DNA from: Nitrospirota bacterium
GTDB lineage: Bacteria > Nitrospirota > UBA9217
Length of the DNA: 64,000 bases
Direction of reading: 5' to 3'
Assembly: GCA_963754875.1 (NCBI GenBank)
Contig: CAVWHO010000022.1
Location: forward strand, 1 to 64,000
The notes under the pieces were generated by a model, which saw only the letters and a list, made by a program, of their open reading frames with translations, was not told the DNA's origin and did not search any database. Positions 1-64,000 of this stretch are shown here, piece after piece. A program made the translations under genes and the position numbers. How positions within the stretch are numbered: the first letter of the stretch is position 1; the number at the start of each line of letters is the position of its first letter.

Positions 1-2419
1 CAACCCCCGCGTCCGCCAACATGGCGCGGGGAATCAGATAACTCGACGTGGACATCTTGTCTCCGAAGGCGAAGCGCTTGCCTTTTATCGCTTCTACGGA
101 CGAAATCCCGCCGCCCGTGCGCACGACGATCGCAGAATGGGTATAGGGCACTCCGTCGCGGAGCGCCTTGACAAGGAGCACTGCCCCGAATTTTTTCTCC
201 GCCTCTATATAGGTGGTGGGTGTCAGAAAGGCGAGTTGCGTCACGCCCTCCTCAAGGTCCTTGAGCGTTTGCACAAAATCGACGGCCGTTGACAGCTCCA
301 CCCTTCGCCCGATAGACCGCGACAGATAGTCCGCGAGCGGAGTGAAGCGGCGGTACATTTCCGCCGGCGCGTCGAGGGGGATCACTCCCATCCTCAGGGT
401 GCTATCGCCGGCGGTGCGGCGACCCCGCGTGACCGTCATGGTGCTGATCTCCTGGTTCAACAGATCCGCCTGCTCCCCGAGGGTGGTGAGCGCACCGGCC
501 ATGCCCTCGACCCCCCTCATGTTCCTGCGCGGGAGGTCCTGGATTTGTTCCAGCGATGTGAGGACCTGCTGAACCGCCTGTCGTTGCTCCGCCGTTCCTG
601 CAGCGATCTTGCCAGCGCGCATCGTCACGTTATCCGCGGCTTCGGCAATCTGCTTTCCCCCGCGCCCCTGCTCGGTCATGGCAATGCGGACCCGCCGGGC
701 GATGTCCCTCATTTCCTCGGCCGCACTGAGGATCATCTCGGTGCCCTTGCTCTGTGCCTGGGTCGCTGAAGCTATCTGCACGGTCATCTGCTTGACGTTT
801 GTAATGGCTTCGCCCACTTGCCGGATGCCGCGTGCCTGCTCGCTCATGGCCCGATCGATCATGGTGGCCATTTCAGCGGAGCGGGCTGAACTGGCCAGCA
901 TCTTGTTGAGAGCGGCAGCTGCCTCTTGGGCACGCCTAACGCCTTCTCCTACAGCCGTCAGGCTCTCGGCCATTGCAGCAACGGCTTCTTTGGCCTCTTT
1001 CTGGACGGACGTAATGAGCTTTCCGATGTCCTGGGCCGACCCGGCAGTCCGGTCGGCGAGGGCCTTGATCTCTTCGGCCACTACTGCAAAGCCTTTACCG
1101 TGTTCCCCGGCCTGAGCTGCGAGGATCGAGGCGTTCAACGCCAGCAGGTTTGTTCGCTCCGTTACTTCGACGATCACGCCGAGAATCTTGCCGATTTCCT
1201 CGGACCGTTTCCCGAGCCGCGTCACCACGCCGGAATAGCGTTCCACCGCGTCCTTGATCGTATTGATGGCGTCCACGGTCTCGTGAATCGACCGGACGGC
1301 CATGTCCTTTGCCTCTGCGGAAACCTGCTGCGAGAGCTTCGTGGACTCCTTGGCTGCTCTCTCCACTTCACGCACCGTGGCCTCGATCTGGATCGCTGAC
1401 GCCGACGTCTCTTCTGAGGCGGACGAGAGGCTTTCGACATGGCCGGCAACCTCTCGAATCGACGCGATCATTTCGGCGACTGATGACGTCACGTCCTCGA
1501 CGGACGTCGTGAGCTCCCCTGTATGACGGGCGACCTCCTGGTTCGTGGCATTCATTTCGAGAATGGCCGAGGACGTTTCTTCCGCCGAAACCGACAGGCT
1601 TTCAGCGCTTTCGGCAATCTCCTGGATGGACGACGACATCTCTGCAACGGATGTAGAAACGCTCGAAATGGCCTGGGACTCAACCTCGGCGTTCTTTCTG
1701 ACCTCACGCGCATCCGTCGAAATGACGGGGCTCAACTCGTTGATCCGGGCCGAAATCGCGTTCATTTCGACAATGAACTGTTCCAGGCGTGAGATCAGGT
1801 AATTGACGCCGTCCGCAAACTCGCCGATTTCATCTTTGCTGACTGCAGTAACGCGCCCGCTGAAGTCCTTTCGGTCGATCAGGGCCTTCAACTCCTTCCC
1901 CATTTTCTTCAGCGGATTCGTGATGGTCCGTGTGACCGAAAAAAAGAGGATGCCCGAAAGGACCGTGAAAATAATCACGTCTTCGATGAATGCGCTGACG
2001 GCAAAAGTACGAAGTTTCATTTCCAGCGCGGAAGGGTATACGGTGATACGAATTTCGCCCAGTCGGGTCGCATTCGAAGTGATCGGCTGCGGCGTGACTG
2101 CGATCTGCATGTTGGAAGGGGACGGTTTGCTGGCTTGAACGAGTTGCTTGCCCGCGCTGTCAAAGATCGTCACTTCCTGGGCATCGGGTGTCTGCATGAA
2201 ATTCTGCACCAGGGTGTTGAGCCCGCCGACGTCCGCCGTGATCATATAAGGAGCGGCCAGTCCCGCCAGAAGCTGACAGGACTGTTCACCGTGGACGCGC
2301 GCCGTGTCGAGGATCTCCTGCTTTGCCGTGAAATAGCGGTAGGTCCCGATGGGCACCATGGCCAGTAACAGACCGGTGAAGATCACGATGATGAGTCTCT
2401 GTCGCACGCCGATACCCAC
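1..2419 (-). CDS. Methyl-accepting chemotaxis protein with C-terminal PhnD-like phosphate/phosphonate-binding domain (3' end outside window)
   Basis: Not in the ORF track because it has no stop in the window. Manual translation from GTG at 2419 (RBS GGGAGG) gives an N-terminal TM segment, the MCP signature [20 protein letters not shown] at ~1080-1140 and, in the same frame, [26 protein letters not shown]...[23 protein letters not shown]. Confidence 0.85.
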
Positions 2420-2515
2420 GTTTTCCTCCCAAAGCCGAAGACGAAGACCAGACCGTCAGAAGATATTGCACAAACCGCAACCTCCGGGCTGTCTGTCGTC
2501 AACTGGCATCCGTTA

Positions 2516-4626
2516 TTAAAATTTGAACCCTTCCAGCGCCATCTGGAGCGCATCTGCTTTTGACTTGAGCGTCTGCACCGCCATATCCATTTCGATCGAT
2601 ACGTCGACCGTGTCCTGCGTGATTTTTTGAATGCGCGTAATCGCCTCGCTGATCTGCTGCACACCGAGGCTCTGCTCCTGAGTGGAGCGGGCTGACTGGG
2701 CGGCCTGCACGGTGACCGACTCGACAGCATTGGCGATCTGCCTGCTGCCCGTGGTCTGCTCCTGCGTGGCGCTTTTTACCTGCCGGGTGATATCGCGCAT
2801 CCGCTCCGCAGCCTTCGCGATCCGCTCGCTCCCTCTTCGTTGTTCCTGCAGTGCATTGGCGATCTGTTCGATTTGCTCAGCGATGCTGATGGACGTTTCC
2901 GTGATTTGCGACACGCCCTTGGCCTGCTCCCCCGTGCTCTTCTCGATGGCCATCGCCACTTCAGCCGACTGCCGGGAACTGTCCGCCACCTGCTTGAGCA
3001 CGTCACTGGTCACGTTCACGAGGGAGACCCCGGCCTCCACGGCCTGCAGGCCCCAACCCATGGCCTGTACGCTCTCTGCCGTTTCCTCCTGTACCGAAGC
3101 GATCAGCCCGGAAATCTCCTGGGTCGATGCGGCCGTCCGCTCGGCGAGGTCCTTGATCTCTTCAGCGACCACGGCGAACCCCTTCCCGTGCTCCCCTGCC
3201 TGCGCCGCAAGAATGGCTGCGTTCAGGGCGAGCAGGCCGGTCTGGTCCGTCACCTCATCGATGACCTTCAGGATCTGCCCGATCTCTTGTGACCGCTTGC
3301 CGAGACGGTTCACCACCGTAGCGGTGGCCTCGACGGTGTCCTTGATGTTCTGCATGCCCCGGATGGCCTCGCTCGCGGCGGCGATGCCTCGCTCCGACGC
3401 GTCACGGGAGACCCGCTCGGCCAGGCGCGCCGATTCCACGGCGCGTTGTTCAACTTCCTTGACCGAGGCGCTCATCTCCGTGATCGACGACGAAGTCTGC
3501 TCTGCCGAGGTCGAAGAGCGTCGGTGTTTTCGGATACCTGTTTGATCGAAGCAATCATCTGTTCGATGGACGTTGCCGTGTCCTCAGCGGCAGCGGCAAG
3601 GGCACCGGCATTTTTCGCGACTTCTTCGATCGATGATGCCATTTCAGACGCCGAAGACGAGGCGTCGGTGGCCGCCCGGGACATATCGCTGGTGTTGTCC
3701 GCAACGCCGCGGATCGAGGCGACCATTTCATTCACCACCATCGCCGTTTGTTCCGTGGCTTCCTGCTGGACTCGCGATCCCTGGCTCATTTTAGTCGTGG
3801 CACCGCTCATCATCATCATTGCCTCGCCCAGGCCCCCGCCGGTCGTCCTGATCTTGCGCAGCATTTCCGTGAGGTTGGACGACATCGTATTGATGGCGCC
3901 GCCCAGATCGGCAATTTCGTTCTGTCCTTGAACGGCGATCTCTTGCGACAGGTCTCCTGCCGCCATCTTGCTGGCGGTTTGCGACATTTCCGCGATGGGC
4001 CGCAGCATGACTTTCATTATGTAACGGACAATAAACAAGAGCGTCAGAATTCCTGCAAGACCCAAAAGGGCAAATATCCACTGCAATTTTTTAATTCTTG
4101 CATAGGACGCGCCGAGAGGCACTGTTATATCCACGGCTCCCAGGACCGTTCCTTCGGGCACATTGTGGCAGCTCAAGCAGTTTCTGCCCATAATATCCCG
4201 CTTGGCAATGTAGGGATAAACCCCTCTTATGGTTTTACCTTCAAGGACTATTTTTTCTACTCCTTTGACGAGTACTTCCGATTGAATATCATCTTTTGCA
4301 TAACTTTTCTCAACCGCGTTAAATTGCTCATTTAATTTATCTGACCTGATTACTTTTAGATCGACAATATTCTTCATCTGATCTATGAATAATTTCTCCG
4401 TTTTTTGAATATCATTGCTTACCATCATTGTTGTAAGCGAATTCAGAACAGTATCTCTCGTAATGTCCAGCGTCGATTTCTCGACCTCCTGAATAACAAT
4501 TGATTTCATTGCATAGCCAGTAACCATTACTGAAATAACAATGCCAACAAATACAACTGCAATAATGAGGTTACTAATTTTCGAAGATAACGACATATTG
4601 CCATTAATTATTTTTTTCATTAGCAT
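2516..4626 (-). CDS. Methyl-accepting chemotaxis protein with heme-c (CxxCH) periplasmic sensor and HAMP; 1-bp frameshift near 3514
   Basis: ORFs 3472..4641 (TM, NCLSCH, TM, HAMP) and 2516..3475 ([34 protein letters not shown]) join if one base is added at AA 3514-3515. ATG at 4626 follows GAGGAG. Confidence 0.85.
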
Positions 4627-4931
4627 GGTTCTACTCCTCACTTTTTCAGTTATGACAAGTGTACAATTTGAGAAGCGTAGACCGCAAATCCCGCTGCCGA
4701 TTATTTAACAGTAAGCTTTCCTGCTGTGTCGCCCTGTTCTGTTGCGCTCAGAGACATGCTGAGGGCCAGGCCTTTTGCAGCAGTGTCGGGATCTGGCCCA
4801 GGGTCAGCGTCCTGGATGTACGAGCGATTTTTAAAATCGCATCGATGGCTTCGTTCGCCGCCGCACTTTCGGAAATAGTTCCAGCTTTGCCTTCCCGGCA
4901 AAGACCCGTTTGTCTGCGCCATCGGGTCAGG

Positions 4932-5594
4932 TTACTTGAGGGCCGCCTTGTGCAGGTCCAGAACGATATGTAACTTGTCTCCCTGCCGCACGATGCCGCG
5001 AAGAAAATCAGCTCCTTGTTCGACATGTTCCGGAGCGGGTTTAATTGCCTCGGGCAGGGCACTGATGACGCCGTTCACACGGTCTACGACAAGTCCCACA
5101 TCTTCATCGTCCGTACTGACGACGATGAAGCGCGCCTTTTCGTTCCGTTCCGCCGGCTTGAGACCGAGTCGGGTACAGAGGTCGATCACCGGCAGCATCG
5201 TTCCCCTGAGCGACATTACTCCCTGTATATAGTCGGGTGCATTCGGCACTGGTGTGAGCTCACGGATTTTGAGCACTTCCCGCACGTCCGCCACCATCAC
5301 GGCATACTCCTCCCCGCTCAACCGGAACGAAAGCATCTCAATTTCCTGGGTCTGCGTTTCCTCCGGGCCGTTTTCAGCAGGGGTCTCTGATTTTTCCGAG
5401 ACCACCGGGGGAAGAGGCTGAGCGGCTTGGGGCTCTGCAGGTTTCGGGGTACTTTCCGGGGCGGGAGAACCTGGTGTTTGAGCAGGCGCTTCACGCGCAG
5501 GAGCAATCGGCATGTCTCCCGGCAAAGCCGTTTCTGCGGCCTTCTGGGCTTGTGCCCGTTCGGCTGCTTTTTTTCGAGCTGCAAGAATATCCAT
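4932..5594 (-). CDS. cheW: Chemotaxis coupling protein CheW with Pro/Ala-rich N-terminal extension
   Basis: LSFRLSGEEYAV...LTPVPNAPDYIQGVMSLRGTMLPVIDL...VGLVVDRV; chemotaxis context. Confidence 0.92.
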   Translation of the reverse strand: MDILAARKKAAERAQAQKAAETALPGDMPIAPAREAPAQTPGSPAPESTPKPAEPQAAQPLPPVVSEKSETPAENGPEETQTQEIEMLSFRLSGEEYAVMVADVREVLKIRELTPVPNAPDYIQGVMSLRGTMLPVIDLCTRLGLKPAERNEKARFIVVSTDDEDVGLVVDRVNGVISALPEAIKPAPEHVEQGADFLRGIVRQGDKLHIVLDLHKAALK

Positions 5595-5689
5595 ATCCCT
5601 TTACTCCAGTGCCACGACAGTATGGTGCATAGTGTACAGGCGCCGTGTTATGATCGTACCCTCGCTCTATGCACCCTGCCCTCTGTTCA

Positions 5690-6487
5690 TCACTCGCCGT
5701 CCTTTACCACGCTCTCAATAATGTCCGCGCCAATGGTCATTGATTCCTTACCGAAGCCCTCGACAAGCGCATTCGCCGCAATAATGTTGATGCGTCGGGG
5801 GACGCCTTCGGAGTGTTGATACAGGAGGGACAGCGCCCGCTCATCGAAAAGGGGGGACTCTCTTCCTGCGACCTTGAGCCGGTATTGCACATAGGCTGCC
5901 GTCTCGTCCGCGTCGAGCGGCCCAAGATGGTACTGCATGCTGATGCGCTGCCTGAGCGCTTGATAGGGACGGCGCTTCAGTCGCTCGCGAAGCTCGGTCT
6001 GGCCGATCAAGACGAGCGACAGGAGGTTGCGGTCGTCGAGCTGAAAATTCGTGAGAAGCCGCAGCTCCTCAAACGTCGCCTTCCCCGGGATAAGCTGGGC
6101 TTCATCGATGATGATCACCGGCCGCCTGCCGGTTTCGTAGAGCTCGTAGAGTTTTGCATTGATCCCTTCGAGAATCCCGTGCTTGAACCGGGTCGAATCG
6201 TCCATGCCGAGACGGAGCGCCACCGTGCGCAGGAGCTGCGACGGCGAGAGCCGGGGGTTGATGATCAGGAGGGGGTAATAGCTCTCGTCCAGCAAGTCGA
6301 TGAACGCACGGGAGAGCGTGGTTTTTCCCGAACCGATCTCGCCGGTGAGGAGAACAATGTCCTGTTCCTCGACGGCATGCTGGAGCCGTGCGAGCGCTTC
6401 CGCGTGTTTTTTGCTTTGATACAGAAAACGCGGGTCGGGCGTTTTGCCGAATGGTTTTTCTTTCAGTCCGTAAAAATCTACGTACAC
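5690..6487 (-). CDS. ExeA/GspA-like AAA ATPase
   Basis: GTG start at 6487; FYGLKEKPF..TPDPRFLY, Walker A GEIGSGKTT, Walker B IIIDEAQ, LIGQTEL, GVPRRINI. Confidence 0.9.
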   Translation of the reverse strand: MYVDFYGLKEKPFGKTPDPRFLYQSKKHAEALARLQHAVEEQDIVLLTGEIGSGKTTLSRAFIDLLDESYYPLLIINPRLSPSQLLRTVALRLGMDDSTRFKHGILEGINAKLYELYETGRRPVIIIDEAQLIPGKATFEELRLLTNFQLDDRNLLSLVLIGQTELRERLKRRPYQALRQRISMQYHLGPLDADETAAYVQYRLKVAGRESPLFDERALSLLYQHSEGVPRRINIIAANALVEGFGKESMTIGADIIESVVKDGE

Positions 6488-6519
6488 GGCCCCCCCGGTT
6501 CCTGGTCCAGTTGTCACTC

Positions 6520-8522
6520 CTATCTTATCGTAGCTGCGACGGTTTTCTTGAGCGTGCCTTCGATCAGCGATTCGACGTCGAGCACGAGAACCACGCCCCT
6601 CCGGTCGCCCAACTCGGTCGCCCCGGAGATTCCCGGTATGTCGGACAGCCGTTTCCCCAGGGGTTTGATCACGATCTCCTGCTGGTCCCGGAGCGCGTCG
6701 ACGATGATCCCGAGCCGCCGTTCGGCAAGTCCTACGAGAATGACGTAGAACGCGTCCACGTTTGCGGCCTTCCGACAGATTAAACAGCCGGCTGATCCGG
6801 AGAAGCGGCACCGTGTCTGTCCCGTACCGCCATGACCTCGCGCCCTTCCACGGTCTCGATCTGGTCCGATGAAGTCTGCAGGATCTCGAGCACCGAGCTG
6901 AGCGGAATCGCAAAGAGCTGACCGCTGCTCTCGATGATCAGTGCCTTAATTATAGCAAGTGTAATAGGAAGGGTGAGCGTGAAGATCGTCCCCTGTCCGG
7001 GCTCGCTCTGGATATCGATCATGCCGGAAAGTTTGGACACGTTTCGTTTAACCACATCCATCCCGACACCGCGGCCCGACAGCTCGGTAACGGTATCACG
7101 CGTCGTGAAGCCGGGAAGAAAGATCAGGTCGAGCATGTCCTTGCGGTCGCGTTCGGGGTCGAGACCGTGGTCCGGGACCAGAAGCCCTTTTTCCACGGCC
7201 TTGGCCGCAAGCGTGGCAGCGTCCATGCCGGAGCCATCGTCCTCGATCGTAATGACCACGCGCGTGCCCTTGGGAAAGGCGGTCAGCCTCACCGTCCCCC
7301 GTTCCGGCTTGCCGATCTGCCGCCGGACCTCCGGCGATTCAATGCCGTGATCGATGGCGTTCCGGATGAGATGCATGAGCGGATCAGCAAGGTCCTCGAT
7401 CATGAGCTTGTCGAGCTCGGTCTCTTCACCCTGCAGCTCGAGTTCGATGTCCTTTCCCGCTTCCTTGGCATACTTGCGGACCAGCTGGGAAAGTCGGGTA
7501 AAGATCTGGCCGAGGGGGACCATTCTGACTTCAAGGATGCCCTCTTGAAGTTCGTTCAGCTTCCGTTCCAGGCTGCGATGGGCCTTGTGCAGTTCCGCGG
7601 AGAAACCGGTGAAACCCTGCAAGGCCCGCAGTTCTTTGCCGATCCTGCCGATGACGTTCTTGAGCAGGTGCATTTCTCCGACGGTGTTCATGAGATTATC
7701 GAGCTTGTAGATGTCGACCCGGACAGTGTTGCTGACGGATTTGAGCGCACCCGTCTCGGCTTTTGGCTCTTCGGCCTTGCGGCCCTCTGTGTACGAAATC
7801 TTTTCAATCGTCACGCGGGGCATCTTGACAACTGAGGCGATGGTATCCCGGTCTTCCTTGGTCCCGATGACGATTGTGAAACTGATGCCTGCCCCCCCGC
7901 CAGCCGTGGGCAACGTGCAGATGATCTCGCCGTACTTTTTGAGCGTTCCGTTGAGTTCCTTGATCGCTGTTTCAAAATCCGAAAGCTCGAATTCGGCCTT
8001 GAGCAGGAAGAGGTTCTTCTGATCCCGCACGCACTCCCGGAGGCGGTGCTCCTCGTATTCGGTGAGGACTTGCAGGATCCCGCGGTCCAGATTGATCTGC
8101 TCGGAGAGGGAGCGTTCCCCGGCAGCAGAGGGCTTTGCCAGGAGGATCTCGTCAATGCGCGCCCGGGCAGCCGTTGTGTCCTCGAACGGCTGAGACCTGC
8201 CCGCTTGTTGGACGAGTTTGCCGAGCAGGGACACCGTCTCCACGAGGACATCGACGGCCTCCCGGCTGAGCCCCACCTTGCCGAGCCGGAGTTCGTCCAG
8301 CAGGAACTCGAGTTTGTGCGACAGTTCTGACGGCTCCTTGAGCTCAAACATGCCCGCAAGTCCCTTGAAGGAGTGGACGGCACGAAACAGGGAATTCACG
8401 ACCTCGGGGTCAATGCGGCCGGCCGCCTGCCCGGAGTCGAGCGCGAGCAGCGCCTGATTGGCCGACTCCAAGATGTCTTCGGCTTCCGCGAGAAAATCTT
8501 TTATGGAACGATCGGTCTTCAC
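6520..8522 (-). CDS. cheA: Chemotaxis histidine kinase CheA (two 1-bp frameshifts near 6820 and 6765)
   Basis: Hpt domain FRAVHSFKG, DPLMHLIRNAIDHGIE, IEDDGSG, SGRGVGMDVV. The C-terminal CheW-like domain continues through two other frames (DTVPLLRISRLF; AFYVILVG...QQEIVIKPLG...ISGATELGD). Likely GTG start at 8522 after GGAG. Confidence 0.9.
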
Positions 8523-8594
8523 GTCGCTTTGCTCCATTGCAAAGTGCATAATGAAAATTTTACAGTTTCCAATCATGCATCATGCATCTGCCGG

Positions 8595-8966
8595 CTATTT
8601 CCCTTCCAACACCTTCATGACGATGGCCATGAGGTCTTCCTTTTTGAACGGTTTTACAACGTATCCGGAAGCCCCGAGGGCGAGGCCCCTTTTTTTGTCT
8701 TCTTCCGTTTTTTCCGTACTCACGATGATGAGCGGGATCGAGCTGTACGCGGGGTTGGATTTTACGTAACCGATGAGCTCCAGGCCGTTGATATCGGGCA
8801 TGTTGATGTCGGTGATGATCAGGTCGAGGTGTTGCATGGGGAGCGCCTTGAGCGCCTCAAACCCGTTGCCTGCCTCGGCCACGAGAAAGTCGCCCGCTTC
8901 CTCGAGCGCCACGCGTATCATTGAACGAATGGCTTTGGAATCCTCGACGACAAGCACATTCCTCAT
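8595..8966 (-). CDS. cheY: Single-domain response regulator, CheY-like
   Basis: MRNVLVVEDS...LIITDINMPDING...IIVST...YVVKPF; directly upstream of cheA. Confidence 0.88.
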   Translation of the reverse strand: MRNVLVVEDSKAIRSMIRVALEEAGDFLVAEAGNGFEALKALPMQHLDLIITDINMPDINGLELIGYVKSNPAYSSIPLIIVSTEKTEEDKKRGLALGASGYVVKPFKKEDLMAIVMKVLEGK

Positions 8967-10133
8967 GGTTTCTCCTTCTGCAGTTCGGCAAGCCGCTTTT
9001 CGAGCAGTGCCTTTTCCAGGGCCATGCCTGCCTGGTTCATGAATATCTCGAGCGTGTCCACACCGCGGATGGGTTTGTGATCGGGCAGGTTGTCTCCGTA
9101 CACGACCAGCGCGATCTTGCCGTCCACGATGAGCGGTATCGCCAGGACGGAGTCGGGCACGGTGCCGCCGAGTTCGGTCGTCAGATAGGCATTGCATTCA
9201 TTTTGTTCCAGCTCGCCGACGTAACTGCGGCGCGAGTCTATCACCGTAAGGAACAGGGAGGGTTTATTCAGCGGGATTTTGATGTTCCTGACGACCTGGT
9301 CCGCGGATTTGCCTTTCAGTTCTATCCCAAACTGGCCCAGGCCCCGAACCTCGTCTTTTTTCACCATGAACAGGATCGCCCGGTTCACGACTTCGCTTGC
9401 ATAGCGGAGAATAAGGAGCGTGACCTCCGCAGTCGCGGTCGGGAAGCGGAGTTCGTCGAACATGGACTTAAGCGCGGTGAGATCGTGGCGGGGTTCTTCT
9501 TTTTCAATCCTGGTCCGGAACTCTTCCTTCGCGGGTTCATAGCTGGGATGATGGGCAATCGCGGCTTGCGGCGGCGGGGCAGCAGTCGGTGTCGGGACGC
9601 GAAGAGACCGGTTTTCGCTCGCCTTGCCGCTTCTCGTCGAGCAGCCGCGTCCCCTCCATGAGCAGGTATTCGGCGCTGATCCCCGACTTGAGGAGGAACT
9701 CCTGGGTGTCGATCTCGATCTTGTCCTTGGGCGCGATCTCGCCGAGCTCGAAGTTGAAGAACCCTTCCTCCCACGCAAGCAGGTCGTAGATGATCTCCTC
9801 GATCTGTTTCCGGACAACGCTTTCGAGCGTCTGCGTGGACACGGCCCCCATTTCCACGAGGATCATGCCGAGGGGCTTGTCGGTCTCCCTCTTCTGCAGG
9901 GACAGCGCGCGCGACAACGACGCCTCGGCCAGCATGCCCTGCGAAACGAGAATATTGCCGAGTGAGTCGCGGATGCTGTCGCTCGCGGCCTGGATGACTT
10001 GACCGTCTTTAAATACGACCATGCCCGTCCCTTTGCGGCTTCGCACAACAAGGGTACCGGTCTTTTTGCTCAGACTGATAATCTGGAAGATATCAGGCAG
10101 CGCAAGGTCTTCCAGCCTGCCGACAAGGCTCAT
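8963..10133 (-). CDS. DUF4388 (PatA-N-like) plus GAF-like domain protein; frameshift near 9625
   Basis: MSLVGRLEDLALPDIFQIISLSKKTGTL...LLAWEEGFFNFE (DUF4388 pattern) in 9537..10133 joins a GAF-like C-terminus (VLAIPLIVDGKIALVVYGDN...LEIFMNQAGMALEKA) in 8963..9817. Confidence 0.75.
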
Positions 10134-10388
10134 GCATTCTCCCTAATAAGCATAATCTGCGAAATTATAACAGTTTGAGTGAAAAATGCAAGGTTCATTC
10201 ATCAGTTAGGATGGCTGACGGAGAAAAAAGAGGAAGTTTTCCGGATGATCCGGCAGATCGAAAAAGTGACTGTTCTTGCACAAAAACTGCCTGGAAAATA
10301 CTGGGCGTCCAAGGCAATGAAGGCTGGCACCCCGGTCAATCGCGTCGTTGAGACCTTCTTCGGTTCATACCCATGAGCATCGTTTTTG

Positions 10389-10886
10389 TTACGTGCTCCG
10401 GTAATTGTCGAACTGCAGTTCGATCCCGAAATCCTTCCCTTTCAAAAGCGAGATGACTGATTGCAGGTCGTCCCTGCTCTTGCCGGACACGCGGACCTGC
10501 TCTGCCTGGATCGACGCCTGTACCTTGATCTTGGAATCCTTGATCGCTTTCACGATTTCTTTGGCTTTGTCCGTGGGGATGCCCTGCTGCAGCGTCAGGC
10601 GCTGGCGCACGGTGCCGCCGAGGGCGGCCTCCACCTTGCCGTAGGACACGTTCTTGATCGGCACACCCCGTTTCACAAGCTTGTTCTGCAGGATATCGAT
10701 GACGCTCTTGAGCTTGTACTCGTCGTCGGAAACGACCACGAGTCCCTCCTTCTCCTGCGTGATGTTCGATTTGCTGCCCTTAAAATCAAAGCGCTGGCTG
10801 ATCTCCTTGAGCGTCTGGGTGACCGCATTCGTCACCTCCGCCATGTCGATCTTTGAAACAACGTCAAACGAGTTTTCTGCGGCCAT
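10389..10886 (-). CDS. yajQ: YajQ family nucleotide/c-di-GMP-binding protein
   Basis: [17 protein letters not shown]...RFDFKGSK...[12 protein letters not shown]...LQFDNYR. Confidence 0.95.
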
Positions 10887-10904
10887 AGGTGCCTCCGGGA
10901 AAAA

Positions 10905-10928
10905 GATTCAGGATACATGATGCACGAT
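10905..10928 (+). repeat. Degenerate heptamer array GATTCAG-GATACAT-GATGCAC downstream of the four-helix-bundle gene
   Basis: Read directly; it is the inverse of the array at 11316-11367. Confidence 0.55.
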
Positions 10929-10940
10929 AACGTCATCAAC

Positions 10941-11321
10941 TTACGATACGCGATGCTTCTCCTCGACCGAACTTCGAAAGTTATGGAGCTTTGCGCCCAG
11001 CTCCTTGTAACGAGTATGCAGTTGCTGGTGTACCTCCGTCTTCAATGAGCCTGTTTCACATAATAGATCAAGATGGGCCTTTGTTTCATCACAGGAAGCA
11101 ACTGCATAGGTCAGGAGCAGGACAAAATCATTTTTGTATCGGCGTCTTCCAAAACCCTCGACAATGTTGGAAACAATCGACTTTGACGAGAGCCTGACCT
11201 GGCTGCCTTCTTCATACATTTCAAATTTCGGCAGCTCGTTCAGCGTGGCCTTATGCACCTTGACAGCAAGCTCTTTGGCTAAGACAAATATCTCCAGATC
11301 GTTGTATGACTGTGGCTTCAT
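10941..11321 (-). CDS. Four helix bundle protein (23S rRNA-IVP/Avd-like family)
   Basis: SYNDLEIF...[31 protein letters not shown]...[15 protein letters not shown]. Confidence 0.88.
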
Positions 11322-11367
11322 CCTGCATCCTGTCCTGCGCCCTATCTTGCATCCTGTATCTTGCATC
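11316..11367 (+). repeat. Degenerate heptamer array (C/T)TG(C/T)ATC upstream of the four-helix-bundle gene
   Basis: CTTCATC CTGCATC CTGTC CTGCGCC CTATC TTGCATC CTGTATC TTGCATC. Confidence 0.7.
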
Positions 11368-11376
11368 TTTCACTCG

Positions 11377-12027
11377 TCACTGTTCTATAGTCTCCGTCCC
11401 CTTCGGTGCTTTAAAAGAAAAAAGCCTGTCATCGATCGCAACACCTTCTTGCGTTTCTTTCAACATAATTTCCGTCGTGTTCCCATACTTGTCGAAGATC
11501 GTAATATTCGTAATGCGACCCTTCTCATCGGTCACGAGGTTCAGCTTTTTCATGGCAGCGCCGGGCTTTTTGGGCAGCAGCTCGAGCGACCGGGGCGATT
11601 TCGGGTCCGACTGGAGTACGTCGAAATCGTCCCGGATATGTGCCGCACCAAGCAGAAACGCCACAGGAACATTCATCTGCTGCACGTCCGTAAAGGTCTT
11701 CTTGACCATCTGCTCGCTCTTTTTCGAATAAAACAGGGCGGTCTTGCCGTCGACGAGCATTACCTGGCCGTTCGTATAATCGATCCGGAGCTTACCCGGC
11801 TTTCTGATCCACAGCGCGCCTTTAAATATTTGCGTCTTGCCGATTGCCTTGAGGAGGTTTTTCTGCGTCACCTTTGCCGTTAACGTCTGGACTCCGCTGT
11901 AGTGGTTCTCCACGAGGGAGACAACGTCCTGGACCGACTGAGCTGGCGATGCTCCCGCAGTAAAAAGCAGCAAAAAACCGATCAGGAGCGTTGGAACAAT
12001 TTTCACGTCACGGGGAATATTTCTCAA
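11377..12027 (-). CDS. lolA: Outer-membrane lipoprotein carrier protein LolA (start uncertain)
   Basis: Signal peptide, TLTAKVTQ, GALWIRKPGKLRIDY, LVDGKT, FSFKAPKG. Confidence 0.85.
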   Translation of the reverse strand: MRNIPRDVKIVPTLLIGFLLLFTAGASPAQSVQDVVSLVENHYSGVQTLTAKVTQKNLLKAIGKTQIFKGALWIRKPGKLRIDYTNGQVMLVDGKTALFYSKKSEQMVKKTFTDVQQMNVPVAFLLGAAHIRDDFDVLQSDPKSPRSLELLPKKPGAAMKKLNLVTDEKGRITNITIFDKYGNTTEIMLKETQEGVAIDDRLFSFKAPKGTETIEQ

Positions 12028-12198
12028 GGAGCAAGTCCCTTTCCTCTTTTTCGATTCTCATTGACGGCGTACCCGGCCCAGGATGCGGCGACCCGCCGGG
12101 AACCTGTCTTGACTTTATTGTACACCAAGATTATCATGGTCTTCACTGGTAGTCAACTCGAATGACGTCAGACCGTATTTTAGTATAAGAGGACTCTC

Positions 12199-14167
<1,969 letters not shown>

Positions 14168-14877
14168 TCCTTCAGTTTCGCAGCAGCTGGCCTTTTTCGC
14201 AGCTGCGCTCCACACCTCATCAAGATTCGGAGCACGGACGCTTCTCGCACTATCGAAATGTTCGCGGGCATTGCTTCGCATTCGGACAATGTGAATGTGG
14301 AGCTGGTCCTGCGTTCTTGACCCCGGAGGGTTGACCACAAGTGCGATGGCATCCTCTTCTGCGAATCCGCTTTTGTGCCGCAGCCCAGGCGATATTCCAG
14401 ATGCTGTCAGGACGCCGCGGATCTTCGATCCCGGTGATCCGTGCCGCGGAATAACGAGGCCGTGGACAAAACCGGGAGCACAGCCGCACATTTTCCTGTC
14501 GCGGATCACGACGTAATCAGCAGTCTCTTCCCAGACCTCCGTCGTATCTTTGCAACCGCGACCTTGCGCGCAGGGGCTTTCGAGTCTCGGAGCAGGGCAA
14601 AGCTTGCAGTAATCGGGAGCATGGATGTCGAGACAGTTTGAGACGATGGTGAGGAGTGCGTCCCGGGATTCAGCGGCGAATACACGCCCCGATATAAAGG
14701 GAGCAGCAAGCAGCAGGTACAGGAGTACGGCACGGGCATGACGGAGAGAAAACAAGCGCAAGAGAACCCCTGAAAAAAATGGCGTATTAACAGATTAATC
14801 AGCGGAGCGGATTTACCGCGGACGCGGGATTGATTCGTTACCTAAATCATTTTTTATCAATTGCCGATATAGCAGAT

Positions 14878-14995
14878 CTGTCCAAGATACTTTTTAAGTA
14901 ATTGAAGGGGAACCTCAGTCAGGTAGAGTAGGTTTGTCGAAGACTTACAAAACCCGAAGGAGGACATCCCCGTGAACAAGTTTACCAGCATATTC
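14878..14995 (+). mobile_element. Possible IS4-family left-end remnant (terminus plus first codons of transposase)
   Basis: CTGTCCAAGAT terminus-like motif, then GGAGG and GTG-AAC-AAG-TTT-ACC-AGC-ATA-TTC (MNKFTSIF), resembling DUF4372/IS4 transposase N-termini; truncated. Confidence 0.4.
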
Positions 14996-15062
14996 GCTAG
15001 TTCAGGATTGCAGCCTGAACCATTCGTTAACAGTTCGGTTCAATCTGCAAGATTGAACCAGC
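14996..15062. repeat. Inverted pair of REP-like palindromes
   Basis: GCTAGTTCAGG-ATTGCAG-CCTGAACC and GGTTCAATC-TGCAA-GATTGAACCAGC; each is a hairpin and they are inverted relative to each other. Confidence 0.65.
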
Positions 15063-15119
15063 GGTGGGCATCTTTACAAACTTGTTATCCAGGCGGGCAA
15101 TTACGATGAAGCATCATAC

Positions 15120-17324
15120 TTAGAAATCGTCAAAATGTCTCGTCGTGCCGTCCATGTTCCTCCCGACGAGGACCTTACGCGGCTTGGCGCCGTCGGCCGG
15201 ACCCACGATGCCGTCTTTTTCCATCAGCTCGATCATGCGTGCTGCGCGGTTGTATCCCACACGAAGGTGGCGCTGCAGAAACGACGTGGATGCCTTGCCG
15301 TTCTGCTGCACCAGGTCGACGGCACGCTGGTATTCCTCATCGTGCTCACTATCTTCCACGGCAGCCGCCTTCGCCTCCACCATCTCCTTGGCCCGCTGCT
15401 GGAGCAAATCGAAGTTCGGCTTGCCCTGCTTTTTGACGAAGTCGACCACGCGCTTGATCTCCGCTTCAGACACGAAGCAGCCGTGGACGCGGACCAGGTG
15501 GGACGACGCAGGAGGGAGGAACAGCATGTCGCCCATGCCGAGCAGGTTCTCTGCGCCGTTCGCGTCCAGGATCGTGCGCGAGTCGGTCTTGGAAGAGACC
15601 TGGAAGGAAATGCGCGAAGGGAGGTTTGCCTTAATGAGGCCGGTGATCACGTCCACACTCGGCCGCTGGGTTGCAACGATCAAATGGATGCCTGATGCAC
15701 GCGCCATCTGGGCCAGGCGCATGATTGAGTCTTCGACCTCACGCTGTACCGTCATCATGAGGTCCGCCAGCTCGTCGATGATCACCACGATATAGGGGAG
15801 CCGCTCTGCCTCCGGAACCGCTTTGTTGTAGGAATCGATGTTCTTGTTGCCCTTCTCTGCGAGCATCCGGTAGCGCCGCTCCATCTCGGCAACGATCGCC
15901 CGGAGCGTCTCCGCGGCCTTCTTGGGCTGGGTAACGACCGGCGAGATGAGATGGGGGATGCCTTCGTACACCGAGAGCTCAAGCATCTTGGGGTCTACCA
16001 TTGCGAGCTTCACTTCGTTCGGCCGTGCATTATAGAGGAGCGCGAGAATAATGGAATTGATGGCAACGCTCTTGCCCGAACCGGTTGCGCCCGCAACCAG
16101 GAGGTGGGGCATCTTGTCGATGGAGGCGATCACCGACGCGCCGAAGATGTCTTTGCCCATCGGGACCTTAAGCTTGGACTTGTTTGCCTGGTACTCCGGC
16201 GTTTCGAGGATCTGGCGGAAATAGACGGTCTCGCGCGTATTGTTCGGCACTTCGATTCCGACCGCCGCCTTCCCGGGCAGCGGCGCCACAATGCGGACCG
16301 ACGTCGCCTTCATGGCGAGCGCAAGGTCGTCGGCCAGATTGACGATCCTGCTCACCTTGACACCCGGCGCAGGCTCGAACTCAAACATGGTGACCACCGG
16401 GCCGGGGTAGACCTGGGTAACCCGGCCTTCGATGCCGAAGTCCTGGAGTTTGCGCTGCAGGAGCTCGGACTGGGCGATCATGTCTTCTTTGGAAACTTTT
16501 TTCACGACCTGCGGCAGGGGGTCGAGCAATTCGGGCGTGGGGAGCTGGTAGGCGCCCTTCCCGTCGGCGCCGTCTTTCGCGCCCATGAACTCAAAGGTCG
16601 CCTGCACAGGCTTTACCGGCTTCACGATCTTCGGAGCAGGAGGAGAGAACTGCGGCTTTTGCGTATCAACGATCTTCGGCAATTCTTTGGGCAGGACAGG
16701 ACGCTGCTTTGCCTCCCTGGCCTTTTCCCTGCGGCCTTGGTAGATCGTGATGAGCAGGTCCACCTGCGCCATCATGCGCCTGTAGACGGCCCGCAGCCAC
16801 GCAAAGGCCTTGATCAGCGAGAAAGGCGTGAGGAGCATCACCGATACAACGATTGCCGTGAGCGCGATAATGTAGGCACCCGTGGACGAGAATCCGGAGA
16901 GCAGCAGATGGGCGATCAGGCCGCCCAGCATGCCTCCCGAAGGGATCTCTTCTCCTAGGAGGTGGAGCGTTTCTCCGTGCAGCCCGAAGAACGCAGAGGA
17001 GGAGATAAAAAGGACGATGCCGCCGACCTTCTTGAGGTACGGGTGCACCGGCTCCCTCCCGAGCGTTAGGAACACGCCGTAGCCGAACACAAGGAGGGGA
17101 ATCAGGTAGGCGGTGATACCGAAGAGACGGAGCACTACATCGGAGAGGTAGGCGCCGATGATGCCGATGACGTTTTGTGTTTTTGCGCCCGTGCCGGAGA
17201 CGCTGAAGCAGGGGTCCGTTGCGCTGTATGACAGGAGGCTCAGCATGACGAGCAGACCGGCGGCAAGCAAGAGCAGGCCCATCATCTCGTTCCAGTGTTT
17301 ATGTTTTACTGCGGAAACCGCCAT
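15120..17324 (-). CDS. ftsK: DNA translocase FtsK
   Basis: N-terminal 4TM domain, [37 protein letters not shown], gamma domain [21 protein letters not shown]. Confidence 0.97.
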
Positions 17325-17916
17325 AGACTCCTAATCCGGACAGGCCGGAAAACCGAACTTTAAGGAAGGCGAGACCGCCGTAGCAGCTCGCGCACGCATA
17401 GAAAACACTGGATGGACCTAGAACGCGGTTTCCTGAGCCGAAGGATTTTGCACATTCATCCGGGTGGTCGAACCACACGCCGCCGGCAACAGCCGAATAG
17501 CTGATGACCAGGAGAAACCAGTGCATGATGTTGATGAGTTTCAGTGCCTGGTCCATGTCGATCTTTTCCGGGTCGGCAAAAAGCTTGCCGAAGATCTTCC
17601 GCTCCAACAACAGCACGGTGGTGTAGAACGCCCAGGCAAAGATCATGATCACGACGCCGATGCCGCGGGCCTGCGTCAGAATGCCGAACCCATATTTTGC
17701 GTAGAGCATCCAGAAACCCGTGATGCCCACGATTCCGACCAGCCATTTGACCATGCCTGCGAAGCGGTGTTCCACGCGCTGGAACATGAGCGCTTTTTCG
17801 AGCGAGCCCTCGGTCATGTACATCATGGGAAAGATGACCGTGGTCACGAACGTTACGCCGCCAATCCATACGATAACGCAGATGACGTGGATGATAAGCA
17901 GGATTGTCAGAAACAT
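17299..17916 (-). CDS. Four-TM membrane protein (CopD/DUF-like); C-terminus possibly over-extended
   Basis: [12 protein letters not shown] motif and four hydrophobic segments; GGAGG RBS. Confidence 0.6.
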
Positions 17917-18066
17917 GTGGACCTCCGTGTTGTGTACTCTATCTAAAGATGAGCGAGCCGCACGGACACATTATTTCACAAAGCAGTGAGGAATTCAAGA
18001 TGTTTTGGGGGGAACGGCCTTCTCTCGGCGGCAAGCGCACGGCAACTTTGAACTGTGAACACTGAA

Positions 18067-19098
18067 CTATACTCTCACCACGATCTTGCCGAAAATTTGC
18101 CGGCTCAGCAGTTTTTCATAGGCCTTCTGTACGTCTTGAAAATCGAACACGGAATCGACGACAGTTGTGAGTTTTTTCGGAAACAGTTTCAAATAGTGGG
18201 CCATTGCCGTCTTGGGCCCCACGTATACTCCGTGAATCGTGATATTTTTCCCGAAGACGTACCGGAGACTCAACAACAGTTCGTCACCCGACGTGGCCCC
18301 GAATGTCACCAGCCTGCCGCCTCTCTTCAAACACGAAAGCGACTTGTTGAACGTGGCTGCGCCGATATGGTCGACGGCGATGTCAACCAGTTCGTTGCTC
18401 GTTGCCCGCTTTACTGCTTCGACAAAATCTTCTTTTTTGTAATTGATCACGAAATCGGCGCCCTGCTCTTTTGCCTTCTCGATCTTCCAGTCGTCACCCA
18501 CGGTTGTGATGACCCTTGCATTGAACATCTTCGCCACTTGAATGAGCGATGTGCCCACGCCACTGCCCGCGGCATGGACCAGGACCGTATCGCCCTGCTG
18601 GATGCCTGCGCGCAGCACGAGCGAATTCCAGGACGTGGTATAGGCAATCCCGATCCCTGCAGCTTGCTCGAACGTCAGGCCTTCGGGTTTCCGGAAGATA
18701 TTTGCCGCCGGAACTTTCACGTATTCTGCCGATACGCCGTTCGTAATGACACCGAGAACGGAGAAGCTGTTGCACTCATTATCGTGTCCATTCAGGCATC
18801 TCTCGCAATGGCCGCAGGAAAGGCCGGGAAAAACGATCGCTTCATCGCCGGATTTGATGTGCTGTATGTCTTTTCCGACTTTTTCTACTACGCCGGAAGC
18901 GTCCGATGCGAAGATATGGGGCAGGGGTATTTTGACCGGATAGTTTCCGCTCATGACCCAGACATCGAGATGATTGAGCGAGAATGCTTTAACCCGGACG
19001 AGGACCTCGTTCTCGGTTATTTCGGGGACCGGCATGTCCCCCATTTTGATTCCCTGATACCCTTTCTGTTCGTCATAAAAGAGCGCTTTCATAATCAC
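18067..19098 (-). CDS. Zinc-binding alcohol dehydrogenase / quinone oxidoreductase (MDR family)
   Basis: EVLVRVKAFSLNHLD, structural Zn CGHCERCLNGHDNEC, VLVHAAGSGVG, GKIVV. Confidence 0.92.
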   Translation of the reverse strand: MIMKALFYDEQKGYQGIKMGDMPVPEITENEVLVRVKAFSLNHLDVWVMSGNYPVKIPLPHIFASDASGVVEKVGKDIQHIKSGDEAIVFPGLSCGHCERCLNGHDNECNSFSVLGVITNGVSAEYVKVPAANIFRKPEGLTFEQAAGIGIAYTTSWNSLVLRAGIQQGDTVLVHAAGSGVGTSLIQVAKMFNARVITTVGDDWKIEKAKEQGADFVINYKKEDFVEAVKRATSNELVDIAVDHIGAATFNKSLSCLKRGGRLVTFGATSGDELLLSLRYVFGKNITIHGVYVGPKTAMAHYLKLFPKKLTTVVDSVFDFQDVQKAYEKLLSRQIFGKIVVRV

Positions 19099-19494
19099 CG
19101 TCCTGTGATTTAGTATAGCCGTTTACAGAGCAGCGTGTCAATGAAAGGAAGGAAAACTTTTTTCACCGACAGCTCCTGATCAATGAACGCAGAGAACACG
19201 ATGTTGTTTTAAAAAATATGCACATATATCTAAAGCTATACGAATAAGGACTTATAAAAACTGCGCACAGTGGATCCACCTCCGGCAAGGAGCCGGGGGC
19301 TCTCTCTCATGACGAGAACTCCCGCGGTTTACGACGCATTGCACCGGCAGGAGCCGGGAGATTGCAAGTCGCGGTATTCAATCACCCGGCAAAACTCTCG
19401 CGATCATTCGATTTCAGGCTCCGGCGCCGGTATTGACTCTGCGGCAAAGCGCATCTATAATGCTGACTGCGGCAGCGTACTCACGGTCAATCGA

Positions 19495-20382
19495 ATGAAA
19501 AAGTACAAACTCATTGCAAATCCTCACGCTGGACGAGGCAGGGCCGGCAAGATCATTTCTGAAGTTGTTCGTCTCTTCAACACGCGCAAGGTTCGTTTCG
19601 ACCTCGAAACCACCAGGGGACCGGGAGATGCGGAGAACAGTGCTGCTGTCGCCTGCGCCAGCGAAGATGTAGCCGCTGTCATTTCCATCGGCGGTGACGG
19701 TACGTTGAATGAGATCGTCCAGAAAGCGGTTTTTACCGGAAAGCCGGTCGGCGTAATTCCTGCGGGGTCGGGCAACGACTTTGCCAAAGTGCTGAACACG
19801 CCGAAAAAGCTGGATGACCTTGTTGACATGCTCCTCGCGGGCAGAACGAAGGTTATCGACGCAGGCAGGATGAACAACCGTTTTTTTGCCAACAATATCG
19901 GCATCGGTTTTGACGCCGCGGTCAATTACAACACGCGGAAGGTCAAGTGGATCAGAAGCGGCCTCGCTGTCTATGTTTGCGCGCTCCTGAAAACACTCAA
20001 CCAATACCGGCCCTTGCCCATGAAGATCACGATCAACAACGAGGTCTTCGACCAAACCATGTTCTTGGTCAGTGTCGGCAACGGCACAACCTGCGGCGGT
20101 GGATTCAAACTCACGCCGCATGCGAAGATCGATGACCGGCTTCTCGATATAACGATGGTAAAGCCTCTCAGCCTTCCTCAGTTGTTCCGGCATTTTCCGA
20201 AGGTCTTTCAGGGAACGATCGACAAGACGCAGCACGCCGTTACCCGGCGGGCGGAAAAGCTGACCGTGGAAAGCTTTCATCCGCTGCCGCTTCATGTGGA
20301 CGGTGAAATTTACTCTTTGGAAGGGAACACCTGCGAGATTTCGGTGGTACCGGACGCCTTGACGATCATCGGTAACTTCTGA
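19495..20382 (+). CDS. Diacylglycerol/lipid kinase family protein (YegS/BmrU-like)
   Basis: IANPHAGRG, GGDGTLNE, IPAGSGNDFA, GIGFDA, GGGFKLTPHA, HVDGE. Confidence 0.92.
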   Translation: MKKYKLIANPHAGRGRAGKIISEVVRLFNTRKVRFDLETTRGPGDAENSAAVACASEDVAAVISIGGDGTLNEIVQKAVFTGKPVGVIPAGSGNDFAKVLNTPKKLDDLVDMLLAGRTKVIDAGRMNNRFFANNIGIGFDAAVNYNTRKVKWIRSGLAVYVCALLKTLNQYRPLPMKITINNEVFDQTMFLVSVGNGTTCGGGFKLTPHAKIDDRLLDITMVKPLSLPQLFRHFPKVFQGTIDKTQHAVTRRAEKLTVESFHPLPLHVDGEIYSLEGNTCEISVVPDALTIIGNF

Positions 20383-20440
20383 AGACCGGGCCTTCCGTTG
20401 ATCAAAGGGTCAGCCTTGGCCTTCCTCAAACGCCGCATCT

Positions 20441-20706
20441 CTACTCCATCTTTCGGACACGCACATCGATGTGGTGAGGATCACATCGGCTTTCGGAAGT
20501 TTCCCATTGTCGGCCAGTTTGCTGAAGGGATCGACGTGAATGATCTTCTTATTGAACGTGAGCATGAGCGAACCATGTCCGATGAACGTGATCCCAAGCT
20601 CCCCGGAAGAAGTTCGTATGACATCTTTTTCAAATGGTTCCTGTGCAACGGCTTGAAGCGGACAGAATGCCGCCAGCAACAGGACTGTCATGGTTATTTT
20701 GATCAT
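20441..20706 (-). pseudogene. Exported MBL-fold metallo-hydrolase with internal deletion
   Basis: Signal peptide, ITFIGHGSL...IHVDPFS...KADVILT, then a direct jump (other frame) to a family-like C-terminus IDVRVRKME*; the HxHxDH core is missing. Confidence 0.65.
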
Positions 20707-20717
20707 AAGGCCTCCCG

Positions 20718-23202
20718 TCAGCCTTTTTTGCTGTTCGCTTTTAGTCCCCATATTCTATCGGCGTATTCCCTGATCGTGCGGTCGCTCGAAAATTTCCCCA
20801 TGCCTGCGACGTTCAGAATCGAACGCCTGGCCCACTCCTCCTGGTCGCGGTAGAGCGCATCGACCCGGTCCTGGCAGGCAATGTAAGACGCGTAATCGGC
20901 AAGGAGCATGTAGTTGTCGCTTCCCGTGAGGGCGTCGAAGATGGGCCGGAAGCGGTCCGGCGCTTCCGGACAGAAGTAGCCGCTGTTGATCATGTCCAGG
21001 GCCTGCTTGAGTTCGGCATTGGCAATTGTAACTGTCTCTGGGCCAGTACCCTTTTGCACGCTGCGAGGCGACCTCATCCGCGGTCATGCCGAAGATGAAG
21101 ATGTTCTCGCTGCCGACCTCTTCCTTCATCTCGACGTTCGCACCGTCCAGGGTCCCGATGGTGAGCGCGCCGTTCAAGGCGAGTTTCATGTTGCCCGTGC
21201 CTGATGCCTCGGTGCCGGCCAAAGAAATCTGCTCCGACAGATCGCAGGCGGGAATGATCTTCTCGGCGTTCGACACGTTGTAGTCGGCGATGAACACTAC
21301 TTTCAGGAGATCGGCCGTCGCCGGGTCGTTGTTCACGACGTCGCCCACGCAATGAATGAGCTTGATAATGAGCTTGGCCATGACATACCCGGGCGCCGCC
21401 TTGCCGCCGAAGATCATGGTGCGCGGCACCGCGTCCGTGGCCCGGCCGTCGCGGATCCGGTTGTATCGCGTCACGATGTGCAGCACGTTCAGGAGCTGCC
21501 GCTTGTACTCATGGACGCGCTTAATGTGTATGTCGAAGAGCGATGCCGGATCGACGCTGAGCGTGAGCCGCATCCTGATGATCTCGGCCAGCCGCTCCTT
21601 GTTCACACGCTTCACGTCCCGGAACTGTTTCCGGAATTCCTTCTCCTGGGAGAGAGGGATGAGTTTCTTGAGCTCCGCAAGGTCACAGACCCATTGGTCG
21701 CCGATCCGGAGCGTGATGAGCGCGGACAGCGCCGGGTTCGCCTGGTGCAGCCAGCGCCGCGGCGTCACGCCGTTGGTGATGTTGATGATCTTGTCGGGGG
21801 TGAACCGGTCGAACTCCGCGAAGATCGTCTTTTTCATGAGGTCCGTATGGATCTGCGAGACGCCGTTCACTTTGTGGCTCCCCACGATTGCCAGGTGGGC
21901 CATGCGCAGGCGGCGTCCCGCCGTCTCATCCACGAGCGACATGCGCCGCAGCCGCTCCACGTCGCCGGGATAGCGGTGGCGCACCTCTTCGAGAAACCGG
22001 TAGTTGATCTCATAGATGATCTGGAGGTGCCGCGGCAGGACCTCTTCGAACAGGCGGACGGGCCAGGTCTCGAGCGCCTCGGGCATGAGTGTGTGGTTGG
22101 TGTAGGAGAACGTGCGGCGCGTAATGTTCCAGGCGCGGTCCCAGTCCAGGTGATGGACGTCGATCAGGATCCGCATGAGCTCGGGAATGGCGATGGACGG
22201 GTGAGTATCGTTCAGCTGGATCGCAACCTTGTCCGGCAGTTCGTCCAGGTTCGGGTGATATTTGGTGAAGCGCCGGAGAATGTCCTGGAGCGACGCGCAG
22301 ACGAAGAAGTACTGTTGCTTGAGCCGCAGCTCCCGTCCCATTTCCGTCGTATCGTCGGGATAGAGAACTTTGGACAGGTTTTCCGACTCGTTCTTCTCCG
22401 CCACTGCCTTGATATAGTTCCCCTCGTTGAAGTATTTAAGGTTGAAGTCGCGCGATGCCTTGGCGGACCAGAGCCGCATGTTGTTCACCGTGTTCGTGTC
22501 GTACCCGGGCACCGGCGTGTCGAAGGCCATGGCCATCACGTCTTCGGTCTCGACCCAGTGGTACTGCAAGGAGCCGTGATCGTTTTTGATCTGCACAACC
22601 CTGCCGCCGAACTTGACCGGGAAGAGCACTTCGGGCCGGGGAAATTCCCAGGGGTTGCCGTACCGCAGCCAGTTGTCGGGATGCTCCACCTGGTAACCGT
22701 TCTCGATGCGCTGGTTGAACATACCGTATTCGTAGCGGATGCCGTACCCGTATCCGGGAAGCGACAGGGTGGCCAGGGAGTCAAGAAAGCAGGCCGCAAG
22801 CCTCCCGAGCCCGCCGTTGCCGAGCGCCGCGTCCGTTTCCAGCTCGCGTATCCGATCGATGTCGAGCTCCAGGTCGGCAAGGGCCCCGCAGCATTCTTCG
22901 TAGAACCCCATGTTCAGGAGGCTGTTCGAGAGCAGGCGGCCGGTCAAAAACTCCATGGAGAGATAGTAAACGCGCTTGGCATCGGACCGGTAGTAGCTGC
23001 GCATCGTCTCCATCCAGCGCTCGATAAGCCGCTCGCGCACGGCGTAGGCCGTAGTGTGGAACCAGTCGCGGTGCGTGGCGGTGATCGGGTCCTTCCCCAT
23101 GGAGTAGATCAGGCGGTTCGAGAGCGAGTGTTTGAGAGAGGTCCGGTCATTGCCTAACTTGTCGTACTGGAAGGTGCTCAACTTATTGTGGTTATTGGAC
23201 AT
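20718..23202 (-). CDS. glgP: Glycogen/starch phosphorylase (frameshift near 21030)
   Basis: LGNGGLGRLAACF, QLNDTHP, KRVHEYKRQ, EASGTGNMK; C-terminus GKFSSDRTIREYA is in 20718..21077. Confidence 0.95.
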
Positions 23203-23291
23203 GGCTCCTCCGGGTCGTTCTGTGGTTTTATTGTACCTGAAAAAAGGGGAAAAGGAGGATTTTTTTAGGGGGAAACGACAGGCTCGCGCGC

Positions 23292-23885
23292 CTACAGGCG
23301 GCGGAGCGTTTTCCGGAACACGTCCAGCGGCTGGGCGCCGACGAGGAGTTTCCTGTTGTCAATATAAAAGGTCGGTACGCCGGTCACGCCGACACGGGCC
23401 GCGTCTTCCTTCGCCTCTTCCAGCTTCGGCAAGTACTTGTGGTTTTCGACGGTAGAGGCCAGGGCCTCGTCGTCGAGACCAGTATCGCGCGCGATTTGCT
23501 TCAGCACATTGAGATCGCCGATGTCGAGGCCCTCGGAAAAGTATGCGGTAAACAGGGCCTGGTGATACACCTGGAATTTTGAGTTGTCGCGGGCAAACTC
23601 AACGGCCTGGAGAGCCCGGTGCGAGTTGGAGAGAAGAGGACGGTCGGCGAAGGTTATTCCGAAAGCTGCACCCATTGTGCGAAGGTGCTCCATCATGCGC
23701 TTGATATCTTCAGGCCGAAAACGCGCCGTCATGGGAGTTCCTTCGGGCGGCGTCTCGGGATGAATCTCAATTCCCCGCCATACGGCGCTCAGATCAAACT
23801 CCTGCGTCAGCTTTTCGACGATACCCTCGCCGATAAAGCAGAACGGTCAGATGTAATCGGAAAAAATTTCGATTTGTATAGGCAT
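23292..23885 (-). CDS. DsbA/FrnE-like thiol-disulfide oxidoreductase, predicted selenoprotein (UxxC), 197 aa
   Basis: ATG at 23885 after GAGG reads MPIQIEIFSDYI-TGA-PFCFIG and stays in frame with 23292..23732 (GVTGVPTF, GAQP). The TGA (23847-23849) replaces the first Cys of CPFC. Confidence 0.85.
23810..23839 (-). promoter_or_regulatory. Putative bacterial SECIS hairpin
   Basis: GCUUU-A-UCGGCGA-[GGGUA]-UCGUCGA-AAAGC; the apical loop starts with G, 20 nt after the UGA. Confidence 0.75.
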
Positions 23886-23911
23886 GTGATGACCTCTGGT
23901 TTTTTGATGTT

Positions 23912-24115
23912 TCAGGCAGCCGCCTTCAGGCTCTGCTCGATGACCGCATGCACCTGCTGGATCGTAGGAACGGGATCCCCTAGGTGTTTCTGCGCCAGGT
24001 GTTCATACAATTTCGGTTCGCTCAGCAATGCTTTCATGTGCCTGACAGCCTTCGCCCGCGTCCTTCCCCTGACCTTCAATACGTCCCCGCAACTGCACGT
24101 CATACTGTACGTCAT
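23912..24115 (-). CDS. Small metal-binding protein (DUF1059-like)
   Basis: MTYSMTCSCG...HLAQKH; GAGGTG RBS. Confidence 0.6.
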   Translation of the reverse strand: MTYSMTCSCGDVLKVRGRTRAKAVRHMKALLSEPKLYEHLAQKHLGDPVPTIQQVHAVIEQSLKAAA

Positions 24116-24309
24116 TCCTATCACCTCTTTTACAACAACTCCCGCGGAAAGGAGCTGTGCATGATTCTTAGTGTACAACCGCCGTGCCGGAGGGTCAAGG
24201 CCGAGTAGGTTTATTCATGATAAAATGATGCTTTTCATTAGATTGCTAGCACAAAAGTAGTCCGACGCGTGCGTAAGATCGAGAATTACGACAGCACAGG
24301 AGATCTTCC

Positions 24310-24615
24310 CTAACGCCGGATGATGACCAGCACGCCCGCTACGAGCGCGAGCGCTTCAAGCACCGCGTGGCTCCCGCGGAAGTGGATGCCGATCAGCGGC
24401 ACAAGACCTGCGAGAATGAGCCAGATCCCGAGGACGAAGTCCGCGGCGCGGGCGGAGAACTTCTCGCCCCTGTCCGCCAGGAGCAAAAGCGCACCTGCTA
24501 TGACGGCAACAATGGCAAGGACCATTGAACTTCCGCTGAAGTTAAAATCAGTCAAGGCGATCAGTCCTGATAAAATCAGCCATGCACCGAGCAGTATATT
24601 TGCGAGCTTCTTCAT
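24310..24615 (-). CDS. Small 4-TM membrane protein made of an internal tandem duplication
   Basis: LLGAWLILSGL...AVIAGALLLL repeated as VLGIWLILAGL...ALVAGVLVII; GGGAGG RBS. Confidence 0.7.
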   Translation of the reverse strand: MKKLANILLGAWLILSGLIALTDFNFSGSSMVLAIVAVIAGALLLLADRGEKFSARAADFVLGIWLILAGLVPLIGIHFRGSHAVLEALALVAGVLVIIRR

Positions 24616-25126
24616 ATATGCAGCCTCCCTGCTAGTACTATCAGAGACGTCGGCTTGATGCCCTACGAACACCTGCCGAGTCTACTGTTTTAATTATACA
24701 TGAAAAAGGGGGGGGATTGCTCTGCGTGGAGCCCTGACCACCATTATCACCAATGACCGGTCGAGCAGCTGGGTAGAGCACCTGATCTAGAGTATTCAGA
24801 ATGTGCTGCTCGTTGTCAGAAATTTCGATGGACATTTTCGTGGTATCTCAAAATTAATCGTGCATGAGAAAGAGTTGGCGTTCCGCGGTTGAAGTCAACA
24901 ACTTGTGTTTACGTATGCTTCATTCTTATGACGACTGTTGATCCCGCAACGACGAAAGGTCTGCAGAGAAAAGCGCCTGATGGGGTTGAATAATCGTTCG
25001 CCATTTTGGCAATACGATGCCTGTTCTTTTTTTTCAGCGTCCTCGGAACTGCTTCGAACTTCGTCGAAGGGTTATCCATGGTTCAATCTTTTTTTCAGAT
25101 TCTTGAAACATGCATCAGAAAATCAT

Positions 25127-26839
25127 CTATATCTCCATGATGATCGGCAGGATCATGGGCCTGCGCTCCATTCGCTTGTTGATGAATTTTTTGAGGCTGC
25201 TCCGCACCCGGGCGGAGACGAGCGACCAGTCGCCCTTTGCCTCGGGGACCATGAGCGTGAGCGTGTCCAGGACCACGTCCTTCACCTCGGCCAAAAGTTC
25301 CTGCGACGCGTCTTCGAATACGAACCCGCGGGAAACGATATCCGGCCCCGAGACCACCTTACCGGAGGTCTTCTCAATGCCGAGGATGACGATCACCACG
25401 CCGTCATGGGCAAGCTTCATCCGGTCCCTGAGCACCACCGTGTCCACACCCGCTTCCGCGGTAGAGCCGGCGGTCTTGCCGTCGATATACACCCTGCCTA
25501 CGTTCACCATGCCCGCGCGTCGGGCGCTCTGTTCCGTAAACTCCATCACCTCGCCGTTCTCGATGATGAAAATGTTCTCCTCGGGAATATTTACCTTCCT
25601 CGCAAGCTGGGAGTGATACACCAGGTGACGATACTCGCCGTGCACGGGGATGAAGTATTTCGGCTTGATAAGGGCGAGCATGAGCTTCAACTCTTCCTTG
25701 GACGCATGGCCCGAAACATGGATTTCCGAGACCTTCTCGTAGAAAACCTCGGCCCCGTGCTTGAACAGGTGGTTGATGATCCGCGTGATGCCGCGCTCGT
25801 TACCCGGGATCATTTTGGACGAGAGGATGATGGTGTCGCCTTTTTTAATCTGGAAGTGTTTGTGCTCGTTCGCTGCCATGCGCGAGAGCGCGCTCATGGG
25901 CTCGCCCTGGCTGCCCGTGGTGATCATCACGATCTCGTGGTCCGGCAAGGTCCTGAGCGCGTCGATCTTGAGCCACGTCTCCGGCGGCATCTTGAGATAG
26001 CCCAGGTCGAGCGCAATCTGGGCGTTGGCGATCATGCTCTTCCCGTTCAGGATCACCTTCCTCCCGTACATGACGGCCACGTCGATGATCTGCTGGACGC
26101 GGTGGATGTTCGACGCGAAGGTCGCTATCACGATCCTTCCTTTCGTGCGCGAAAAAATGTCTTCGAACCCCCGCCGCACCTCTTTCTCGGAAAAGGTGTA
26201 CCCGCCCTGCGAGGCGTTCGTGCTGTCCGAAAGGAGCACCAGCGTGCCCTTGTCCCCGTATTCGGCAAACGTCCTGAGGTCCATGACCTCGCCGTCCACG
26301 GGCGTGGGATCGATCTTGAAATCGCCGGTGTGGACCACGCGGCCCACAGGCGTGGTGATGCCGAGGCCGACGCCGTCCACGATGCTGTGGGTCACGCGGA
26401 TGAATTCAACCTTGAAACACCCCAGCTCGACCACGTCCCGAGGCTTGACCGGGATGAGTTCGGTTTCAACGTCCAGCTCGTGCTCCGTGAGCTTCTCTTT
26501 TATGAACCCGAGCGTAAGACGGGTGCCGTAGATCGGGACCTTTAATTCTTTTAACAGAAAGGGGAGCGCGCCGATGTGGTCCTCGTGCGCGTGCGTGATC
26601 ACCACCCCGCGGACCCGGTGCCTGTTCTCAAGGAGATAGGAAAAGTCGGGGATCACGATGTCCACGCCGAGCATTTCAGCGTCCGGGAACATAAGCCCCG
26701 CGTCGACGACCATGATGTCGTCTCCGTATTCGAACACAGTCATATTAAGCCCGATCTCACCCACACCGCCGAGCGGGATGATCGAGAGGGAGGGTTCGCT
26801 TGAAGCCGATGGGATCTCCGGGATAGGTGTGTCTGTCAC
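25127..26839 (-). CDS. rnj: Ribonuclease J
   Basis: IIPLGGVGEIGLNM, THAHEDHIG, HTGDFKID, TTGSQGEP, HVSGHA, PVHGEYRH, RRPMILPIIMEI. Confidence 0.97.
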   Translation of the reverse strand: MTDTPIPEIPSASSEPSLSIIPLGGVGEIGLNMTVFEYGDDIMVVDAGLMFPDAEMLGVDIVIPDFSYLLENRHRVRGVVITHAHEDHIGALPFLLKELKVPIYGTRLTLGFIKEKLTEHELDVETELIPVKPRDVVELGCFKVEFIRVTHSIVDGVGLGITTPVGRVVHTGDFKIDPTPVDGEVMDLRTFAEYGDKGTLVLLSDSTNASQGGYTFSEKEVRRGFEDIFSRTKGRIVIATFASNIHRVQQIIDVAVMYGRKVILNGKSMIANAQIALDLGYLKMPPETWLKIDALRTLPDHEIVMITTGSQGEPMSALSRMAANEHKHFQIKKGDTIILSSKMIPGNERGITRIINHLFKHGAEVFYEKVSEIHVSGHASKEELKLMLALIKPKYFIPVHGEYRHLVYHSQLARKVNIPEENIFIIENGEVMEFTEQSARRAGMVNVGRVYIDGKTAGSTAEAGVDTVVLRDRMKLAHDGVVIVILGIEKTSGKVVSGPDIVSRGFVFEDASQELLAEVKDVVLDTLTLMVPEAKGDWSLVSARVRSSLKKFINKRMERRPMILPIIMEI

Positions 26840-26893
26840 GTGGAATGAACTCCTGAAGAGAAATAGACGGGAAATCCGTCAGGGACGGATTCT

Positions 26894-26922
26894 ACTATAT
26901 GCTATTTGATGGTAATCGTCAA
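26894..26922 (-). promoter_or_regulatory. Sigma70-like promoter of rnj
   Basis: TTGACG-17 bp-TATAGT on the minus strand. Confidence 0.6.
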
Positions 26923-27007
26923 CCTTGTGATTAAGCGGTGTGGGAGAACAGAAATAGACAATAGTCGAGGTGTTTCATAACACTGGGGCGGTCATGAAAG
27001 AGGGGCG

Positions 27008-27166
27008 TCAGGCGGCTTTTTGATAAGGGTCCGCAGATCCTGCATCGATCGAGGCCTTAGCGATTGGCATGTTCCTCTGCGAAAAGGCCTCATACCCGAG
27101 GAATTCCGTTTCGCGTTGCTCGGTTTTTCGGAACAACAGACCCAGTATATGGAAAAGGCTTCTCAT
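27008..27166 (-). CDS. Hypothetical 52-aa protein
   Basis: MRSLFHILGLLFRKTEQ...PYQKAA*; below the ORF-track cutoff and preceded by a sigma28-like promoter. Confidence 0.4.
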   Translation of the reverse strand: MRSLFHILGLLFRKTEQRETEFLGYEAFSQRNMPIAKASIDAGSADPYQKAA

Positions 27167-27173
27167 GGTATTC

Positions 27174-27200
27174 TTATCGGAAAATGAGTAAAAAACTTTA
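27174..27200 (-). promoter_or_regulatory. Sigma28 (FliA)-like promoter
   Basis: TAAAGTTT...TCCGATAA matches TAAA-N15-GCCGATAA with one mismatch. Confidence 0.55.
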
Positions 27201-27360
27201 GGAGAATTGCAGGCAGGTCATGGAGAAGGCCCCTCTGATCGTTCAGGTGAAAGGCGCGGAGGACAGGTAGATAAAAACGGCTGAAAAATACTGGCTGGAA
27301 TCTGCATGATTGCCCGAGCTAAAGCCATCCCTTTAGGAAATTGGTCTTGGGCGACTGGAG

Positions 27361-27398
27361 AACACGTGGGTCACGCGCCGCTTTTGGCGCGTCGCTGT
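27361..27398 (-). other. Integron attC site, 3' part (central stem, L', R' GTT)
   Basis: ACAGCGACGCGCCAAAAGCGGCGCGTGACCCACGTGTT; pairs with the 5' part at 29537-29553 once the intron is removed. Confidence 0.7.
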
Positions 27399-29536
27399 TC
27401 CGGGTAGGAGCAGCGGTTGCCCGCCGCTCCCCCCACAGACCCGGACGTGCCCGATTAAGGCATCCGGTTCGTCAGTCACCGCAGGCCTTAGCCCGCGGCT
27501 AACCAAACAGGTGACGCGTCCCCGTTTGGCGCATAACTTTTGCTGTCCCTTGGCCCGGTCAGAAGTTGTGGATGATCCTGGGTTTCGGCAGCGGAAAGAC
27601 CCTCCGGTGGAAGCTGTCAAACTCCTCGACGGTCACGTAGCCTTTGCTGCAGCGCCTCCCTAGCCAGCGCCGCCAGGCTCGCTCAGTATGCTCAAATACC
27701 ACTTCAAGCATCTTGTAGTTTCCGCGAATCCCGTAGTACTGGTAGTAGCCGCGCAGCTTGGAACGCAGCGTTTTGTGCTGTTCCTCAATGGGTTCGTGCA
27801 TATTCTCCCGGCACCATTCCCATATAGCTTTCATGAACCTTCGGAGCCGCTTGCCGATTGTCTTTCGCTTGATGAACCAGTAACCGTGAAGCGATTTGGC
27901 CCAGTAATGGGTGAATCCGAGAAAATCGAATGTCCCATTTTCCTTTTCCGTCTCCTCTTTCGGGGACGGCTGGATGAACCGCACCAGCTTCGTCTTTTCG
28001 GGATGAATGGTCAGCTTGAAGCGGCTGAACCGTTTCGGCAGGACTTCCATGACCCGGCGGGCGTCGGCTTCGTGCTCGAAACCGATGATAAAATCATCGG
28101 CATACCGAATCAGAAAGCTCTTTCCCTTGAGGCGTGGCTGTACGTCCTGTACATACCATTCATCCAGCACATAGTGCAGGAATATGTTGGCGAGCATCGG
28201 CGATGCTACTCCGCCCTGTGGGGTGCCGTTGTCGGGATATATCATGCTCCCGCCGTCGAGCACTCCGGCATTGAGCCATTTGCCGATGAGCCTCAGTATT
28301 CCTCCATCCTTCACTTTCTTCTCGATGAAGCTTCTGAGCATTTCGTGATTGATGGTATCGAAAAATCCGCTTACATCCGCATCCACTATCCAGTTGATGT
28401 TCAGTTTGATGCACTGTTCTCGTAGTTCCCGTATCGCCTGATGCTGACTATGACCTTTTCTGAAGCCATGGGAGAACGATTGGAATATCGGCTCGAAGAT
28501 GACTTCCAGGATCATGACCACCGCTCGTTGGACGATCTTGTCTTCGTAGCAGGGTTTGCCTATCGGTCTCAGCTTGCCGTCTTCCTTCTTGATCCATACC
28601 CGTTCGACGGGCGGAGCCACGTAACGGCTTGATTTGAGCCGTTCGTGCAGGTCGTGGAGGTTTCCGTACAAGGCTTCGGCGTATTCTTGTGCCGTGACCT
28701 TATCCACCCCTGGCGCACTGTCTTTGCTCGTCCGGTGGTAGGCTTCCAAGAGAAGTTCATGATCGATCAGGTGATACAGATTGTTGAACACCATCTCCGG
28801 ATACTTCCGTGCCTGTTCCGCAACCTTCTGGAGTTTCGGTGATATGATTGGCGATCCCGGAGTATCTCTCATAGTTCCTTCCAGAAGACGTTATGCCCGG
28901 CCTTTCCTTCCCTTGAGTGGGTCCCTTGGACCTCGGTTCCCCACCTTCCCGGTCCCGGATGCTTTGGGACCATCGGTACTATGATCGGCTAAGACTGCCT
29001 GACGCCCGTCTCGCAGCACTTCGCTTTAGGTGGCGCTACGATACCATGCTTGCTCTCTGGTTTCGATCGTCGGCATTAGAGAGCGCGTTACCGACGCCAT
29101 GGACTTTGTTCCGCCGGTGTCCGTCCGGCTGTTCAGCATGGAAACATCAGGCTCTCTCAAGTTCCCGAGTTATCCCTTTGTGTGCGTGCCCCGCTCTAAG
29201 ATCCCGGTGGTGTCCCTTTCGCTCGCCGTAGCGCTCCGGGGACTGCTGCCTTCCGTTGGGTCCATACGTTGGCTTTCCCTCCGATGCTTTGAAGGTTATC
29301 CTACTGTCCACAACTATACATATTTCGGGATTCAATAACACGGCCTGCAAACTTGCTCCGCCCGGCTTCGCACCTTTCCTCACGGAAACGCACGCGGGCT
29401 TCGCTACCGACCTGCCGGCTAGGCTTTAGTCGGATGGGACTTGAGCAATCGGCGCTCTCACCCACTGGACAACAATGACAGATTTCATCGCGCCTCACGG
29501 CGGGATTCCCACTGTCTTGGGCTTACCTTAACGCAA
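27399..29536 (-). mobile_element. Group II intron (~2.14 kb) inserted in an attC site
   Basis: 5' end TTGCG at 29536; domain V/VI GAACCGGATGCCTTAATCGGGCACGTCCGGGTCTGTGGGGGG...CTCCTACCCGGA at ~27399-27470; internal RT/maturase ORF. Boundaries +/-1-2 nt. Confidence 0.9.
27559..28872 (-). CDS. ltrA: Group II intron reverse transcriptase/maturase (no endonuclease domain)
   Basis: APGVD, RPIGKP, SHGFRKG, DADVSGFFD, GTPQGG, RYADDF, FDFLGF, LRGYYQYYG; ends after domain X. Confidence 0.95.
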   Translation of the reverse strand: MRDTPGSPIISPKLQKVAEQARKYPEMVFNNLYHLIDHELLLEAYHRTSKDSAPGVDKVTAQEYAEALYGNLHDLHERLKSSRYVAPPVERVWIKKEDGKLRPIGKPCYEDKIVQRAVVMILEVIFEPIFQSFSHGFRKGHSQHQAIRELREQCIKLNINWIVDADVSGFFDTINHEMLRSFIEKKVKDGGILRLIGKWLNAGVLDGGSMIYPDNGTPQGGVASPMLANIFLHYVLDEWYVQDVQPRLKGKSFLIRYADDFIIGFEHEADARRVMEVLPKRFSRFKLTIHPEKTKLVRFIQPSPKEETEKENGTFDFLGFTHYWAKSLHGYWFIKRKTIGKRLRRFMKAIWEWCRENMHEPIEEQHKTLRSKLRGYYQYYGIRGNYKMLEVVFEHTERAWRRWLGRRCSKGYVTVEEFDSFHRRVFPLPKPRIIHNF

Positions 29537-29553
29537 GGACCCACAGGTTGGAA
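29537..29553 (-). other. Integron attC site, 5' part (R'' TTCCAAC and L'')
   Basis: TTCCAACCTGTGGGTCC lies directly before the intron 5' end, 36 nt after the cassette gene stop. Confidence 0.7.
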
Positions 29554-29589
29554 CATCGGGTGTGCAGTACCGCACTGGCTCTTGATCTT

Positions 29590-29793
29590 TCACAGTACTT
29601 TATTTATGAGCAACATTACGCCGACACAAATTATGCACCATACGATTATGATTATTGTCTTTAATAGTGGGTTGTGTACCTTGAGCTTTCTTACAATAAC
29701 CTGATATACGCGTGGTGTAAGAACTAATAAAATGATGCCACACATGATGAGAAAAACAATGTTAACGAATTGCAGATGCTGAAAAAGCCGCAT
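29590..29793 (-). CDS. AT-rich 2-TM small protein, probable integron cassette gene
   Basis: GAGG RBS, two hydrophobic helices, low GC, followed by attC. Confidence 0.6.
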   Translation of the reverse strand: MRLFQHLQFVNIVFLIMCGIILLVLTPRVYQVIVRKLKVHNPLLKTIIIIVWCIICVGVMLLINKVL

Positions 29794-29984
29794 TATATCC
29801 GTCCTCGTTTCTATTAGCCGCTTCGCGCATGCCTTTTTTGGCAGGCTCGAATCGATTAGCTCTGATGATTAATAGCGTTTGGTTGGATAGCTATATGGCC
29901 TTTATTTATTCGGATTCTACTTTTTATGCATCCAACCAGTTCTTATAGGGACGGAAACCGCCACATTGACCTGCGTTCGGCTGA

Positions 29985-31517
29985 TCAACTGATCTTTCTA
30001 TCCAGGCTCCGGTATTGAATCGCCTCCGAGATATGATGCGGTCCTATTTTCTCGCTGCTCTCCAGATCAGCTATGGTCCGCGCTACTTTTAATACGCGAC
30101 TATACGCCCGCGCAGAGAGTCCCAGCCGGTTCATCGCCTTTTCCATAAGACTGAGCGAGTCTTCATCGATCTTGCAGTACTTCCGAATATGCCGCGGCTT
30201 CATGTGGGCATTGGCGTAGATGTTGTCTGATTTAAAGCGCTCCTGCTGGATCGCCCGTGCGCGCGTCACGCGCTCACGAATGGCGGTTGACGGTTCAGCC
30301 GTCGTGTCCGATGCGATCTCGTTGAACTTGATCGCAGGAACTTCTATATGAATGTCGATTCTATCCATGAGCGGTCCGGACACTTTTGAGCGATACGTCT
30401 GGATCTGGTGAGGTGTGCATATACATTGGTGTAGCGGGTCCCCGCTAAACCCGCATTTGCAGGGGTTCATGGCTGCCACGAGCATGAGCGAGGCAGGATA
30501 GGTGAGCGAGGTCACGGCGCGGGAGATCGTTACTTGTCCGTCTTCAAGCGGCTGGCGAAGAGCTTCGAGCACGTTGCGTTTGAACTCCGGCAATTCATCG
30601 AGGAAGAGGATGCCGTTGTGCGACAGGCTCACTTCGCCGGGTTTCGGAATCTGGCCGCCGCCGATGAGCCCCGCGTCGGAAATCGTGTGGTGGGGGGAGC
30701 GGTACGGGCGCGTGGCGATAAGCGGCTGGCCTTTCTTGAGCAGGCCCATGATGCTGTGGATCTTCGTCGTTTCGATCGACTCGTCGAAGCTCATCTGCGG
30801 CAGGACCGTGGGAAGCCTGCGCGCCAGCATGGTCTTGCCCGAGCCCGGAGGTCCGATCATGATGATGTTGTGTCCTCCGGCAGCAGCGACCTCGATCGCG
30901 CGCTTTGCATGCTCCTGGCCTTTGACCTCGGAGAAATCCTCCTGATAGGCGGAATAGGTTTCAAAGGCGCTTCGGACATTGATGCGGACTGCTTCCTGGA
31001 AGGCTGTCCCGGAAAGGAACTCGACGACCTGCGGCAGGGTGTGCATACTGAAGATATCAAGAGACTCGACGACCGCCGCCTCCTGCGCGTTGTCTGCCGG
31101 GATCACCATGCCGCGATAGCCCGCTTTTTTCGCGAGCACCGCCATCGAGAGTGCGCCGCGGACGGGTTTGACCCTGCCGTCGAGCGAGAGCTCGCCCACG
31201 ATCAGATAGCCGGAAACCTGTTCCTGCGTCAGGATGCCCTCGGCGATCAGCATGCCGACAGCGATGGGCAGATCAAAGGCCGAGCCTTCTTTCTTGATGT
31301 CCGCCGGCGCGAGGTTGACGACGACTTGCTTTAAGGGAAAATCGAAACCCGTATTCTTGAGCGCAGCGCGGACGCGCTCTTTACTTTCCTTCACGGCTGC
31401 ATCGGGAAGCCCTACGGTGGAGAAGAAAGGGAGCCCCCTGCTCGCAACATCGACCTCAACTTCAACAGGATAGGCGTCGATGCCGAGCACTGCAGAGCTG
31501 ATGACCTTCGCCAGCAT
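29985..31517 (-). CDS. comM: YifB/ComM Mg-chelatase-like AAA ATPase
   Basis: [63 protein letters not shown]. Confidence 0.95.
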
Positions 31518-31704
31518 GGTACCTCCGGAGGATGGGTACAGGATGCGAGAAAAGAAGACAACCCGTCATGGAACGTGCATCTGAATCAAGTATCAAGGGT
31601 TGTCAGGTTTCGTATCGTTATAGCAGAGAAAACGGGGTGAGTCAATCAAAAGTAGGGGGCCTTGTTCTTGCCCCGCAGGAGCGGGTCAGATTCGCAGAGC
31701 TCTT

Positions 31705-33315
31705 CTACATCTGGATCCGCGTTACGAAGGCGCCGATGAACTTCATGTGACGCACGTAATCGGAAAAGGGGACTTCCTTAACCACGCCGCCGCCGGGCCG
31801 ATCATTGCGGTCCTTGTCGCCCGCAGCGTGAATGAGGTAGGGTCTGCCGGACTTGATGTGGACGATCGAAAGATGGGACACGATCTCTTCAACGACGCGC
31901 TTCTTCGGGTCCTTGACCCAGTAAACGATGTCGCCGTCCTGAAGGTTCTTCTGGAGCGCCCTGACCAGGAGGACTTTTTTCGGCAGGATATCCACCGTGT
32001 CTTTGCCGCGGGAGCCGGGGATCGTCGTGGTCGAGCCGAGCTCGGCGGTGATGTTCTTCCCCCACTTGCCGCTCATGACCATGTCCTCGCCGTACTGAAA
32101 CCGTTCGTCGTAGTTGGTGACGAGTCCGTCCACGAGTTTGCCCTGCGTAATGAACCGGAGCGAAAGCGCCTTGTCGATGGCCTCGCGGGGGGTCGTGCTC
32201 TCCGCAAGCTCGACGGACCGGAAGGCGTGGTACATGCAGTCGGCCTTCTCGTCGGCCACGATCCGTTTTGTTCGAACGTAGAGCCCGAGCGGGTCTGGAT
32301 CGTAGGGCGTGCCGATAAAGCGTCCGGCCCAGTAGGCGATCCGTTTTCCGACCGGCAGCTTTGCAACGCGCGCTTGTGCGATCAGGATCTCGTCGGCGGT
32401 CAGGTCAGCGAGTTTCTTGCTCTCATCCGGACCGGCGCCGATGAGCCGGAGCCCGTATTGAAGTGAGTTGGCAAACCTGCGGTCATGGATGCCGGCCTGT
32501 CGGACGGTGCCCTTTTTCCCGACCTGGAGGAACCGTCCGTTTCCCAGATACAGACCCTGGTTCCCTCCGTAGAAGATGAGGAGGTCTCCTGCTTCGAGCT
32601 CCTTCCTCGACACCTTCTCTGCATTCGCTTTCAGTTCTCCTCGGTCCCTGCTGATCAGGATCCCATGGATGCGGTAGGTGATGTAAATGAGACCACTGGT
32701 ATCGATGCCCTGGGCGGTCATGCCGCCTGCAAGATAGCGCTCTCCCTGGAACCGCTTGGCCGTAGTTGCAATCTCTTCCGGTTTTGTATCGTTCACGAGA
32801 GGATCGGAGGATTTCACCGGCATGGCTTCGGCAGCATTGATGATCGCCACGGACCAGTCGGGAAACTGGACCTTGTAGCCCTCCGCGTTCTGTTGAAGAA
32901 CCGGAAGGTGCGTGCCGCCATAGAGCGGCACCGTATGATTGCCCGTTTTGTCCAGAATGAGCGCCTCGGTCTTGGGTGTCGCCACGACGATCCACTGTCG
33001 CTTCGCATTCAGGTAGGCGCGTCCCTTGTCCTTCAGGACCTGTACCGCTTCCTGCTGGACCCAGCCCTCTTCATTGTCCTGGCTCGGGATGGCAACATGG
33101 TAGCGGTTGTCCTGTTTTTCCAGGATGCGGACCTCGTCTCCCATGAGCACCTGGGTAGCCAGCTTCGACTTCGGCAGCGGCTCTTTGTGCACATTGGCAA
33201 GCGGTGCAGTGACGATCCCTAATGTATTGGGTGCAGGCTCCTGCGCAGTAACGACGGTTGGTACGAGAACAGCAAGGCACCAAAGAAGGAGTACTATGGG
33301 GAATTTTTTTTTCAT
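31705..33315 (-). CDS. Exported SH3 + NlpC/P60-like + DUF1460 amidase-like peptidoglycan hydrolase
   Basis: Signal peptide, SH3-like region (TQVLMGDEV...EGWV), NlpC/P60-like YLAGG...GIDTSG, and DUF1460-like FIGTPY...ADCMYH...SHLSI...LIHAA. Confidence 0.75.
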   Translation of the reverse strand: MKKKFPIVLLLWCLAVLVPTVVTAQEPAPNTLGIVTAPLANVHKEPLPKSKLATQVLMGDEVRILEKQDNRYHVAIPSQDNEEGWVQQEAVQVLKDKGRAYLNAKRQWIVVATPKTEALILDKTGNHTVPLYGGTHLPVLQQNAEGYKVQFPDWSVAIINAAEAMPVKSSDPLVNDTKPEEIATTAKRFQGERYLAGGMTAQGIDTSGLIYITYRIHGILISRDRGELKANAEKVSRKELEAGDLLIFYGGNQGLYLGNGRFLQVGKKGTVRQAGIHDRRFANSLQYGLRLIGAGPDESKKLADLTADEILIAQARVAKLPVGKRIAYWAGRFIGTPYDPDPLGLYVRTKRIVADEKADCMYHAFRSVELAESTTPREAIDKALSLRFITQGKLVDGLVTNYDERFQYGEDMVMSGKWGKNITAELGSTTTIPGSRGKDTVDILPKKVLLVRALQKNLQDGDIVYWVKDPKKRVVEEIVSHLSIVHIKSGRPYLIHAAGDKDRNDRPGGGVVKEVPFSDYVRHMKFIGAFVTRIQM

Positions 33316-33645
33316 TCGGATCAGTTCAGGACTGCACGATGGAGAACTGCATGCTCGTTCACTGCGGTACAATAAATGGTGCCGAAGGAAGGACACCCCA
33401 CTTGAGGTACACACACTCTTCCCCCTCACTGCGGGTGCAATATATCATAGTGGACTTTAAACTGTCAACGGCTAAAAGGGACAGCTGAATCGACGCATCC
33501 GAAGAACACTCAGCCTGTATTAGTAAGGGGCCTGGCGATTATTACCTTGAGATAATATGATAGCCCTGTCCACGATAATATAAATGCACCGTAAAAACTG
33601 AAAAATCGAGCCACTCAAAAATATATAATACATAATAACAAGTAC

Positions 33646-33674
33646 TTGACATGTTATAATACTTAATTTATACT
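33646..33674 (+). promoter_or_regulatory. Near-consensus sigma70 promoter of the recombinase operon
   Basis: TTGACA-17 bp-TATACT in an AT-rich island edge. Confidence 0.7.
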
Positions 33675-33723
33675 TTAAAACGTATTTAAAAATAATAACA
33701 GCTCTCCAATTAATACCATACGT

Positions 33724-33766
33724 AAACTACCAAACCATAGTCTTTTTAGACATAGTTTGGTAGTTT
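33724..33766. repeat. 12-bp perfect inverted repeat in the 5' leader
   Basis: AAACTACCAAAC-N19-GTTTGGTAGTTT. Confidence 0.8.
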
Positions 33767-33788
33767 TAGGTATTAAAAGCCATTATCT

Positions 33789-35174
33789 ATGAACAATAAC
33801 GATTCCCTCAAGGTTGGTAAGTACGTCATCAGGCTAATAGATAGGCGTAAAGTTAGCATCCTCATCCCACCGGAATGCATAATCCCTCTGCCGGATAACT
33901 TTGGTCCGGCTACCCTCAGTCAACTCGAAGAACTACTTTTTTATCCCCCCGTTCTCCAGCATCTCGGCGGCAAGCGCTATAAGCTGTTGGCCCGCCATTG
34001 GCTTTCGACCTTTATTGTTGATAACCTCATAGACGTCTTCCCCGCCATTATTTTGCCCAAAAAGGGGAAAGAGAAAGAACAGGTGTCGGTCTTCGAGGAT
34101 ATCGGGATTCGGGAGTTAGGCTGGCTCGGGTTAAGTGAGCCGGCGAAGACCCTGGAATCAGTACCGATGGAGGCAAATAAGAAGCTAACGGCGGAGTCAT
34201 CCGGAGAGGTTTCGACAGGGGCAGCCCTTCAGGCTGAACCTCTGTCAATTCCACAAGGACCTGCGGAAACCGTGACGACACCTCATAGTTCGTCTGAACC
34301 GCGGGAAATAGTGATGCCCCCGAATGACATGTTGAAGCCGACAGAAATAGCTTCAATCTCCGCAGTCACTTCAGTGCTGGACGTATCTGTGACATCCCCT
34401 CAAGATGCACCGGAGACAGAGGGCTTGTGGGATACAACGAGCTCAAGAATACGATCTCGTCAAACAGGACGTTTATGTCCTTTTTGCGGAGGACCGCTTG
34501 TTTACCGTACAGGGGAAATCCCGCTGGATTCCGACTTCTACCGCGTAATTGCTTGTGACTACCGGACGAGTCCAAAAATAAAGTGTAAATTCTCACTCGA
34601 CATAACCGAATGGGAAGATCATAAATTTAGGGCATTTGAGTTTACGACAGCCGATTACGTGAAACCTGCGCCGGGCAAAATCTGCAAATGCAAAGAAGCC
34701 ATGTATCACAGGACCATTCACACCAGCGATACAGATATAAGAGAAGAGTACTATTGCAGAACCAGATTGGTTGAACGGGCAGGTAGATACTCATCGGACG
34801 ATTTCAAGATATTAGAGGCGATACGGCGGAAGTTGACCATCAAACAACTGTGCGATGCCATCGTCAAGGCGAACCTTGACATTGGTTTCCCCAAAAAGAA
34901 GAATGGTCTCCCCTGGCTCAACGATCTACTCGCGAATCCCAGTCTTCCAAAAGCGATGGACAAGCGCAATCTCAAGTCTTTCATTCGCAACGCAGACGGC
35001 TTAAGGGAATTTGTCTCATCACTGCTTAATCAAGGGCCAAAGAAATATTCCAAATTCGAATTAGAGAATATCATGCTGTTTAACCGTATCAGGATCGAGA
35101 GAGCATTCTCAGGATCGCCTCGGCTCTTTCAAGATGGCTTCGATTACTGCAAATATAGAGAACCTTTAAAATGA
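33789..35174 (+). CDS. Hypothetical protein with Zn-ribbon motifs and a possible ParB-like N-terminus
   Basis: PPVLQHLGGKRYKLLA; CPFCGGPL...C...CKF; CKCK...C; ATGA overlap with the next gene. Confidence 0.65.
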   Translation: MNNNDSLKVGKYVIRLIDRRKVSILIPPECIIPLPDNFGPATLSQLEELLFYPPVLQHLGGKRYKLLARHWLSTFIVDNLIDVFPAIILPKKGKEKEQVSVFEDIGIRELGWLGLSEPAKTLESVPMEANKKLTAESSGEVSTGAALQAEPLSIPQGPAETVTTPHSSSEPREIVMPPNDMLKPTEIASISAVTSVLDVSVTSPQDAPETEGLWDTTSSRIRSRQTGRLCPFCGGPLVYRTGEIPLDSDFYRVIACDYRTSPKIKCKFSLDITEWEDHKFRAFEFTTADYVKPAPGKICKCKEAMYHRTIHTSDTDIREEYYCRTRLVERAGRYSSDDFKILEAIRRKLTIKQLCDAIVKANLDIGFPKKKNGLPWLNDLLANPSLPKAMDKRNLKSFIRNADGLREFVSSLLNQGPKKYSKFELENIMLFNRIRIERAFSGSPRLFQDGFDYCKYREPLK

Positions 35175-37756
35175 CAATTTCAGAAATCATTACAGAGCTT
35201 GAATCTTTCACATCTCCCCCTCCTGAGAAGATCAACTACAAAAAGGGTCCCGACGCTCGTATCGTGATCAATGAGGTTCTCGAGATTCCGGAAAGGACTG
35301 CTAAATTCGGCAATCTTAACGATGAGGCAATAGTATCGATCATCGATTACATTCTCAATATGTTCATGATTCCCCTAAACCTTCGGGGTGCACACCTGAC
35401 AGAGCCTTGTACGGAATATATGCTCAGGCGAGCGTTCGAAAAGGTCAAAGATAAGCATTCTAAATCATCGTCCAAAAACCGCGAAATCAACGAAGTTGAG
35501 ACGATATTCAAGGCAGTGGTTAAACAATGGTTTCAGTGCCTTCGACAATCGAAAATAATAAAAATTAAAACCCCGCCGAGGATCAAGGCAGCCCTTCCCC
35601 TATCCTTTCACTTAACCGCTTACGAGGAATCAACAAGAGAGTACAACTGGAAAAAAACCGGGTCAACGCGTAAGCTTGAGCCTCGTTTATACGAGGCTTT
35701 TGCATATAATTTTCACCTCAGGATTATGAACAAAGTGCCTCAACAGGGTAGAGACGCAACGAAACTGCTCTATGAACGCCTGCCGCGTTATGCGTTTTTG
35801 TATGCGTCAATGGAAATGCGAGAGAACGCACACAGGATCGATGAACACCCGAAGGAACTGGTCAAAGATTGGCTTACCAATTTTCACAAATCGGGAGAGG
35901 GAGAGGAGGCAAAGATCGCTTCTACCGCCTCGATAGGATACGCCAAGCTGTGGCCATTATTTTGGAATATGACCACCATCAAAGCCCGAAGTTACTATGT
36001 GCGCCGCGCTTCAGTTCATGATGGACTGCCGGAGACGGTAGAGAGCCCGGATGGCTCTGCCGATGAGCGAAAAAGTAAAGGCGTGGAGATATCTCATGTA
36101 CTCCAGGGTCTCGTGGACGATGAAGCTGACGACATCAGCCCCTATGAGCCTCCACTTGAGGCATCTCCCGATTATTATGGCACTGCAGACAAGATAGGTG
36201 ACATTGCAACAGGGAAGAGTAAGGCGCTGCCGGAGGGAGCCGCCGACTTTATCCATTCCCGGAATGTCTCCGCCTTTTGGGACTTTGACGTTCTGAGCCT
36301 GTACCATTACGCTTTCTTATATGAAGCCATAGAAAAAGCCAAATCAAGCGAGAAGGAAGAGGCAAGGGCGCTCGTTCTATACTTTCTCATCCTTATTCAT
36401 ACCGGGATCGATCCGCGTGATTTGCAGGACCTTATGGTCTTGGGGAAATATTCGACAGATTGGAGCCTCGACCTTACCCAAATTGGCAACCAGTACTATA
36501 TCCTGATCCCCAGCATGGTAAAACTTAAAAGTTTGCCTGCTCATGCGGATACTTACTCGACCGCTAAAAAAGTGCATGTCCCGGTTCCTCCCGCGATTGC
36601 GGAACTGATTCCACAGCGTCCCGCCGACAAATTATATATCTTTAGCTTCAAAGATAATCAAAATAGACTTACGCGTCTCAGCAATGATCAAATCCTCCCC
36701 CTTTTACAGCAGATCAACGATGACTATGGACTCGCCGTAAAGGATTGCCAGCACGGGCTCAATATTACGCTCGAGTGTATTGCCACCTCCTTTTACTCCT
36801 TGTATTGCGATCTTTTTGGATTTGATCCCTACATGGCCTGCCATATAAGCAAGCGTGACCACAAAACAAGGTACGGCGCAAAGCTTCACTACGTACACAT
36901 CCCCCATGCGATGCTCGAAAAACAATATTTAAAAACTTTTGACGAAGTAGATTTCCAGATCAGATTACATATGTTCAACAGCATGCAGAGCGGGACCATA
37001 AGATGGAAGGGTGCCACGCTTCCCCAAAAAAGAACCTCTCCCTTCTCTGCCAATGTCCTCGATGGATACGGATCCTGTGTTGTCTCCAAATTACCCTATG
37101 TGAAGGATCACATCGAGAAGCTTAGGGATGGCGTTATCAATGAAAGAGATCGTATCAAGAGACATAACCTTTTTAGCGTATACCTCTATCTGGCGTTCCA
37201 GTTCGCGACTACATTAAGGCCGCACGAGGATCCCCAGCTGTACTGGGTGCAGTATAATCGCAATGCCGGCGTTGTCACGATCTCCGATAAGCAAAGCGGG
37301 AAATATAACGAGCAGCGGACATTAGTCCTCCCGCAACTGATCCGGAACCTGTTGAATGGCATGCAGGATGGTTGGAGTGAAACACATCGATACATAATGA
37401 TAAATCGTTGCCTGTCTTATCAAAACGAGAAAACAGAGCAGATATTCTTTTCTATAAGCGACGACGGCACCTTTGTGGACTTTACGTATGACAATATGCG
37501 CAATGCATTTAAGGCGGTTGGTCTCGAGTTTACTGATGCAATGAATATGCCTCGGCATTATACGAGAAACTATTTATATCATAACAATGTCAGCCACGAG
37601 ATAGCGGACATTTTAATGGGGCATCAGAGCGCCGGCAGGGAAGTTTTTAACCTCGTATCGACGACAAGTCTAGCCCGTGCCGCGTCGGTTTACCTTCCCG
37701 TTCTTGATAAAATGCTTGATGAGCTCGGTTTCACCCAAGTGGAGTATCTGCCCTGA
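35171..37756 (+). CDS. Large (861 aa) tyrosine-recombinase-like protein, catalytic set incomplete
   Basis: C-terminal FATTLRP, ISDKQ, NMPRH, ILMGHQ; no obvious Tyr nucleophile after GH (REVFN). Confidence 0.7.
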   Translation: MTISEIITELESFTSPPPEKINYKKGPDARIVINEVLEIPERTAKFGNLNDEAIVSIIDYILNMFMIPLNLRGAHLTEPCTEYMLRRAFEKVKDKHSKSSSKNREINEVETIFKAVVKQWFQCLRQSKIIKIKTPPRIKAALPLSFHLTAYEESTREYNWKKTGSTRKLEPRLYEAFAYNFHLRIMNKVPQQGRDATKLLYERLPRYAFLYASMEMRENAHRIDEHPKELVKDWLTNFHKSGEGEEAKIASTASIGYAKLWPLFWNMTTIKARSYYVRRASVHDGLPETVESPDGSADERKSKGVEISHVLQGLVDDEADDISPYEPPLEASPDYYGTADKIGDIATGKSKALPEGAADFIHSRNVSAFWDFDVLSLYHYAFLYEAIEKAKSSEKEEARALVLYFLILIHTGIDPRDLQDLMVLGKYSTDWSLDLTQIGNQYYILIPSMVKLKSLPAHADTYSTAKKVHVPVPPAIAELIPQRPADKLYIFSFKDNQNRLTRLSNDQILPLLQQINDDYGLAVKDCQHGLNITLECIATSFYSLYCDLFGFDPYMACHISKRDHKTRYGAKLHYVHIPHAMLEKQYLKTFDEVDFQIRLHMFNSMQSGTIRWKGATLPQKRTSPFSANVLDGYGSCVVSKLPYVKDHIEKLRDGVINERDRIKRHNLFSVYLYLAFQFATTLRPHEDPQLYWVQYNRNAGVVTISDKQSGKYNEQRTLVLPQLIRNLLNGMQDGWSETHRYIMINRCLSYQNEKTEQIFFSISDDGTFVDFTYDNMRNAFKAVGLEFTDAMNMPRHYTRNYLYHNNVSHEIADILMGHQSAGREVFNLVSTTSLARAASVYLPVLDKMLDELGFTQVEYLP

Positions 37757-40377
37757 TGAGCCTTGCACCTGAGAAGATAGAAGACATCGAAACGACATCG
37801 CGGTCTATATTATTCGCGGAGTCTACCGCGGACAAAGAAATCACGCTTCATGTCCAAACCATTGTCCTCAGGCAACTGATCGATATGATGACTAGTATTG
37901 GCAGCACGACGTTTTCTGATCAGGACGTTCGGAAAATATCGAGGAATCTTGCGGCGGGTAAAAGTGCCTCCTACCAGACGTATATCAAGTGGAAAACCTT
38001 CAATTTCTTGGCGGATAAACTGAACAAACGAAAAATTATCAAGTGTCCGATTATAGAAATACCCAACAAACAGAGACGCTTCTTGCTTTTTACTCCTGCA
38101 GACAACACACTTCGAAATCTTACGTATATCCAGGGGCTGCATGATTATCTTTTGAGATTCAACGAGTACAAGGCGGATCCAGTCTCTTATTGCAAGTTGC
38201 AAAAAGACACACCTCCGAATATGGCACTTGCCCAATACCTATGGGAGGATTTTAGTAGGACCGCTCCGGCCGACAAACAACTCAAGCAATTTGAAAACGC
38301 TCAAAAAAGAACTAGATGGCGGCAAAACCTCAAAGACAGGGAACTGGAGTATCTCTTCTCATTCATAGCGGCAGCCGCGATATTCGGGAAAGTTCTTTTT
38401 GACGAATATTACAAGTGGCTTTTGCAGCTAAATCCTGACGATATTCATCTGACTCCCTGCTACATAAATAGGACCTATCAAAACACCAATGCTATCCGAC
38501 GATATTTTCTGCCCGCTCCGGCCGCAGCATACCTTATGCGTTGCATGGGCTTTTACAAAAGAAACCGGAACAAGATGCAGAATATCGAGGGCAATGAGGG
38601 GCACTATTGGGTCGCCAACCCTGATGAAATCCTCGATAACTTCGGTAAAAAATTCAAAAAGTGGACCGCATCCAAACTTAAAGACCTGAACTGCGAAGGA
38701 CTCACGCCGACCGATTTCAGGCTTGCGGTCATCGCGTCCTCTCAGTTGGATCTGATGGATGGTCATGCAAGCCACAACAGCTATCCGCCCTTCATTCTTT
38801 CCATCCAGTCGGATCAGATTGACTCGCATGCCTACGGCAATCTTCATTTTCCCTACTTTATGGGAGTGACCCCGGATAGGATCGACTATAAAGACCGGTC
38901 AGCTTTTGACAGGAGGGCCTATGAGTTTCGAAAATCGGAACTTGCAACGGTGATCGCGGAAATCACTCCATTGAGAAGATCATTAATGGAGCTCGGCATG
39001 CACTACACGGATAGAAGAAAGCAGATCCTTACCAATATATATGCTGTTCTTGAGAGGCATAGACAAAAGCTGGATGCCGGAGATACCAGGAACCTTGAAC
39101 TTTTCATTTCATGGTTTAGCAACATGGTTCTCTACGATGATGATGAATTCAGCTCCATGAATACCTATGCAGGGCAAGTTCCGAGTTTGCTTTACAGAAT
39201 GATAGGAATAGGTGCATTGGATGAATTGTCGGCACCTGATCTTATTCAGGTCATTCGACAAACCATGTTCGAATATGACTCCCCGGGGATTAAAAACGCA
39301 TTGTCAAACTTCTGCAATTACCATGGGAGTATAGTTGGTGCGCCGTTCTCCGAGATTGACTGGACCTCCAAGACTCTTAGCAAAGAAAAGGTAAAATCCA
39401 TGAAATCGTTCGTGCGATTTGATCAATTAGACCAGGCAGTTGATCTGGCCGAGGATTTCTATTGCGCATACGCCCACAGATTGAGGAAAAAGAAGGGGAC
39501 GAAAGATAAAATTGAAGCCGCAAAGCACAAGGCCCGGGTCATCGAGCTTGCAATTCAGTTGGCGTATTACACCGGCATGAGGGTCAGCGAAATCATGAGA
39601 ATACGGTTACGTCACATAAAGAATGGCAAATTCCTGACGATCTATAAGACCAAGACTGATAATGGAAAAAGAAATATCCCATTTTACATCCTGCTCCCCT
39701 CTTCGGTATCCAGTGATTTTGTCTCTTATTATCAGCAGAGAAAAAATGAAGTAGAGACCCTGGATGAGCTCTTATTTGTTCAAAAAAACGGGAAGAAGTG
39801 GAATTCAAGCCAGATTTCTCGGGACGTGGCACGATTATTTTCTGTCGTTGGTGTGCGGAACTTTCATTTCCACCACCTCAGGCACTCGGCTGCGAATATT
39901 TACCTGTTCCGGTTCCTGGAAGCATATTATCCCGATCTAATACCTAGAAATGCTCCAATCTTGAGCCACGAGCTCTTTGGCGAGCATAAGCTAAAAATGC
40001 TAAAATTTATGATAAACGGCGTGGGCGATCAGAGAACCGGAGAGGATGTCGTAGATTTTGCCCTTCATACTCTTGCCCGCCTAATGGGTCACGGGGGGCC
40101 TCAGGTGACCATTCAGGAATATGTTCACTGCTCTGATATTATTTTTTATCTGATGTCTCTTCGACATAATAATGAGAAGGTTCCTTATTCAATTCGGCAA
40201 GCGATGGATTTTTTGCAATGCACGTATAAGCAGCTCCCCCCAGACATTGATCACTATGTGGATGATGGAAAGATAACGCTGGCGCATGTTTTGAATTATC
40301 AACACGACTCTTTAAAGAGAACTCATGGTAACTGCCGCCAATCTTTGTCTTCCCTGATTTCGTCACGCCAAGTATAG
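37756..40377 (+). CDS. Large (873 aa) tyrosine recombinase/integrase
   Basis: YTGMRVSEI, KTDNGKR, FHHLRHSAA, LMGHGGPQVTIQEYVH (complete R-K-H-R-H-Y); TGATG overlap with the upstream gene. Confidence 0.88.
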   Translation: MSLAPEKIEDIETTSRSILFAESTADKEITLHVQTIVLRQLIDMMTSIGSTTFSDQDVRKISRNLAAGKSASYQTYIKWKTFNFLADKLNKRKIIKCPIIEIPNKQRRFLLFTPADNTLRNLTYIQGLHDYLLRFNEYKADPVSYCKLQKDTPPNMALAQYLWEDFSRTAPADKQLKQFENAQKRTRWRQNLKDRELEYLFSFIAAAAIFGKVLFDEYYKWLLQLNPDDIHLTPCYINRTYQNTNAIRRYFLPAPAAAYLMRCMGFYKRNRNKMQNIEGNEGHYWVANPDEILDNFGKKFKKWTASKLKDLNCEGLTPTDFRLAVIASSQLDLMDGHASHNSYPPFILSIQSDQIDSHAYGNLHFPYFMGVTPDRIDYKDRSAFDRRAYEFRKSELATVIAEITPLRRSLMELGMHYTDRRKQILTNIYAVLERHRQKLDAGDTRNLELFISWFSNMVLYDDDEFSSMNTYAGQVPSLLYRMIGIGALDELSAPDLIQVIRQTMFEYDSPGIKNALSNFCNYHGSIVGAPFSEIDWTSKTLSKEKVKSMKSFVRFDQLDQAVDLAEDFYCAYAHRLRKKKGTKDKIEAAKHKARVIELAIQLAYYTGMRVSEIMRIRLRHIKNGKFLTIYKTKTDNGKRNIPFYILLPSSVSSDFVSYYQQRKNEVETLDELLFVQKNGKKWNSSQISRDVARLFSVVGVRNFHFHHLRHSAANIYLFRFLEAYYPDLIPRNAPILSHELFGEHKLKMLKFMINGVGDQRTGEDVVDFALHTLARLMGHGGPQVTIQEYVHCSDIIFYLMSLRHNNEKVPYSIRQAMDFLQCTYKQLPPDIDHYVDDGKITLAHVLNYQHDSLKRTHGNCRQSLSSLISSRQV

Positions 40378-40449
40378 TGCGGGCTAAATAACAAGGCACG
40401 GGAAAACCAGAGCTTCTGTTTTACAACGATGTCAGGTAATTATAAGTAA

Positions 40450-40566
40450 CGCCTATTCCGACACGTTCGGACACTAATTCCGAGCCTTGTCGGACACGCA
40501 GTAAGATAAAGTTCGAACACTGAATGCGCTGAATCTCGGACACTCAGCATGAACACCCTCGGACAT
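40450..40566 (+). repeat. TCGGACAC array with exact 23-bp period (IS21-end-like or recombinase-binding array)
   Basis: Copies at 40467, 40490, 40513 (TCGAACAC), 40536 and 40559 (TCGGACAT), preceded by CGCCTATTCCG. Confidence 0.8.
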
Positions 40567-40798
40567 TAAGTCCAAGACATCAATAGTTCCAAAGGAAAGA
40601 GTTACTTCTCGCCGTCGTCGTTATTACCAGTAACACCTACTACTATTGGGGTTTCGAAAAATGAGAACTCTATCGAATACCGGTAGAAACATAGTATGTC
40701 AGCAGAATGACAGAACTCACGATAGCCGCCTTGTCGAGCGTAGTCAGCGGACGGCAACAACACCTCAGCTTTCCATCGTCGTCGGCGTTGTGGCGAGA

Positions 40799-40976
40799 TG
40801 ATCTGTGTGGATCAACCCATTAAGCGACCCCAACCCATAAGGGAAAAACGCTTTATCTATGCGGTCTTCCATGCACAACATACTATTACGACGCATCTCG
40901 TTTTTTGACACTTTTTTCACCGATCATAGGTGTACTTGATGGCCTATTAAATCAGTGATTAAAACGCAAGTCAAGC
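40799..40976. repeat. Rhs-cassette junction repeat, copy A (empty: IHTDHL stub only)
   Basis: TGATCTGTGTGGATCA + TAAGGGAAAAACGC...TTACGAC...TTTTGACACTTTT...ATCATAGGTGTA...CAAGTCAAGC. Confidence 0.85.
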
Positions 40977-40995
40977 AGTCTGATGATATTTGCAC

Positions 40996-41023
40996 TTGAC
41001 TCAGAGCTGAAATTAGCTATAAT
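40996..41023 (+). promoter_or_regulatory. Sigma70-like promoter of the XRE/PIN operon
   Basis: TTGACT-16 bp-TATAAT. Confidence 0.6.
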
Positions 41024-41083
41024 ACCTTAAAAGGTACTAATAATATCTTATCAGGTATTCATAATTGGAAGGAGGTGTTTTCA

Positions 41084-41578
41084 ATGTCATTCGGGAAAAA
41101 CGTGGCGCGGTTCAGAAAAGAGAAAGGCTTGACCCAGGAGGATCTGGTTAAAAAGAGCGGAGTGGCGATCTCGCAGATCAGAAGGTACGAGGCAGACAAG
41201 TCCTCGCCTACCCTCGACGTGATCACTAAGTTGGCCAAGGCCCTGGGCGTTTCCATCGACGAGCTGGTGTTCGACAAGACTTCCGGGATCGCTGCAGGCA
41301 AGCTCATGGACCGGGAGCTTCTGGAGCAGTTTGAGATGGTGTCCGCGTTGAATGAGGATGAACGTCTGGCGGTTAAAAAAATACTAGAGGGGATTATCGT
41401 GAAACATCAGGTTGAGAAGATGATGAGGCCCGCAGTGGAGAAGTCCTGGTCGCAGCGGTTCCGGGAGATCACGGACAAGCTCGCGAAGGGCGCGAAGGGG
41501 TATTCACAGAAGGAGATCGACAAGGTGATCGATGAGGCGGTGGCTGCGGTCAGGACAAAAGAGCATGCCCACACCTAA
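41084..41578 (+). CDS. XRE-family HTH regulator with antitoxin-like C-terminal extension
   Basis: FGKNVARFRKEKGLTQEDL...QIRRYEADKSSPTLD...LAKALGVSIDELV; overlaps the PIN gene. Confidence 0.85.
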   Translation: MSFGKNVARFRKEKGLTQEDLVKKSGVAISQIRRYEADKSSPTLDVITKLAKALGVSIDELVFDKTSGIAAGKLMDRELLEQFEMVSALNEDERLAVKKILEGIIVKHQVEKMMRPAVEKSWSQRFREITDKLAKGAKGYSQKEIDKVIDEAVAAVRTKEHAHT

Positions 41579-42002
41579 GCTGAAGGCGGTTATCGATACG
41601 AGCGTGATGGTGAGCGTGGCCTTTGCCAGGGAAGGACTGACCAGAGAGATGCGGGACATGATCGCGGACGGGGCCTTTACGCTCGTTACGTCGAAGGCGA
41701 TCATGGCCGAGCTCTACCGCGTGCTACACTACCCTCACATTCAAAAACGGTTCAAGCCGTCGGAAGACGACATCAACGAGTTTATCGGCATGGTCATCGA
41801 GCGCTCGCTGATCACCAAGGGCCGCTACAGCCTCAAGAAGATCGCGGATGATCCGTCGGACGATATGTTCCTCGCCTGCGCGCTCGAAGCGAAGGCGGAC
41901 TTCATCGTCTCCCGCGATCCGCATATCAGGAACTTGAAGCAGTTCCACGGCGTGAAGATCATCGATGTGAAGGCATTCATGGAAAAGGCGAGGATGAAGT
42001 AG
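41565..42002 (+). CDS. PIN-family putative toxin
   Basis: AVIDTSVMVS...DDPSDDMFLACALEAKADFIVSRD. Confidence 0.88.
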   Translation: MPTPKLKAVIDTSVMVSVAFAREGLTREMRDMIADGAFTLVTSKAIMAELYRVLHYPHIQKRFKPSEDDINEFIGMVIERSLITKGRYSLKKIADDPSDDMFLACALEAKADFIVSRDPHIRNLKQFHGVKIIDVKAFMEKARMK

Positions 42003-42051
42003 AGCCTTCCGAAGCGGGCCGGTCAGTTCAATTCAATTTTATTTTACCCGT

Positions 42052-43182
42052 TTATTTTTTCTGAGATTTTATATTTTCTATCGCCGATTCTAGTAACTTT
42101 ACCATCCGCATTTTATCATCTTGCAGTTTCTTTTCAAATTCGTCCTTCCTCGAGCTATTTTTTAACCACGGATACGAGGTAGGAAGTACTTTTGCTGCAG
42201 CCAATGCAAGCGAGAGCTCCTTTAACGTCTTTTGCGTATCGCCTTTACCATCATAAGCACTCGCCACTGCTCCCCGAATATAAACTTCGGTTAAAGGTTC
42301 AATGTTCTTCTCAGTAATTAGAGAACTATAGAATTTTATTGCTCGCTCGAAATCGCCTGAATCTTTATAGCAGGAATTCAACATAGGAAAATAATAGGAA
42401 AAGTTAACAGAGGGGTCTAGCTTGATGACACTCTCATAAATGACTACTGATTTTCTGCAATCCGGCTTTATCTTAGCATATACTCGAGCAAGGTTTTCCA
42501 ACGATTCCCTGTCATCATGATAATTCTGAACTCGTCTTTCTAACCAATCGGCATAAGCTTTATCCTGGCTTTCCACCGAAGGTTCGTTTGTAGGAGTAAG
42601 GCCTTGAATGAACCAATCGACATCAGCTGCTTTATCAAGGACAGCAATTTGCGCAGATCGATCGATGGCCTGAAACACCATCGACACTGATATTACTGTC
42701 CGCGATTTAAGGCAAGCAATTCTTTTTTTAATAAGGTTCTGCGTAGCATCATGCACTTTGTCCCATGAAGATTCTTTGAAAGATACGATGATGGAATACT
42801 TCTCGCTGCCGTTGAACAGTGTTTTGTTAACGCAAACAGCAGCGATGTCGTTTCTATCGAAAGCGGGTTTCTTAGATATGAGGTAGGTTTTACCACTTTT
42901 GTCCGATACTGATTCAAATAACGATAAGGACTGTTTCTCAATATTCTCGTCGGCGACAGATGCAAACGAAAAATCAATATTGGCTCCGCCATAACAGTTC
43001 CTTATTAGTGTTTTTTCCCGAGCCGCATCTTCTTTGATGAGCTCAATAAGTTTTACGGGGTCAAATGGAGTACCATCTGTACGCGCGTTCTTTTGTGCGA
43101 TTTGATCCGAAGTTGTGCAGCTAATTATATTCACAAAAAAGAAAATAAAAAGCATTGTCTTCATTACTCTTGATCGTGTCAT
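42052..43182 (-). CDS. Predicted lipoprotein (SecD/F P1-like segment plus TPR-like helices); candidate immunity for cassette B
   Basis: Lipobox-like IISC; DIAAV...IIVSFKE...ATQNLIKKRIA; C-terminal LARVYA...GDFERAIKFY. Directly downstream of the tip. Confidence 0.55.
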   Translation of the reverse strand: MTRSRVMKTMLFIFFFVNIISCTTSDQIAQKNARTDGTPFDPVKLIELIKEDAAREKTLIRNCYGGANIDFSFASVADENIEKQSLSLFESVSDKSGKTYLISKKPAFDRNDIAAVCVNKTLFNGSEKYSIIVSFKESSWDKVHDATQNLIKKRIACLKSRTVISVSMVFQAIDRSAQIAVLDKAADVDWFIQGLTPTNEPSVESQDKAYADWLERRVQNYHDDRESLENLARVYAKIKPDCRKSVVIYESVIKLDPSVNFSYYFPMLNSCYKDSGDFERAIKFYSSLITEKNIEPLTEVYIRGAVASAYDGKGDTQKTLKELSLALAAAKVLPTSYPWLKNSSRKDEFEKKLQDDKMRMVKLLESAIENIKSQKK

Positions 43183-43247
43183 TGTTTATTCACCCCTTAT
43201 TTCCTAGGTCCTGACGTCATTCTGATCCTTCCAAGAGCAACATACTC

Positions 43248-43829
43248 TTATAAGTGACATGAGCAATTTCCAGATAGTGTGTATGGCCCATATGCTAAAA
43301 TGTTAGGATCTAGATTGCCAGATGTCCATGCCGATACGGAAATAAATTTGAGTGGTACTTTTGATATATACACACCATAGTCACCGCTTTTGCCGCACTC
43401 AAGCGTTGATTTTATATTATTAACGGCGTTTATAACTTGACCACCTACCTTCGTAGCAAGCATAAAATCGCCAAACGCTTCCAGGTTTTCTATTAAGCTT
43501 CCAAGATCTGGTCCTTCAGTCAATCCTAAAGGATCCATACGTCTGATCGGATTATTTCCCACGTACGGGAAAAGACTATTCATTCCTCCAATCAACCCCA
43601 TCGGATCAGACTCTATGTATCTCCCGATCACCGGATTATAGTCCCTGTAATAATTATAATTCAGCCCCGTCTCAACATCGTAATACTGTCCAGGGAAGCG
43701 GAGATTGTTTGTGATGGTATTGGTGGTGATGTTGACTTCACCGAACGGTTTGTAATCCGCAGCCCAGACAACAACCCCAGAAGAGTCCGTCATCTTCTGC
43801 GGAGTACCTAAATGATCTGTGTGGATCAT
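43248..43829 (-). CDS. Orphan Rhs core-end plus toxin tip, cassette B
   Basis: MIHTDHLGTPQKMTD...NLRFPGQYYDVETGLNYNYYRDYNP...PYVGNNPIRRMDPLGL plus a ~90-aa unique tip. Confidence 0.88.
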   Translation of the reverse strand: MIHTDHLGTPQKMTDSSGVVVWAADYKPFGEVNITTNTITNNLRFPGQYYDVETGLNYNYYRDYNPVIGRYIESDPMGLIGGMNSLFPYVGNNPIRRMDPLGLTEGPDLGSLIENLEAFGDFMLATKVGGQVINAVNNIKSTLECGKSGDYGVYISKVPLKFISVSAWTSGNLDPNILAYGPYTLSGNCSCHL

Positions 43830-43987
43830 CCCATACCGCGACTTCAGCGCATAAGGGAAAAACGCTGTATCTATGCGGTCTTGCGAGCATAACATCCTCT
43901 TACGCCACGCCCCGTTTTCTGACACTTTTCTTGCATATCATAAGTGTAGTTGGCCCATTTAATCATTGATTACAGAGCAAGTCAAGC
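43813..43987. repeat. Rhs-cassette junction repeat, copy B
   Basis: Same core site and conserved blocks as copy A. Confidence 0.85.
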
Positions 43988-43999
43988 GATTATCAATAA

Positions 44000-44191
44000 G
44001 TGAGCGTTATCTGTCGCAGCGTGTCGACTCATGAGTTGGTGGGATTGGAGATCGGTGATAGCGGAAATAAAGAAACCCGCCTCTGGCGGCGGTTCAGCCA
44101 GGTGGAAAAGCTGCCGCCGCCGAAGCGTAAGCAGATCGTGCAGATTCTCGATGCCTTCCTGGGAAGTGAGAAGGCGAAGAAGGTTGGATAA
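44000..44191 (+). pseudogene. C-terminal remnant of an XRE regulator
   Basis: VSTHELVG...RLWRRFSQVEKLPPPKRKQIVQILDAFL; further decayed copies at ~45395-45497 and ~57686-57783. Confidence 0.65.
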
Positions 44192-44204
44192 GATACCATG
44201 CCAC

Positions 44205-44495
44205 CTATGGTCGATTTTTATCCTGATTAAACGGTTTATAAAAATAGGTGTAAAGAATAGCAATGATGATAGAAGCTATCATTGTCCGATAGATCCATTT
44301 TAATTGCGAGTCCTCTTGTTCAGTTAAATAAACGATCGTACCATGAATATTCAGAGGATAGGTTCTTTGAATGTCAGCCTGTGGCTGCCCAGGCCGCGTG
44401 TACGCGTAATGATAGTTTAAATATACATATAACCCCAGGGATACAAATATCACTGTCACAATTACGAACGCTATAGCTTTTTTGTACTTTCTCAT
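44205..44495 (-). CDS. Two-TM candidate immunity protein, cassette C
   Basis: Small AT-rich membrane protein directly downstream of the tip. Confidence 0.6.
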   Translation of the reverse strand: MRKYKKAIAFVIVTVIFVSLGLYVYLNYHYAYTRPGQPQADIQRTYPLNIHGTIVYLTEQEDSQLKWIYRTMIASIIIAILYTYFYKPFNQDKNRP

Positions 44496-44530
44496 GGGAA
44501 AACTCCATTGACGCAGTTTCACGAAGTTTA

Positions 44531-45283
44531 CTAATGACACGATGCGGTTCCAACAGGAGGAGAAGCGCCATTTGGATTTCCGAACACATTAAATAGCGGT
44601 GTAATATTCGTTCCTGTTATTGTTGTTGAACCACCAGCACTTAGGCCAGGACCGACTGTCACACCTCCGCCATGAACAGTTCCATTAGGGCTACTACCGG
44701 TAAAAGCGTCCCCCGAAGCATTTGGACCCCAGCCACCTCCGAGACTTACTTGATTAAATGGACCGGATAAATCATTAATGGTCTGAGCATTTGAACCACT
44801 TACACTTACCCCACCCGAAACACCGCCACCGGCACCCGCGCCGCCACCTCCGGTTGTATAAACACCTATATTGCCCGATCCATCAAAGGCGATGCCAGCC
44901 GAACCTGTAAAGGTAAATGGACCCACCTGTCCGGTTACAGTTATGCCGACTTGCACGGTAGTTAACCCCAACGGATCAATAAATCTGACTGGGTTATTTC
45001 CTACATAGCGGTAGAGGTTAATTCCGCCTCTTAAGCCAATTCTGTCAGCTTCGTTGTACCTGCCGGTATTTGTGTTCAAGCCCCTGAAGTAATTGTAGAG
45101 CGAGCCCGTCTCTGCATCGAAGTACTGACCTATGCCACGTAGGTTGTTCGTGATCGAACTGGTGATATTGTATGCTTCCCCGAATGGTTTAAAATCCGCG
45201 GACCACTGAACCGTCCCGTTTGAGTCCGTCATCTTCTGGGGAGTGTCAAGATGATCTGTGTGGATCAGCCCGTACCGCGTCAC
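44531..45283 (-). CDS. Orphan Rhs core-end plus Gly-rich toxin tip, cassette C
   Basis: LIHTDHLDTPQKMTD...GGINLYRYVGNNPVRFIDPLGL plus a Gly/Ser-rich tip; the core has diverged (NLRGIGQ). Confidence 0.85.
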   Translation of the reverse strand: MTRYGLIHTDHLDTPQKMTDSNGTVQWSADFKPFGEAYNITSSITNNLRGIGQYFDAETGSLYNYFRGLNTNTGRYNEADRIGLRGGINLYRYVGNNPVRFIDPLGLTTVQVGITVTGQVGPFTFTGSAGIAFDGSGNIGVYTTGGGGAGAGGGVSGGVSVSGSNAQTINDLSGPFNQVSLGGGWGPNASGDAFTGSSPNGTVHGGGVTVGPGLSAGGSTTITGTNITPLFNVFGNPNGASPPVGTASCH

Positions 45284-45388
45284 CGACCTTTAAAGGAAAA
45301 ACCCTTTAATAATGATGTGGTCTTCAGTGATATACAACCTCCTATGACACCACTCTTTTTTCGACACTTTTTTTAGCAATCATAAGTA
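45252..45388. repeat. Rhs-cassette junction repeat, copy C (truncated, diverged)
   Basis: Core site intact; distal promoter block absent. Confidence 0.75.
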
Positions 45389-46044
45389 TCGGTGCTGGCG
45401 GTTAAGCCAAGTGGCGAAACGACGCCACCGAAGCGTAAACATCGCGTAGATCCTTGATGTGTTTCTGGGAAGTGACAAGGCGAAGAAGGCCGGTTGAAAG
45501 ACTGCGGTTCCTTCGGTCGGCCTTCTGCTTGAACATTATGAACACAATGAACACGAAAATCAGCGGCGTCGTTTTCTGCCGTTGGCTTGTTTGATTTGTC
45601 GGGCACGATGTTCCTTAATGATAATAGATAGTCGATAAAAAAGATCACAAGACTAAAAAATGAAAAAAGGATGCAGGTGCCCCATATAGCGCCGATGGAT
45701 TTTTGACAAGAATTTCCAGGATCTTTGGGATCGTAGAGAATGTCTATTGCTTGGCCTTCTTTGTAAACGCCGAATGGGTTTAGTTTTAAAAGTTCATATT
45801 CATTTCCAGTTGCATTATAAAACTTAATAATCGGAAAATTCGAAATATATGTGTCCCGCCACCCCCCGCGTCCACCTTCTATATTGTATGTAACTGGCTG
45901 ACTTCTAAACCCTTTCACGATCGCAACGGTAGGGATAGCCGCTCTCAGAAATAGAAGAGTCACAAAAAAGTGGTAAGCCGCTATGGTGAGAAATAGCAGC
46001 GCCAAAATGGTAGATGTTTTAACAGTAGCTCCTAAGATTCGCAT
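45373..46044 (-). CDS. DUF3592-like membrane protein (paralogue of 57833..58318; reads through into the repeat)
   Basis: TM, PIIKF..ATG, YKEGQAIDILYDPKDP, TM. Confidence 0.65.
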   Translation of the reverse strand: MRILGATVKTSTILALLFLTIAAYHFFVTLLFLRAAIPTVAIVKGFRSQPVTYNIEGGRGGWRDTYISNFPIIKFYNATGNEYELLKLNPFGVYKEGQAIDILYDPKDPGNSCQKSIGAIWGTCILFSFFSLVIFFIDYLLSLRNIVPDKSNKPTAENDAADFRVHCVHNVQAEGRPKEPQSFNRPSSPCHFPETHQGSTRCLRFGGVVSPLGLTASTDTYDC

Positions 46045-46156
46045 TGATGCCCAAACCAACAATTGAGCAGACCTTTCCTCAACATTCCATAATGCGTGCT
46101 GATCCTATCTTTGCGTCTTTAGTCCATTTTTCTCCCGCAACGAGACCCATACACAT

Positions 46157-46609
46157 CTAATGTTCCTTGTGGTTTGCCATTTTTATAAAAAGCCAAATTA
46201 CTCCCATAAATATGAGCGCCGATAAAACCGGCATAATCAAAGCACTTATTTGTGTTCCAAGATCAGGAGCTTTCCAAAAGTTCCATAACCGTGAATTTAG
46301 CGCTAAGAAGATAGCAAGAGCTGGAAAACTATAATAAAAAGCTTCTTTTCTAAAAACATAAAAAAGAAGATAGCCAGAAATTGTCGCCGATATTAACGCT
46401 GAGATTGAAGTAGATATAATATTTAGACATATGGTCAAGATCAAGATAACTATCTCTGACTTTATCGTTGAAGCGCGCAGTGAGATAAAATCAAAGCTCC
46501 AGTTAAACAGTAAATGGTTTACATACCCAAAAACAAATCGGAAGATTAGCCCTATACAAAATGCATAGCACCAGGATATCAATTTATTTTTGCGGATTAG
46601 AGCAACCAT
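46157..46609 (-). CDS. Multi-TM candidate immunity protein, cassette D (paralogue of 58385..58867)
   Basis: KNKLISWCYA...LWNFWKAPDLG...; directly downstream of the tip. Confidence 0.65.
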   Translation of the reverse strand: MVALIRKNKLISWCYAFCIGLIFRFVFGYVNHLLFNWSFDFISLRASTIKSEIVILILTICLNIISTSISALISATISGYLLFYVFRKEAFYYSFPALAIFLALNSRLWNFWKAPDLGTQISALIMPVLSALIFMGVIWLFIKMANHKEH

Positions 46610-46622
46610 GCTTATCCTCTTA

Positions 46623-47216
46623 TTAATACATGTAGAATATCCACTTCCATTCAAGACAACAATCTTTAGGGGGAGCATGACAAACACCGGGTTCCTGCGG
46701 GCAGGGTTTTGCACAAACCCGCTTGAAGCTCCATATCTGCCCCGTTCTATCTCCCAAATTAAAATCGGTCAGACCGGTAGCAATACTGTTAAGCGATCCT
46801 GCCGCTCCCGCATTACCAGGATAACTGGATGGCCCCGATCCTGAAGTCGCGTCGTCTAATCCTTTTGAGTCAACTCGATTCATGGGACTATTCCTCACAT
46901 AGAGATAATCATGAAGATGGCCAGGAGTCATAACAAAAGCAGAGGGGACAAAATATGTTGCACGGTTGTGGATAAAGGGTAACAACAATGGGTCCGATTC
47001 CAGATAACGCCCAATCACAGGATTGTAGTCCCTATAATAATTGTAATTCAGCCCCGTCTCCGCATCGAAGTACTGCCCCGGGAATCTCAGGTTGTTCGTG
47101 ATCGTTGATGCGGTGACCGTAGCTTCGCCGAATGGTTTGTAGTCAGCAGACCAGACGACCGCGCCGGTTCCGTCCGTCATCTTTTGTGGGGTGCCAAGAT
47201 GATCTGTGTGGATCAT
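46623..47216 (-). CDS. Orphan Rhs core-end plus Cys-rich tip, cassette D
   Basis: MIHTDHLGTPQKMTD...YVRNSPMNRVDSKGL-DDATSGSGPSSYPG...CAKPCP...CH...CC.EWK. Confidence 0.88.
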   Translation of the reverse strand: MIHTDHLGTPQKMTDGTGAVVWSADYKPFGEATVTASTITNNLRFPGQYFDAETGLNYNYYRDYNPVIGRYLESDPLLLPFIHNRATYFVPSAFVMTPGHLHDYLYVRNSPMNRVDSKGLDDATSGSGPSSYPGNAGAAGSLNSIATGLTDFNLGDRTGQIWSFKRVCAKPCPQEPGVCHAPPKDCCLEWKWIFYMY

Positions 47217-47383
47217 CCCGTCCAGCGGCCTCGGCTCATATGGAAAAAACGCCGTATCTATGCAGTCTTCCGAGCACTATATCCTATTACGACACCTCGC
47301 CGATTAAGCCTCTTTTTTCAAAGATCGTAGGTGTACTTGGATGTGATGGTCTATTAAATCATTGATCAAAACTCAAGTCAAGC
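47200..47383. repeat. Rhs-cassette junction repeat, copy D (adjacent to the recombinase element)
   Basis: GATGATC-TGTGTG-GATCATC core plus all conserved blocks. Confidence 0.85.
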
Positions 47384-47465
47384 GATTAAGTATGTATTGA
47401 CTCTGGAGGGGTGTGAGGAACTAAAAAAATCACGCGAGCATAGTGCTCCGTAATTTTGCAGGAAG

Positions 47466-47852
47466 TTACCATTCCGCTCTAACGGGATACTTCGTGATAC
47501 GAGGATCGGGTGTGAGGATAATGTGCCCGCCAGCAATCGCCTGGCAGACGAGTATTCGGTCGAAGGGGTCTTTGTGATAATCGGGGAGACGGGAAAGCTG
47601 CAATACTGAGGCTTCGTCCAAAGGCAAAGAGTCAATCTCGTGGCGCGTGCGCCACTTCTTGATAAATTCGTGCGCAGGCTCGGGCAACGGTAATTTGCCC
47701 AGTTTGTTTTTGACGATGATCTCCCACGCGGACGCTACGCTTAAGTAAACCTCGTTGCCTGGATCGGAGAAGAGATGACGCGCAGTATCAGATAGCTCAG
47801 GACTGCCAGATGCAATCCACAGGAACGTACAGGTATCCAGAAGAAGGTTCAC
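47466..47852 (-). CDS. vapC: VapC-family PIN toxin
   Basis: LLLDTCTFLW...YLSVASAWEI...HKDPFDRILVCQA...LTPD. Confidence 0.92.
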   Translation of the reverse strand: MNLLLDTCTFLWIASGSPELSDTARHLFSDPGNEVYLSVASAWEIIVKNKLGKLPLPEPAHEFIKKWRTRHEIDSLPLDEASVLQLSRLPDYHKDPFDRILVCQAIAGGHIILTPDPRITKYPVRAEW

Positions 47853-48094
47853 GATTCTTCACCGCGAAACTGGGCAAGTGTTTCCTCGGGCAGATCTTCG
47901 AAGAACGAGGCAGGCACCTTGAATTTCCCTTTTGCCAAGCCGATGGAGCGCGGCTTGTGCCGATGAACCGCGAGCGGACGCAGTTCAGCAACCGGCTGGT
48001 TCCGCCGACACAGCAAGACGGTTTCCCCATGCTCTACTTCTTCGACGTAGTGAGACAAATGAGTTTTGGCTTCGTGCATATTTATTTTTTTCAT
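47849..48094 (-). CDS. Phd/YefM-family antitoxin
   Basis: INMHEAKTHLSHYVEEVEHGETVLLCRRNQPVAELRP; GTGA overlap with vapC. Confidence 0.92.
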   Translation of the reverse strand: MKKINMHEAKTHLSHYVEEVEHGETVLLCRRNQPVAELRPLAVHRHKPRSIGLAKGKFKVPASFFEDLPEETLAQFRGEES

Positions 48095-48100
48095 GGTTCA

Positions 48101-48129
48101 ATACTAACCTAAGTAGTGGACTAAGTCAA
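48101..48129 (-). promoter_or_regulatory. Sigma70-like promoter of the TA operon (probably leaderless mRNA)
   Basis: TTGACT-17 bp-TAGTAT, ending 6 nt before the ATG. Confidence 0.55.
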
Positions 48130-48139
48130 GAAGGGATTT

Positions 48140-49072
48140 TCAATCCCGGTCCTTCTCCCTTGGGTGGCATTTGGTGTGGACTTCTTTGAGATCAGCGATA
48201 CTGACTGACGTATAAATCTGGGTCGTTTCGAGTGATGCATGCCCAAGCATCTCCTGGATGTGATGTATGTTGGCCTTGTTTCTGAGCATAAGCGTTGCGC
48301 ACGTGTGCCTGAAGGTATGAGGCGATATATTCTTCTTGATCTTCGTTTTTTTGCCGTAAATCTTCACCAGCTCCCATACCCTGTTTTTTGATAGTTTAGT
48401 CCCGTTAATGGTGAGGAATAGATGATTGTCCGTCGGGTCTTTAACGAGCATGGGTCTTACCGCCTTTACGTAGTTTTCTATGTATCTGCATGCGATCTTG
48501 CCGATCGGGACGACACGGTCCTTGCTTCCTTTTCCACTGTTCACTCTGACGTAGCCCTCGTAATAGTCCACATCCGCAAGCTGCAGGTTAATCAGTTCGT
48601 TCCTTCTGATCCCGGTTGAGTACAAGACCTCGAGGATGGTCCGGTCCCGGTATCCAGTAGCGGTTTTTGTGTTGGGTGCATGGATAACCTTCTTCGCTTC
48701 CGGTCCCGTCAAAATCGAGCGGGGCAGTCTCCTGGGCGTCCTGGCATAGGATATGTCTTTGGCCGGATCGCTCACGAGGTAGTTCTTTTCGACGAGGAAG
48801 CGGAAGAAGCCTTTCAAGGCCTTTAAGGTGTTGTTCTGGTGGAAGACGCTATTTGGTTCCCCCCGGCTGTTGACCATCTCGTAAATGTGAGCCTGGTAAT
48901 CATGTACGATTTCTTTTGCGACCTTGCTGACTTTGGTGACGCCTTGCTCTTCGATCCAAGCGAAGAAGCGGTTAAGAAAATAGATATGTCTCTTGATCGT
49001 TTCGGGGGCATAGTGAATGACCGTAAGGTGCTGGCGGTATGTTTCTTTTAATGTATTAAAGTCGTTATTCAT
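48140..49072 (-). CDS. XerC/D-like tyrosine recombinase 2
   Basis: YSTGIRRNE, GKGSKDR, SPHTFRHTCAT, LGHASLETTQIYT, HPRE. Confidence 0.92.
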   Translation of the reverse strand: MNNDFNTLKETYRQHLTVIHYAPETIKRHIYFLNRFFAWIEEQGVTKVSKVAKEIVHDYQAHIYEMVNSRGEPNSVFHQNNTLKALKGFFRFLVEKNYLVSDPAKDISYARTPRRLPRSILTGPEAKKVIHAPNTKTATGYRDRTILEVLYSTGIRRNELINLQLADVDYYEGYVRVNSGKGSKDRVVPIGKIACRYIENYVKAVRPMLVKDPTDNHLFLTINGTKLSKNRVWELVKIYGKKTKIKKNISPHTFRHTCATLMLRNKANIHHIQEMLGHASLETTQIYTSVSIADLKEVHTKCHPREKDRD

Positions 49073-50054
49073 GATGAGGCTGCCCCTTCTTAAACCGGAT
49101 GTCGGGAACAGCGTCTACTCGCTCGTCTTTATCACGTTCTCTCGGATGGCTCATGTCATGGGTCTTCTTTACGTCAACGCCGGCAACGCGGAGGTAGATG
49201 TTCGTTGCGCTTAAGTTCGAGTGACCGAGCATCTTCCGGACTGCGGTGATGTCGGCGCCGTTTCTGACAAGCTCCGTTGCGAACGTATGCCGAAAGGTGT
49301 GGGGCGTCACTTTCTTTGTAATCCCGGCTTTCCTTGCATAGTCTCTCACCATGAGCTCAATCACCTGCTTGGAGAGCGGTCCGTTAAAGCGGCTGACGAA
49401 AAGGTTCTTAACGGCTTTGTTCTTTTTCGTATGTTGTGGACGCACGCGTGTGAAGTAGTCTTTTAAAAACCTTACCGCATGTTTGCCGAGAGGTATAAAT
49501 CTGTCCTTGGAAAATTTGCCTTTAACCCGTATCAGACCGCCCTGGAGATCGCAGTCGAAGATGGTAAGCTTTATCAGCTCTTCAAGCCTGATGCCAGTTG
49601 AGTAGAGGACTTCGAGCATGGCACGGGCACGAATTCCGCTGATAGTGTTTAGCCTCGGCTGTGCTAGGATCCTCCTAACCTCGACTTCGCTCAGGACATT
49701 TCTCGGGAGACGTGTTTCTTTCTTCGGCTCTTTGATGTGCTCAGCCGGGTTGATGAGGATCGTACCGCTGTCTTCGAGGTATTTGAAGAAGCGCTTCATC
49801 GCCCTGGTCTTTGTGCAGATTGTGCCAACGCTGTACTTGTTGTTCGTCCGCGTGCTTGTGTGGTCCATGATCTTGAGCTGGTACGCATGGAGATGATCGC
49901 GGGTAACGCGCTTCACGTCTGTTATGCCACGTTCCTTGAGATAGGCAAACAGGCCAGGGAGGTGTTCGCAGTAAGCCGCAATACTGGCAGGAGAGTAATT
50001 CTTCACCTTCATGTGTTCGGTGAACCTGGAGAGATGATGGTCAAAGCCGTTCAT
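49065..50054 (-). CDS. XerC/D-like tyrosine recombinase 1
   Basis: YSTGIRLEE, KGKFSKDR, TPHTFRHTFAT, LGHSNLSATNIYL, HPRE; overlaps recombinase 2. Confidence 0.92.
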   Translation of the reverse strand: MNGFDHHLSRFTEHMKVKNYSPASIAAYCEHLPGLFAYLKERGITDVKRVTRDHLHAYQLKIMDHTSTRTNNKYSVGTICTKTRAMKRFFKYLEDSGTILINPAEHIKEPKKETRLPRNVLSEVEVRRILAQPRLNTISGIRARAMLEVLYSTGIRLEELIKLTIFDCDLQGGLIRVKGKFSKDRFIPLGKHAVRFLKDYFTRVRPQHTKKNKAVKNLFVSRFNGPLSKQVIELMVRDYARKAGITKKVTPHTFRHTFATELVRNGADITAVRKMLGHSNLSATNIYLRVAGVDVKKTHDMSHPRERDKDERVDAVPDIRFKKGQPHHE

Positions 50055-50196
50055 GATTCGCCTCGTTATATATGTATGATCGATGTTTTTCACGCATCCG
50101 GTATATATGCTTTTCTTTAAAACCGCCAAGATGCTGTTCGTAAGTGAGATAATACTATGTTAATTAATAGTTTTTTCTTGATTCATACTTGCACTA

Positions 50197-52788
50197 CTAC
50201 TGCCCTCCAACCGCCCTCCTGGTACCCTCCAACTGGTCTTTTTTGCCCTCCAAGTTTTTGGCCTTCTCCTTGAGCTGTTCGATACTCGTCAGTCCCATGA
50301 GGAAGGGCTTACCGTCCTCGCCTCCGCCCGGATAGAGAAGCTCGTAGACGTATTCCTTGCCTTTCTTGCCGGCAACGGAGTAGATGTACTCCAGGTCTTC
50401 GAGCTGCCGTACATGGCACTTGGTCTGAAAGTCGCTCCATTTGGTCCATTCGCGTATGTTCTTCCGCGTGAAACGGTATGCCTTGGGTTCGATGTTCTGC
50501 CGTTTGCATTCGGCCTCGACCATGCCGCGGATCATCTTGAGCAGAAGGCGAGATGGTGGGGAGAGCTCGTCGAGCGTGCGACCAAGGATCTCGGCAGCCA
50601 GGTTGTTGGCCTTCTCGATGTCGTTTAATGTCACTTCGATGTATTGGATGGCTGAGCCATTCTGCTGCACGGTCTTGATCTCCCGCTGGTATTGATGCAG
50701 GAAGGCAATGGCCTTGATCAGGCCCAGATACTTCTTGTGGTCCCTTCTCGCACGTAAGGACTCCGAGGAGAAGGTTAGATGTGAAGCAAAGGGGTTGATG
50801 ATGTAAAGAGGCCGTAAGATGCGCTGCGCGTTATGATGCCGCATCGTGACATGCCCGGTCTCTGTCTTCCTGAACAGACCTTCGATCGTTTCGTTCTCAC
50901 GCTGCTTCTGGAGGATGCGCTCGGTCATCTCTTTTGACTCGTCTACCGTGAGGATTATGAAGCGGTTGGATGTTTCGTAGTCCAACTCTGCCTCGGTCGT
51001 GGTGATCATAAGGGACACGGGGCCCTTTACCTTATACTCTTCAGTCATGAGCTTGCCGGTGGCCGAGTCCTTGCCTGTGGCGGCGATGGAGAGGTATTTT
51101 GAAGACTGGATGTTTCTGATAGAATAGGATGCGTCCCGCGCACCGTGCTCTTCCTCGATGGCAAGGAGCTTATGGACCAGGCTGTATTCCCCTTTATAGA
51201 ACAAGGCCTGACCGGTTAAGCGGGTGTATTTGATGTAATCTTCCGGAGGGATGAGAGAGAGCACGGCATCCTGCAGCGTGCTCTTGCCGGCAGCGCTCCG
51301 GGACTGGACCAGGACGGACAAGGGTTCCTCGAGCTTTCTGCTTGTTGCCGAGAGATAGCCCATGAGCTTGTTTGCATCTTCTCCGGTGATCCCTACGGTC
51401 TCGAAGTCAACGAGGATGCGGGTGAAAAGTTCCGGGTCTTTGAGAAACGCCAGGGCCTCGTCTTCTTCATCCCTGGTCATCTTTGGTATGGAAGAGGCGT
51501 CTCTGTTTTCAGGAATCCAGGACTCGGCCAGGTCGATAAGCTTAGAAATGTCTTCAGTCACGATCTCTTCTTTCTCGGAGAAGAGCACGGAGCAGGCTTT
51601 GGCGAAGAAAAGTCGGCTTCGATTGGAGTAAAGGTCTACGGTATCGAGATGGAAGGGCGGTGCTTTATCGCCTGGTTTCTGCTTAGCTGCCTTGATCGTC
51701 GCTTTGAGCTTCACGCCTTCTCTCACAATCCCGCGCACGTCGTAGCGCCGATCTTCGTACTGTACGACAAGACCGGTGTCGGTCTTTTCATATGCCTTTT
51801 GTTCGCTATTCACGATCTTGTCGGACCGAATCGATACACCTGAGTTGGATTCGCGTAAGAGTTCCTCGAAGACAGCGGGAGCGTTTGCGGTTAAGAGAAA
51901 AAAGGAGTTGATATCCACGTTGCCCGCGTTTGTTGGCAGCGGGACCTCTGGGAGCTGCACGATATACGGCTCGATGCCTTTCCCCTTTAACTGCGCTGCT
52001 ACGGTCTTAGCATCAATGTTGCCGACGTCGTCTTTGTCGAAGCAGATATAGACTTCTTTAACCTGGCTATTAGTGATAATGTCTAACTGGTCCCGAGTGA
52101 AGCCCTGCGCGTCGCAGCAGGGAATCACGTCTTTAAAACCGGCATTATAGAGAGTGAGCATGTCTATTATGGATTTTGTGAGGATTATTGATTTTGATCT
52201 GTTTGCCGCCTGATAGTTGAAGATACTGCAACGAGAACCTGGGAGATACACGTGAGAGGGTTCGCCGTCCGTAATCTTGCGGCCGTAGAGACTGACGCAG
52301 TTTTTATTAGTATCTAAGATCGGAAAGACTGCACAGCCGTGAAACATCTCGTTACCGTGTTCGTTTAGGATTCCGATCTCCTTGAGGGCTTCGCGGATAT
52401 CGCCTTCTTCCGGGATGGTATTTATCAGAGTGCCGTTGCTGTAGCCGATCGTAAAGTCTGCGAAAATAGAGTTGCCCGTTATCCCGCGAGAGTGAAGATA
52501 CTCTAAGGCCCGGCGGTCTTCGCAAAAGGTTTTATGATAGAAGGAAACGACGCGGTTTAAAAGATGAGTGTGGTTGATGAATGATTCCGGGTCGGGGGGT
52601 TCCTTTGCCTTCTTCTCCGGATTCTTTCCTCTGAGCTTATTGGCTGTCTCACATGTGTATTCTGGTGAATTCAGGCAGGCATTCGGTTTCGTTTCGGGCA
52701 CGCATTCCGATTCAATTCGGGCACTCTCCAACGGGATAACCGATTGCTGGGTTAAAGCTACTATCTCATAGGGATTTTGACTTGTCAA
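50197..52788 (-). CDS. DnaG-like toprim plus P-loop ATPase protein; native 5' end separated by IS21 (native ATG 55319)
   Basis: ALEYLHSRGI..IGYSNG..FHGCAVFPI..LYGRKI, toprim-like IILTKSIID / CFDKDDVG, Walker A SRSAAGKS. The first ~45 codons lie inside the IS end. Confidence 0.8.
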   Translation of the reverse strand: MTSQNPYEIVALTQQSVIPLESARIESECVPETKPNACLNSPEYTCETANKLRGKNPEKKAKEPPDPESFINHTHLLNRVVSFYHKTFCEDRRALEYLHSRGITGNSIFADFTIGYSNGTLINTIPEEGDIREALKEIGILNEHGNEMFHGCAVFPILDTNKNCVSLYGRKITDGEPSHVYLPGSRCSIFNYQAANRSKSIILTKSIIDMLTLYNAGFKDVIPCCDAQGFTRDQLDIITNSQVKEVYICFDKDDVGNIDAKTVAAQLKGKGIEPYIVQLPEVPLPTNAGNVDINSFFLLTANAPAVFEELLRESNSGVSIRSDKIVNSEQKAYEKTDTGLVVQYEDRRYDVRGIVREGVKLKATIKAAKQKPGDKAPPFHLDTVDLYSNRSRLFFAKACSVLFSEKEEIVTEDISKLIDLAESWIPENRDASSIPKMTRDEEDEALAFLKDPELFTRILVDFETVGITGEDANKLMGYLSATSRKLEEPLSVLVQSRSAAGKSTLQDAVLSLIPPEDYIKYTRLTGQALFYKGEYSLVHKLLAIEEEHGARDASYSIRNIQSSKYLSIAATGKDSATGKLMTEEYKVKGPVSLMITTTEAELDYETSNRFIILTVDESKEMTERILQKQRENETIEGLFRKTETGHVTMRHHNAQRILRPLYIINPFASHLTFSSESLRARRDHKKYLGLIKAIAFLHQYQREIKTVQQNGSAIQYIEVTLNDIEKANNLAAEILGRTLDELSPPSRLLLKMIRGMVEAECKRQNIEPKAYRFTRKNIREWTKWSDFQTKCHVRQLEDLEYIYSVAGKKGKEYVYELLYPGGGEDGKPFLMGLTSIEQLKEKAKNLEGKKDQLEGTRRAVGGQ

Positions 52789-53525
52789 CGATTGATCTTT
52801 GATTTGCTCTTTCTCATTGATTCTCCTTTCAGGTCTATTTTGTAGGCGTTATGCACCAGACGGTCCATGATAGCGTCAGCCAAGGTCGGGTCGGCCAGGA
52901 TATCATGCCAGTGCTTAACCGGCATTTGGGTAGTTATGAGGGTCGACCGGCGATCATAACGGTCCTCGATGATTTCCAGAAGATCTCTTTGCTGTTCCGT
53001 CGTGAGCGGAGCAAGTCCGAAGTCGTCGAGGACAAGCAGGTCTGCCTTGAGAAGTGACTTCATCAGTTTCCGATACCGTCCGTCGTGATGCGATAGGGCC
53101 AGATCTTCAAGAAGCCTCGGCAGCCTCTGATACACGACGGCATGACCATCACGGCAGGCTTTGTGGGACAGGGCGCAGGCAAGATAGCTCTTTCCCACGC
53201 CGGTCGGGCCGATGATAAGCAGATTGTGATGCTCGATAATCCACTGGTTCGACGCAAGCGACAGAATGAGCGATTTGTCCAGCCCTCGGGGCTGACGGAA
53301 GTCGATGTCTTCGACAGAGGCAGAGATTCGTAGTTTTGCAACCCGTAAGCGCGTAACAAGCCGTCTGTTCTCTCGTTCTGTCAGTTCTCGGTCAATAAGG
53401 AGCCCAAGCCGCTCCTCAAAGCTTAGTGAAGTCGCTTTTTGATTCTGCAGTTGTTCACGCAGGGCTTTTGCCATGCCAAAAAGACGGAGTTGTTCGATCT
53501 TGTCGAGTGTGGGATGCGCTAACAT
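52785..53525 (-). CDS. istB: IS21 helper ATPase IstB
   Basis: GPTGVGKSYLACAL, LLVLDDFG, ADAIMDRLVHNAY..LKGESMRK. Confidence 0.96.
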   Translation of the reverse strand: MLAHPTLDKIEQLRLFGMAKALREQLQNQKATSLSFEERLGLLIDRELTERENRRLVTRLRVAKLRISASVEDIDFRQPRGLDKSLILSLASNQWIIEHHNLLIIGPTGVGKSYLACALSHKACRDGHAVVYQRLPRLLEDLALSHHDGRYRKLMKSLLKADLLVLDDFGLAPLTTEQQRDLLEIIEDRYDRRSTLITTQMPVKHWHDILADPTLADAIMDRLVHNAYKIDLKGESMRKSKSKINR

Positions 53526-53543
53526 AATAGTCTCCTTTTGCAG

Positions 53544-55085
53544 TTAGTTATAGTATTCGCTGCCACGGATGTTGCTGTGAGTGATCGCCTGTGATGCGGC
53601 TTTTGGCTCTGGTAACGGTTTTTTGTCTAAATTTGTTTCAAGGATGGACTTGACGCTTCCGAAACTGATGCCCCCGATGGCGAGTGCTCGCTTGCAGGCA
53701 GCCTCGACGCGTTCTTTGCCAAACTTCTTGGAAAGAGTGATGATCCCCATACAGGAACGAAAGCCTTGTTGTGGGTGAAGCTTCTTTGCGAGAATGGCCG
53801 TAACCAGCTCTGCCGTTGATTTGCCGGTTTCCGATGCCCAGCGTATCAGGCGCTCTGGGGTCCAGTCAGCATAGTCCCGATGGGACTTCGGCATGTGCTC
53901 GGCAAGTGTCGTATGTCTTCCCTTGGCATAGGACCGGATATGTGAGGCGATGCGTTTGTTGTGAAAGAAGACTTCTACAATCGATTCCGTTAGCCGTACG
54001 TCCAGGTATTCATTGCGGAGTTGGTAGGGTACGCTGTAATAGTGGTCATTGACTTCGACGTGGTAATCGATGCCGGAACGTTTTTTTATCTTCCATTCTG
54101 CGTAATCGAAGGCCACAGCAGGCAGCGGTTGTAATGCAGGCTTATCGATCTCCAGAAAACGGCTCATACGGCTGCCGGAGAGCTTCTTGAAGGGCCGGTT
54201 ATTGAGTCTATCCAGCAGTTCCCGGATAGCGGCATTGAGTTCTGCGAGGCTGAAGAAGGTACGGTTCCTGAGGGCTGCCAGGATCCAACGCTGCACCAGA
54301 AGGACTCCGGCTTCAACTTTCGCTTTGTCTTTAGGCTTCCTGACGCGGGCAGGAATGACCGCAGCACCGTAATGAACTGCAAGCTCTTGATAGGTGCGAT
54401 TGACGCCTGGCTCATAGCGACAGACCTTGGTGATGCCGGAGAGAAGATTATCAGGGATCAGGATCTCGGGCACACCGTCGATGAACTTAAGGGTCCGGAC
54501 ATGGGAACCGATCCAGTCTGGCAGACCCTGCGTAAACGTTGCTTCGGCATATGTAAAGTTGCTGGCGCCTAGGACGGCGACGAAGATCTGACAGTTGTGT
54601 ACCTCTCCGGTGGATTTGTCGATTACCGAGACTGTTTGGCCACAGTAATCAACAAACAGCTTTTCTCCTGCAAGATGAACCTGTCGCATGGAGATATCGA
54701 GCTTTTTTGCATAGGCGCGATAGAGGTCACAAAAATGTGCGTACTGATATCCTTCAGGATATTGCGCTTTGTACTCGTCCCACAGGAGCATCAGGGTAAC
54801 ACTTTTACGCGCAAGCTCGCGGTGAACATCCTCCCATACAGGGAGCGGACGTGGAGATGTGGAGACAATGACCGGCGGGTAGAGAAGATGCTCGAGGGCG
54901 GTATCGTCCAGGTCTGCCGGCAGGGGCCATGATAGCCCGGCCTGTCTGGCTCGTTTCGTATACTCGTCAACGGTGCTTCTGGCTATTCCACAGCTTTTGG
55001 ATATAGCGCGGCGGTCTAGGCCGCAGGACCATTTGAGGCGTAAAACTTCTTTAATTGTTCGCACGGGTATTCTTTCTCTCGTCAT
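53544..55085 (-). CDS. istA: IS21 transposase IstA
   Basis: HLAGEKLFVDYCG, FVAVLGASNFTY, VPEILIPDN, PKDKAKVE, DYHVEV..HYYSVPY. Confidence 0.96.
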   Translation of the reverse strand: MTRERIPVRTIKEVLRLKWSCGLDRRAISKSCGIARSTVDEYTKRARQAGLSWPLPADLDDTALEHLLYPPVIVSTSPRPLPVWEDVHRELARKSVTLMLLWDEYKAQYPEGYQYAHFCDLYRAYAKKLDISMRQVHLAGEKLFVDYCGQTVSVIDKSTGEVHNCQIFVAVLGASNFTYAEATFTQGLPDWIGSHVRTLKFIDGVPEILIPDNLLSGITKVCRYEPGVNRTYQELAVHYGAAVIPARVRKPKDKAKVEAGVLLVQRWILAALRNRTFFSLAELNAAIRELLDRLNNRPFKKLSGSRMSRFLEIDKPALQPLPAVAFDYAEWKIKKRSGIDYHVEVNDHYYSVPYQLRNEYLDVRLTESIVEVFFHNKRIASHIRSYAKGRHTTLAEHMPKSHRDYADWTPERLIRWASETGKSTAELVTAILAKKLHPQQGFRSCMGIITLSKKFGKERVEAACKRALAIGGISFGSVKSILETNLDKKPLPEPKAASQAITHSNIRGSEYYN

Positions 55086-55582
55086 CCAGCTCTCCTTAGA
55101 AGCGAATTTTAAGGAGCAGGATATACGAATTTGTAGAATTTACCCAGCGTCGTTTAATGCGTTAGAGGGTGCCTGAATTGGAGCGGAACACCGGCCCGAA
55201 TTGCAGTGGAATGGGTGCCTGAATTGGAGCAGAACAGGTGCCTGAATTGCAGTGGAATGGCTGCCTGAATTGGAGCAGAATACTCACTCACAGACACTGA
55301 GTTCCTTGCTTTTACTCATTTCGGCCTACTTTGTAAAACTCTGTCAAGAGGTTGGCGATAATCGGAACTAAGACGATTTCGATAATGGTCTTATCGTAAT
55401 AAATTGAAAATGAGCGCATCGCAGCATTGAGTACCTTTTCCTTCGTCGTAAGGCTATCTAATCCTGATGGCAGGATTGTTACCGCATCTTGCACGAAACA
55501 TCAATCCGATCTTGTATCTCACGACAAAAAGCAGCACAGTGCATTGATTTGTTATGTCTATTTTCCGCTCTCTGCTTGTATC

Positions 55583-55990
55583 TCATGTAAAGCGGCGGGG
55601 AGAGACAGCCAATCTTGTCGGAATATCAATGAGTTGAAAGGGTATTCCGGCTTGTATCTCGCGAAGCAGAAAGACGTTTTCCTGAACTGCATCAAGAGCT
55701 TTGGAGAACATCTCGGCTTTTATCTCGTCAGGCCTCAATTTCATACGCCGCTCTTTTCGCTTCCGACGCCAACTCTTCTGGTAGTCAAGGTGATCCTTTC
55801 TCCACTCCTTGACCACATCGTATCTGCCAAGCCAGTAATCGGGATTCTTTCTGCGAAAGCGCTTGTTGCTCTCACTCTTACTAACTTTTCGACACGTCGC
55901 CGAACACACCTTCTGGCGCAGCCCGACCCTTTTGTCCGGCACGAACATTTTGCCGCAGCACTGACAACGTTTCTCTCTCGCCATCATCAT
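55583..55990 (-). CDS. Basic hypothetical protein with Zn-finger-like Cys motifs
   Basis: RCQCCGKMF...QKVCSATCR; Arg/Lys-rich; GGAGAG RBS. Confidence 0.6.
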   Translation of the reverse strand: MMMAREKRCQCCGKMFVPDKRVGLRQKVCSATCRKVSKSESNKRFRRKNPDYWLGRYDVVKEWRKDHLDYQKSWRRKRKERRMKLRPDEIKAEMFSKALDAVQENVFLLREIQAGIPFQLIDIPTRLAVSPRRFT

Positions 55991-56192
55991 TCGCTCTCCC
56001 CGAGATCTGTGATGGCTTCACTGTATTGATTTTGTCGAAGAATAAAAGGCCCGAAATGAATCTTGAAAAGAAAGGATCAAAGTACAGGAATTAAATCAAG
56101 GATGTCATTGCGGCTGTGGCTCATAAGGGGGAAGCCCTTTCTCAATGTGGCCTTCAAAGGGCAACATACTCAAGGTAAAGGTCATATAAACT

Positions 56193-56861
56193 TCATTGGT
56201 TTTCAACAGAGACTTTTACTTTTCTGTACAAGAAGAACAATAGAATTACCATAAAAAGAGTAAGTAGAAGATGGACCATATTTGCTTGCCGCAACGTTGC
56301 GTCGATCATCTTTCCAATCTGAGTAGAGTTTAAGCCGCCTGCGGCATTCAGAGAACCGGTTGCAATAATCTTATCGACTTGATGTTTATAATATCTACCC
56401 AGAATCAGAGTTGGCACGTAAAACAAAATAGCTAATAGGATAAAGTATATTGGTATCTTCTTGCCGATAAGCTTGTTTTTCTCGTTGTCTAAGCCAGTAA
56501 AGTAAATAAGAATAGACCAGAGAGACGCGGCCAACGAAAATAGCACGAGTATCCTTGTAGCATACTCTGTTAAAACAGTTGGCGCGAGTTCTATTAAGAA
56601 ATAAATCTGTGCCGCTAAAGCGAGAGGCAATAAAACGCCACCAATTATTTTCATTTTAGGGTGTATGTTTCGGATCATCGCGGCCAAAAGAACTCCCATG
56701 GTGCTTAAAAGTAATTTTGATAATAGACTGATTAAGGCCCAAGCCGTGATCGAATAGGCACCTGCAATTTTCAACCATACGACTGAGACCAGACCATATG
56801 ATAGGATACAAAATAAGAAGTAATCCCTGATTTGCCGTTTGAAAGATTCAGAAGTACTCAT
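56193..56861 (-). CDS. Multi-TM candidate immunity protein, cassette E
   Basis: About six hydrophobic segments, AT-rich, directly downstream of the tip. Confidence 0.6.
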   Translation of the reverse strand: MSTSESFKRQIRDYFLFCILSYGLVSVVWLKIAGAYSITAWALISLLSKLLLSTMGVLLAAMIRNIHPKMKIIGGVLLPLALAAQIYFLIELAPTVLTEYATRILVLFSLAASLWSILIYFTGLDNEKNKLIGKKIPIYFILLAILFYVPTLILGRYYKHQVDKIIATGSLNAAGGLNSTQIGKMIDATLRQANMVHLLLTLFMVILLFFLYRKVKVSVENQ

Positions 56862-56874
56862 TTCATTTATCCTA

Positions 56875-57558
56875 TTATCGTGCAGCTTCACACGTCTCAT
56901 AAAATCGTTGGCGCAACATACCGCAATATGCCTCACCAGTCCGAAGACCAGGATCTTCTATGCCAGACGGGACAGTGAAGCAAACAATCGTTAACCCGGT
57001 TCCGATGATACCACCTATGATGGGATTCTGTGTCGCTACGCCAGCTCCGACACCGGCTCCAATGGCAAGTATTACACATGTAGTTGTGGCCATGCGCTGA
57101 GGTCCTTGTCGCATACGAGTCATACAATCATTATACGCCGCATCTGCCTGTGCTTGACATGTATCTGGTTGGCAAGCTCCTGTACCGCCGCTTACCTGCA
57201 ATCCTGAAGAGTCCATGAGATTCACAGGATCGTTTGCGGCATAAAGATAATCGTGAAGTTTGCTTGGAGTCTTTGTAAAATAAGGTGGGACAAAATAGCT
57301 TCGCCCTCGGTAGACAAATGGAAAAGACAATGGATCACTCTCAATGTACCTCCCGATCACCTGGTTATAGTCTCTATTAAGGTTATAGTTCAGTCCTGTC
57401 TCAGCATCATAGTACTGCCCGGGGAATTTGAGGTTGTTCGTGATCGTTGATACAGTGATCGTCGCTTCCCCGAAAGGTTTGTAGTCCGCGGACCATACTA
57501 CGGTCCCTGATGAATCCGTCATCTTTTGTGGCGTCCCTAAATGATCTGTGTGGATCAA
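56875..57558 (-). CDS. Orphan Rhs core-end plus Cys-containing hydrophobic tip, cassette E
   Basis: LIHTDHLGTPQKMTD...YAANDPVNLMDSSGL plus a tip with VILAIGAGVGAGVA...IIGGIIGTGLTIVCF. Confidence 0.85.
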   Translation of the reverse strand: MIHTDHLGTPQKMTDSSGTVVWSADYKPFGEATITVSTITNNLKFPGQYYDAETGLNYNLNRDYNQVIGRYIESDPLSFPFVYRGRSYFVPPYFTKTPSKLHDYLYAANDPVNLMDSSGLQVSGGTGACQPDTCQAQADAAYNDCMTRMRQGPQRMATTTCVILAIGAGVGAGVATQNPIIGGIIGTGLTIVCFTVPSGIEDPGLRTGEAYCGMLRQRFYETCEAAR

Positions 57559-57678
57559 CCTGCCCTGCGCTTCCGGACCATAAGAGAAAAGCCCTGCATC
57601 CATGATGGGTTTCGGGTGTTACGTATACTTACGACACTCTGCGTTTTTTGACACTTTTCCAAGAAATCATAGGTGTAG
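57542..57678. repeat. Rhs-cassette junction repeat, copy E (truncated)
   Basis: Core site plus TTACGACAC...TTTTGACACTTTT...ATCATAGGTGTA, then the XRE remnant. Confidence 0.8.
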
Positions 57679-57832
57679 ATTCTTGGGTTCAGCCAGATAA
57701 AAACTCTCGCGCCGAAGCGTAAGCAGATCGTGCAGATTCTCGATGCGTTCCTGGGAAGTGAGAAGGCGAAGAAGACCGGATGAATAACTACAGTTCCTTC
57801 GGTCGGCCTTCTGCTTGAAACATTATAAAATA

Positions 57833-58318
57833 TCAGCGGCGGCGTTTTTTGCCGTTGGCTTGATTGATTTGTCGGGCACCACGTTCCTTAATGATAATAG
57901 ATAGTCGATAAATAAAAAACACAAAACTTAAGAATGAAAAAAGGATGCAGGTACCCCAGACGGCTCCAATGGTTTTTTGATAAGAATTTCCAGGATTCTT
58001 TGGATCGTAGAGAATGTCTATTGCTTGGCCTTCTTCGTACAAGCTGAACGGGGTTAGTTTTGAAAGTTCGTACTCATTTCCATTGGCGGTATTAAACTTA
58101 ATAATAGGAATATTAAATAAATATGTGTCTCGTCTACTTCCATATCGGCTTTCAGTATTCGATGTTACTGACTGACTTCTAAACCCTTTCACCAGAGCAA
58201 CGGTGGGCACAGCCGCTCTCAGAAATAAAACAGTAGAAATAAAGTGGTAGGCTGCTATGGTTAGAAATAGCAGCGCCAAAATGGTAGATGTTTTAACAGC
58301 AGTTCCTAAGATTCGCAT
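57833..58318 (-). CDS. DUF3592-like membrane protein
   Basis: TM, PIIKFNTANG, YEEGQAIDILYDPKNP, TM. Confidence 0.7.
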   Translation of the reverse strand: MRILGTAVKTSTILALLFLTIAAYHFISTVLFLRAAVPTVALVKGFRSQSVTSNTESRYGSRRDTYLFNIPIIKFNTANGNEYELSKLTPFSLYEEGQAIDILYDPKNPGNSYQKTIGAVWGTCILFSFLSFVFFIYRLSIIIKERGARQINQANGKKRRR

Positions 58319-58384
58319 TAATACCCAACCAACAATTGAGCAGTCCCTTCCACGGCCAAGAGATCGGTTACACCCGTTCAAATT

Positions 58385-58867
58385 CTACCGACCGACTCCA
58401 GACAAGTTATTATTATCGCCGTTCCCCATGCGCTTGATAAGATACTTTTGAAAAAGCCATACTACAGCTAAAAAAACGAAAGCTGCCAAGAACGGTCCCA
58501 TCAAAGCGCTTATTTGCATTCCAAGATCAGGAGCTTTCCAAAAATTCCATAAATGGGAATTTAGCACAAAGAAGATAGCAAGAGCAGGAAGACTATAATA
58601 AAGAGCTTTCTTTCTAAAAACATAAAAAAGAAGATAGCCAGGAATTATCGCCGATATTAACGCTGAGGTTGAATCAAATATAATATTTACAAATATAGTC
58701 AAGATAAATAGCTGTGACTTTAGCGTTGAAACGCTTCGCGAGATAAAATCAAAGCTCCAGATCCACAGAAAATGTTTTACATACCCTAAAGAAAATCGGA
58801 AAATTAGCCCCATACACAATGCATAGCACCAAGACATTAATTTATTTTTGTGGATTGAAGCAATCAT
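58385..58867 (-). CDS. Multi-TM candidate immunity protein of the full-length Rhs
   Basis: Starts 14 nt after the Rhs stop; hydrophobic; paralogue of 46157..46609. Confidence 0.65.
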   Translation of the reverse strand: MIASIHKNKLMSWCYALCMGLIFRFSLGYVKHFLWIWSFDFISRSVSTLKSQLFILTIFVNIIFDSTSALISAIIPGYLLFYVFRKKALYYSLPALAIFFVLNSHLWNFWKAPDLGMQISALMGPFLAAFVFLAVVWLFQKYLIKRMGNGDNNNLSGVGR

Positions 58868-58880
58868 GTTTATCCCCGTT

Positions 58881-61800
58881 TTACCACTCGTAGAAGATCG
58901 TCTTCCATTCACAACATTCACTCTTCGGAGCGGGACCATGACAAGCAGCCGGTTCCAGCGGGCAGTATTTTACACAAACTTGCTTGAAACCCCATGTCGA
59001 GTACGGATCGCCCATATTAAAAAAGATGAGGCCGGCAGCATTGTTAAGCGCTCCTGACGCTCCCGCATTACCAGGATAACTGGATGGCCCCGATCCTGAA
59101 GTCGCGTCGTCTAATCCTTTTAAGTCAATCCGATTCATGGGACTATTCCCCACATAGAGATAATCATGAAGACGGCCAGGAGTCATAACAAAAGTTGAGG
59201 GGACAAAATATGTTGCACGATTGTGGATAAAGGGTAACAATAATGGGTCCGATTCCAGATAACGCCCAATCACCGGATTATAGTCCCTATAGTAGTTGTA
59301 ATTCAGCCCCGTCTCTACATCATAGTACTGCCCAGGGAAGCGGAGATTGTTGGTGATCGTTGACACGGTGACGGTCGCTTCCCCAAAGGGTTTGTAATCC
59401 GCCGCCCACACAACAGCCCCGGTCGAGTCCGTCATCTTCTGGGGTGTACCTAAATGATCTGTGTGGTAATAATAGGTATTGCCATTTGCTATCATCGCCA
59501 TCGGCTGACCATTCAAGTATACATATTCCGTTGTAATAATTCCAGCACTATTTGACTCTGCTATGATCTGGCCGCTCTGACTGTAATGAAAGACCGTCAC
59601 GGTGCCGTTTACATCCTTCTTCACCCGCTGCCCATTGCCGTTATACGTGTAGTACGCCGTGGTCGTGCCATTATTTACCTGGACCAGCCTCTGATTCTGA
59701 TTATATATATACTGGCGGGAGCCTTCTATCGTGGTATTTCCGTCGTTATCAAATCCAAATGATATGTTGTTGGCACTCGTGAGCTTATTTGTATTCGGGG
59801 CATAGGTATAAGTGTTCAATCCTTCTGCCAGCCTGTTGCCGACTCCATCATAGGTCCAGCCGAGGCTGCCCCAAGATCCCATCGCGCTCGTTAAGCGATC
59901 CAATGCGTCGTAGCCAAAGGTTTTGTTTTTCGTGGGATCGAGTATGTCGGTGATGTGCTGGATATTGGCATTTGCGTCATACTGATCGTAGCTGAGATTC
60001 ATGACAGCACCCGTGGCAATGGACGTGATACGATACTGATTGTCATAATTGATGGTGCCGGCGATGCCGTTGCCGTACGTCAGCGATGACATCCCGCCGA
60101 AAGGCTTATAAGTGACATTCGTGGCCAGGTTCGCGGCATTGTTCAGGACGCTTGTTGCGCGGTCGTTCGTGTAGTTATACGTGATTACGCGGCCCGACGG
60201 ATAGGTCATGGTCTTTAGATTGCCGTTTTGATCGTAGGTGTATTGGGTAATGTACTGAACGCTGCTGATGGTTTTGGTCTCTTTCCTGACCTGCCCTTTC
60301 GGCGTGTACTCGTAGCTTGTTACTCCACTCGCATCAGTCATGGAGCAGAGCCTGCCCTTGCCGTTCACGCAGGTATCATATGTGTATGCAGTATCGGTAT
60401 CCGATGGGAAATCGATGGTCGTCAGTCTGTTTAAAGCATCGTAATGATAGGAGATCGTGACGCCCTTGGCATCGGTCTTTGAAGTTAAATTTCCTGCGGG
60501 GTCGTACTGGTAAGTCGTCGTTCCCGTGTCCGGGGATATCACCTGATATACTCTGCCGCGGTCGTCATATTTATAAATGGTGGCATTGTTGTTCGCATCA
60601 GTAACTTTCGTGAGATTGTTTATCGTATTGTATTCATAGGACGTGGTAATCGTACCCGGCTGAACAACCGATGTCAGCCGACTTAATGCATCGTAATTGT
60701 ATGAAGTCGTATTATTTTTAGGGTCTTTGGCCGTATTCCGGTTTCCTAAGGCATCATAGGTATATTGAGTAAACGTCGAATCGGGATTAATTATCTTGGA
60801 AACCCGATCCAGGGCATCATACGAATAGCTTAATGTCTTCTGGAGGCTCCCCGAACTGTCCCTGATCTGCTCCGTCAACTTATTGCCCTCGGAATCGTAG
60901 GTGTAGTTTATCGTGTTGTTCAGGCTGTCGTTTATGGTGATAAGCTTCCCCATCGAGTCGTAAGTATACGAGATCGTGTTTCCTTCGGGAAGCGTGATGT
61001 GATCGATCTTATTCGCCCCGCCGCAGGACTGACATCCGCCTGCTACGTAGAAATACTGCGTCGCGCCAGTATCGCCGGGAGCTTTTATTGTCAGCACCCT
61101 GCCGAGAGTGTCATAGGTATAAGTTGTTGCATTACCGTTGGGGTCCGTTGCCGTCTGAGGATTGCCAAGCTGGTTGAAGTTGGAATACGTCGTCGTGCCC
61201 ACAAGCGGCTGATCTACGCCGTTAAGATTGCCCGTGGCTGGGTCGTAATAGTACGTGGTCACGTCGTTGACGTCGGTCCTGGGGCCGTCGATGGTTGATA
61301 TCTTGCCGCTTGCATTATATGTATAGCTTGTGGTGTAGGAATAGGGCGTTCCATCTCCGAGCAGGCCGGTTTCCGTGGTCGTAAGCAGGTTGCCATTCGT
61401 CTCGTCGTAGGTTTTTGTGGTGACCCTGATGTTGCCGGGATCAACGACGCTCGTTACTGTTTCCGTAGTCACGAGACTGAAGTTAGGTTCGTAGGTGTAG
61501 GTAGTCGTCTTTTCTTGCGGCGTGCCCGCGGCTTCGGTTCTGCTGAGCACGTTGCCCTTGCTGTCGTAACTGTTGATTAAGGTAGTTGAAATCCCCGTTG
61601 TTATGTCAGTATGGATTTCCTGGAGTATCCGGGTGTTGTTGTCCCGGACGTAGGTGGTGACGTTGCCGAAGGTGTCGGTGACCTGTACCGGCATGCCGTT
61701 CGTGTCGAACTGGACGGCGCGGGTCTGGGTATTCAGGAGATTGCCGCTCATGTCTTTGATCAAAGTGGTCATCGTGGTCTGCTGATAAGGGATGATGTAT

Positions 61801-62756
61801 GAGAAGTCGATCTCGCCCGTGCCATGAGTCTGTTTGACGACTTTTCCTGTGGAATCATAGGTGTTGATGTAGGGGCCTTGTCCTTCATCGATGGATGTCA
61901 GGAGATGGTTTCTGGTCGGATCAGTATATCCATAGGCCGAGTTGCCGGCGGGCCCCGCGACTGAGGTGAGGTTGCCGATGCTGTCGTGATTGTAGCTCAC
62001 GGTCCGGCCGGTGCTGTCGGACAGCCCCGTAAGCCTGCCGGTCGAGGTGTCATACTGCAGGTCCACTGACGCTCCGGTGGCGTTGCCCGATGCGTCTCTT
62101 TCTTCGATCCTGCTCAGGTGGTAGTCGTAGGCCACGATGACAGGAGTGTTTTGATCTACATTTGCCGGCAGCAATCCCCAGAGAAAATCTCGTGTAGCGG
62201 CCCGGTAGAAAAAGACGAGCGAGTTCCCTTTAGCATCGGCCATGCTCATGAGCCTGCCCTGGCTGTCGTATTTTTCCGTACCGCCGTACTTGTCGGTGTA
62301 GGTGTAGGTGCCGTCAGCGTTCTGCATAAGCTCGCCCGTGGCTCCTGCGGTGCTGGTGTACAGGCCTGTTACCGAGTTCCAGGTGAAGTGCATTTTGCCT
62401 CCGCACTCCCGCCGCACCGTGGCCGAGTTGTCGGCATAGATGTAGAGCCGCTTGTCGTAGTTTATGGCCCAGCCGTAACCCAGGGGGCTGTCATAAGTTG
62501 TTTTGCTATTGTAGCTCCGCGTGACCCGGATGGAAAAAAGATTTCCAAGGGTAAGGTCCGTGCTCGGGGAAAACGTCTCCATGCCGGATAGCAGGCTTAT
62601 GGGCTTGCCGCCAAAGGCGGGGTTGGTGCCCGCTGTCTTGCCGGATTCGCAAAAGAGGTCGGGCAGGTTGTCCTGATCTGCGATAGAAGCGTAAACAACT
62701 GATGAATACAGAATAAGAAGTGCTACGACTATCGATTTATATGCTTCCCGCAGCAT
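58881..62756 (-). CDS. Full-length Rhs/YD-repeat protein with signal peptide, DUF6531-like domain and Cys-rich C-terminal tip
   Basis: MLREAYKSIVVALLILYSSVVYA; KPISLLSG...TRSYNS...PLGYGW; many YD repeats; YYYHTDHLGTP...NLRFPGQYYD...DLKGL. Confidence 0.95.
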   Translation of the reverse strand: MLREAYKSIVVALLILYSSVVYASIADQDNLPDLFCESGKTAGTNPAFGGKPISLLSGMETFSPSTDLTLGNLFSIRVTRSYNSKTTYDSPLGYGWAINYDKRLYIYADNSATVRRECGGKMHFTWNSVTGLYTSTAGATGELMQNADGTYTYTDKYGGTEKYDSQGRLMSMADAKGNSLVFFYRAATRDFLWGLLPANVDQNTPVIVAYDYHLSRIEERDASGNATGASVDLQYDTSTGRLTGLSDSTGRTVSYNHDSIGNLTSVAGPAGNSAYGYTDPTRNHLLTSIDEGQGPYINTYDSTGKVVKQTHGTGEIDFSYIIPYQQTTMTTLIKDMSGNLLNTQTRAVQFDTNGMPVQVTDTFGNVTTYVRDNNTRILQEIHTDITTGISTTLINSYDSKGNVLSRTEAAGTPQEKTTTYTYEPNFSLVTTETVTSVVDPGNIRVTTKTYDETNGNLLTTTETGLLGDGTPYSYTTSYTYNASGKISTIDGPRTDVNDVTTYYYDPATGNLNGVDQPLVGTTTYSNFNQLGNPQTATDPNGNATTYTYDTLGRVLTIKAPGDTGATQYFYVAGGCQSCGGANKIDHITLPEGNTISYTYDSMGKLITINDSLNNTINYTYDSEGNKLTEQIRDSSGSLQKTLSYSYDALDRVSKIINPDSTFTQYTYDALGNRNTAKDPKNNTTSYNYDALSRLTSVVQPGTITTSYEYNTINNLTKVTDANNNATIYKYDDRGRVYQVISPDTGTTTYQYDPAGNLTSKTDAKGVTISYHYDALNRLTTIDFPSDTDTAYTYDTCVNGKGRLCSMTDASGVTSYEYTPKGQVRKETKTISSVQYITQYTYDQNGNLKTMTYPSGRVITYNYTNDRATSVLNNAANLATNVTYKPFGGMSSLTYGNGIAGTINYDNQYRITSIATGAVMNLSYDQYDANANIQHITDILDPTKNKTFGYDALDRLTSAMGSWGSLGWTYDGVGNRLAEGLNTYTYAPNTNKLTSANNISFGFDNDGNTTIEGSRQYIYNQNQRLVQVNNGTTTAYYTYNGNGQRVKKDVNGTVTVFHYSQSGQIIAESNSAGIITTEYVYLNGQPMAMIANGNTYYYHTDHLGTPQKMTDSTGAVVWAADYKPFGEATVTVSTITNNLRFPGQYYDVETGLNYNYYRDYNPVIGRYLESDPLLLPFIHNRATYFVPSTFVMTPGRLHDYLYVGNSPMNRIDLKGLDDATSGSGPSSYPGNAGASGALNNAAGLIFFNMGDPYSTWGFKQVCVKYCPLEPAACHGPAPKSECCEWKTIFYEW

Positions 62757-62830
62757 TAGAGCCTCCCGTTTTAATTTAACTTTTAAATAATTCAGTTGAG
62801 AATTGCATTTGCATCTTCAATTCACTCGAA

Positions 62831-63352
62831 TCAGTGCCCGACATTTCCTGGCTTATTTTTTTCCTGACAGCACGGATCCGGATCCCCGCAGCACGTATCC
62901 TTGCGTTCACACGCCCCCCACTGACCGTTGCTGCAAGTTTGGCTTCCGGGACAGCCGTCACTCGACTCGCACGCCTGCGTAGATCCATCAGAGTCGCAAC
63001 ATACCCATTTATATTCATAGATCCAGTCTTGACATTCACAAGCGTACGCTCCTTCGGAGAAACACCCGCCCCCCACGCATTGCCAATGTACATCGTGATC
63101 ATTTTTAGAATTACCCGCGGATGTGGTTGTTTTTCCTGCAGTGCAACAAGAGGCCGCGGGAGAGTTAGTATTGCAGGGGTTCATAGAACATATTACCGTA
63201 TAAGAAGGTGTGCCAATTAGCTTCCAGTACCCGCCCGCGCAGAGTAAATCATCACCCCGAGCGGGATATGCAGCGCCGAGAATAATAAAAAACGTGAGCA
63301 GCAACTGCGTTACCCTTCTCCTAAAAGATCGCCTTCCGAAAATAACACGCAT
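62831..63352 (-). CDS. Secreted Cys-rich hypothetical protein
   Basis: Signal peptide, many Cys, GGAGG upstream. Confidence 0.6.
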   Translation of the reverse strand: MRVIFGRRSFRRRVTQLLLTFFIILGAAYPARGDDLLCAGGYWKLIGTPSYTVICSMNPCNTNSPAASCCTAGKTTTSAGNSKNDHDVHWQCVGGGCFSEGAYACECQDWIYEYKWVCCDSDGSTQACESSDGCPGSQTCSNGQWGACERKDTCCGDPDPCCQEKNKPGNVGH

Positions 63353-63421
63353 GGGGAATCACTGCCTCCTTTTTCGATGTTTCATCAAGTCTCTTAATAA
63401 TTATCTTTACCTTTAGAATTA

Positions 63422-63497
63422 GTCATCCCCGAATGATTTTATCGGGTGAGCAGTAGCTTTTCGGATGATTTCTGGATTCCCGCTTTTGCGGAATGAC
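63422..63497. repeat. REP-like miniature inverted-repeat element
   Basis: GTCATCCCCG...TCGGG and CTGGATTCCCGCTTTTGCGGAATGAC; GTCAT/ATGAC termini. Confidence 0.6.
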
Positions 63498-63584
63498 GCT
63501 AATGCACGGCAATATCCATACTATTTTGAGACCATTAGTCGTTCTCTATTGAATCTTCGGTCAAGGCAAATGAAAGCCCAGAAC

Positions 63585-64000
63585 TTATTGTTCAATATTC
63601 ACGAAGCCGTATGTTGACGATCCTTGGCCTGTGACAGGGTTCACTGCTTGGATTTTGATTGCATACGGGCCTTCTTCCTGCACGAGAAATTGCTTGTCCG
63701 TCGCGTCGGATGCATTAAGAGCAGTCCATTCTATTGTGTGTGATCCGGCGCTTTGAGACTGGTTGCTCACGACAGTCACCACCGCACCTGACGGTGAAGT
63801 GACAGTAATGGTCACGTTGGCATCCCGCGAGAGCGAATACTCGATTCTCGTGAACTGGCCGTAGGAAAGACTCACCTGATTCGGATCGGTCTTTACCGAA
63901 CTGATAACAGGGGTATTCCCCGACGTGATGATATAGTTTTCGCGAAGAAGCGAAGCAACAGAGCATTGAGCGGTTCCCGATATGACAACATTTCCGGCAC
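63585..64000 (-). CDS. FlgD-like Ig-domain protein, 3' part (start outside window)
   Basis: Frame open to the window edge; TRIEYSLSRDANVTITV...AGSHTIEW...GPYAIKIQA. Confidence 0.7.
   Translation of the reverse strand, partial: AGNVVISGTAQCSVASLLRENYIITSGNTPVISSVKTDPNQVSLSYGQFTRIEYSLSRDANVTITVTSPSGAVVTVVSNQSQSAGSHTIEWTALNASDATDKQFLVQEEGPYAIKIQAVNPVTGQGSSTYGFVNIEQ

Follow-up and report, generated by a model that had tools for sequence, protein, structure and literature searches.

The Rhs array in the 64,000-nt stretch of Nitrospirota DNA analysed here (the window) appears to have been built by an integrative element of 6-9 kb that exchanges toxin tips by site-specific recombination, a reading to which we give a probability of roughly 75% from sequence comparisons. 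The element would be laid out in the order core site, Rhs tip, immunity gene, XRE gene, primase/ATPase, two tyrosine recombinases, toxin-antitoxin (TA) pair and element end. In the excised circle the end would abut the tip across the core site, in which inverted arms flank a 6-bp spacer, and the element's own recombinases are predicted to join this site to the matching codons of an Rhs core (Tyr/His-Thr-Asp-His). The resident Rhs would thereby gain the incoming tip as an in-frame fusion, and its former tip and the accompanying immunity gene would come to lie behind the element end. Arrays would arise by repeated rounds of integration, with the circle presumably replicated by the primase-ATPase; units without machinery may persist as cassettes still open to mobilization in trans by an intact copy, and cassettes may be reshuffled secondarily by homologous recombination.

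Organization of the Rhs array

Besides a full Rhs gene, the array has four orphan cassettes, each with a tip and an immunity gene, and a stub of 38 nt; copies of one element end of ~130-175 bp join these parts. The full gene (62756-58881, minus strand) encodes 1291 aa with an N-terminal hydrophobic leader, DUF6531, YD repeats, core and the active tip T1a. Upstream of it lies a gene for a Cys-rich secreted protein (62831..63352, minus strand), a host-side part of the toxin locus that is also found upstream of the second Rhs of this genome. The active tip is followed by I1a (58385..58939), a putative membrane immunity protein 68% identical to I1b, and by a DUF3592 membrane protein (57833..58381) 66% identical to its copy in unit C. 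The orphan cassettes, like these two genes on the minus strand, carry tip T2, which begins at the HTDH junction (56875..57558), with the putative membrane immunity protein I2 (56193..56936); T1b (46623..47216), a paralogue of the active tip, with the putative immunity protein I1b (46157..46714) and the second DUF3592 membrane protein, whose ORF continues into an XRE remnant (45373..46062); the Gly-rich T3 (44531..45268), for which no family could be assigned (best score 0.86), with the putative membrane immunity protein I3 (44205..44540); and T4 (43248..43829) with a putative immunity lipoprotein-like protein containing a SecDF P1-head-like stretch (42052..43182). We infer the toxin and immunity functions of the tips and their neighbours, that of I1a from its position.

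Each orphan tip, like the stub, starts with CACACA, a hexamer of the HTDH codons, at minus-strand positions 57552, 47210, 45262, 43823 and 40809 (59465 in the full gene). The hexamer is preceded by GAT C in all five of these junctions versus TAT TAC in the full gene. The start thus lies at the same base in 5/5 junctions, which bears out the original observation of a full Rhs and four orphan cassettes with a fixed start in HTDH. The terminal stub (40772..40809, minus strand), described there as empty, does exist and lacks a tip, but it retains the spacer and right arm together with ~38 nt of Rhs codons; past the first 13 nt its match is no better than shuffles. The suggestion that older elements then decay needs amending, as decay of the units does not follow their position in the array: the active Rhs carries a cassette reduced to a machine-less remnant, and the recombinases lie in the second unit.

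Element end and element genes

Five copies of the element end, all on the minus strand, are present at E (57553..57683), D (47211..47385), C (45263..45398), B (43824..43990) and A (40810..40976), and are 59-78% identical across the last 130 nt; the 3' end of copy E forms the left arm of the core site. One and the same deletion, extending from the XRE remnant into the repeat, has shortened copies C and E. A profile trained on 16 ends, the five window copies among them, recovered these copies from the genome at E-values of 1e-20 to 1e-28, together with one extra copy at the second Rhs locus (contig C16) and no further match below E 0.5. By alignment and profile, the non-coding repeat of ~140-180 bp claimed for every junction is real. 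It matched no Rfam family, and an outward promoter was unsupported by a consensus scan.

The primase-ATPase, two tyrosine recombinases and a Phd/PIN TA pair (47466..48094, minus strand) adjoin end D. The toprim-ATPase/twin-Xer/TA module expected at this copy is present, but its primase is incomplete. The DnaG-like primase/PF27228 P-loop ATPase (50197..52650, minus strand) is without the N-terminal CHC2 zinc finger of its relatives and has Lys at the TOPRIM Glu position, where 40/44 aligned rows have Glu. An IS21 copy (istA, istB; 52651..55282, minus strand) with a 6-bp duplication is inserted at the 5' end of the gene, and the genome contains 5 further near-identical copies. This gene is broken, and its product is probably inactive. 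The helicase function of the PF27228 domain is putative, and from the low-confidence structure model (pLDDT 55.7) the DnaG likeness alone was used. Both recombinases (49065..50129 and 48140..49072, minus strand) have intact R, HxxR, H and Y motifs, and the nearest model for each is PRK01287, below its cut-off.

Beside end A lies an intact RstR-like XRE gene, above the NCBIfam cut-off, with a PIN gene (41075..42002, plus strand); a similar XRE/PIN pair occurs upstream of the primase in three related loci (L023, L029 and L058). Plus-strand remnants beside ends E (57685..57786, the C-terminal ~33 codons), C (45400..45500) and B (43991..44191, ~65 codons) reproduce almost letter for letter the C-terminus of the intact XRE genes of related elements, and element D has none. 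The NCBIfam match and this alignment confirm the predicted distribution of an intact gene at A and remnants at B, C and E. No relaxase or conjugation genes were found among 27 window ORFs scanned with Pfam, and no packaging or capsid-diverting genes in Pfam/NCBIfam scans; a virion gene was not seen either. Related circular records were typed as non-mobilizable, and one related locus was found in viral contigs.

Related loci and target classes

The recombinases gave generic XerC/D-level matches in 41 related genomes (40-44% at best); they were therefore dropped as a search marker and the primase was used instead. In the set of 74 related loci, with loci that have enough room as denominators, the primase-ATPase is followed by a recombinase pair in 20/20 and the pair by an element end in 11/12, some of these ends being training rows of the profile; an Rhs core or element end lies upstream in 27/29. 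The co-occurrence of repeat and recombinases next to Rhs, which had been proposed as a check, is thereby supported.

An ends-only profile has 38 matches with at least 30 nt downstream, and in all of them it halts at the boundary of an Rhs codon, in frame; these matches represent seven target classes, and an eighth class was identified beyond this search. HTDH, proposed as the integration target, holds for the class of the window but is not the sole target: it is one of at least eight codon positions, each fixed within a lineage. Orphan cores are variable in length in the Rhs arrays of G241 and G229, which are without an element end. In the trees of both recombinases the 5 rows of the HTDH class group as a single clade (support 100/100), and those of class G do not; agreement of clade and class would also be expected from co-inheritance, since the element end and the recombinases are linked. 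The array of G041 contains six cassettes.

Cousins with a single recombinase are located at E. coli Rhs and at CdiA-type genes, and 119/5426 complete E. coli genomes match the junction region of a cousin, 56 of them covering most of it. Both orphans of the CdiA-type locus L184 begin at one gene position; on inspection by eye, the CdiA-type junctions of L182 and L184 showed no evident symmetry of the arms, and no junction was found in L111 and L183. An 11.3-kb circular record (L110) contains two units joined solely by end-type junctions, and could be an excised circle or an assembly artefact. The 8.8-kb circular record L109 was rejected as an excised element because it is closed through ISEc1 and not through the core site. 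Related sequences also include a 13-kb circular record from Leptospira.

The core site

The junction is a dyad of the type GATGATC-6 bp-GATCATC and resembles the core sites of tyrosine recombinases. Across 36 unique junctions, the arm of the element end mirrors the arm of its own target at 5.8/8 bases with a 6-bp spacer, and at 1.1-2.8/8 with spacers of 0-5 and 7-12 bp. When both arms slide about a fixed dyad centre, 6 bp is best (5.83) and 8 bp is close (5.67), and inverted core arms with a spacer of 6-8 bp are what tyrosine-recombinase elements have in general. The class-balanced score for the own arm is 6.1 versus 4.0 for permuted arms (0.0003 of 20000 draws). Mirroring is 5.6 in 14 later-found junctions, one of them mis-indexed by one base, and 5.3 in 10 single-recombinase junctions. 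Spacers differ within some arrays (L043, L171 and L079).

Target-type sites have an unmirrored left arm (1-4/8 in 7 sites) and so may be poor substrates. The window site of this type (B; 59452..59473, minus strand), which consists of Tyr codons, the spacer CACACA (59465-59460) and the right arm, scores 2/8.

Borders of near-identical units

Loci L026 and L080 carry one 8.5-kb unit with 1 mismatch in 8500 nt. The Rhs sequence upstream differs from -4 and the displaced tip from +11, which puts the unit's borders at positions -3 and +11 relative to the core site, with just 9 nt of upstream sequence to compare in L026. L081 has a third tip and diverges at +11/+15, and in L086 the tip of L080 lies behind another end, with identity from -6 to +42. 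Where one element is found at different targets and its borders fall at the core (L026/L080/L081 and L060/L061), the loci belong to sister classes of that of the window. E. coli Rhs cores with 1-11 mismatches over the upstream 400 nt first differ at +2 or +15, as seen in 5 different-tip pairs among L126-L129 (L125 was excluded for a one-base offset). The crossover position in the HTDH class is presumed by analogy: this class offers no near-identical pair, and the point is borrowed from the sister classes.

What the sequences themselves show is the layout of the element, its dyad, the co-occurrence of its parts, the sharp borders found among sister classes and the lineage specificity of the targets. 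Co-occurrence of the recombinases, the dyad, the sharp borders and the variable breakpoints in end-less arrays lend support to the predicted course of events, in which a tip-carrying circle would integrate site-specifically, re-arm the Rhs and displace the old tip.

Alternative explanations

The alternative that survives best, though we consider it unlikely, is that the recombinases act mainly on pairs of ends and so collect immunity: new cassettes would enter behind the active tip, and re-arming of the Rhs would be rare. It would suit target-type sites without a mirrored arm, the order of the window array, with a machine-less cassette first and the recombinases second, and the finding that in a same-genus genome (L171) the full Rhs, too, bears a T1-like tip with an I1-like immunity gene. 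It does not suit the unit of L026/L080, which lies behind different Rhs sequences, the E. coli cores that are near-identical upstream and swap tips at the site, or the position of the element in most related loci, directly behind a long Rhs core and one tip.

Slightly less probable again is homologous recombination alone, with the junction inherited on the circle, RecA integrating it anywhere in the following core as in the circle model of 2009, and the recombinases merely resolving or excising the replicon. Post-junction sequence in the HTDH class is sometimes common to both flanks (identical to +89 in L055 and to ~+120 in L043), similarity in the segment +15..+45 is correlated with that of the upstream end (Spearman 0.46 over 105 non-independent pairs), and the T1 copies are mosaic, 93-100% identical from about +150 and 73-83% before, a switch that is not at the junction. 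These patterns, like the closure of L109 via ISEc1, favour such a process, and they indicate that sequence downstream of the junction has undergone homologous recombination or gene conversion as well. As the sole explanation it is opposed by borders at -3, +11, +14 and +15 in near-identical units despite hundreds of core bases, by post-junction cores within the window that are mostly 60-90% identical, and by eight independent junction positions with a mirrored arm at each; the variable lengths that RecA predicts do occur, in end-less arrays.

RstR-like repressors occur in CTX/RS1 elements, and this resemblance and the 6-bp spacer with inverted arms could point to host XerC/XerD acting on the site, as with dif-exploiting elements. 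That is very improbable, since the core is unlike the dif sequence given in PMC10210955, the arms vary with element lineage and two intact recombinases are on the element itself.

Implications

Gain of Rhs/CDI tips with retention of the old immunity gene has so far been explained by homologous recombination with hypothetical circles. Site-specific exchange by an element would put candidate names to the circle, the enzymes and the site of 20-odd bases, which reduces the question to a plasmid assay and opens it to study in E. coli, where cousin junctions occur. If true, diversification of these toxins is an element-driven process, the common and so far unexplained trio of primase, 'xerC' and XRE genes beside toxin genes is accounted for, and there are recombinases whose natural variants read different coding sequences and fuse genes in frame. 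We put at even odds the broader proposition that undescribed, widespread self-replicating elements are the toxin-tip exchange engine for Rhs, CdiA/TpsA, FG-GAP Rhs and large Leptospira toxins, that they are re-targeted via the end arm and the recombinases, and that many PRK01287 'XerC' proteins belong to them.

Comparison with known systems

Integrons are defined by IntI, attI and attC. The window shares with them a repeat-bounded array of tandem cassettes, and movement of machine-less cassettes in trans is plausible; its recombinase, however, lies inside a unit and its target inside a coding sequence. No attC-type hairpin was found in the 5 ends on 2 strands (z-scores -1.10 to +0.44), and TIGR02249 gave 121 and 124 bits, in two stretches, against an IntI cut-off of 265. 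The description as integron-like is valid as an analogy and does not extend to attC-like ends.

P4/PICI-like elements have a repressor divergent from a primase-ATPase, a tyrosine recombinase, a TA pair and a target whose 3' end is restored on insertion. The present element resembles them in each of these parts, including the primase-helicase replicase (DnaG-like and PF27228, helicase activity putative) and integrase of phage satellites, but here insertion restores the 3' end with a different toxin domain, and the target varies among codons of one gene family. IMEX depend on a dif-like site and have no recombinase of their own; here the core, compared by eye, is not of that kind and two recombinases are present. 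The relaxase or conjugation genes of IME/ICE were not found among the ORFs scanned. The parts are familiar, and their combination appears to fit none of these families or of those below.

XerC/D-type genes have reportedly been noted beside polyimmunity loci by Martinkus et al. in 2026. Xer-type genes beside immunity arrays were already known, and a role in accumulation was suggested for them (Zhang et al. 2012, PMC3482391); the text available defines neither an element nor a site nor an in-frame exchange of tips, and the literature searched contained no description of the present element. rAID-1 of Bacteroidales (Ross et al., bioRxiv 10.1101/471110; Azhieh et al., PMC12247911), as far as the accessible text goes, consists of immunity genes only behind one 5' XerD-like recombinase; its definition also asks for more than 44% identity to the rAID recombinase of B. 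fragilis. Tyrosine recombinase, co-oriented array, repeated intergenic motif and gain of immunity genes are common to both systems, whereas the unit here is a toxin tip fused within the toxin gene, and recombinases and primase are inside the mobile unit.

The closest precedent is the model of Jackson et al. 2009 (PMC2935791), in which a single crossover inserts a circle with a core fragment, a tip and the genes behind it, and the old tip is thereby moved downstream; the portion of that paper available to us remarks explicitly that no integrase accompanies Rhs. The single-crossover circle that displaces the old tip downstream is common to that model and ours, but here the junction is fixed and is a dyad core site, and two recombinases and a primase move along with it.

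Organization of the Rhs arrays

The full Rhs gene (62756-58881, minus strand) is followed downstream on the same strand by four orphan tips and one stub, and each orphan tip is followed by a membrane or lipoprotein-like gene. In line with the original observation of a fixed-nucleotide orphan start joined to a repeat, the four tips and the stub all begin with an identical hexamer of His-Thr-Asp-His codons, preceded in 5/5 cases by a non-coding element end, whereas the full gene has Tyr codons at this place. Over the final 130 nt, identity among the five ends (A-E) is 59-78%. In unit D, a Phd/PIN pair accompanies a primase-ATPase and two tyrosine recombinases, both of which retain their catalytic motifs. 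The primase gene of this unit is preceded by an IS21 copy; unlike its relatives it encodes no zinc finger, and Lys stands in place of the TOPRIM Glu. Of the XRE gene of the element, units B, C and E retain just the C-terminus. Units C and E have one deletion in common and paralogous tip, immunity and DUF3592 genes, which demonstrates the extent of a unit: it opens at the junction, includes the tip and cargo, and closes with the next end.

Between the immunity gene I2 and the IS21 copy, in the place expected for XRE and the zinc finger, a basic 135-aa protein with two CxxC-like motifs is encoded (55583-55990, minus strand); it has no Pfam or NCBIfam match and a single copy in the genome. The IS21 ends (52668-52724 and 55167-55281) contain 23-bp tandem repeats, and a second IS21 variant (88% identity) is present in three copies in the genome. 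The three plus-strand genes at 33789-40377, convergent on the array's stub, encode a 461-aa protein of no assigned function and a pair of tyrosine recombinases that are very large (861 and 873 aa). Among 301 genomes searched, this large pair was also found in 7 others; the short flanks examined there matched neither Rhs nor the primase. The module is an element separate from the array, of no assigned family.

A second Rhs locus of the same genome (G000:C16:469200-481300) has the upstream order of the window (large protein, Cys-rich protein, Rhs), one cassette and an XRE remnant. A sixth element end, interrupted by an IS3-like element, lies behind this Rhs; its 46-nt stub has the same spacer variant as the local Rhs. 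In the window's own contig, the region from 63588-64000 on to G000:C22 72965 encodes a secreted-looking 3126-aa protein with an FlgD-Ig domain at its end, upstream of the Cys-rich gene and Rhs; it is a possible delivery partner of the leader-bearing Rhs.

The junction as a putative core site

Judged by its sequence, the junction is a core site of the recombinase type: the final bases of the end and the initial bases of the adjoining Rhs sequence mirror each other on either side of the 6-bp hexamer. A profile built from 16 ends, with Rhs sequence excluded, identified 38 junctions followed by 30 nt or more, and 38/38 end in frame between two Rhs codons. They represent seven target classes (HxDH, xGNNP, RDYNP, xxNNN, DANG, xxxDP and DDLYR); DDKGR is an eighth. 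The arm match is 5.8 of 8 bases at the 6-bp spacer and 1.1-2.8 at the other twelve spacer lengths (36 unique junctions). When one junction per class was drawn, the own arm scored 6.1 versus 4.0 for a permuted arm (0.0003 of 20000 draws), and 14 later-found junctions, one mis-indexed by a base, gave 5.6. At locus L057, two ends that are 92% identical have different targets, and the arm differs to match. Between L079:11851 and L081:15804, two copies with 99.98% identity across 15 kb, one base inside the spacer differs. In the two recombinase trees (21 rows each) the five rows of the HTDH class form one clade in both (100/100), class G does not form one clade, and part of such clustering would be expected from linkage alone.

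Linkage and distribution of related loci

A search baited with the primase yielded 13 genomic and 63 metagenomic loci, of which 74 remained after removal of two weak DnaG-like matches. Among the loci with room, a recombinase pair lies downstream of the primase in 20/20, an element end follows the pair in 11/12, and an Rhs core or end lies upstream in 27/29; the predicted co-occurrence of repeat, recombinases and primase beside rhs thus holds. Among 7999 candidates scored, 1205 were relatives of the primase, which is present in 9 of the 401 genomes sampled from the phylum and also in 37 plasmid records. In the annotated regions examined, the XRE-primase-recombinase trio lies downstream of Rhs genes in E. 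coli (junction region matched in 119/5426 genomes, mostly covered in 56), and also downstream of CdiA/TpsA-type genes, an FG-GAP repeat gene and a large Leptospira gene annotated as peptidase-M23. Among the non-Rhs targets examined, a fixed junction was found in L184 only, and arm symmetry was not apparent. Locus L169 (G041:C2:503000-512000), with six HNDH cassettes in a row and neither full Rhs nor recombinases within 36 kb, is a machine-less array. At L028:6580-22298, a 10-kb unit starting at a DDLYR junction is repeated in tandem, with 100% identity across the available 5710 nt.

Crossover borders and mechanism

The layout, the dyad, the linkage and, in sister classes, the sharp borders are established at the level of sequence, and we consider a tip-exchanging integrative element that uses site-specific recombination the probable explanation (about 0.75). 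Such an element would form a circle, with catalysis by the two recombinases acting as a pair and replication by the primase-ATPase (DnaG-like with a PF27228 P-loop); machine-less cassettes would be mobilised in trans, the tips presumably being toxins and the adjoining genes their immunity. An 11.3-kb circular record comprises two units and nothing more, with end-type junctions closing the circle; it could be either an excised molecule or an artefact of assembly.

It is unlikely that the array mainly collects immunity, with cassettes added behind an active tip that is seldom replaced, but target-type sites are without the mirrored arm, and some events may add a cassette behind the active tip instead of replacing it. 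Homologous recombination alone is quite unlikely. Since RecA could integrate a circle at some point further downstream, with a fixed junction merely passed along on it, near-identical units in different contexts were sought. Loci L026 and L080 are alike over 8500 nt from spacer to spacer with one mismatch, and differ from -4 on upstream of the junction (the upstream stretch in L026 spans just 9 nt) and from +11 downstream, though ~600 nt of conserved core follows. The same backbone carries a third tip in L081, the tip of L080 stands behind another end in L086, and L060 and L061 diverge at +14. The E. coli cousins, which have one recombinase, use DPIG codons as target with the same dyad (5.3/8 in 10 junctions); in Rhs cores with 1-11 mismatches per 400 nt upstream, the first difference is at +2 or +15 (L125 omitted for a one-base offset; L127 and L128 have one tip in common). 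These borders argue against homologous recombination alone, as does a natural control: orphan starts vary in Rhs arrays without an end, seen in two same-family genomes.

For the HTDH class no near-identical unit pair was found; flanking cores are sometimes identical far past the junction (L055 to +89, L043 to ~+120), there is covariation between the first 45 nt after it and the end upstream, and identity between the window's two T1 copies rises from 73-83% to >90% near +150. Therefore homologous recombination, gene conversion or an RDYNP-class event also acted. Since L026 and L081 have a common backbone and different tips and immunity genes, cargo too is exchanged by some route. In four arrays, just 34-47 nt of Rhs codons are left at the most distal junction (window 40772-40809; G000:C16:469240; L171:18094; L173 in genome G024), and this constant length may mean that the site extends ~40 nt into the tip; L179 is a lone end with a decayed stub. 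Action of the host Xer on the site is very improbable.

Comparison with known systems

The locus had been called an integron-like array; an array of end-bounded cassettes is indeed present, whereas the defining features of integrons do not apply, nor do those of IMEX or IMEs. The element belongs to no named family tested. Jackson et al. 2009 (PMC2935791) proposed that circles bearing a core fragment, a tip and the genes after it integrate through a single crossover and displace the old tip downstream, and remarked that Rhs is accompanied by no integrase; here the junction is fixed and travels with two recombinases and a primase. XerC/D-type genes beside polyimmunity loci were noted, with a suggested role, by Zhang et al. 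2012 (PMC3482391). In rAID-1, by definition, a 5' recombinase is combined with genes for immunity alone (10.1101/471110; PMC12247911), whereas here the units carry tips and the recombinases lie inside unit D. We found no description of the element in the mostly open-access full-text literature searched, judged by titles, abstract openings and passages, or in the accessible portions of the genome papers compared (PMC10210955 among them), and a recombinase classification paper mentions neither Rhs, primase nor toprim. The array is real, non-random and general beyond its own genome. By analogy with the general features of satellites, the element would work like an integrative satellite that has its attachment site within a toxin gene and carries the replacement toxin tip as cargo.

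Follow-up and report, generated by a model that had tools for sequence, protein, structure and literature searches.

Organization of the rhs array

The window analyzed here, a stretch of 64,000 nucleotides from a member of the Nitrospirota, contains an array of rhs genes and gene fragments that is read on the minus strand. It is headed by a full-length rhs gene (58881..62756, −), which encodes a DUF6531 domain, YD repeats, the Rhs core and a putative toxin tip. In the coding direction this gene is followed by a candidate immunity gene (58385-58939) and a DUF3592-like gene, both behind the current tip (57833..58939, −), then by an HTH remnant (57688-57780, +) joined to a shortened arm of non-Rhs DNA (57558..57690, −), and by core E (57542..57557, −), the first copy of a 16-bp sequence that recurs through the array. 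After core E come an orphan tip with its candidate immunity gene (56193-56936; 56193..57552 for both, −), a partial arm copy without an intact core (56109..56171, −), a 135-aa ORF with no named family (55583..55990, −), a Toprim primase with a P-loop region (50197..55319, −), two XerC/D-like tyrosine recombinases, a Phd/VapC toxin-antitoxin cargo (47466..48094, −), arm D (47216..47388, −; promoter-like motif at 47381) and core D (47200..47215, −). Recombinase 1 (49065..50129, −; 354 aa) has its catalytic motifs, including Y312, and recombinase 2 (48140..49072, −; 310 aa) has R156, K181, H252, R255, H278 and Y287. The 135-aa ORF has unnamed look-alikes in the Atlas (score 0.97, no Pfam) and occupies the position where other elements carry an HTH gene.

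The primase is broken near its start by an IS21-family insertion (istA/istB; 52654..55286, −), whose target repeat is 6 bp (TGTGAG) and which arrived later and lies outside the element proper; without it the E-to-D unit measures ∼7.7 kb. Five near-identical copies of this IS21 and three that are 88% identical occur elsewhere in the genome, and what is left of the primase has in front of it an in-frame TTG and a promoter-like match (52788), both contributed by the end of the IS.

Core D is followed by three recombinase-free modules that end in cores C, B, and A. The first (45373..47210, −), which contains tip D, a candidate immunity gene and a DUF3592-like gene and matches the module with the current tip at 79% identity over 1.9 kb, leads to a shortened arm joined to an HTH remnant (45268..45396, −), in which no promoter-like motif was found, and to core C (45252..45267, −). 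The second consists of orphan tip C and a candidate immunity gene (44205-44540; 44205..45262 for both, −), the C-terminal remnant of an HTH gene (44000-44191, +), arm B (43829..43992, −; promoter-like motif at 43985) and core B (43813..43828, −). In the third, orphan tip B, which begins at the core's spacer (43248..43823, −), is followed by an ORF that from its position may encode immunity or cargo (42052..43182, −), by an Xre/RstR-like HTH gene and a PIN gene, the remnant of an element that lacks primase and recombinase genes (41075..42002, +), by arm A (40815..40980, −; promoter-like TTGACT-N14-TG-N-TTTAAT from 40974) and by core A (40799..40814, −; TGATC-CACACA-GATCA in the coding direction), the oldest position in the array. 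A decayed Rhs remnant with stop codons lies behind core A (40745..40809, −; end approximate). None of the tips matched a Pfam toxin family, so the terms toxin and immunity are taken from the Rhs layout.

Several neighboring features stand apart from the array. On the plus strand, a 461-aa ORF and two large tyrosine recombinases in tandem (861 and 873 aa; 33789-40377) converge on the array end, and the large pair, which has a distant counterpart on another contig of genome G002, belongs to a separate element. The HTH and PIN pair at 41075-42002 is 87–94% identical to pairs in two other genera (G021:C200 and G177:C186), again beside a partial arm, which suggests recent spread of a reduced element. 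The host genome has a second rhs locus of the same layout on contig C16 (G000:C16:469230-475090), where an IS3-like remnant splits the arm, and the place upstream of both host rhs genes is taken not by vgrG but by a small Cys-rich ORF and a gene whose end is FlgD-like.

The 16-mer core and its arm

A first-pass annotation of this DNA had reported the identical 16-mer, TGATCTGTGTGGATCA, five times, and exact copies are indeed present at 40799, 43813, 45252, 47200, and 57542, far above shuffled sequence (mean 0.48, maximum 3); a search of the window that allowed up to three mismatches returned no further match. Read on the minus strand, the 16-mer is TGATC-CACACA-GATCA and encodes (M/L)-I-H-T-D-H. 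At the equivalent place (59455..59470, −; the presumed attL/attB half-site) the full-length rhs gene differs in one arm, as had been noted: the forward strand reads TGATC-TGTGTG-GTAAT, which in the coding direction is ATTAC-CACACA-GATCA (Y-Y-H-T-D-H), such that only the spacer and the right half are common to the gene and the 16-mer. The mirrored arms of copy D, presumably the right end (attR) of the recombinase-carrying element, extend to seven bases, also as described.

When the six regions were aligned, a sharp border became apparent at which Rhs similarity begins exactly at the spacer, and every copy consists of arm, TGATC, 6-bp spacer, GATCA and an Rhs 3′ fragment. The annotation's view that the flanks diverge needs qualifying, since on the element side all five copies have a conserved non-Rhs arm of ∼140–170 nt that runs straight into the 16-bp core, and on the other side they have common Rhs sequence. 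Copy A, said to keep the site with no toxin attached, does retain the site, but ∼65 nt of decayed Rhs sequence with stop codons still lie behind it. The spacer is invariant within the array but not genome-wide. A profile search of the host genome with the arm found six full copies, the sixth being on C16 behind the second full-length rhs gene (C16:469230-469245), where the spacer is CATACC in both the orphan and the full-length gene. Taken alone, TGATC-N6-GATCA is found 12 times in the host genome, and six of these matches are the arm-linked sites. At 10 places the arm contains a promoter-like motif, TTGAC(T/A)-N14-TG-N-TTTAAT-like, recognized by its conservation; a scan for consensus promoters was at chance level (33 vs. 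25.9 ± 4.8), and the arm motif was not among its listings.

Which half of the core carries signal

The loci fetched contain 70 distinct Rhs HxDH sites, which were classed by an arm model that omits the core and its 10 neighboring bases; it was trained on the six sites of the host genome, the other 15 arm-linked sites being independent of the training, and three of the 70 lie too close to a contig end for classing. TGATC is present at all 21 arm-linked sites and at none of the 46 without an arm, while GATCA is present at 21/21 and 36/46, respectively. Hence the right half follows the habit of the gene itself and the left one belongs to the element: TGATC is not Rhs-derived and occurs only behind the element arm. 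The Asp codon is GAT in 33 of 36 non-TGATC HxDH matches in the host family and in 4 of 15 outside it (a manual count covering the 64 listed of 65 matches from a pattern search of 401 genomes, a few of these matches perhaps not being Rhs). The bias of the right arm thus fails to discriminate within the host family and was dropped as evidence. The first-pass annotation had named the same bias in unlinked rhs genes as grounds for giving up its reading; GAT is common in those of the host family, so that the bias is largely present there, yet this refutes nothing, the informative half being TGATC. The GATCA half is mostly ordinary codon use.

The spacer is 6 bp, or two in-frame codons, and takes the forms CACAAC (11), CACACA (5), CACACC (2), CATACC (1), CACCCC (1), and CATAAC (1) at the 21 arm-linked sites. 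Orphan and resident full-length gene have the same spacer in 17 of 19 pairs (9 loci, several subfamilies), and such agreement is also seen in G209 and G026:C6. Across the 19 pairs, identity between main gene and orphan averages 19% in the 30 nt to the left of the spacer and 78% to the right. Strict identity of the spacer is not kept, as there is a one-base difference from the resident gene in two of the three G002 orphans, in Escherichia coli R12, and at the second MP1 site, and kinship among sites and genomes means that all of these counts overstate independence. Two sites deviate in other ways: at G001:C1:537231-537258, TGATC is three bases farther from the spacer than usual, and a single decayed arm-linked site (L154:2644-2790) is CAATC-N6-GATTA, in which the two halves have changed symmetrically.

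Measured against what is expected of an attachment site, inverted half-sites around a spacer of 6–8 bp occur on the element side only, the left half of the full-length gene mirroring the right at just 0–4 of 8 bases, which is a point against reading it as an attachment core. A spacer common to the partners yet variable between systems is found (17/19 identical, two off by one base), as is a linked recombinase with intact R-K-H-R-H-Y residues, in both genes of 48140-50129.

Another use of the left half would be as a translation start (N-TG ATC, Met-Ile) that is kept for orphan tips serving as toxin-antitoxin modules under the arm promoter, with the palindrome incidental. The base before TGATC does yield TTG at 11, ATG at 8 and CTG at 2 of the 21 sites, the arm has its promoter-like motif at 10 places, and transcribed, active orphans are described in the passages cited from Steele 2017 (PMC5727410). 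As the whole explanation this is nevertheless the least probable of those considered, since the Ile codon is ATC in 21/21 sites, with no synonymous change, ATC persists before dead remnants (copy A and C16), and other subfamilies of the element mirror the coding half without a start codon (GGATTGTT, GAGTTGTT, ACCTTT, and ATCCCTAT). It may be a secondary use of TGATC.

The element recombinases

Both recombinases of the element keep their catalytic residues and are neither chromosomal XerC or XerD, as judged by the NCBIfam equivalogs TIGR02224/TIGR02225 (241–257 bits vs. cut-offs of 330–335), nor integron integrases (TIGR02249, IntI, scores of 121 and 124 vs. a cut-off of 265). The best profile match of the pair is PRK01287 (318 and 265 vs. 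a cut-off of 371). A quick tree of 61 recombinase rows places the pair apart from the host Xer genes; in it, HxDH-using elements group together with 99% support for each of the two enzymes, and xGQY users fall in separate 100% groups.

Closely related recombinases, 62–81% identical, have different cores. In a comparison of seven close relatives by 12-residue windows, conservation within the catalytic domain is lowest at residues 225-241 (0.31–0.37 vs. a median of 0.76), which align to XerD 216-226. We take this segment of XerD to be its base-reading helix.

It is conceivable that the 16-mer is a true att site served by other enzymes, either host XerC/XerD or the large recombinase pair at 35171-40377 beside copy A, and three near-complete genomes (G002, G031, and G024) have arrays of arm and core in which no element recombinase was found, their only recombinase matches being host-like Xer (37–40%), while the large pair abuts the array end. 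This is considered very unlikely. The target motif tracks the tree of the element recombinases, and the core is unlike the dif sequences printed in PMC10210955. The large pair was rejected as the site's enzyme, being absent from all 79 element loci described below and present in one of five tested genomes, there on another contig. The element's own XerC/D-like pair remains the preferred candidate.

Distribution and target motifs of the element family

Using the recombinase alignment to scan metagenomes, 79 loci were obtained from the best 80 of 523 matches. Among the 33 loci of at least 6 kb, 32 have a primase, 21 an HTH match and 18 an Rhs match, and none of the 79 loci contains the large recombinases of 35171-40377. 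The whole layout of full gene, tip, HTH, primase, two recombinases, arm and core is seen in L017, with the spacer CATAAC on both sides. The primase occurs in 9/401 genomes of the phylum. A scan of genome contigs with a single protein gave one locus, a scan of viral contigs gave one weak primase match, and among phage records no full-length relative of the primase was found (0/16 matches cover 80%). Named plasmid records have the element unit, often as tandem copies, after Rhs or CdiA-like genes. A DNA search of E. coli with the window's recombinase genes gave no match, its relatives there having been found via a plasmid record.

Seven target motifs, HxDH among them, are recognized in Rhs/CdiA genes. 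In all of them the spacer is 6 bp long and in frame, and the half on the element side mirrors the coding half. The mirror is weak in xGQY cores (4–5 of 8 bases; by chance, 29/1,272 in-frame rhs positions mirror at 5 of 8) and reaches 7 of 8 in xxNNP cores, 5–8 of 8 in DPIG cores and 6–7 of 8 in CdiA VE-NN cores, and 9 and 8 of 10 in the NS-NNN and DD-KG cores, of which there is one site each. Candidate boundaries are present in L160 and L162; the junction sought in L015, L161, L163, L164, L165, and G300 was not resolved. In full elements (L017:8200-9280, L019:2100-3110, L059, L081, and L109), ∼1 kb of non-coding, GC-rich, repeat-laden DNA often lies between the last recombinase and the arm, a region absent from the window's unit that is a candidate origin or RNA.

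Terminal repeats are present in seven of the 79 metagenome loci, with unit lengths of 6.6–9.4 kb. Locus L048 contains a single element-type core and no Rhs N-terminus. A circular Lonsdalea record of 11.3 kb contains two units and no full rhs gene. Collapsed tandem arrays may be an alternative source of this picture, and an 8.8-kb circular record (L186) did not qualify as a clean attP circle. Three terminal-repeat contigs (L075, L088, and L093) have primase and recombinase and no Rhs match.

Empty and filled alleles in E. coli

The DPIG subfamily, a distant relative with a single recombinase, occurs in 54 of the 5,426 complete E. coli genomes and provides the empty/filled pairs described here; no empty allele was found for the window's own HxDH clade. 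In Ec-U10 and A34, the tip fused to the full gene is the one that lies behind the element arm in KW21 and D6. Comparing Ec-U10 (empty) with KW21 (filled), 540 unbroken bases upstream to the spacer match the main gene and 1,348 unbroken bases after the spacer match the orphan, with no match upstream of the orphan's spacer, and the two ends of the 7.8-kb KW21 insert have only 15 bp in common. A second, more diverged pair (JNE151685 vs. 06-00048) has the same border. On this sequence comparison, the exchange in the E. coli pairs is confined to the core, whether the empty allele is pre-integration or post-excision. E. coli R12 lacks one of the two units of MP1, and since the breakpoint is near the xerC end and not at the core, this case was rejected as precise excision and indicates that arrays also shrink by ordinary homologous recombination. 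Additional E. coli orphans (L188:15044, L189:15199 and 20265, and L191:24980) start from the same DPIG spacer with a different short flank containing TAGATT, which suggests that a further type of site or element exists at the DPIG motif.

These data bear on whether homologous recombination and duplication alone could account for the arrays, as in the model of Jackson 2009 (PMC2935791), in which RecA would insert circles of Rhs core and tip and the 16-mer would be a by-product of duplication and codon habit. Such a route is compatible with GATCA being the usual codon choice of the host family, with the breakpoint away from the core in R12 vs. MP1, and with the 79% identity between two of the window's modules. 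It is also compatible with an arm-free array (G242:C5:180958-193288, L149) in which orphans start at variable points, which in its own right represents a second way for arrays to arise within the same family. The variable-length orphan core fragments that the model explains, in the passages cited, are present in that array and absent in the arm-linked ones, where 21/21 orphans have an identical start point with non-Rhs DNA in front of it. Moreover, TGATC is found in 0/46 no-arm sites, and the E. coli empty/filled pair has just 15 bp in common. Homologous recombination alone is therefore an improbable explanation for the arm-linked arrays, if the least improbable of the alternatives considered.

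Proposed mechanism of tip exchange

The preferred reading, which in our judgment is very probably correct, is that the 16-mer serves a small integrative element as its crossover core and that this element would insert in frame at the HTDH codons of rhs genes by means of its own XerC/D-like recombinases. It draws on the unit of primase and two recombinases that ends at core D, on a spacer that tracks the resident gene and on relatives that repeat the geometry. The tyrosine-recombinase architecture that the first-pass annotation proposed for the core gains comparative support from the arm linkage, the junction identity and the E. coli allele pair, as does its proposal that a crossover in the spacer would preserve the frame, given two in-frame codons. 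To that annotation is added the likely enzyme, the pair at 48140-50129.

A circle with an attP consisting of arm, core, new tip and immunity gene would recombine with the HTDH codons of an rhs gene through cuts flanking the 6-bp spacer, and as this is exactly two codons, the reading frame is proposed to be kept. The rhs gene would gain the element's tip in frame, its immunity gene following, and the old tip would be left downstream behind the element's arm, such that repeated integration would build an array with the newest tip first. The loss of primase and recombinase genes would later follow in most modules, whose further movement, if any, would depend on enzymes provided in trans. The promoter-like motif in the arm would keep displaced tips and their immunity genes transcribed. 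A shift of target could occur through the recombinase recognition helix, after which the unconstrained half-site on the element side would evolve to mirror the coding half.

More broadly, and with less certainty, we think it probable that the array belongs to a widespread, unnamed family of tip-swapping elements, made up of a repressor, a primase, one or two Xer-like recombinases, and a tip with its immunity gene. These would represent a dedicated site-specific machine for toxin diversification, with at least seven Rhs/CdiA motifs, two-codon spacers, retargeting by one helix, replicating circles, and recombinase-free cassettes mobilized in trans.

The acquisition of tips by Rhs and CdiA proteins has been modeled since 2009, with no enzyme or site identified in the literature covered. 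What the present analysis contributes is a site defined to the base, a candidate pair of enzymes and natural alleles in the empty and the filled state; as the family occurs in 54/5,426 complete E. coli genomes, the question can be tested directly. If true, in-frame insertion of the element would explain the growth of Rhs tip arrays, and recombinases that are 62–81% identical and have different cores would be a natural series for the change of specificity in tyrosine recombinases.

Relationship to known systems

The displacement of tips and the co-location of integrases with arrays are already in print, but no defined site was found in the literature covered. As in the model of Jackson 2009 (PMC2935791), a full-length rhs gene is followed by displaced tips and a circular intermediate would push the old tip downstream; in the passages cited, that work attributes displacement to homologous recombination, with no integrase known with Rhs, whereas here there is one fixed orphan start behind a conserved arm, beside element-borne recombinases. 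Ruhe 2016 (PMC4927057) describes orphan cdiA-CT/cdiI modules as a “fossil record” in which new modules integrate into cdiA and displace old ones, and notes integrase genes among the orphans and suggests site-specific recombination, but its passages on this point define no element, enzyme or attachment site. Zhang 2012 (PMC3482391) and Steele 2017 (PMC5727410) place integrase or XerC/D genes near Rhs or poly-immunity loci, in the passages cited as co-location of Xer-like recombinases with arrays only. Part of the present finding may be anticipated by Martinkus 2026 (doi 10.1016/j.cub.2025.11.047), which is cited in a 2026 preprint for Xer-dependent systems adjoining poly-immunity arrays. For Vibrio arrays, Kirchberger 2017 (PMC5361080) in the part cited reports no evidence of an integrase and draws the comparison with integrons. 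The relevant parts of PMC11278526 and PMC10210955 describe orphans or dif sites and not an arm-linked Rhs site, and PMC3150448 contains none of six recombinase-related terms. Full-text searches, whose coverage ends at subscription journals and supplements, returned no paper that defines the element or its site; Additional File 1 of PMC3482391 may list neighborhoods of this kind.

Mobile elements that insert inside a gene and supply it with a new 3′ end include tRNA-targeting islands, the lambdoid elements e14 and phage 21 in icd, and Mx8. Like these, the present element has a tyrosine recombinase and a short core inside a gene whose 3′ part is replaced. They restore an equivalent end, however, whereas here a different putative toxin domain arrives with its own immunity gene, and the present family, unlike them, has been retargeted to several protein motifs. 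Integrons and CALINs also form ordered arrays with the newest unit first, and arrays without a recombinase exist there as well as here. Unlike integrons, the element inserts inside a reading frame, its units end in a mobile element's own arm and probably not in attC, and its recombinases score far below the cut-off for integron integrases. It is not an IMEX, which has a dif-like site and no recombinase of its own, since it encodes its own pair and its core is unlike published dif; a dif pattern search of the host genome gave no match. What the element does have is the combination of primase-helicase, integrase and divergent repressor that characterizes P4-like and PICI satellites.
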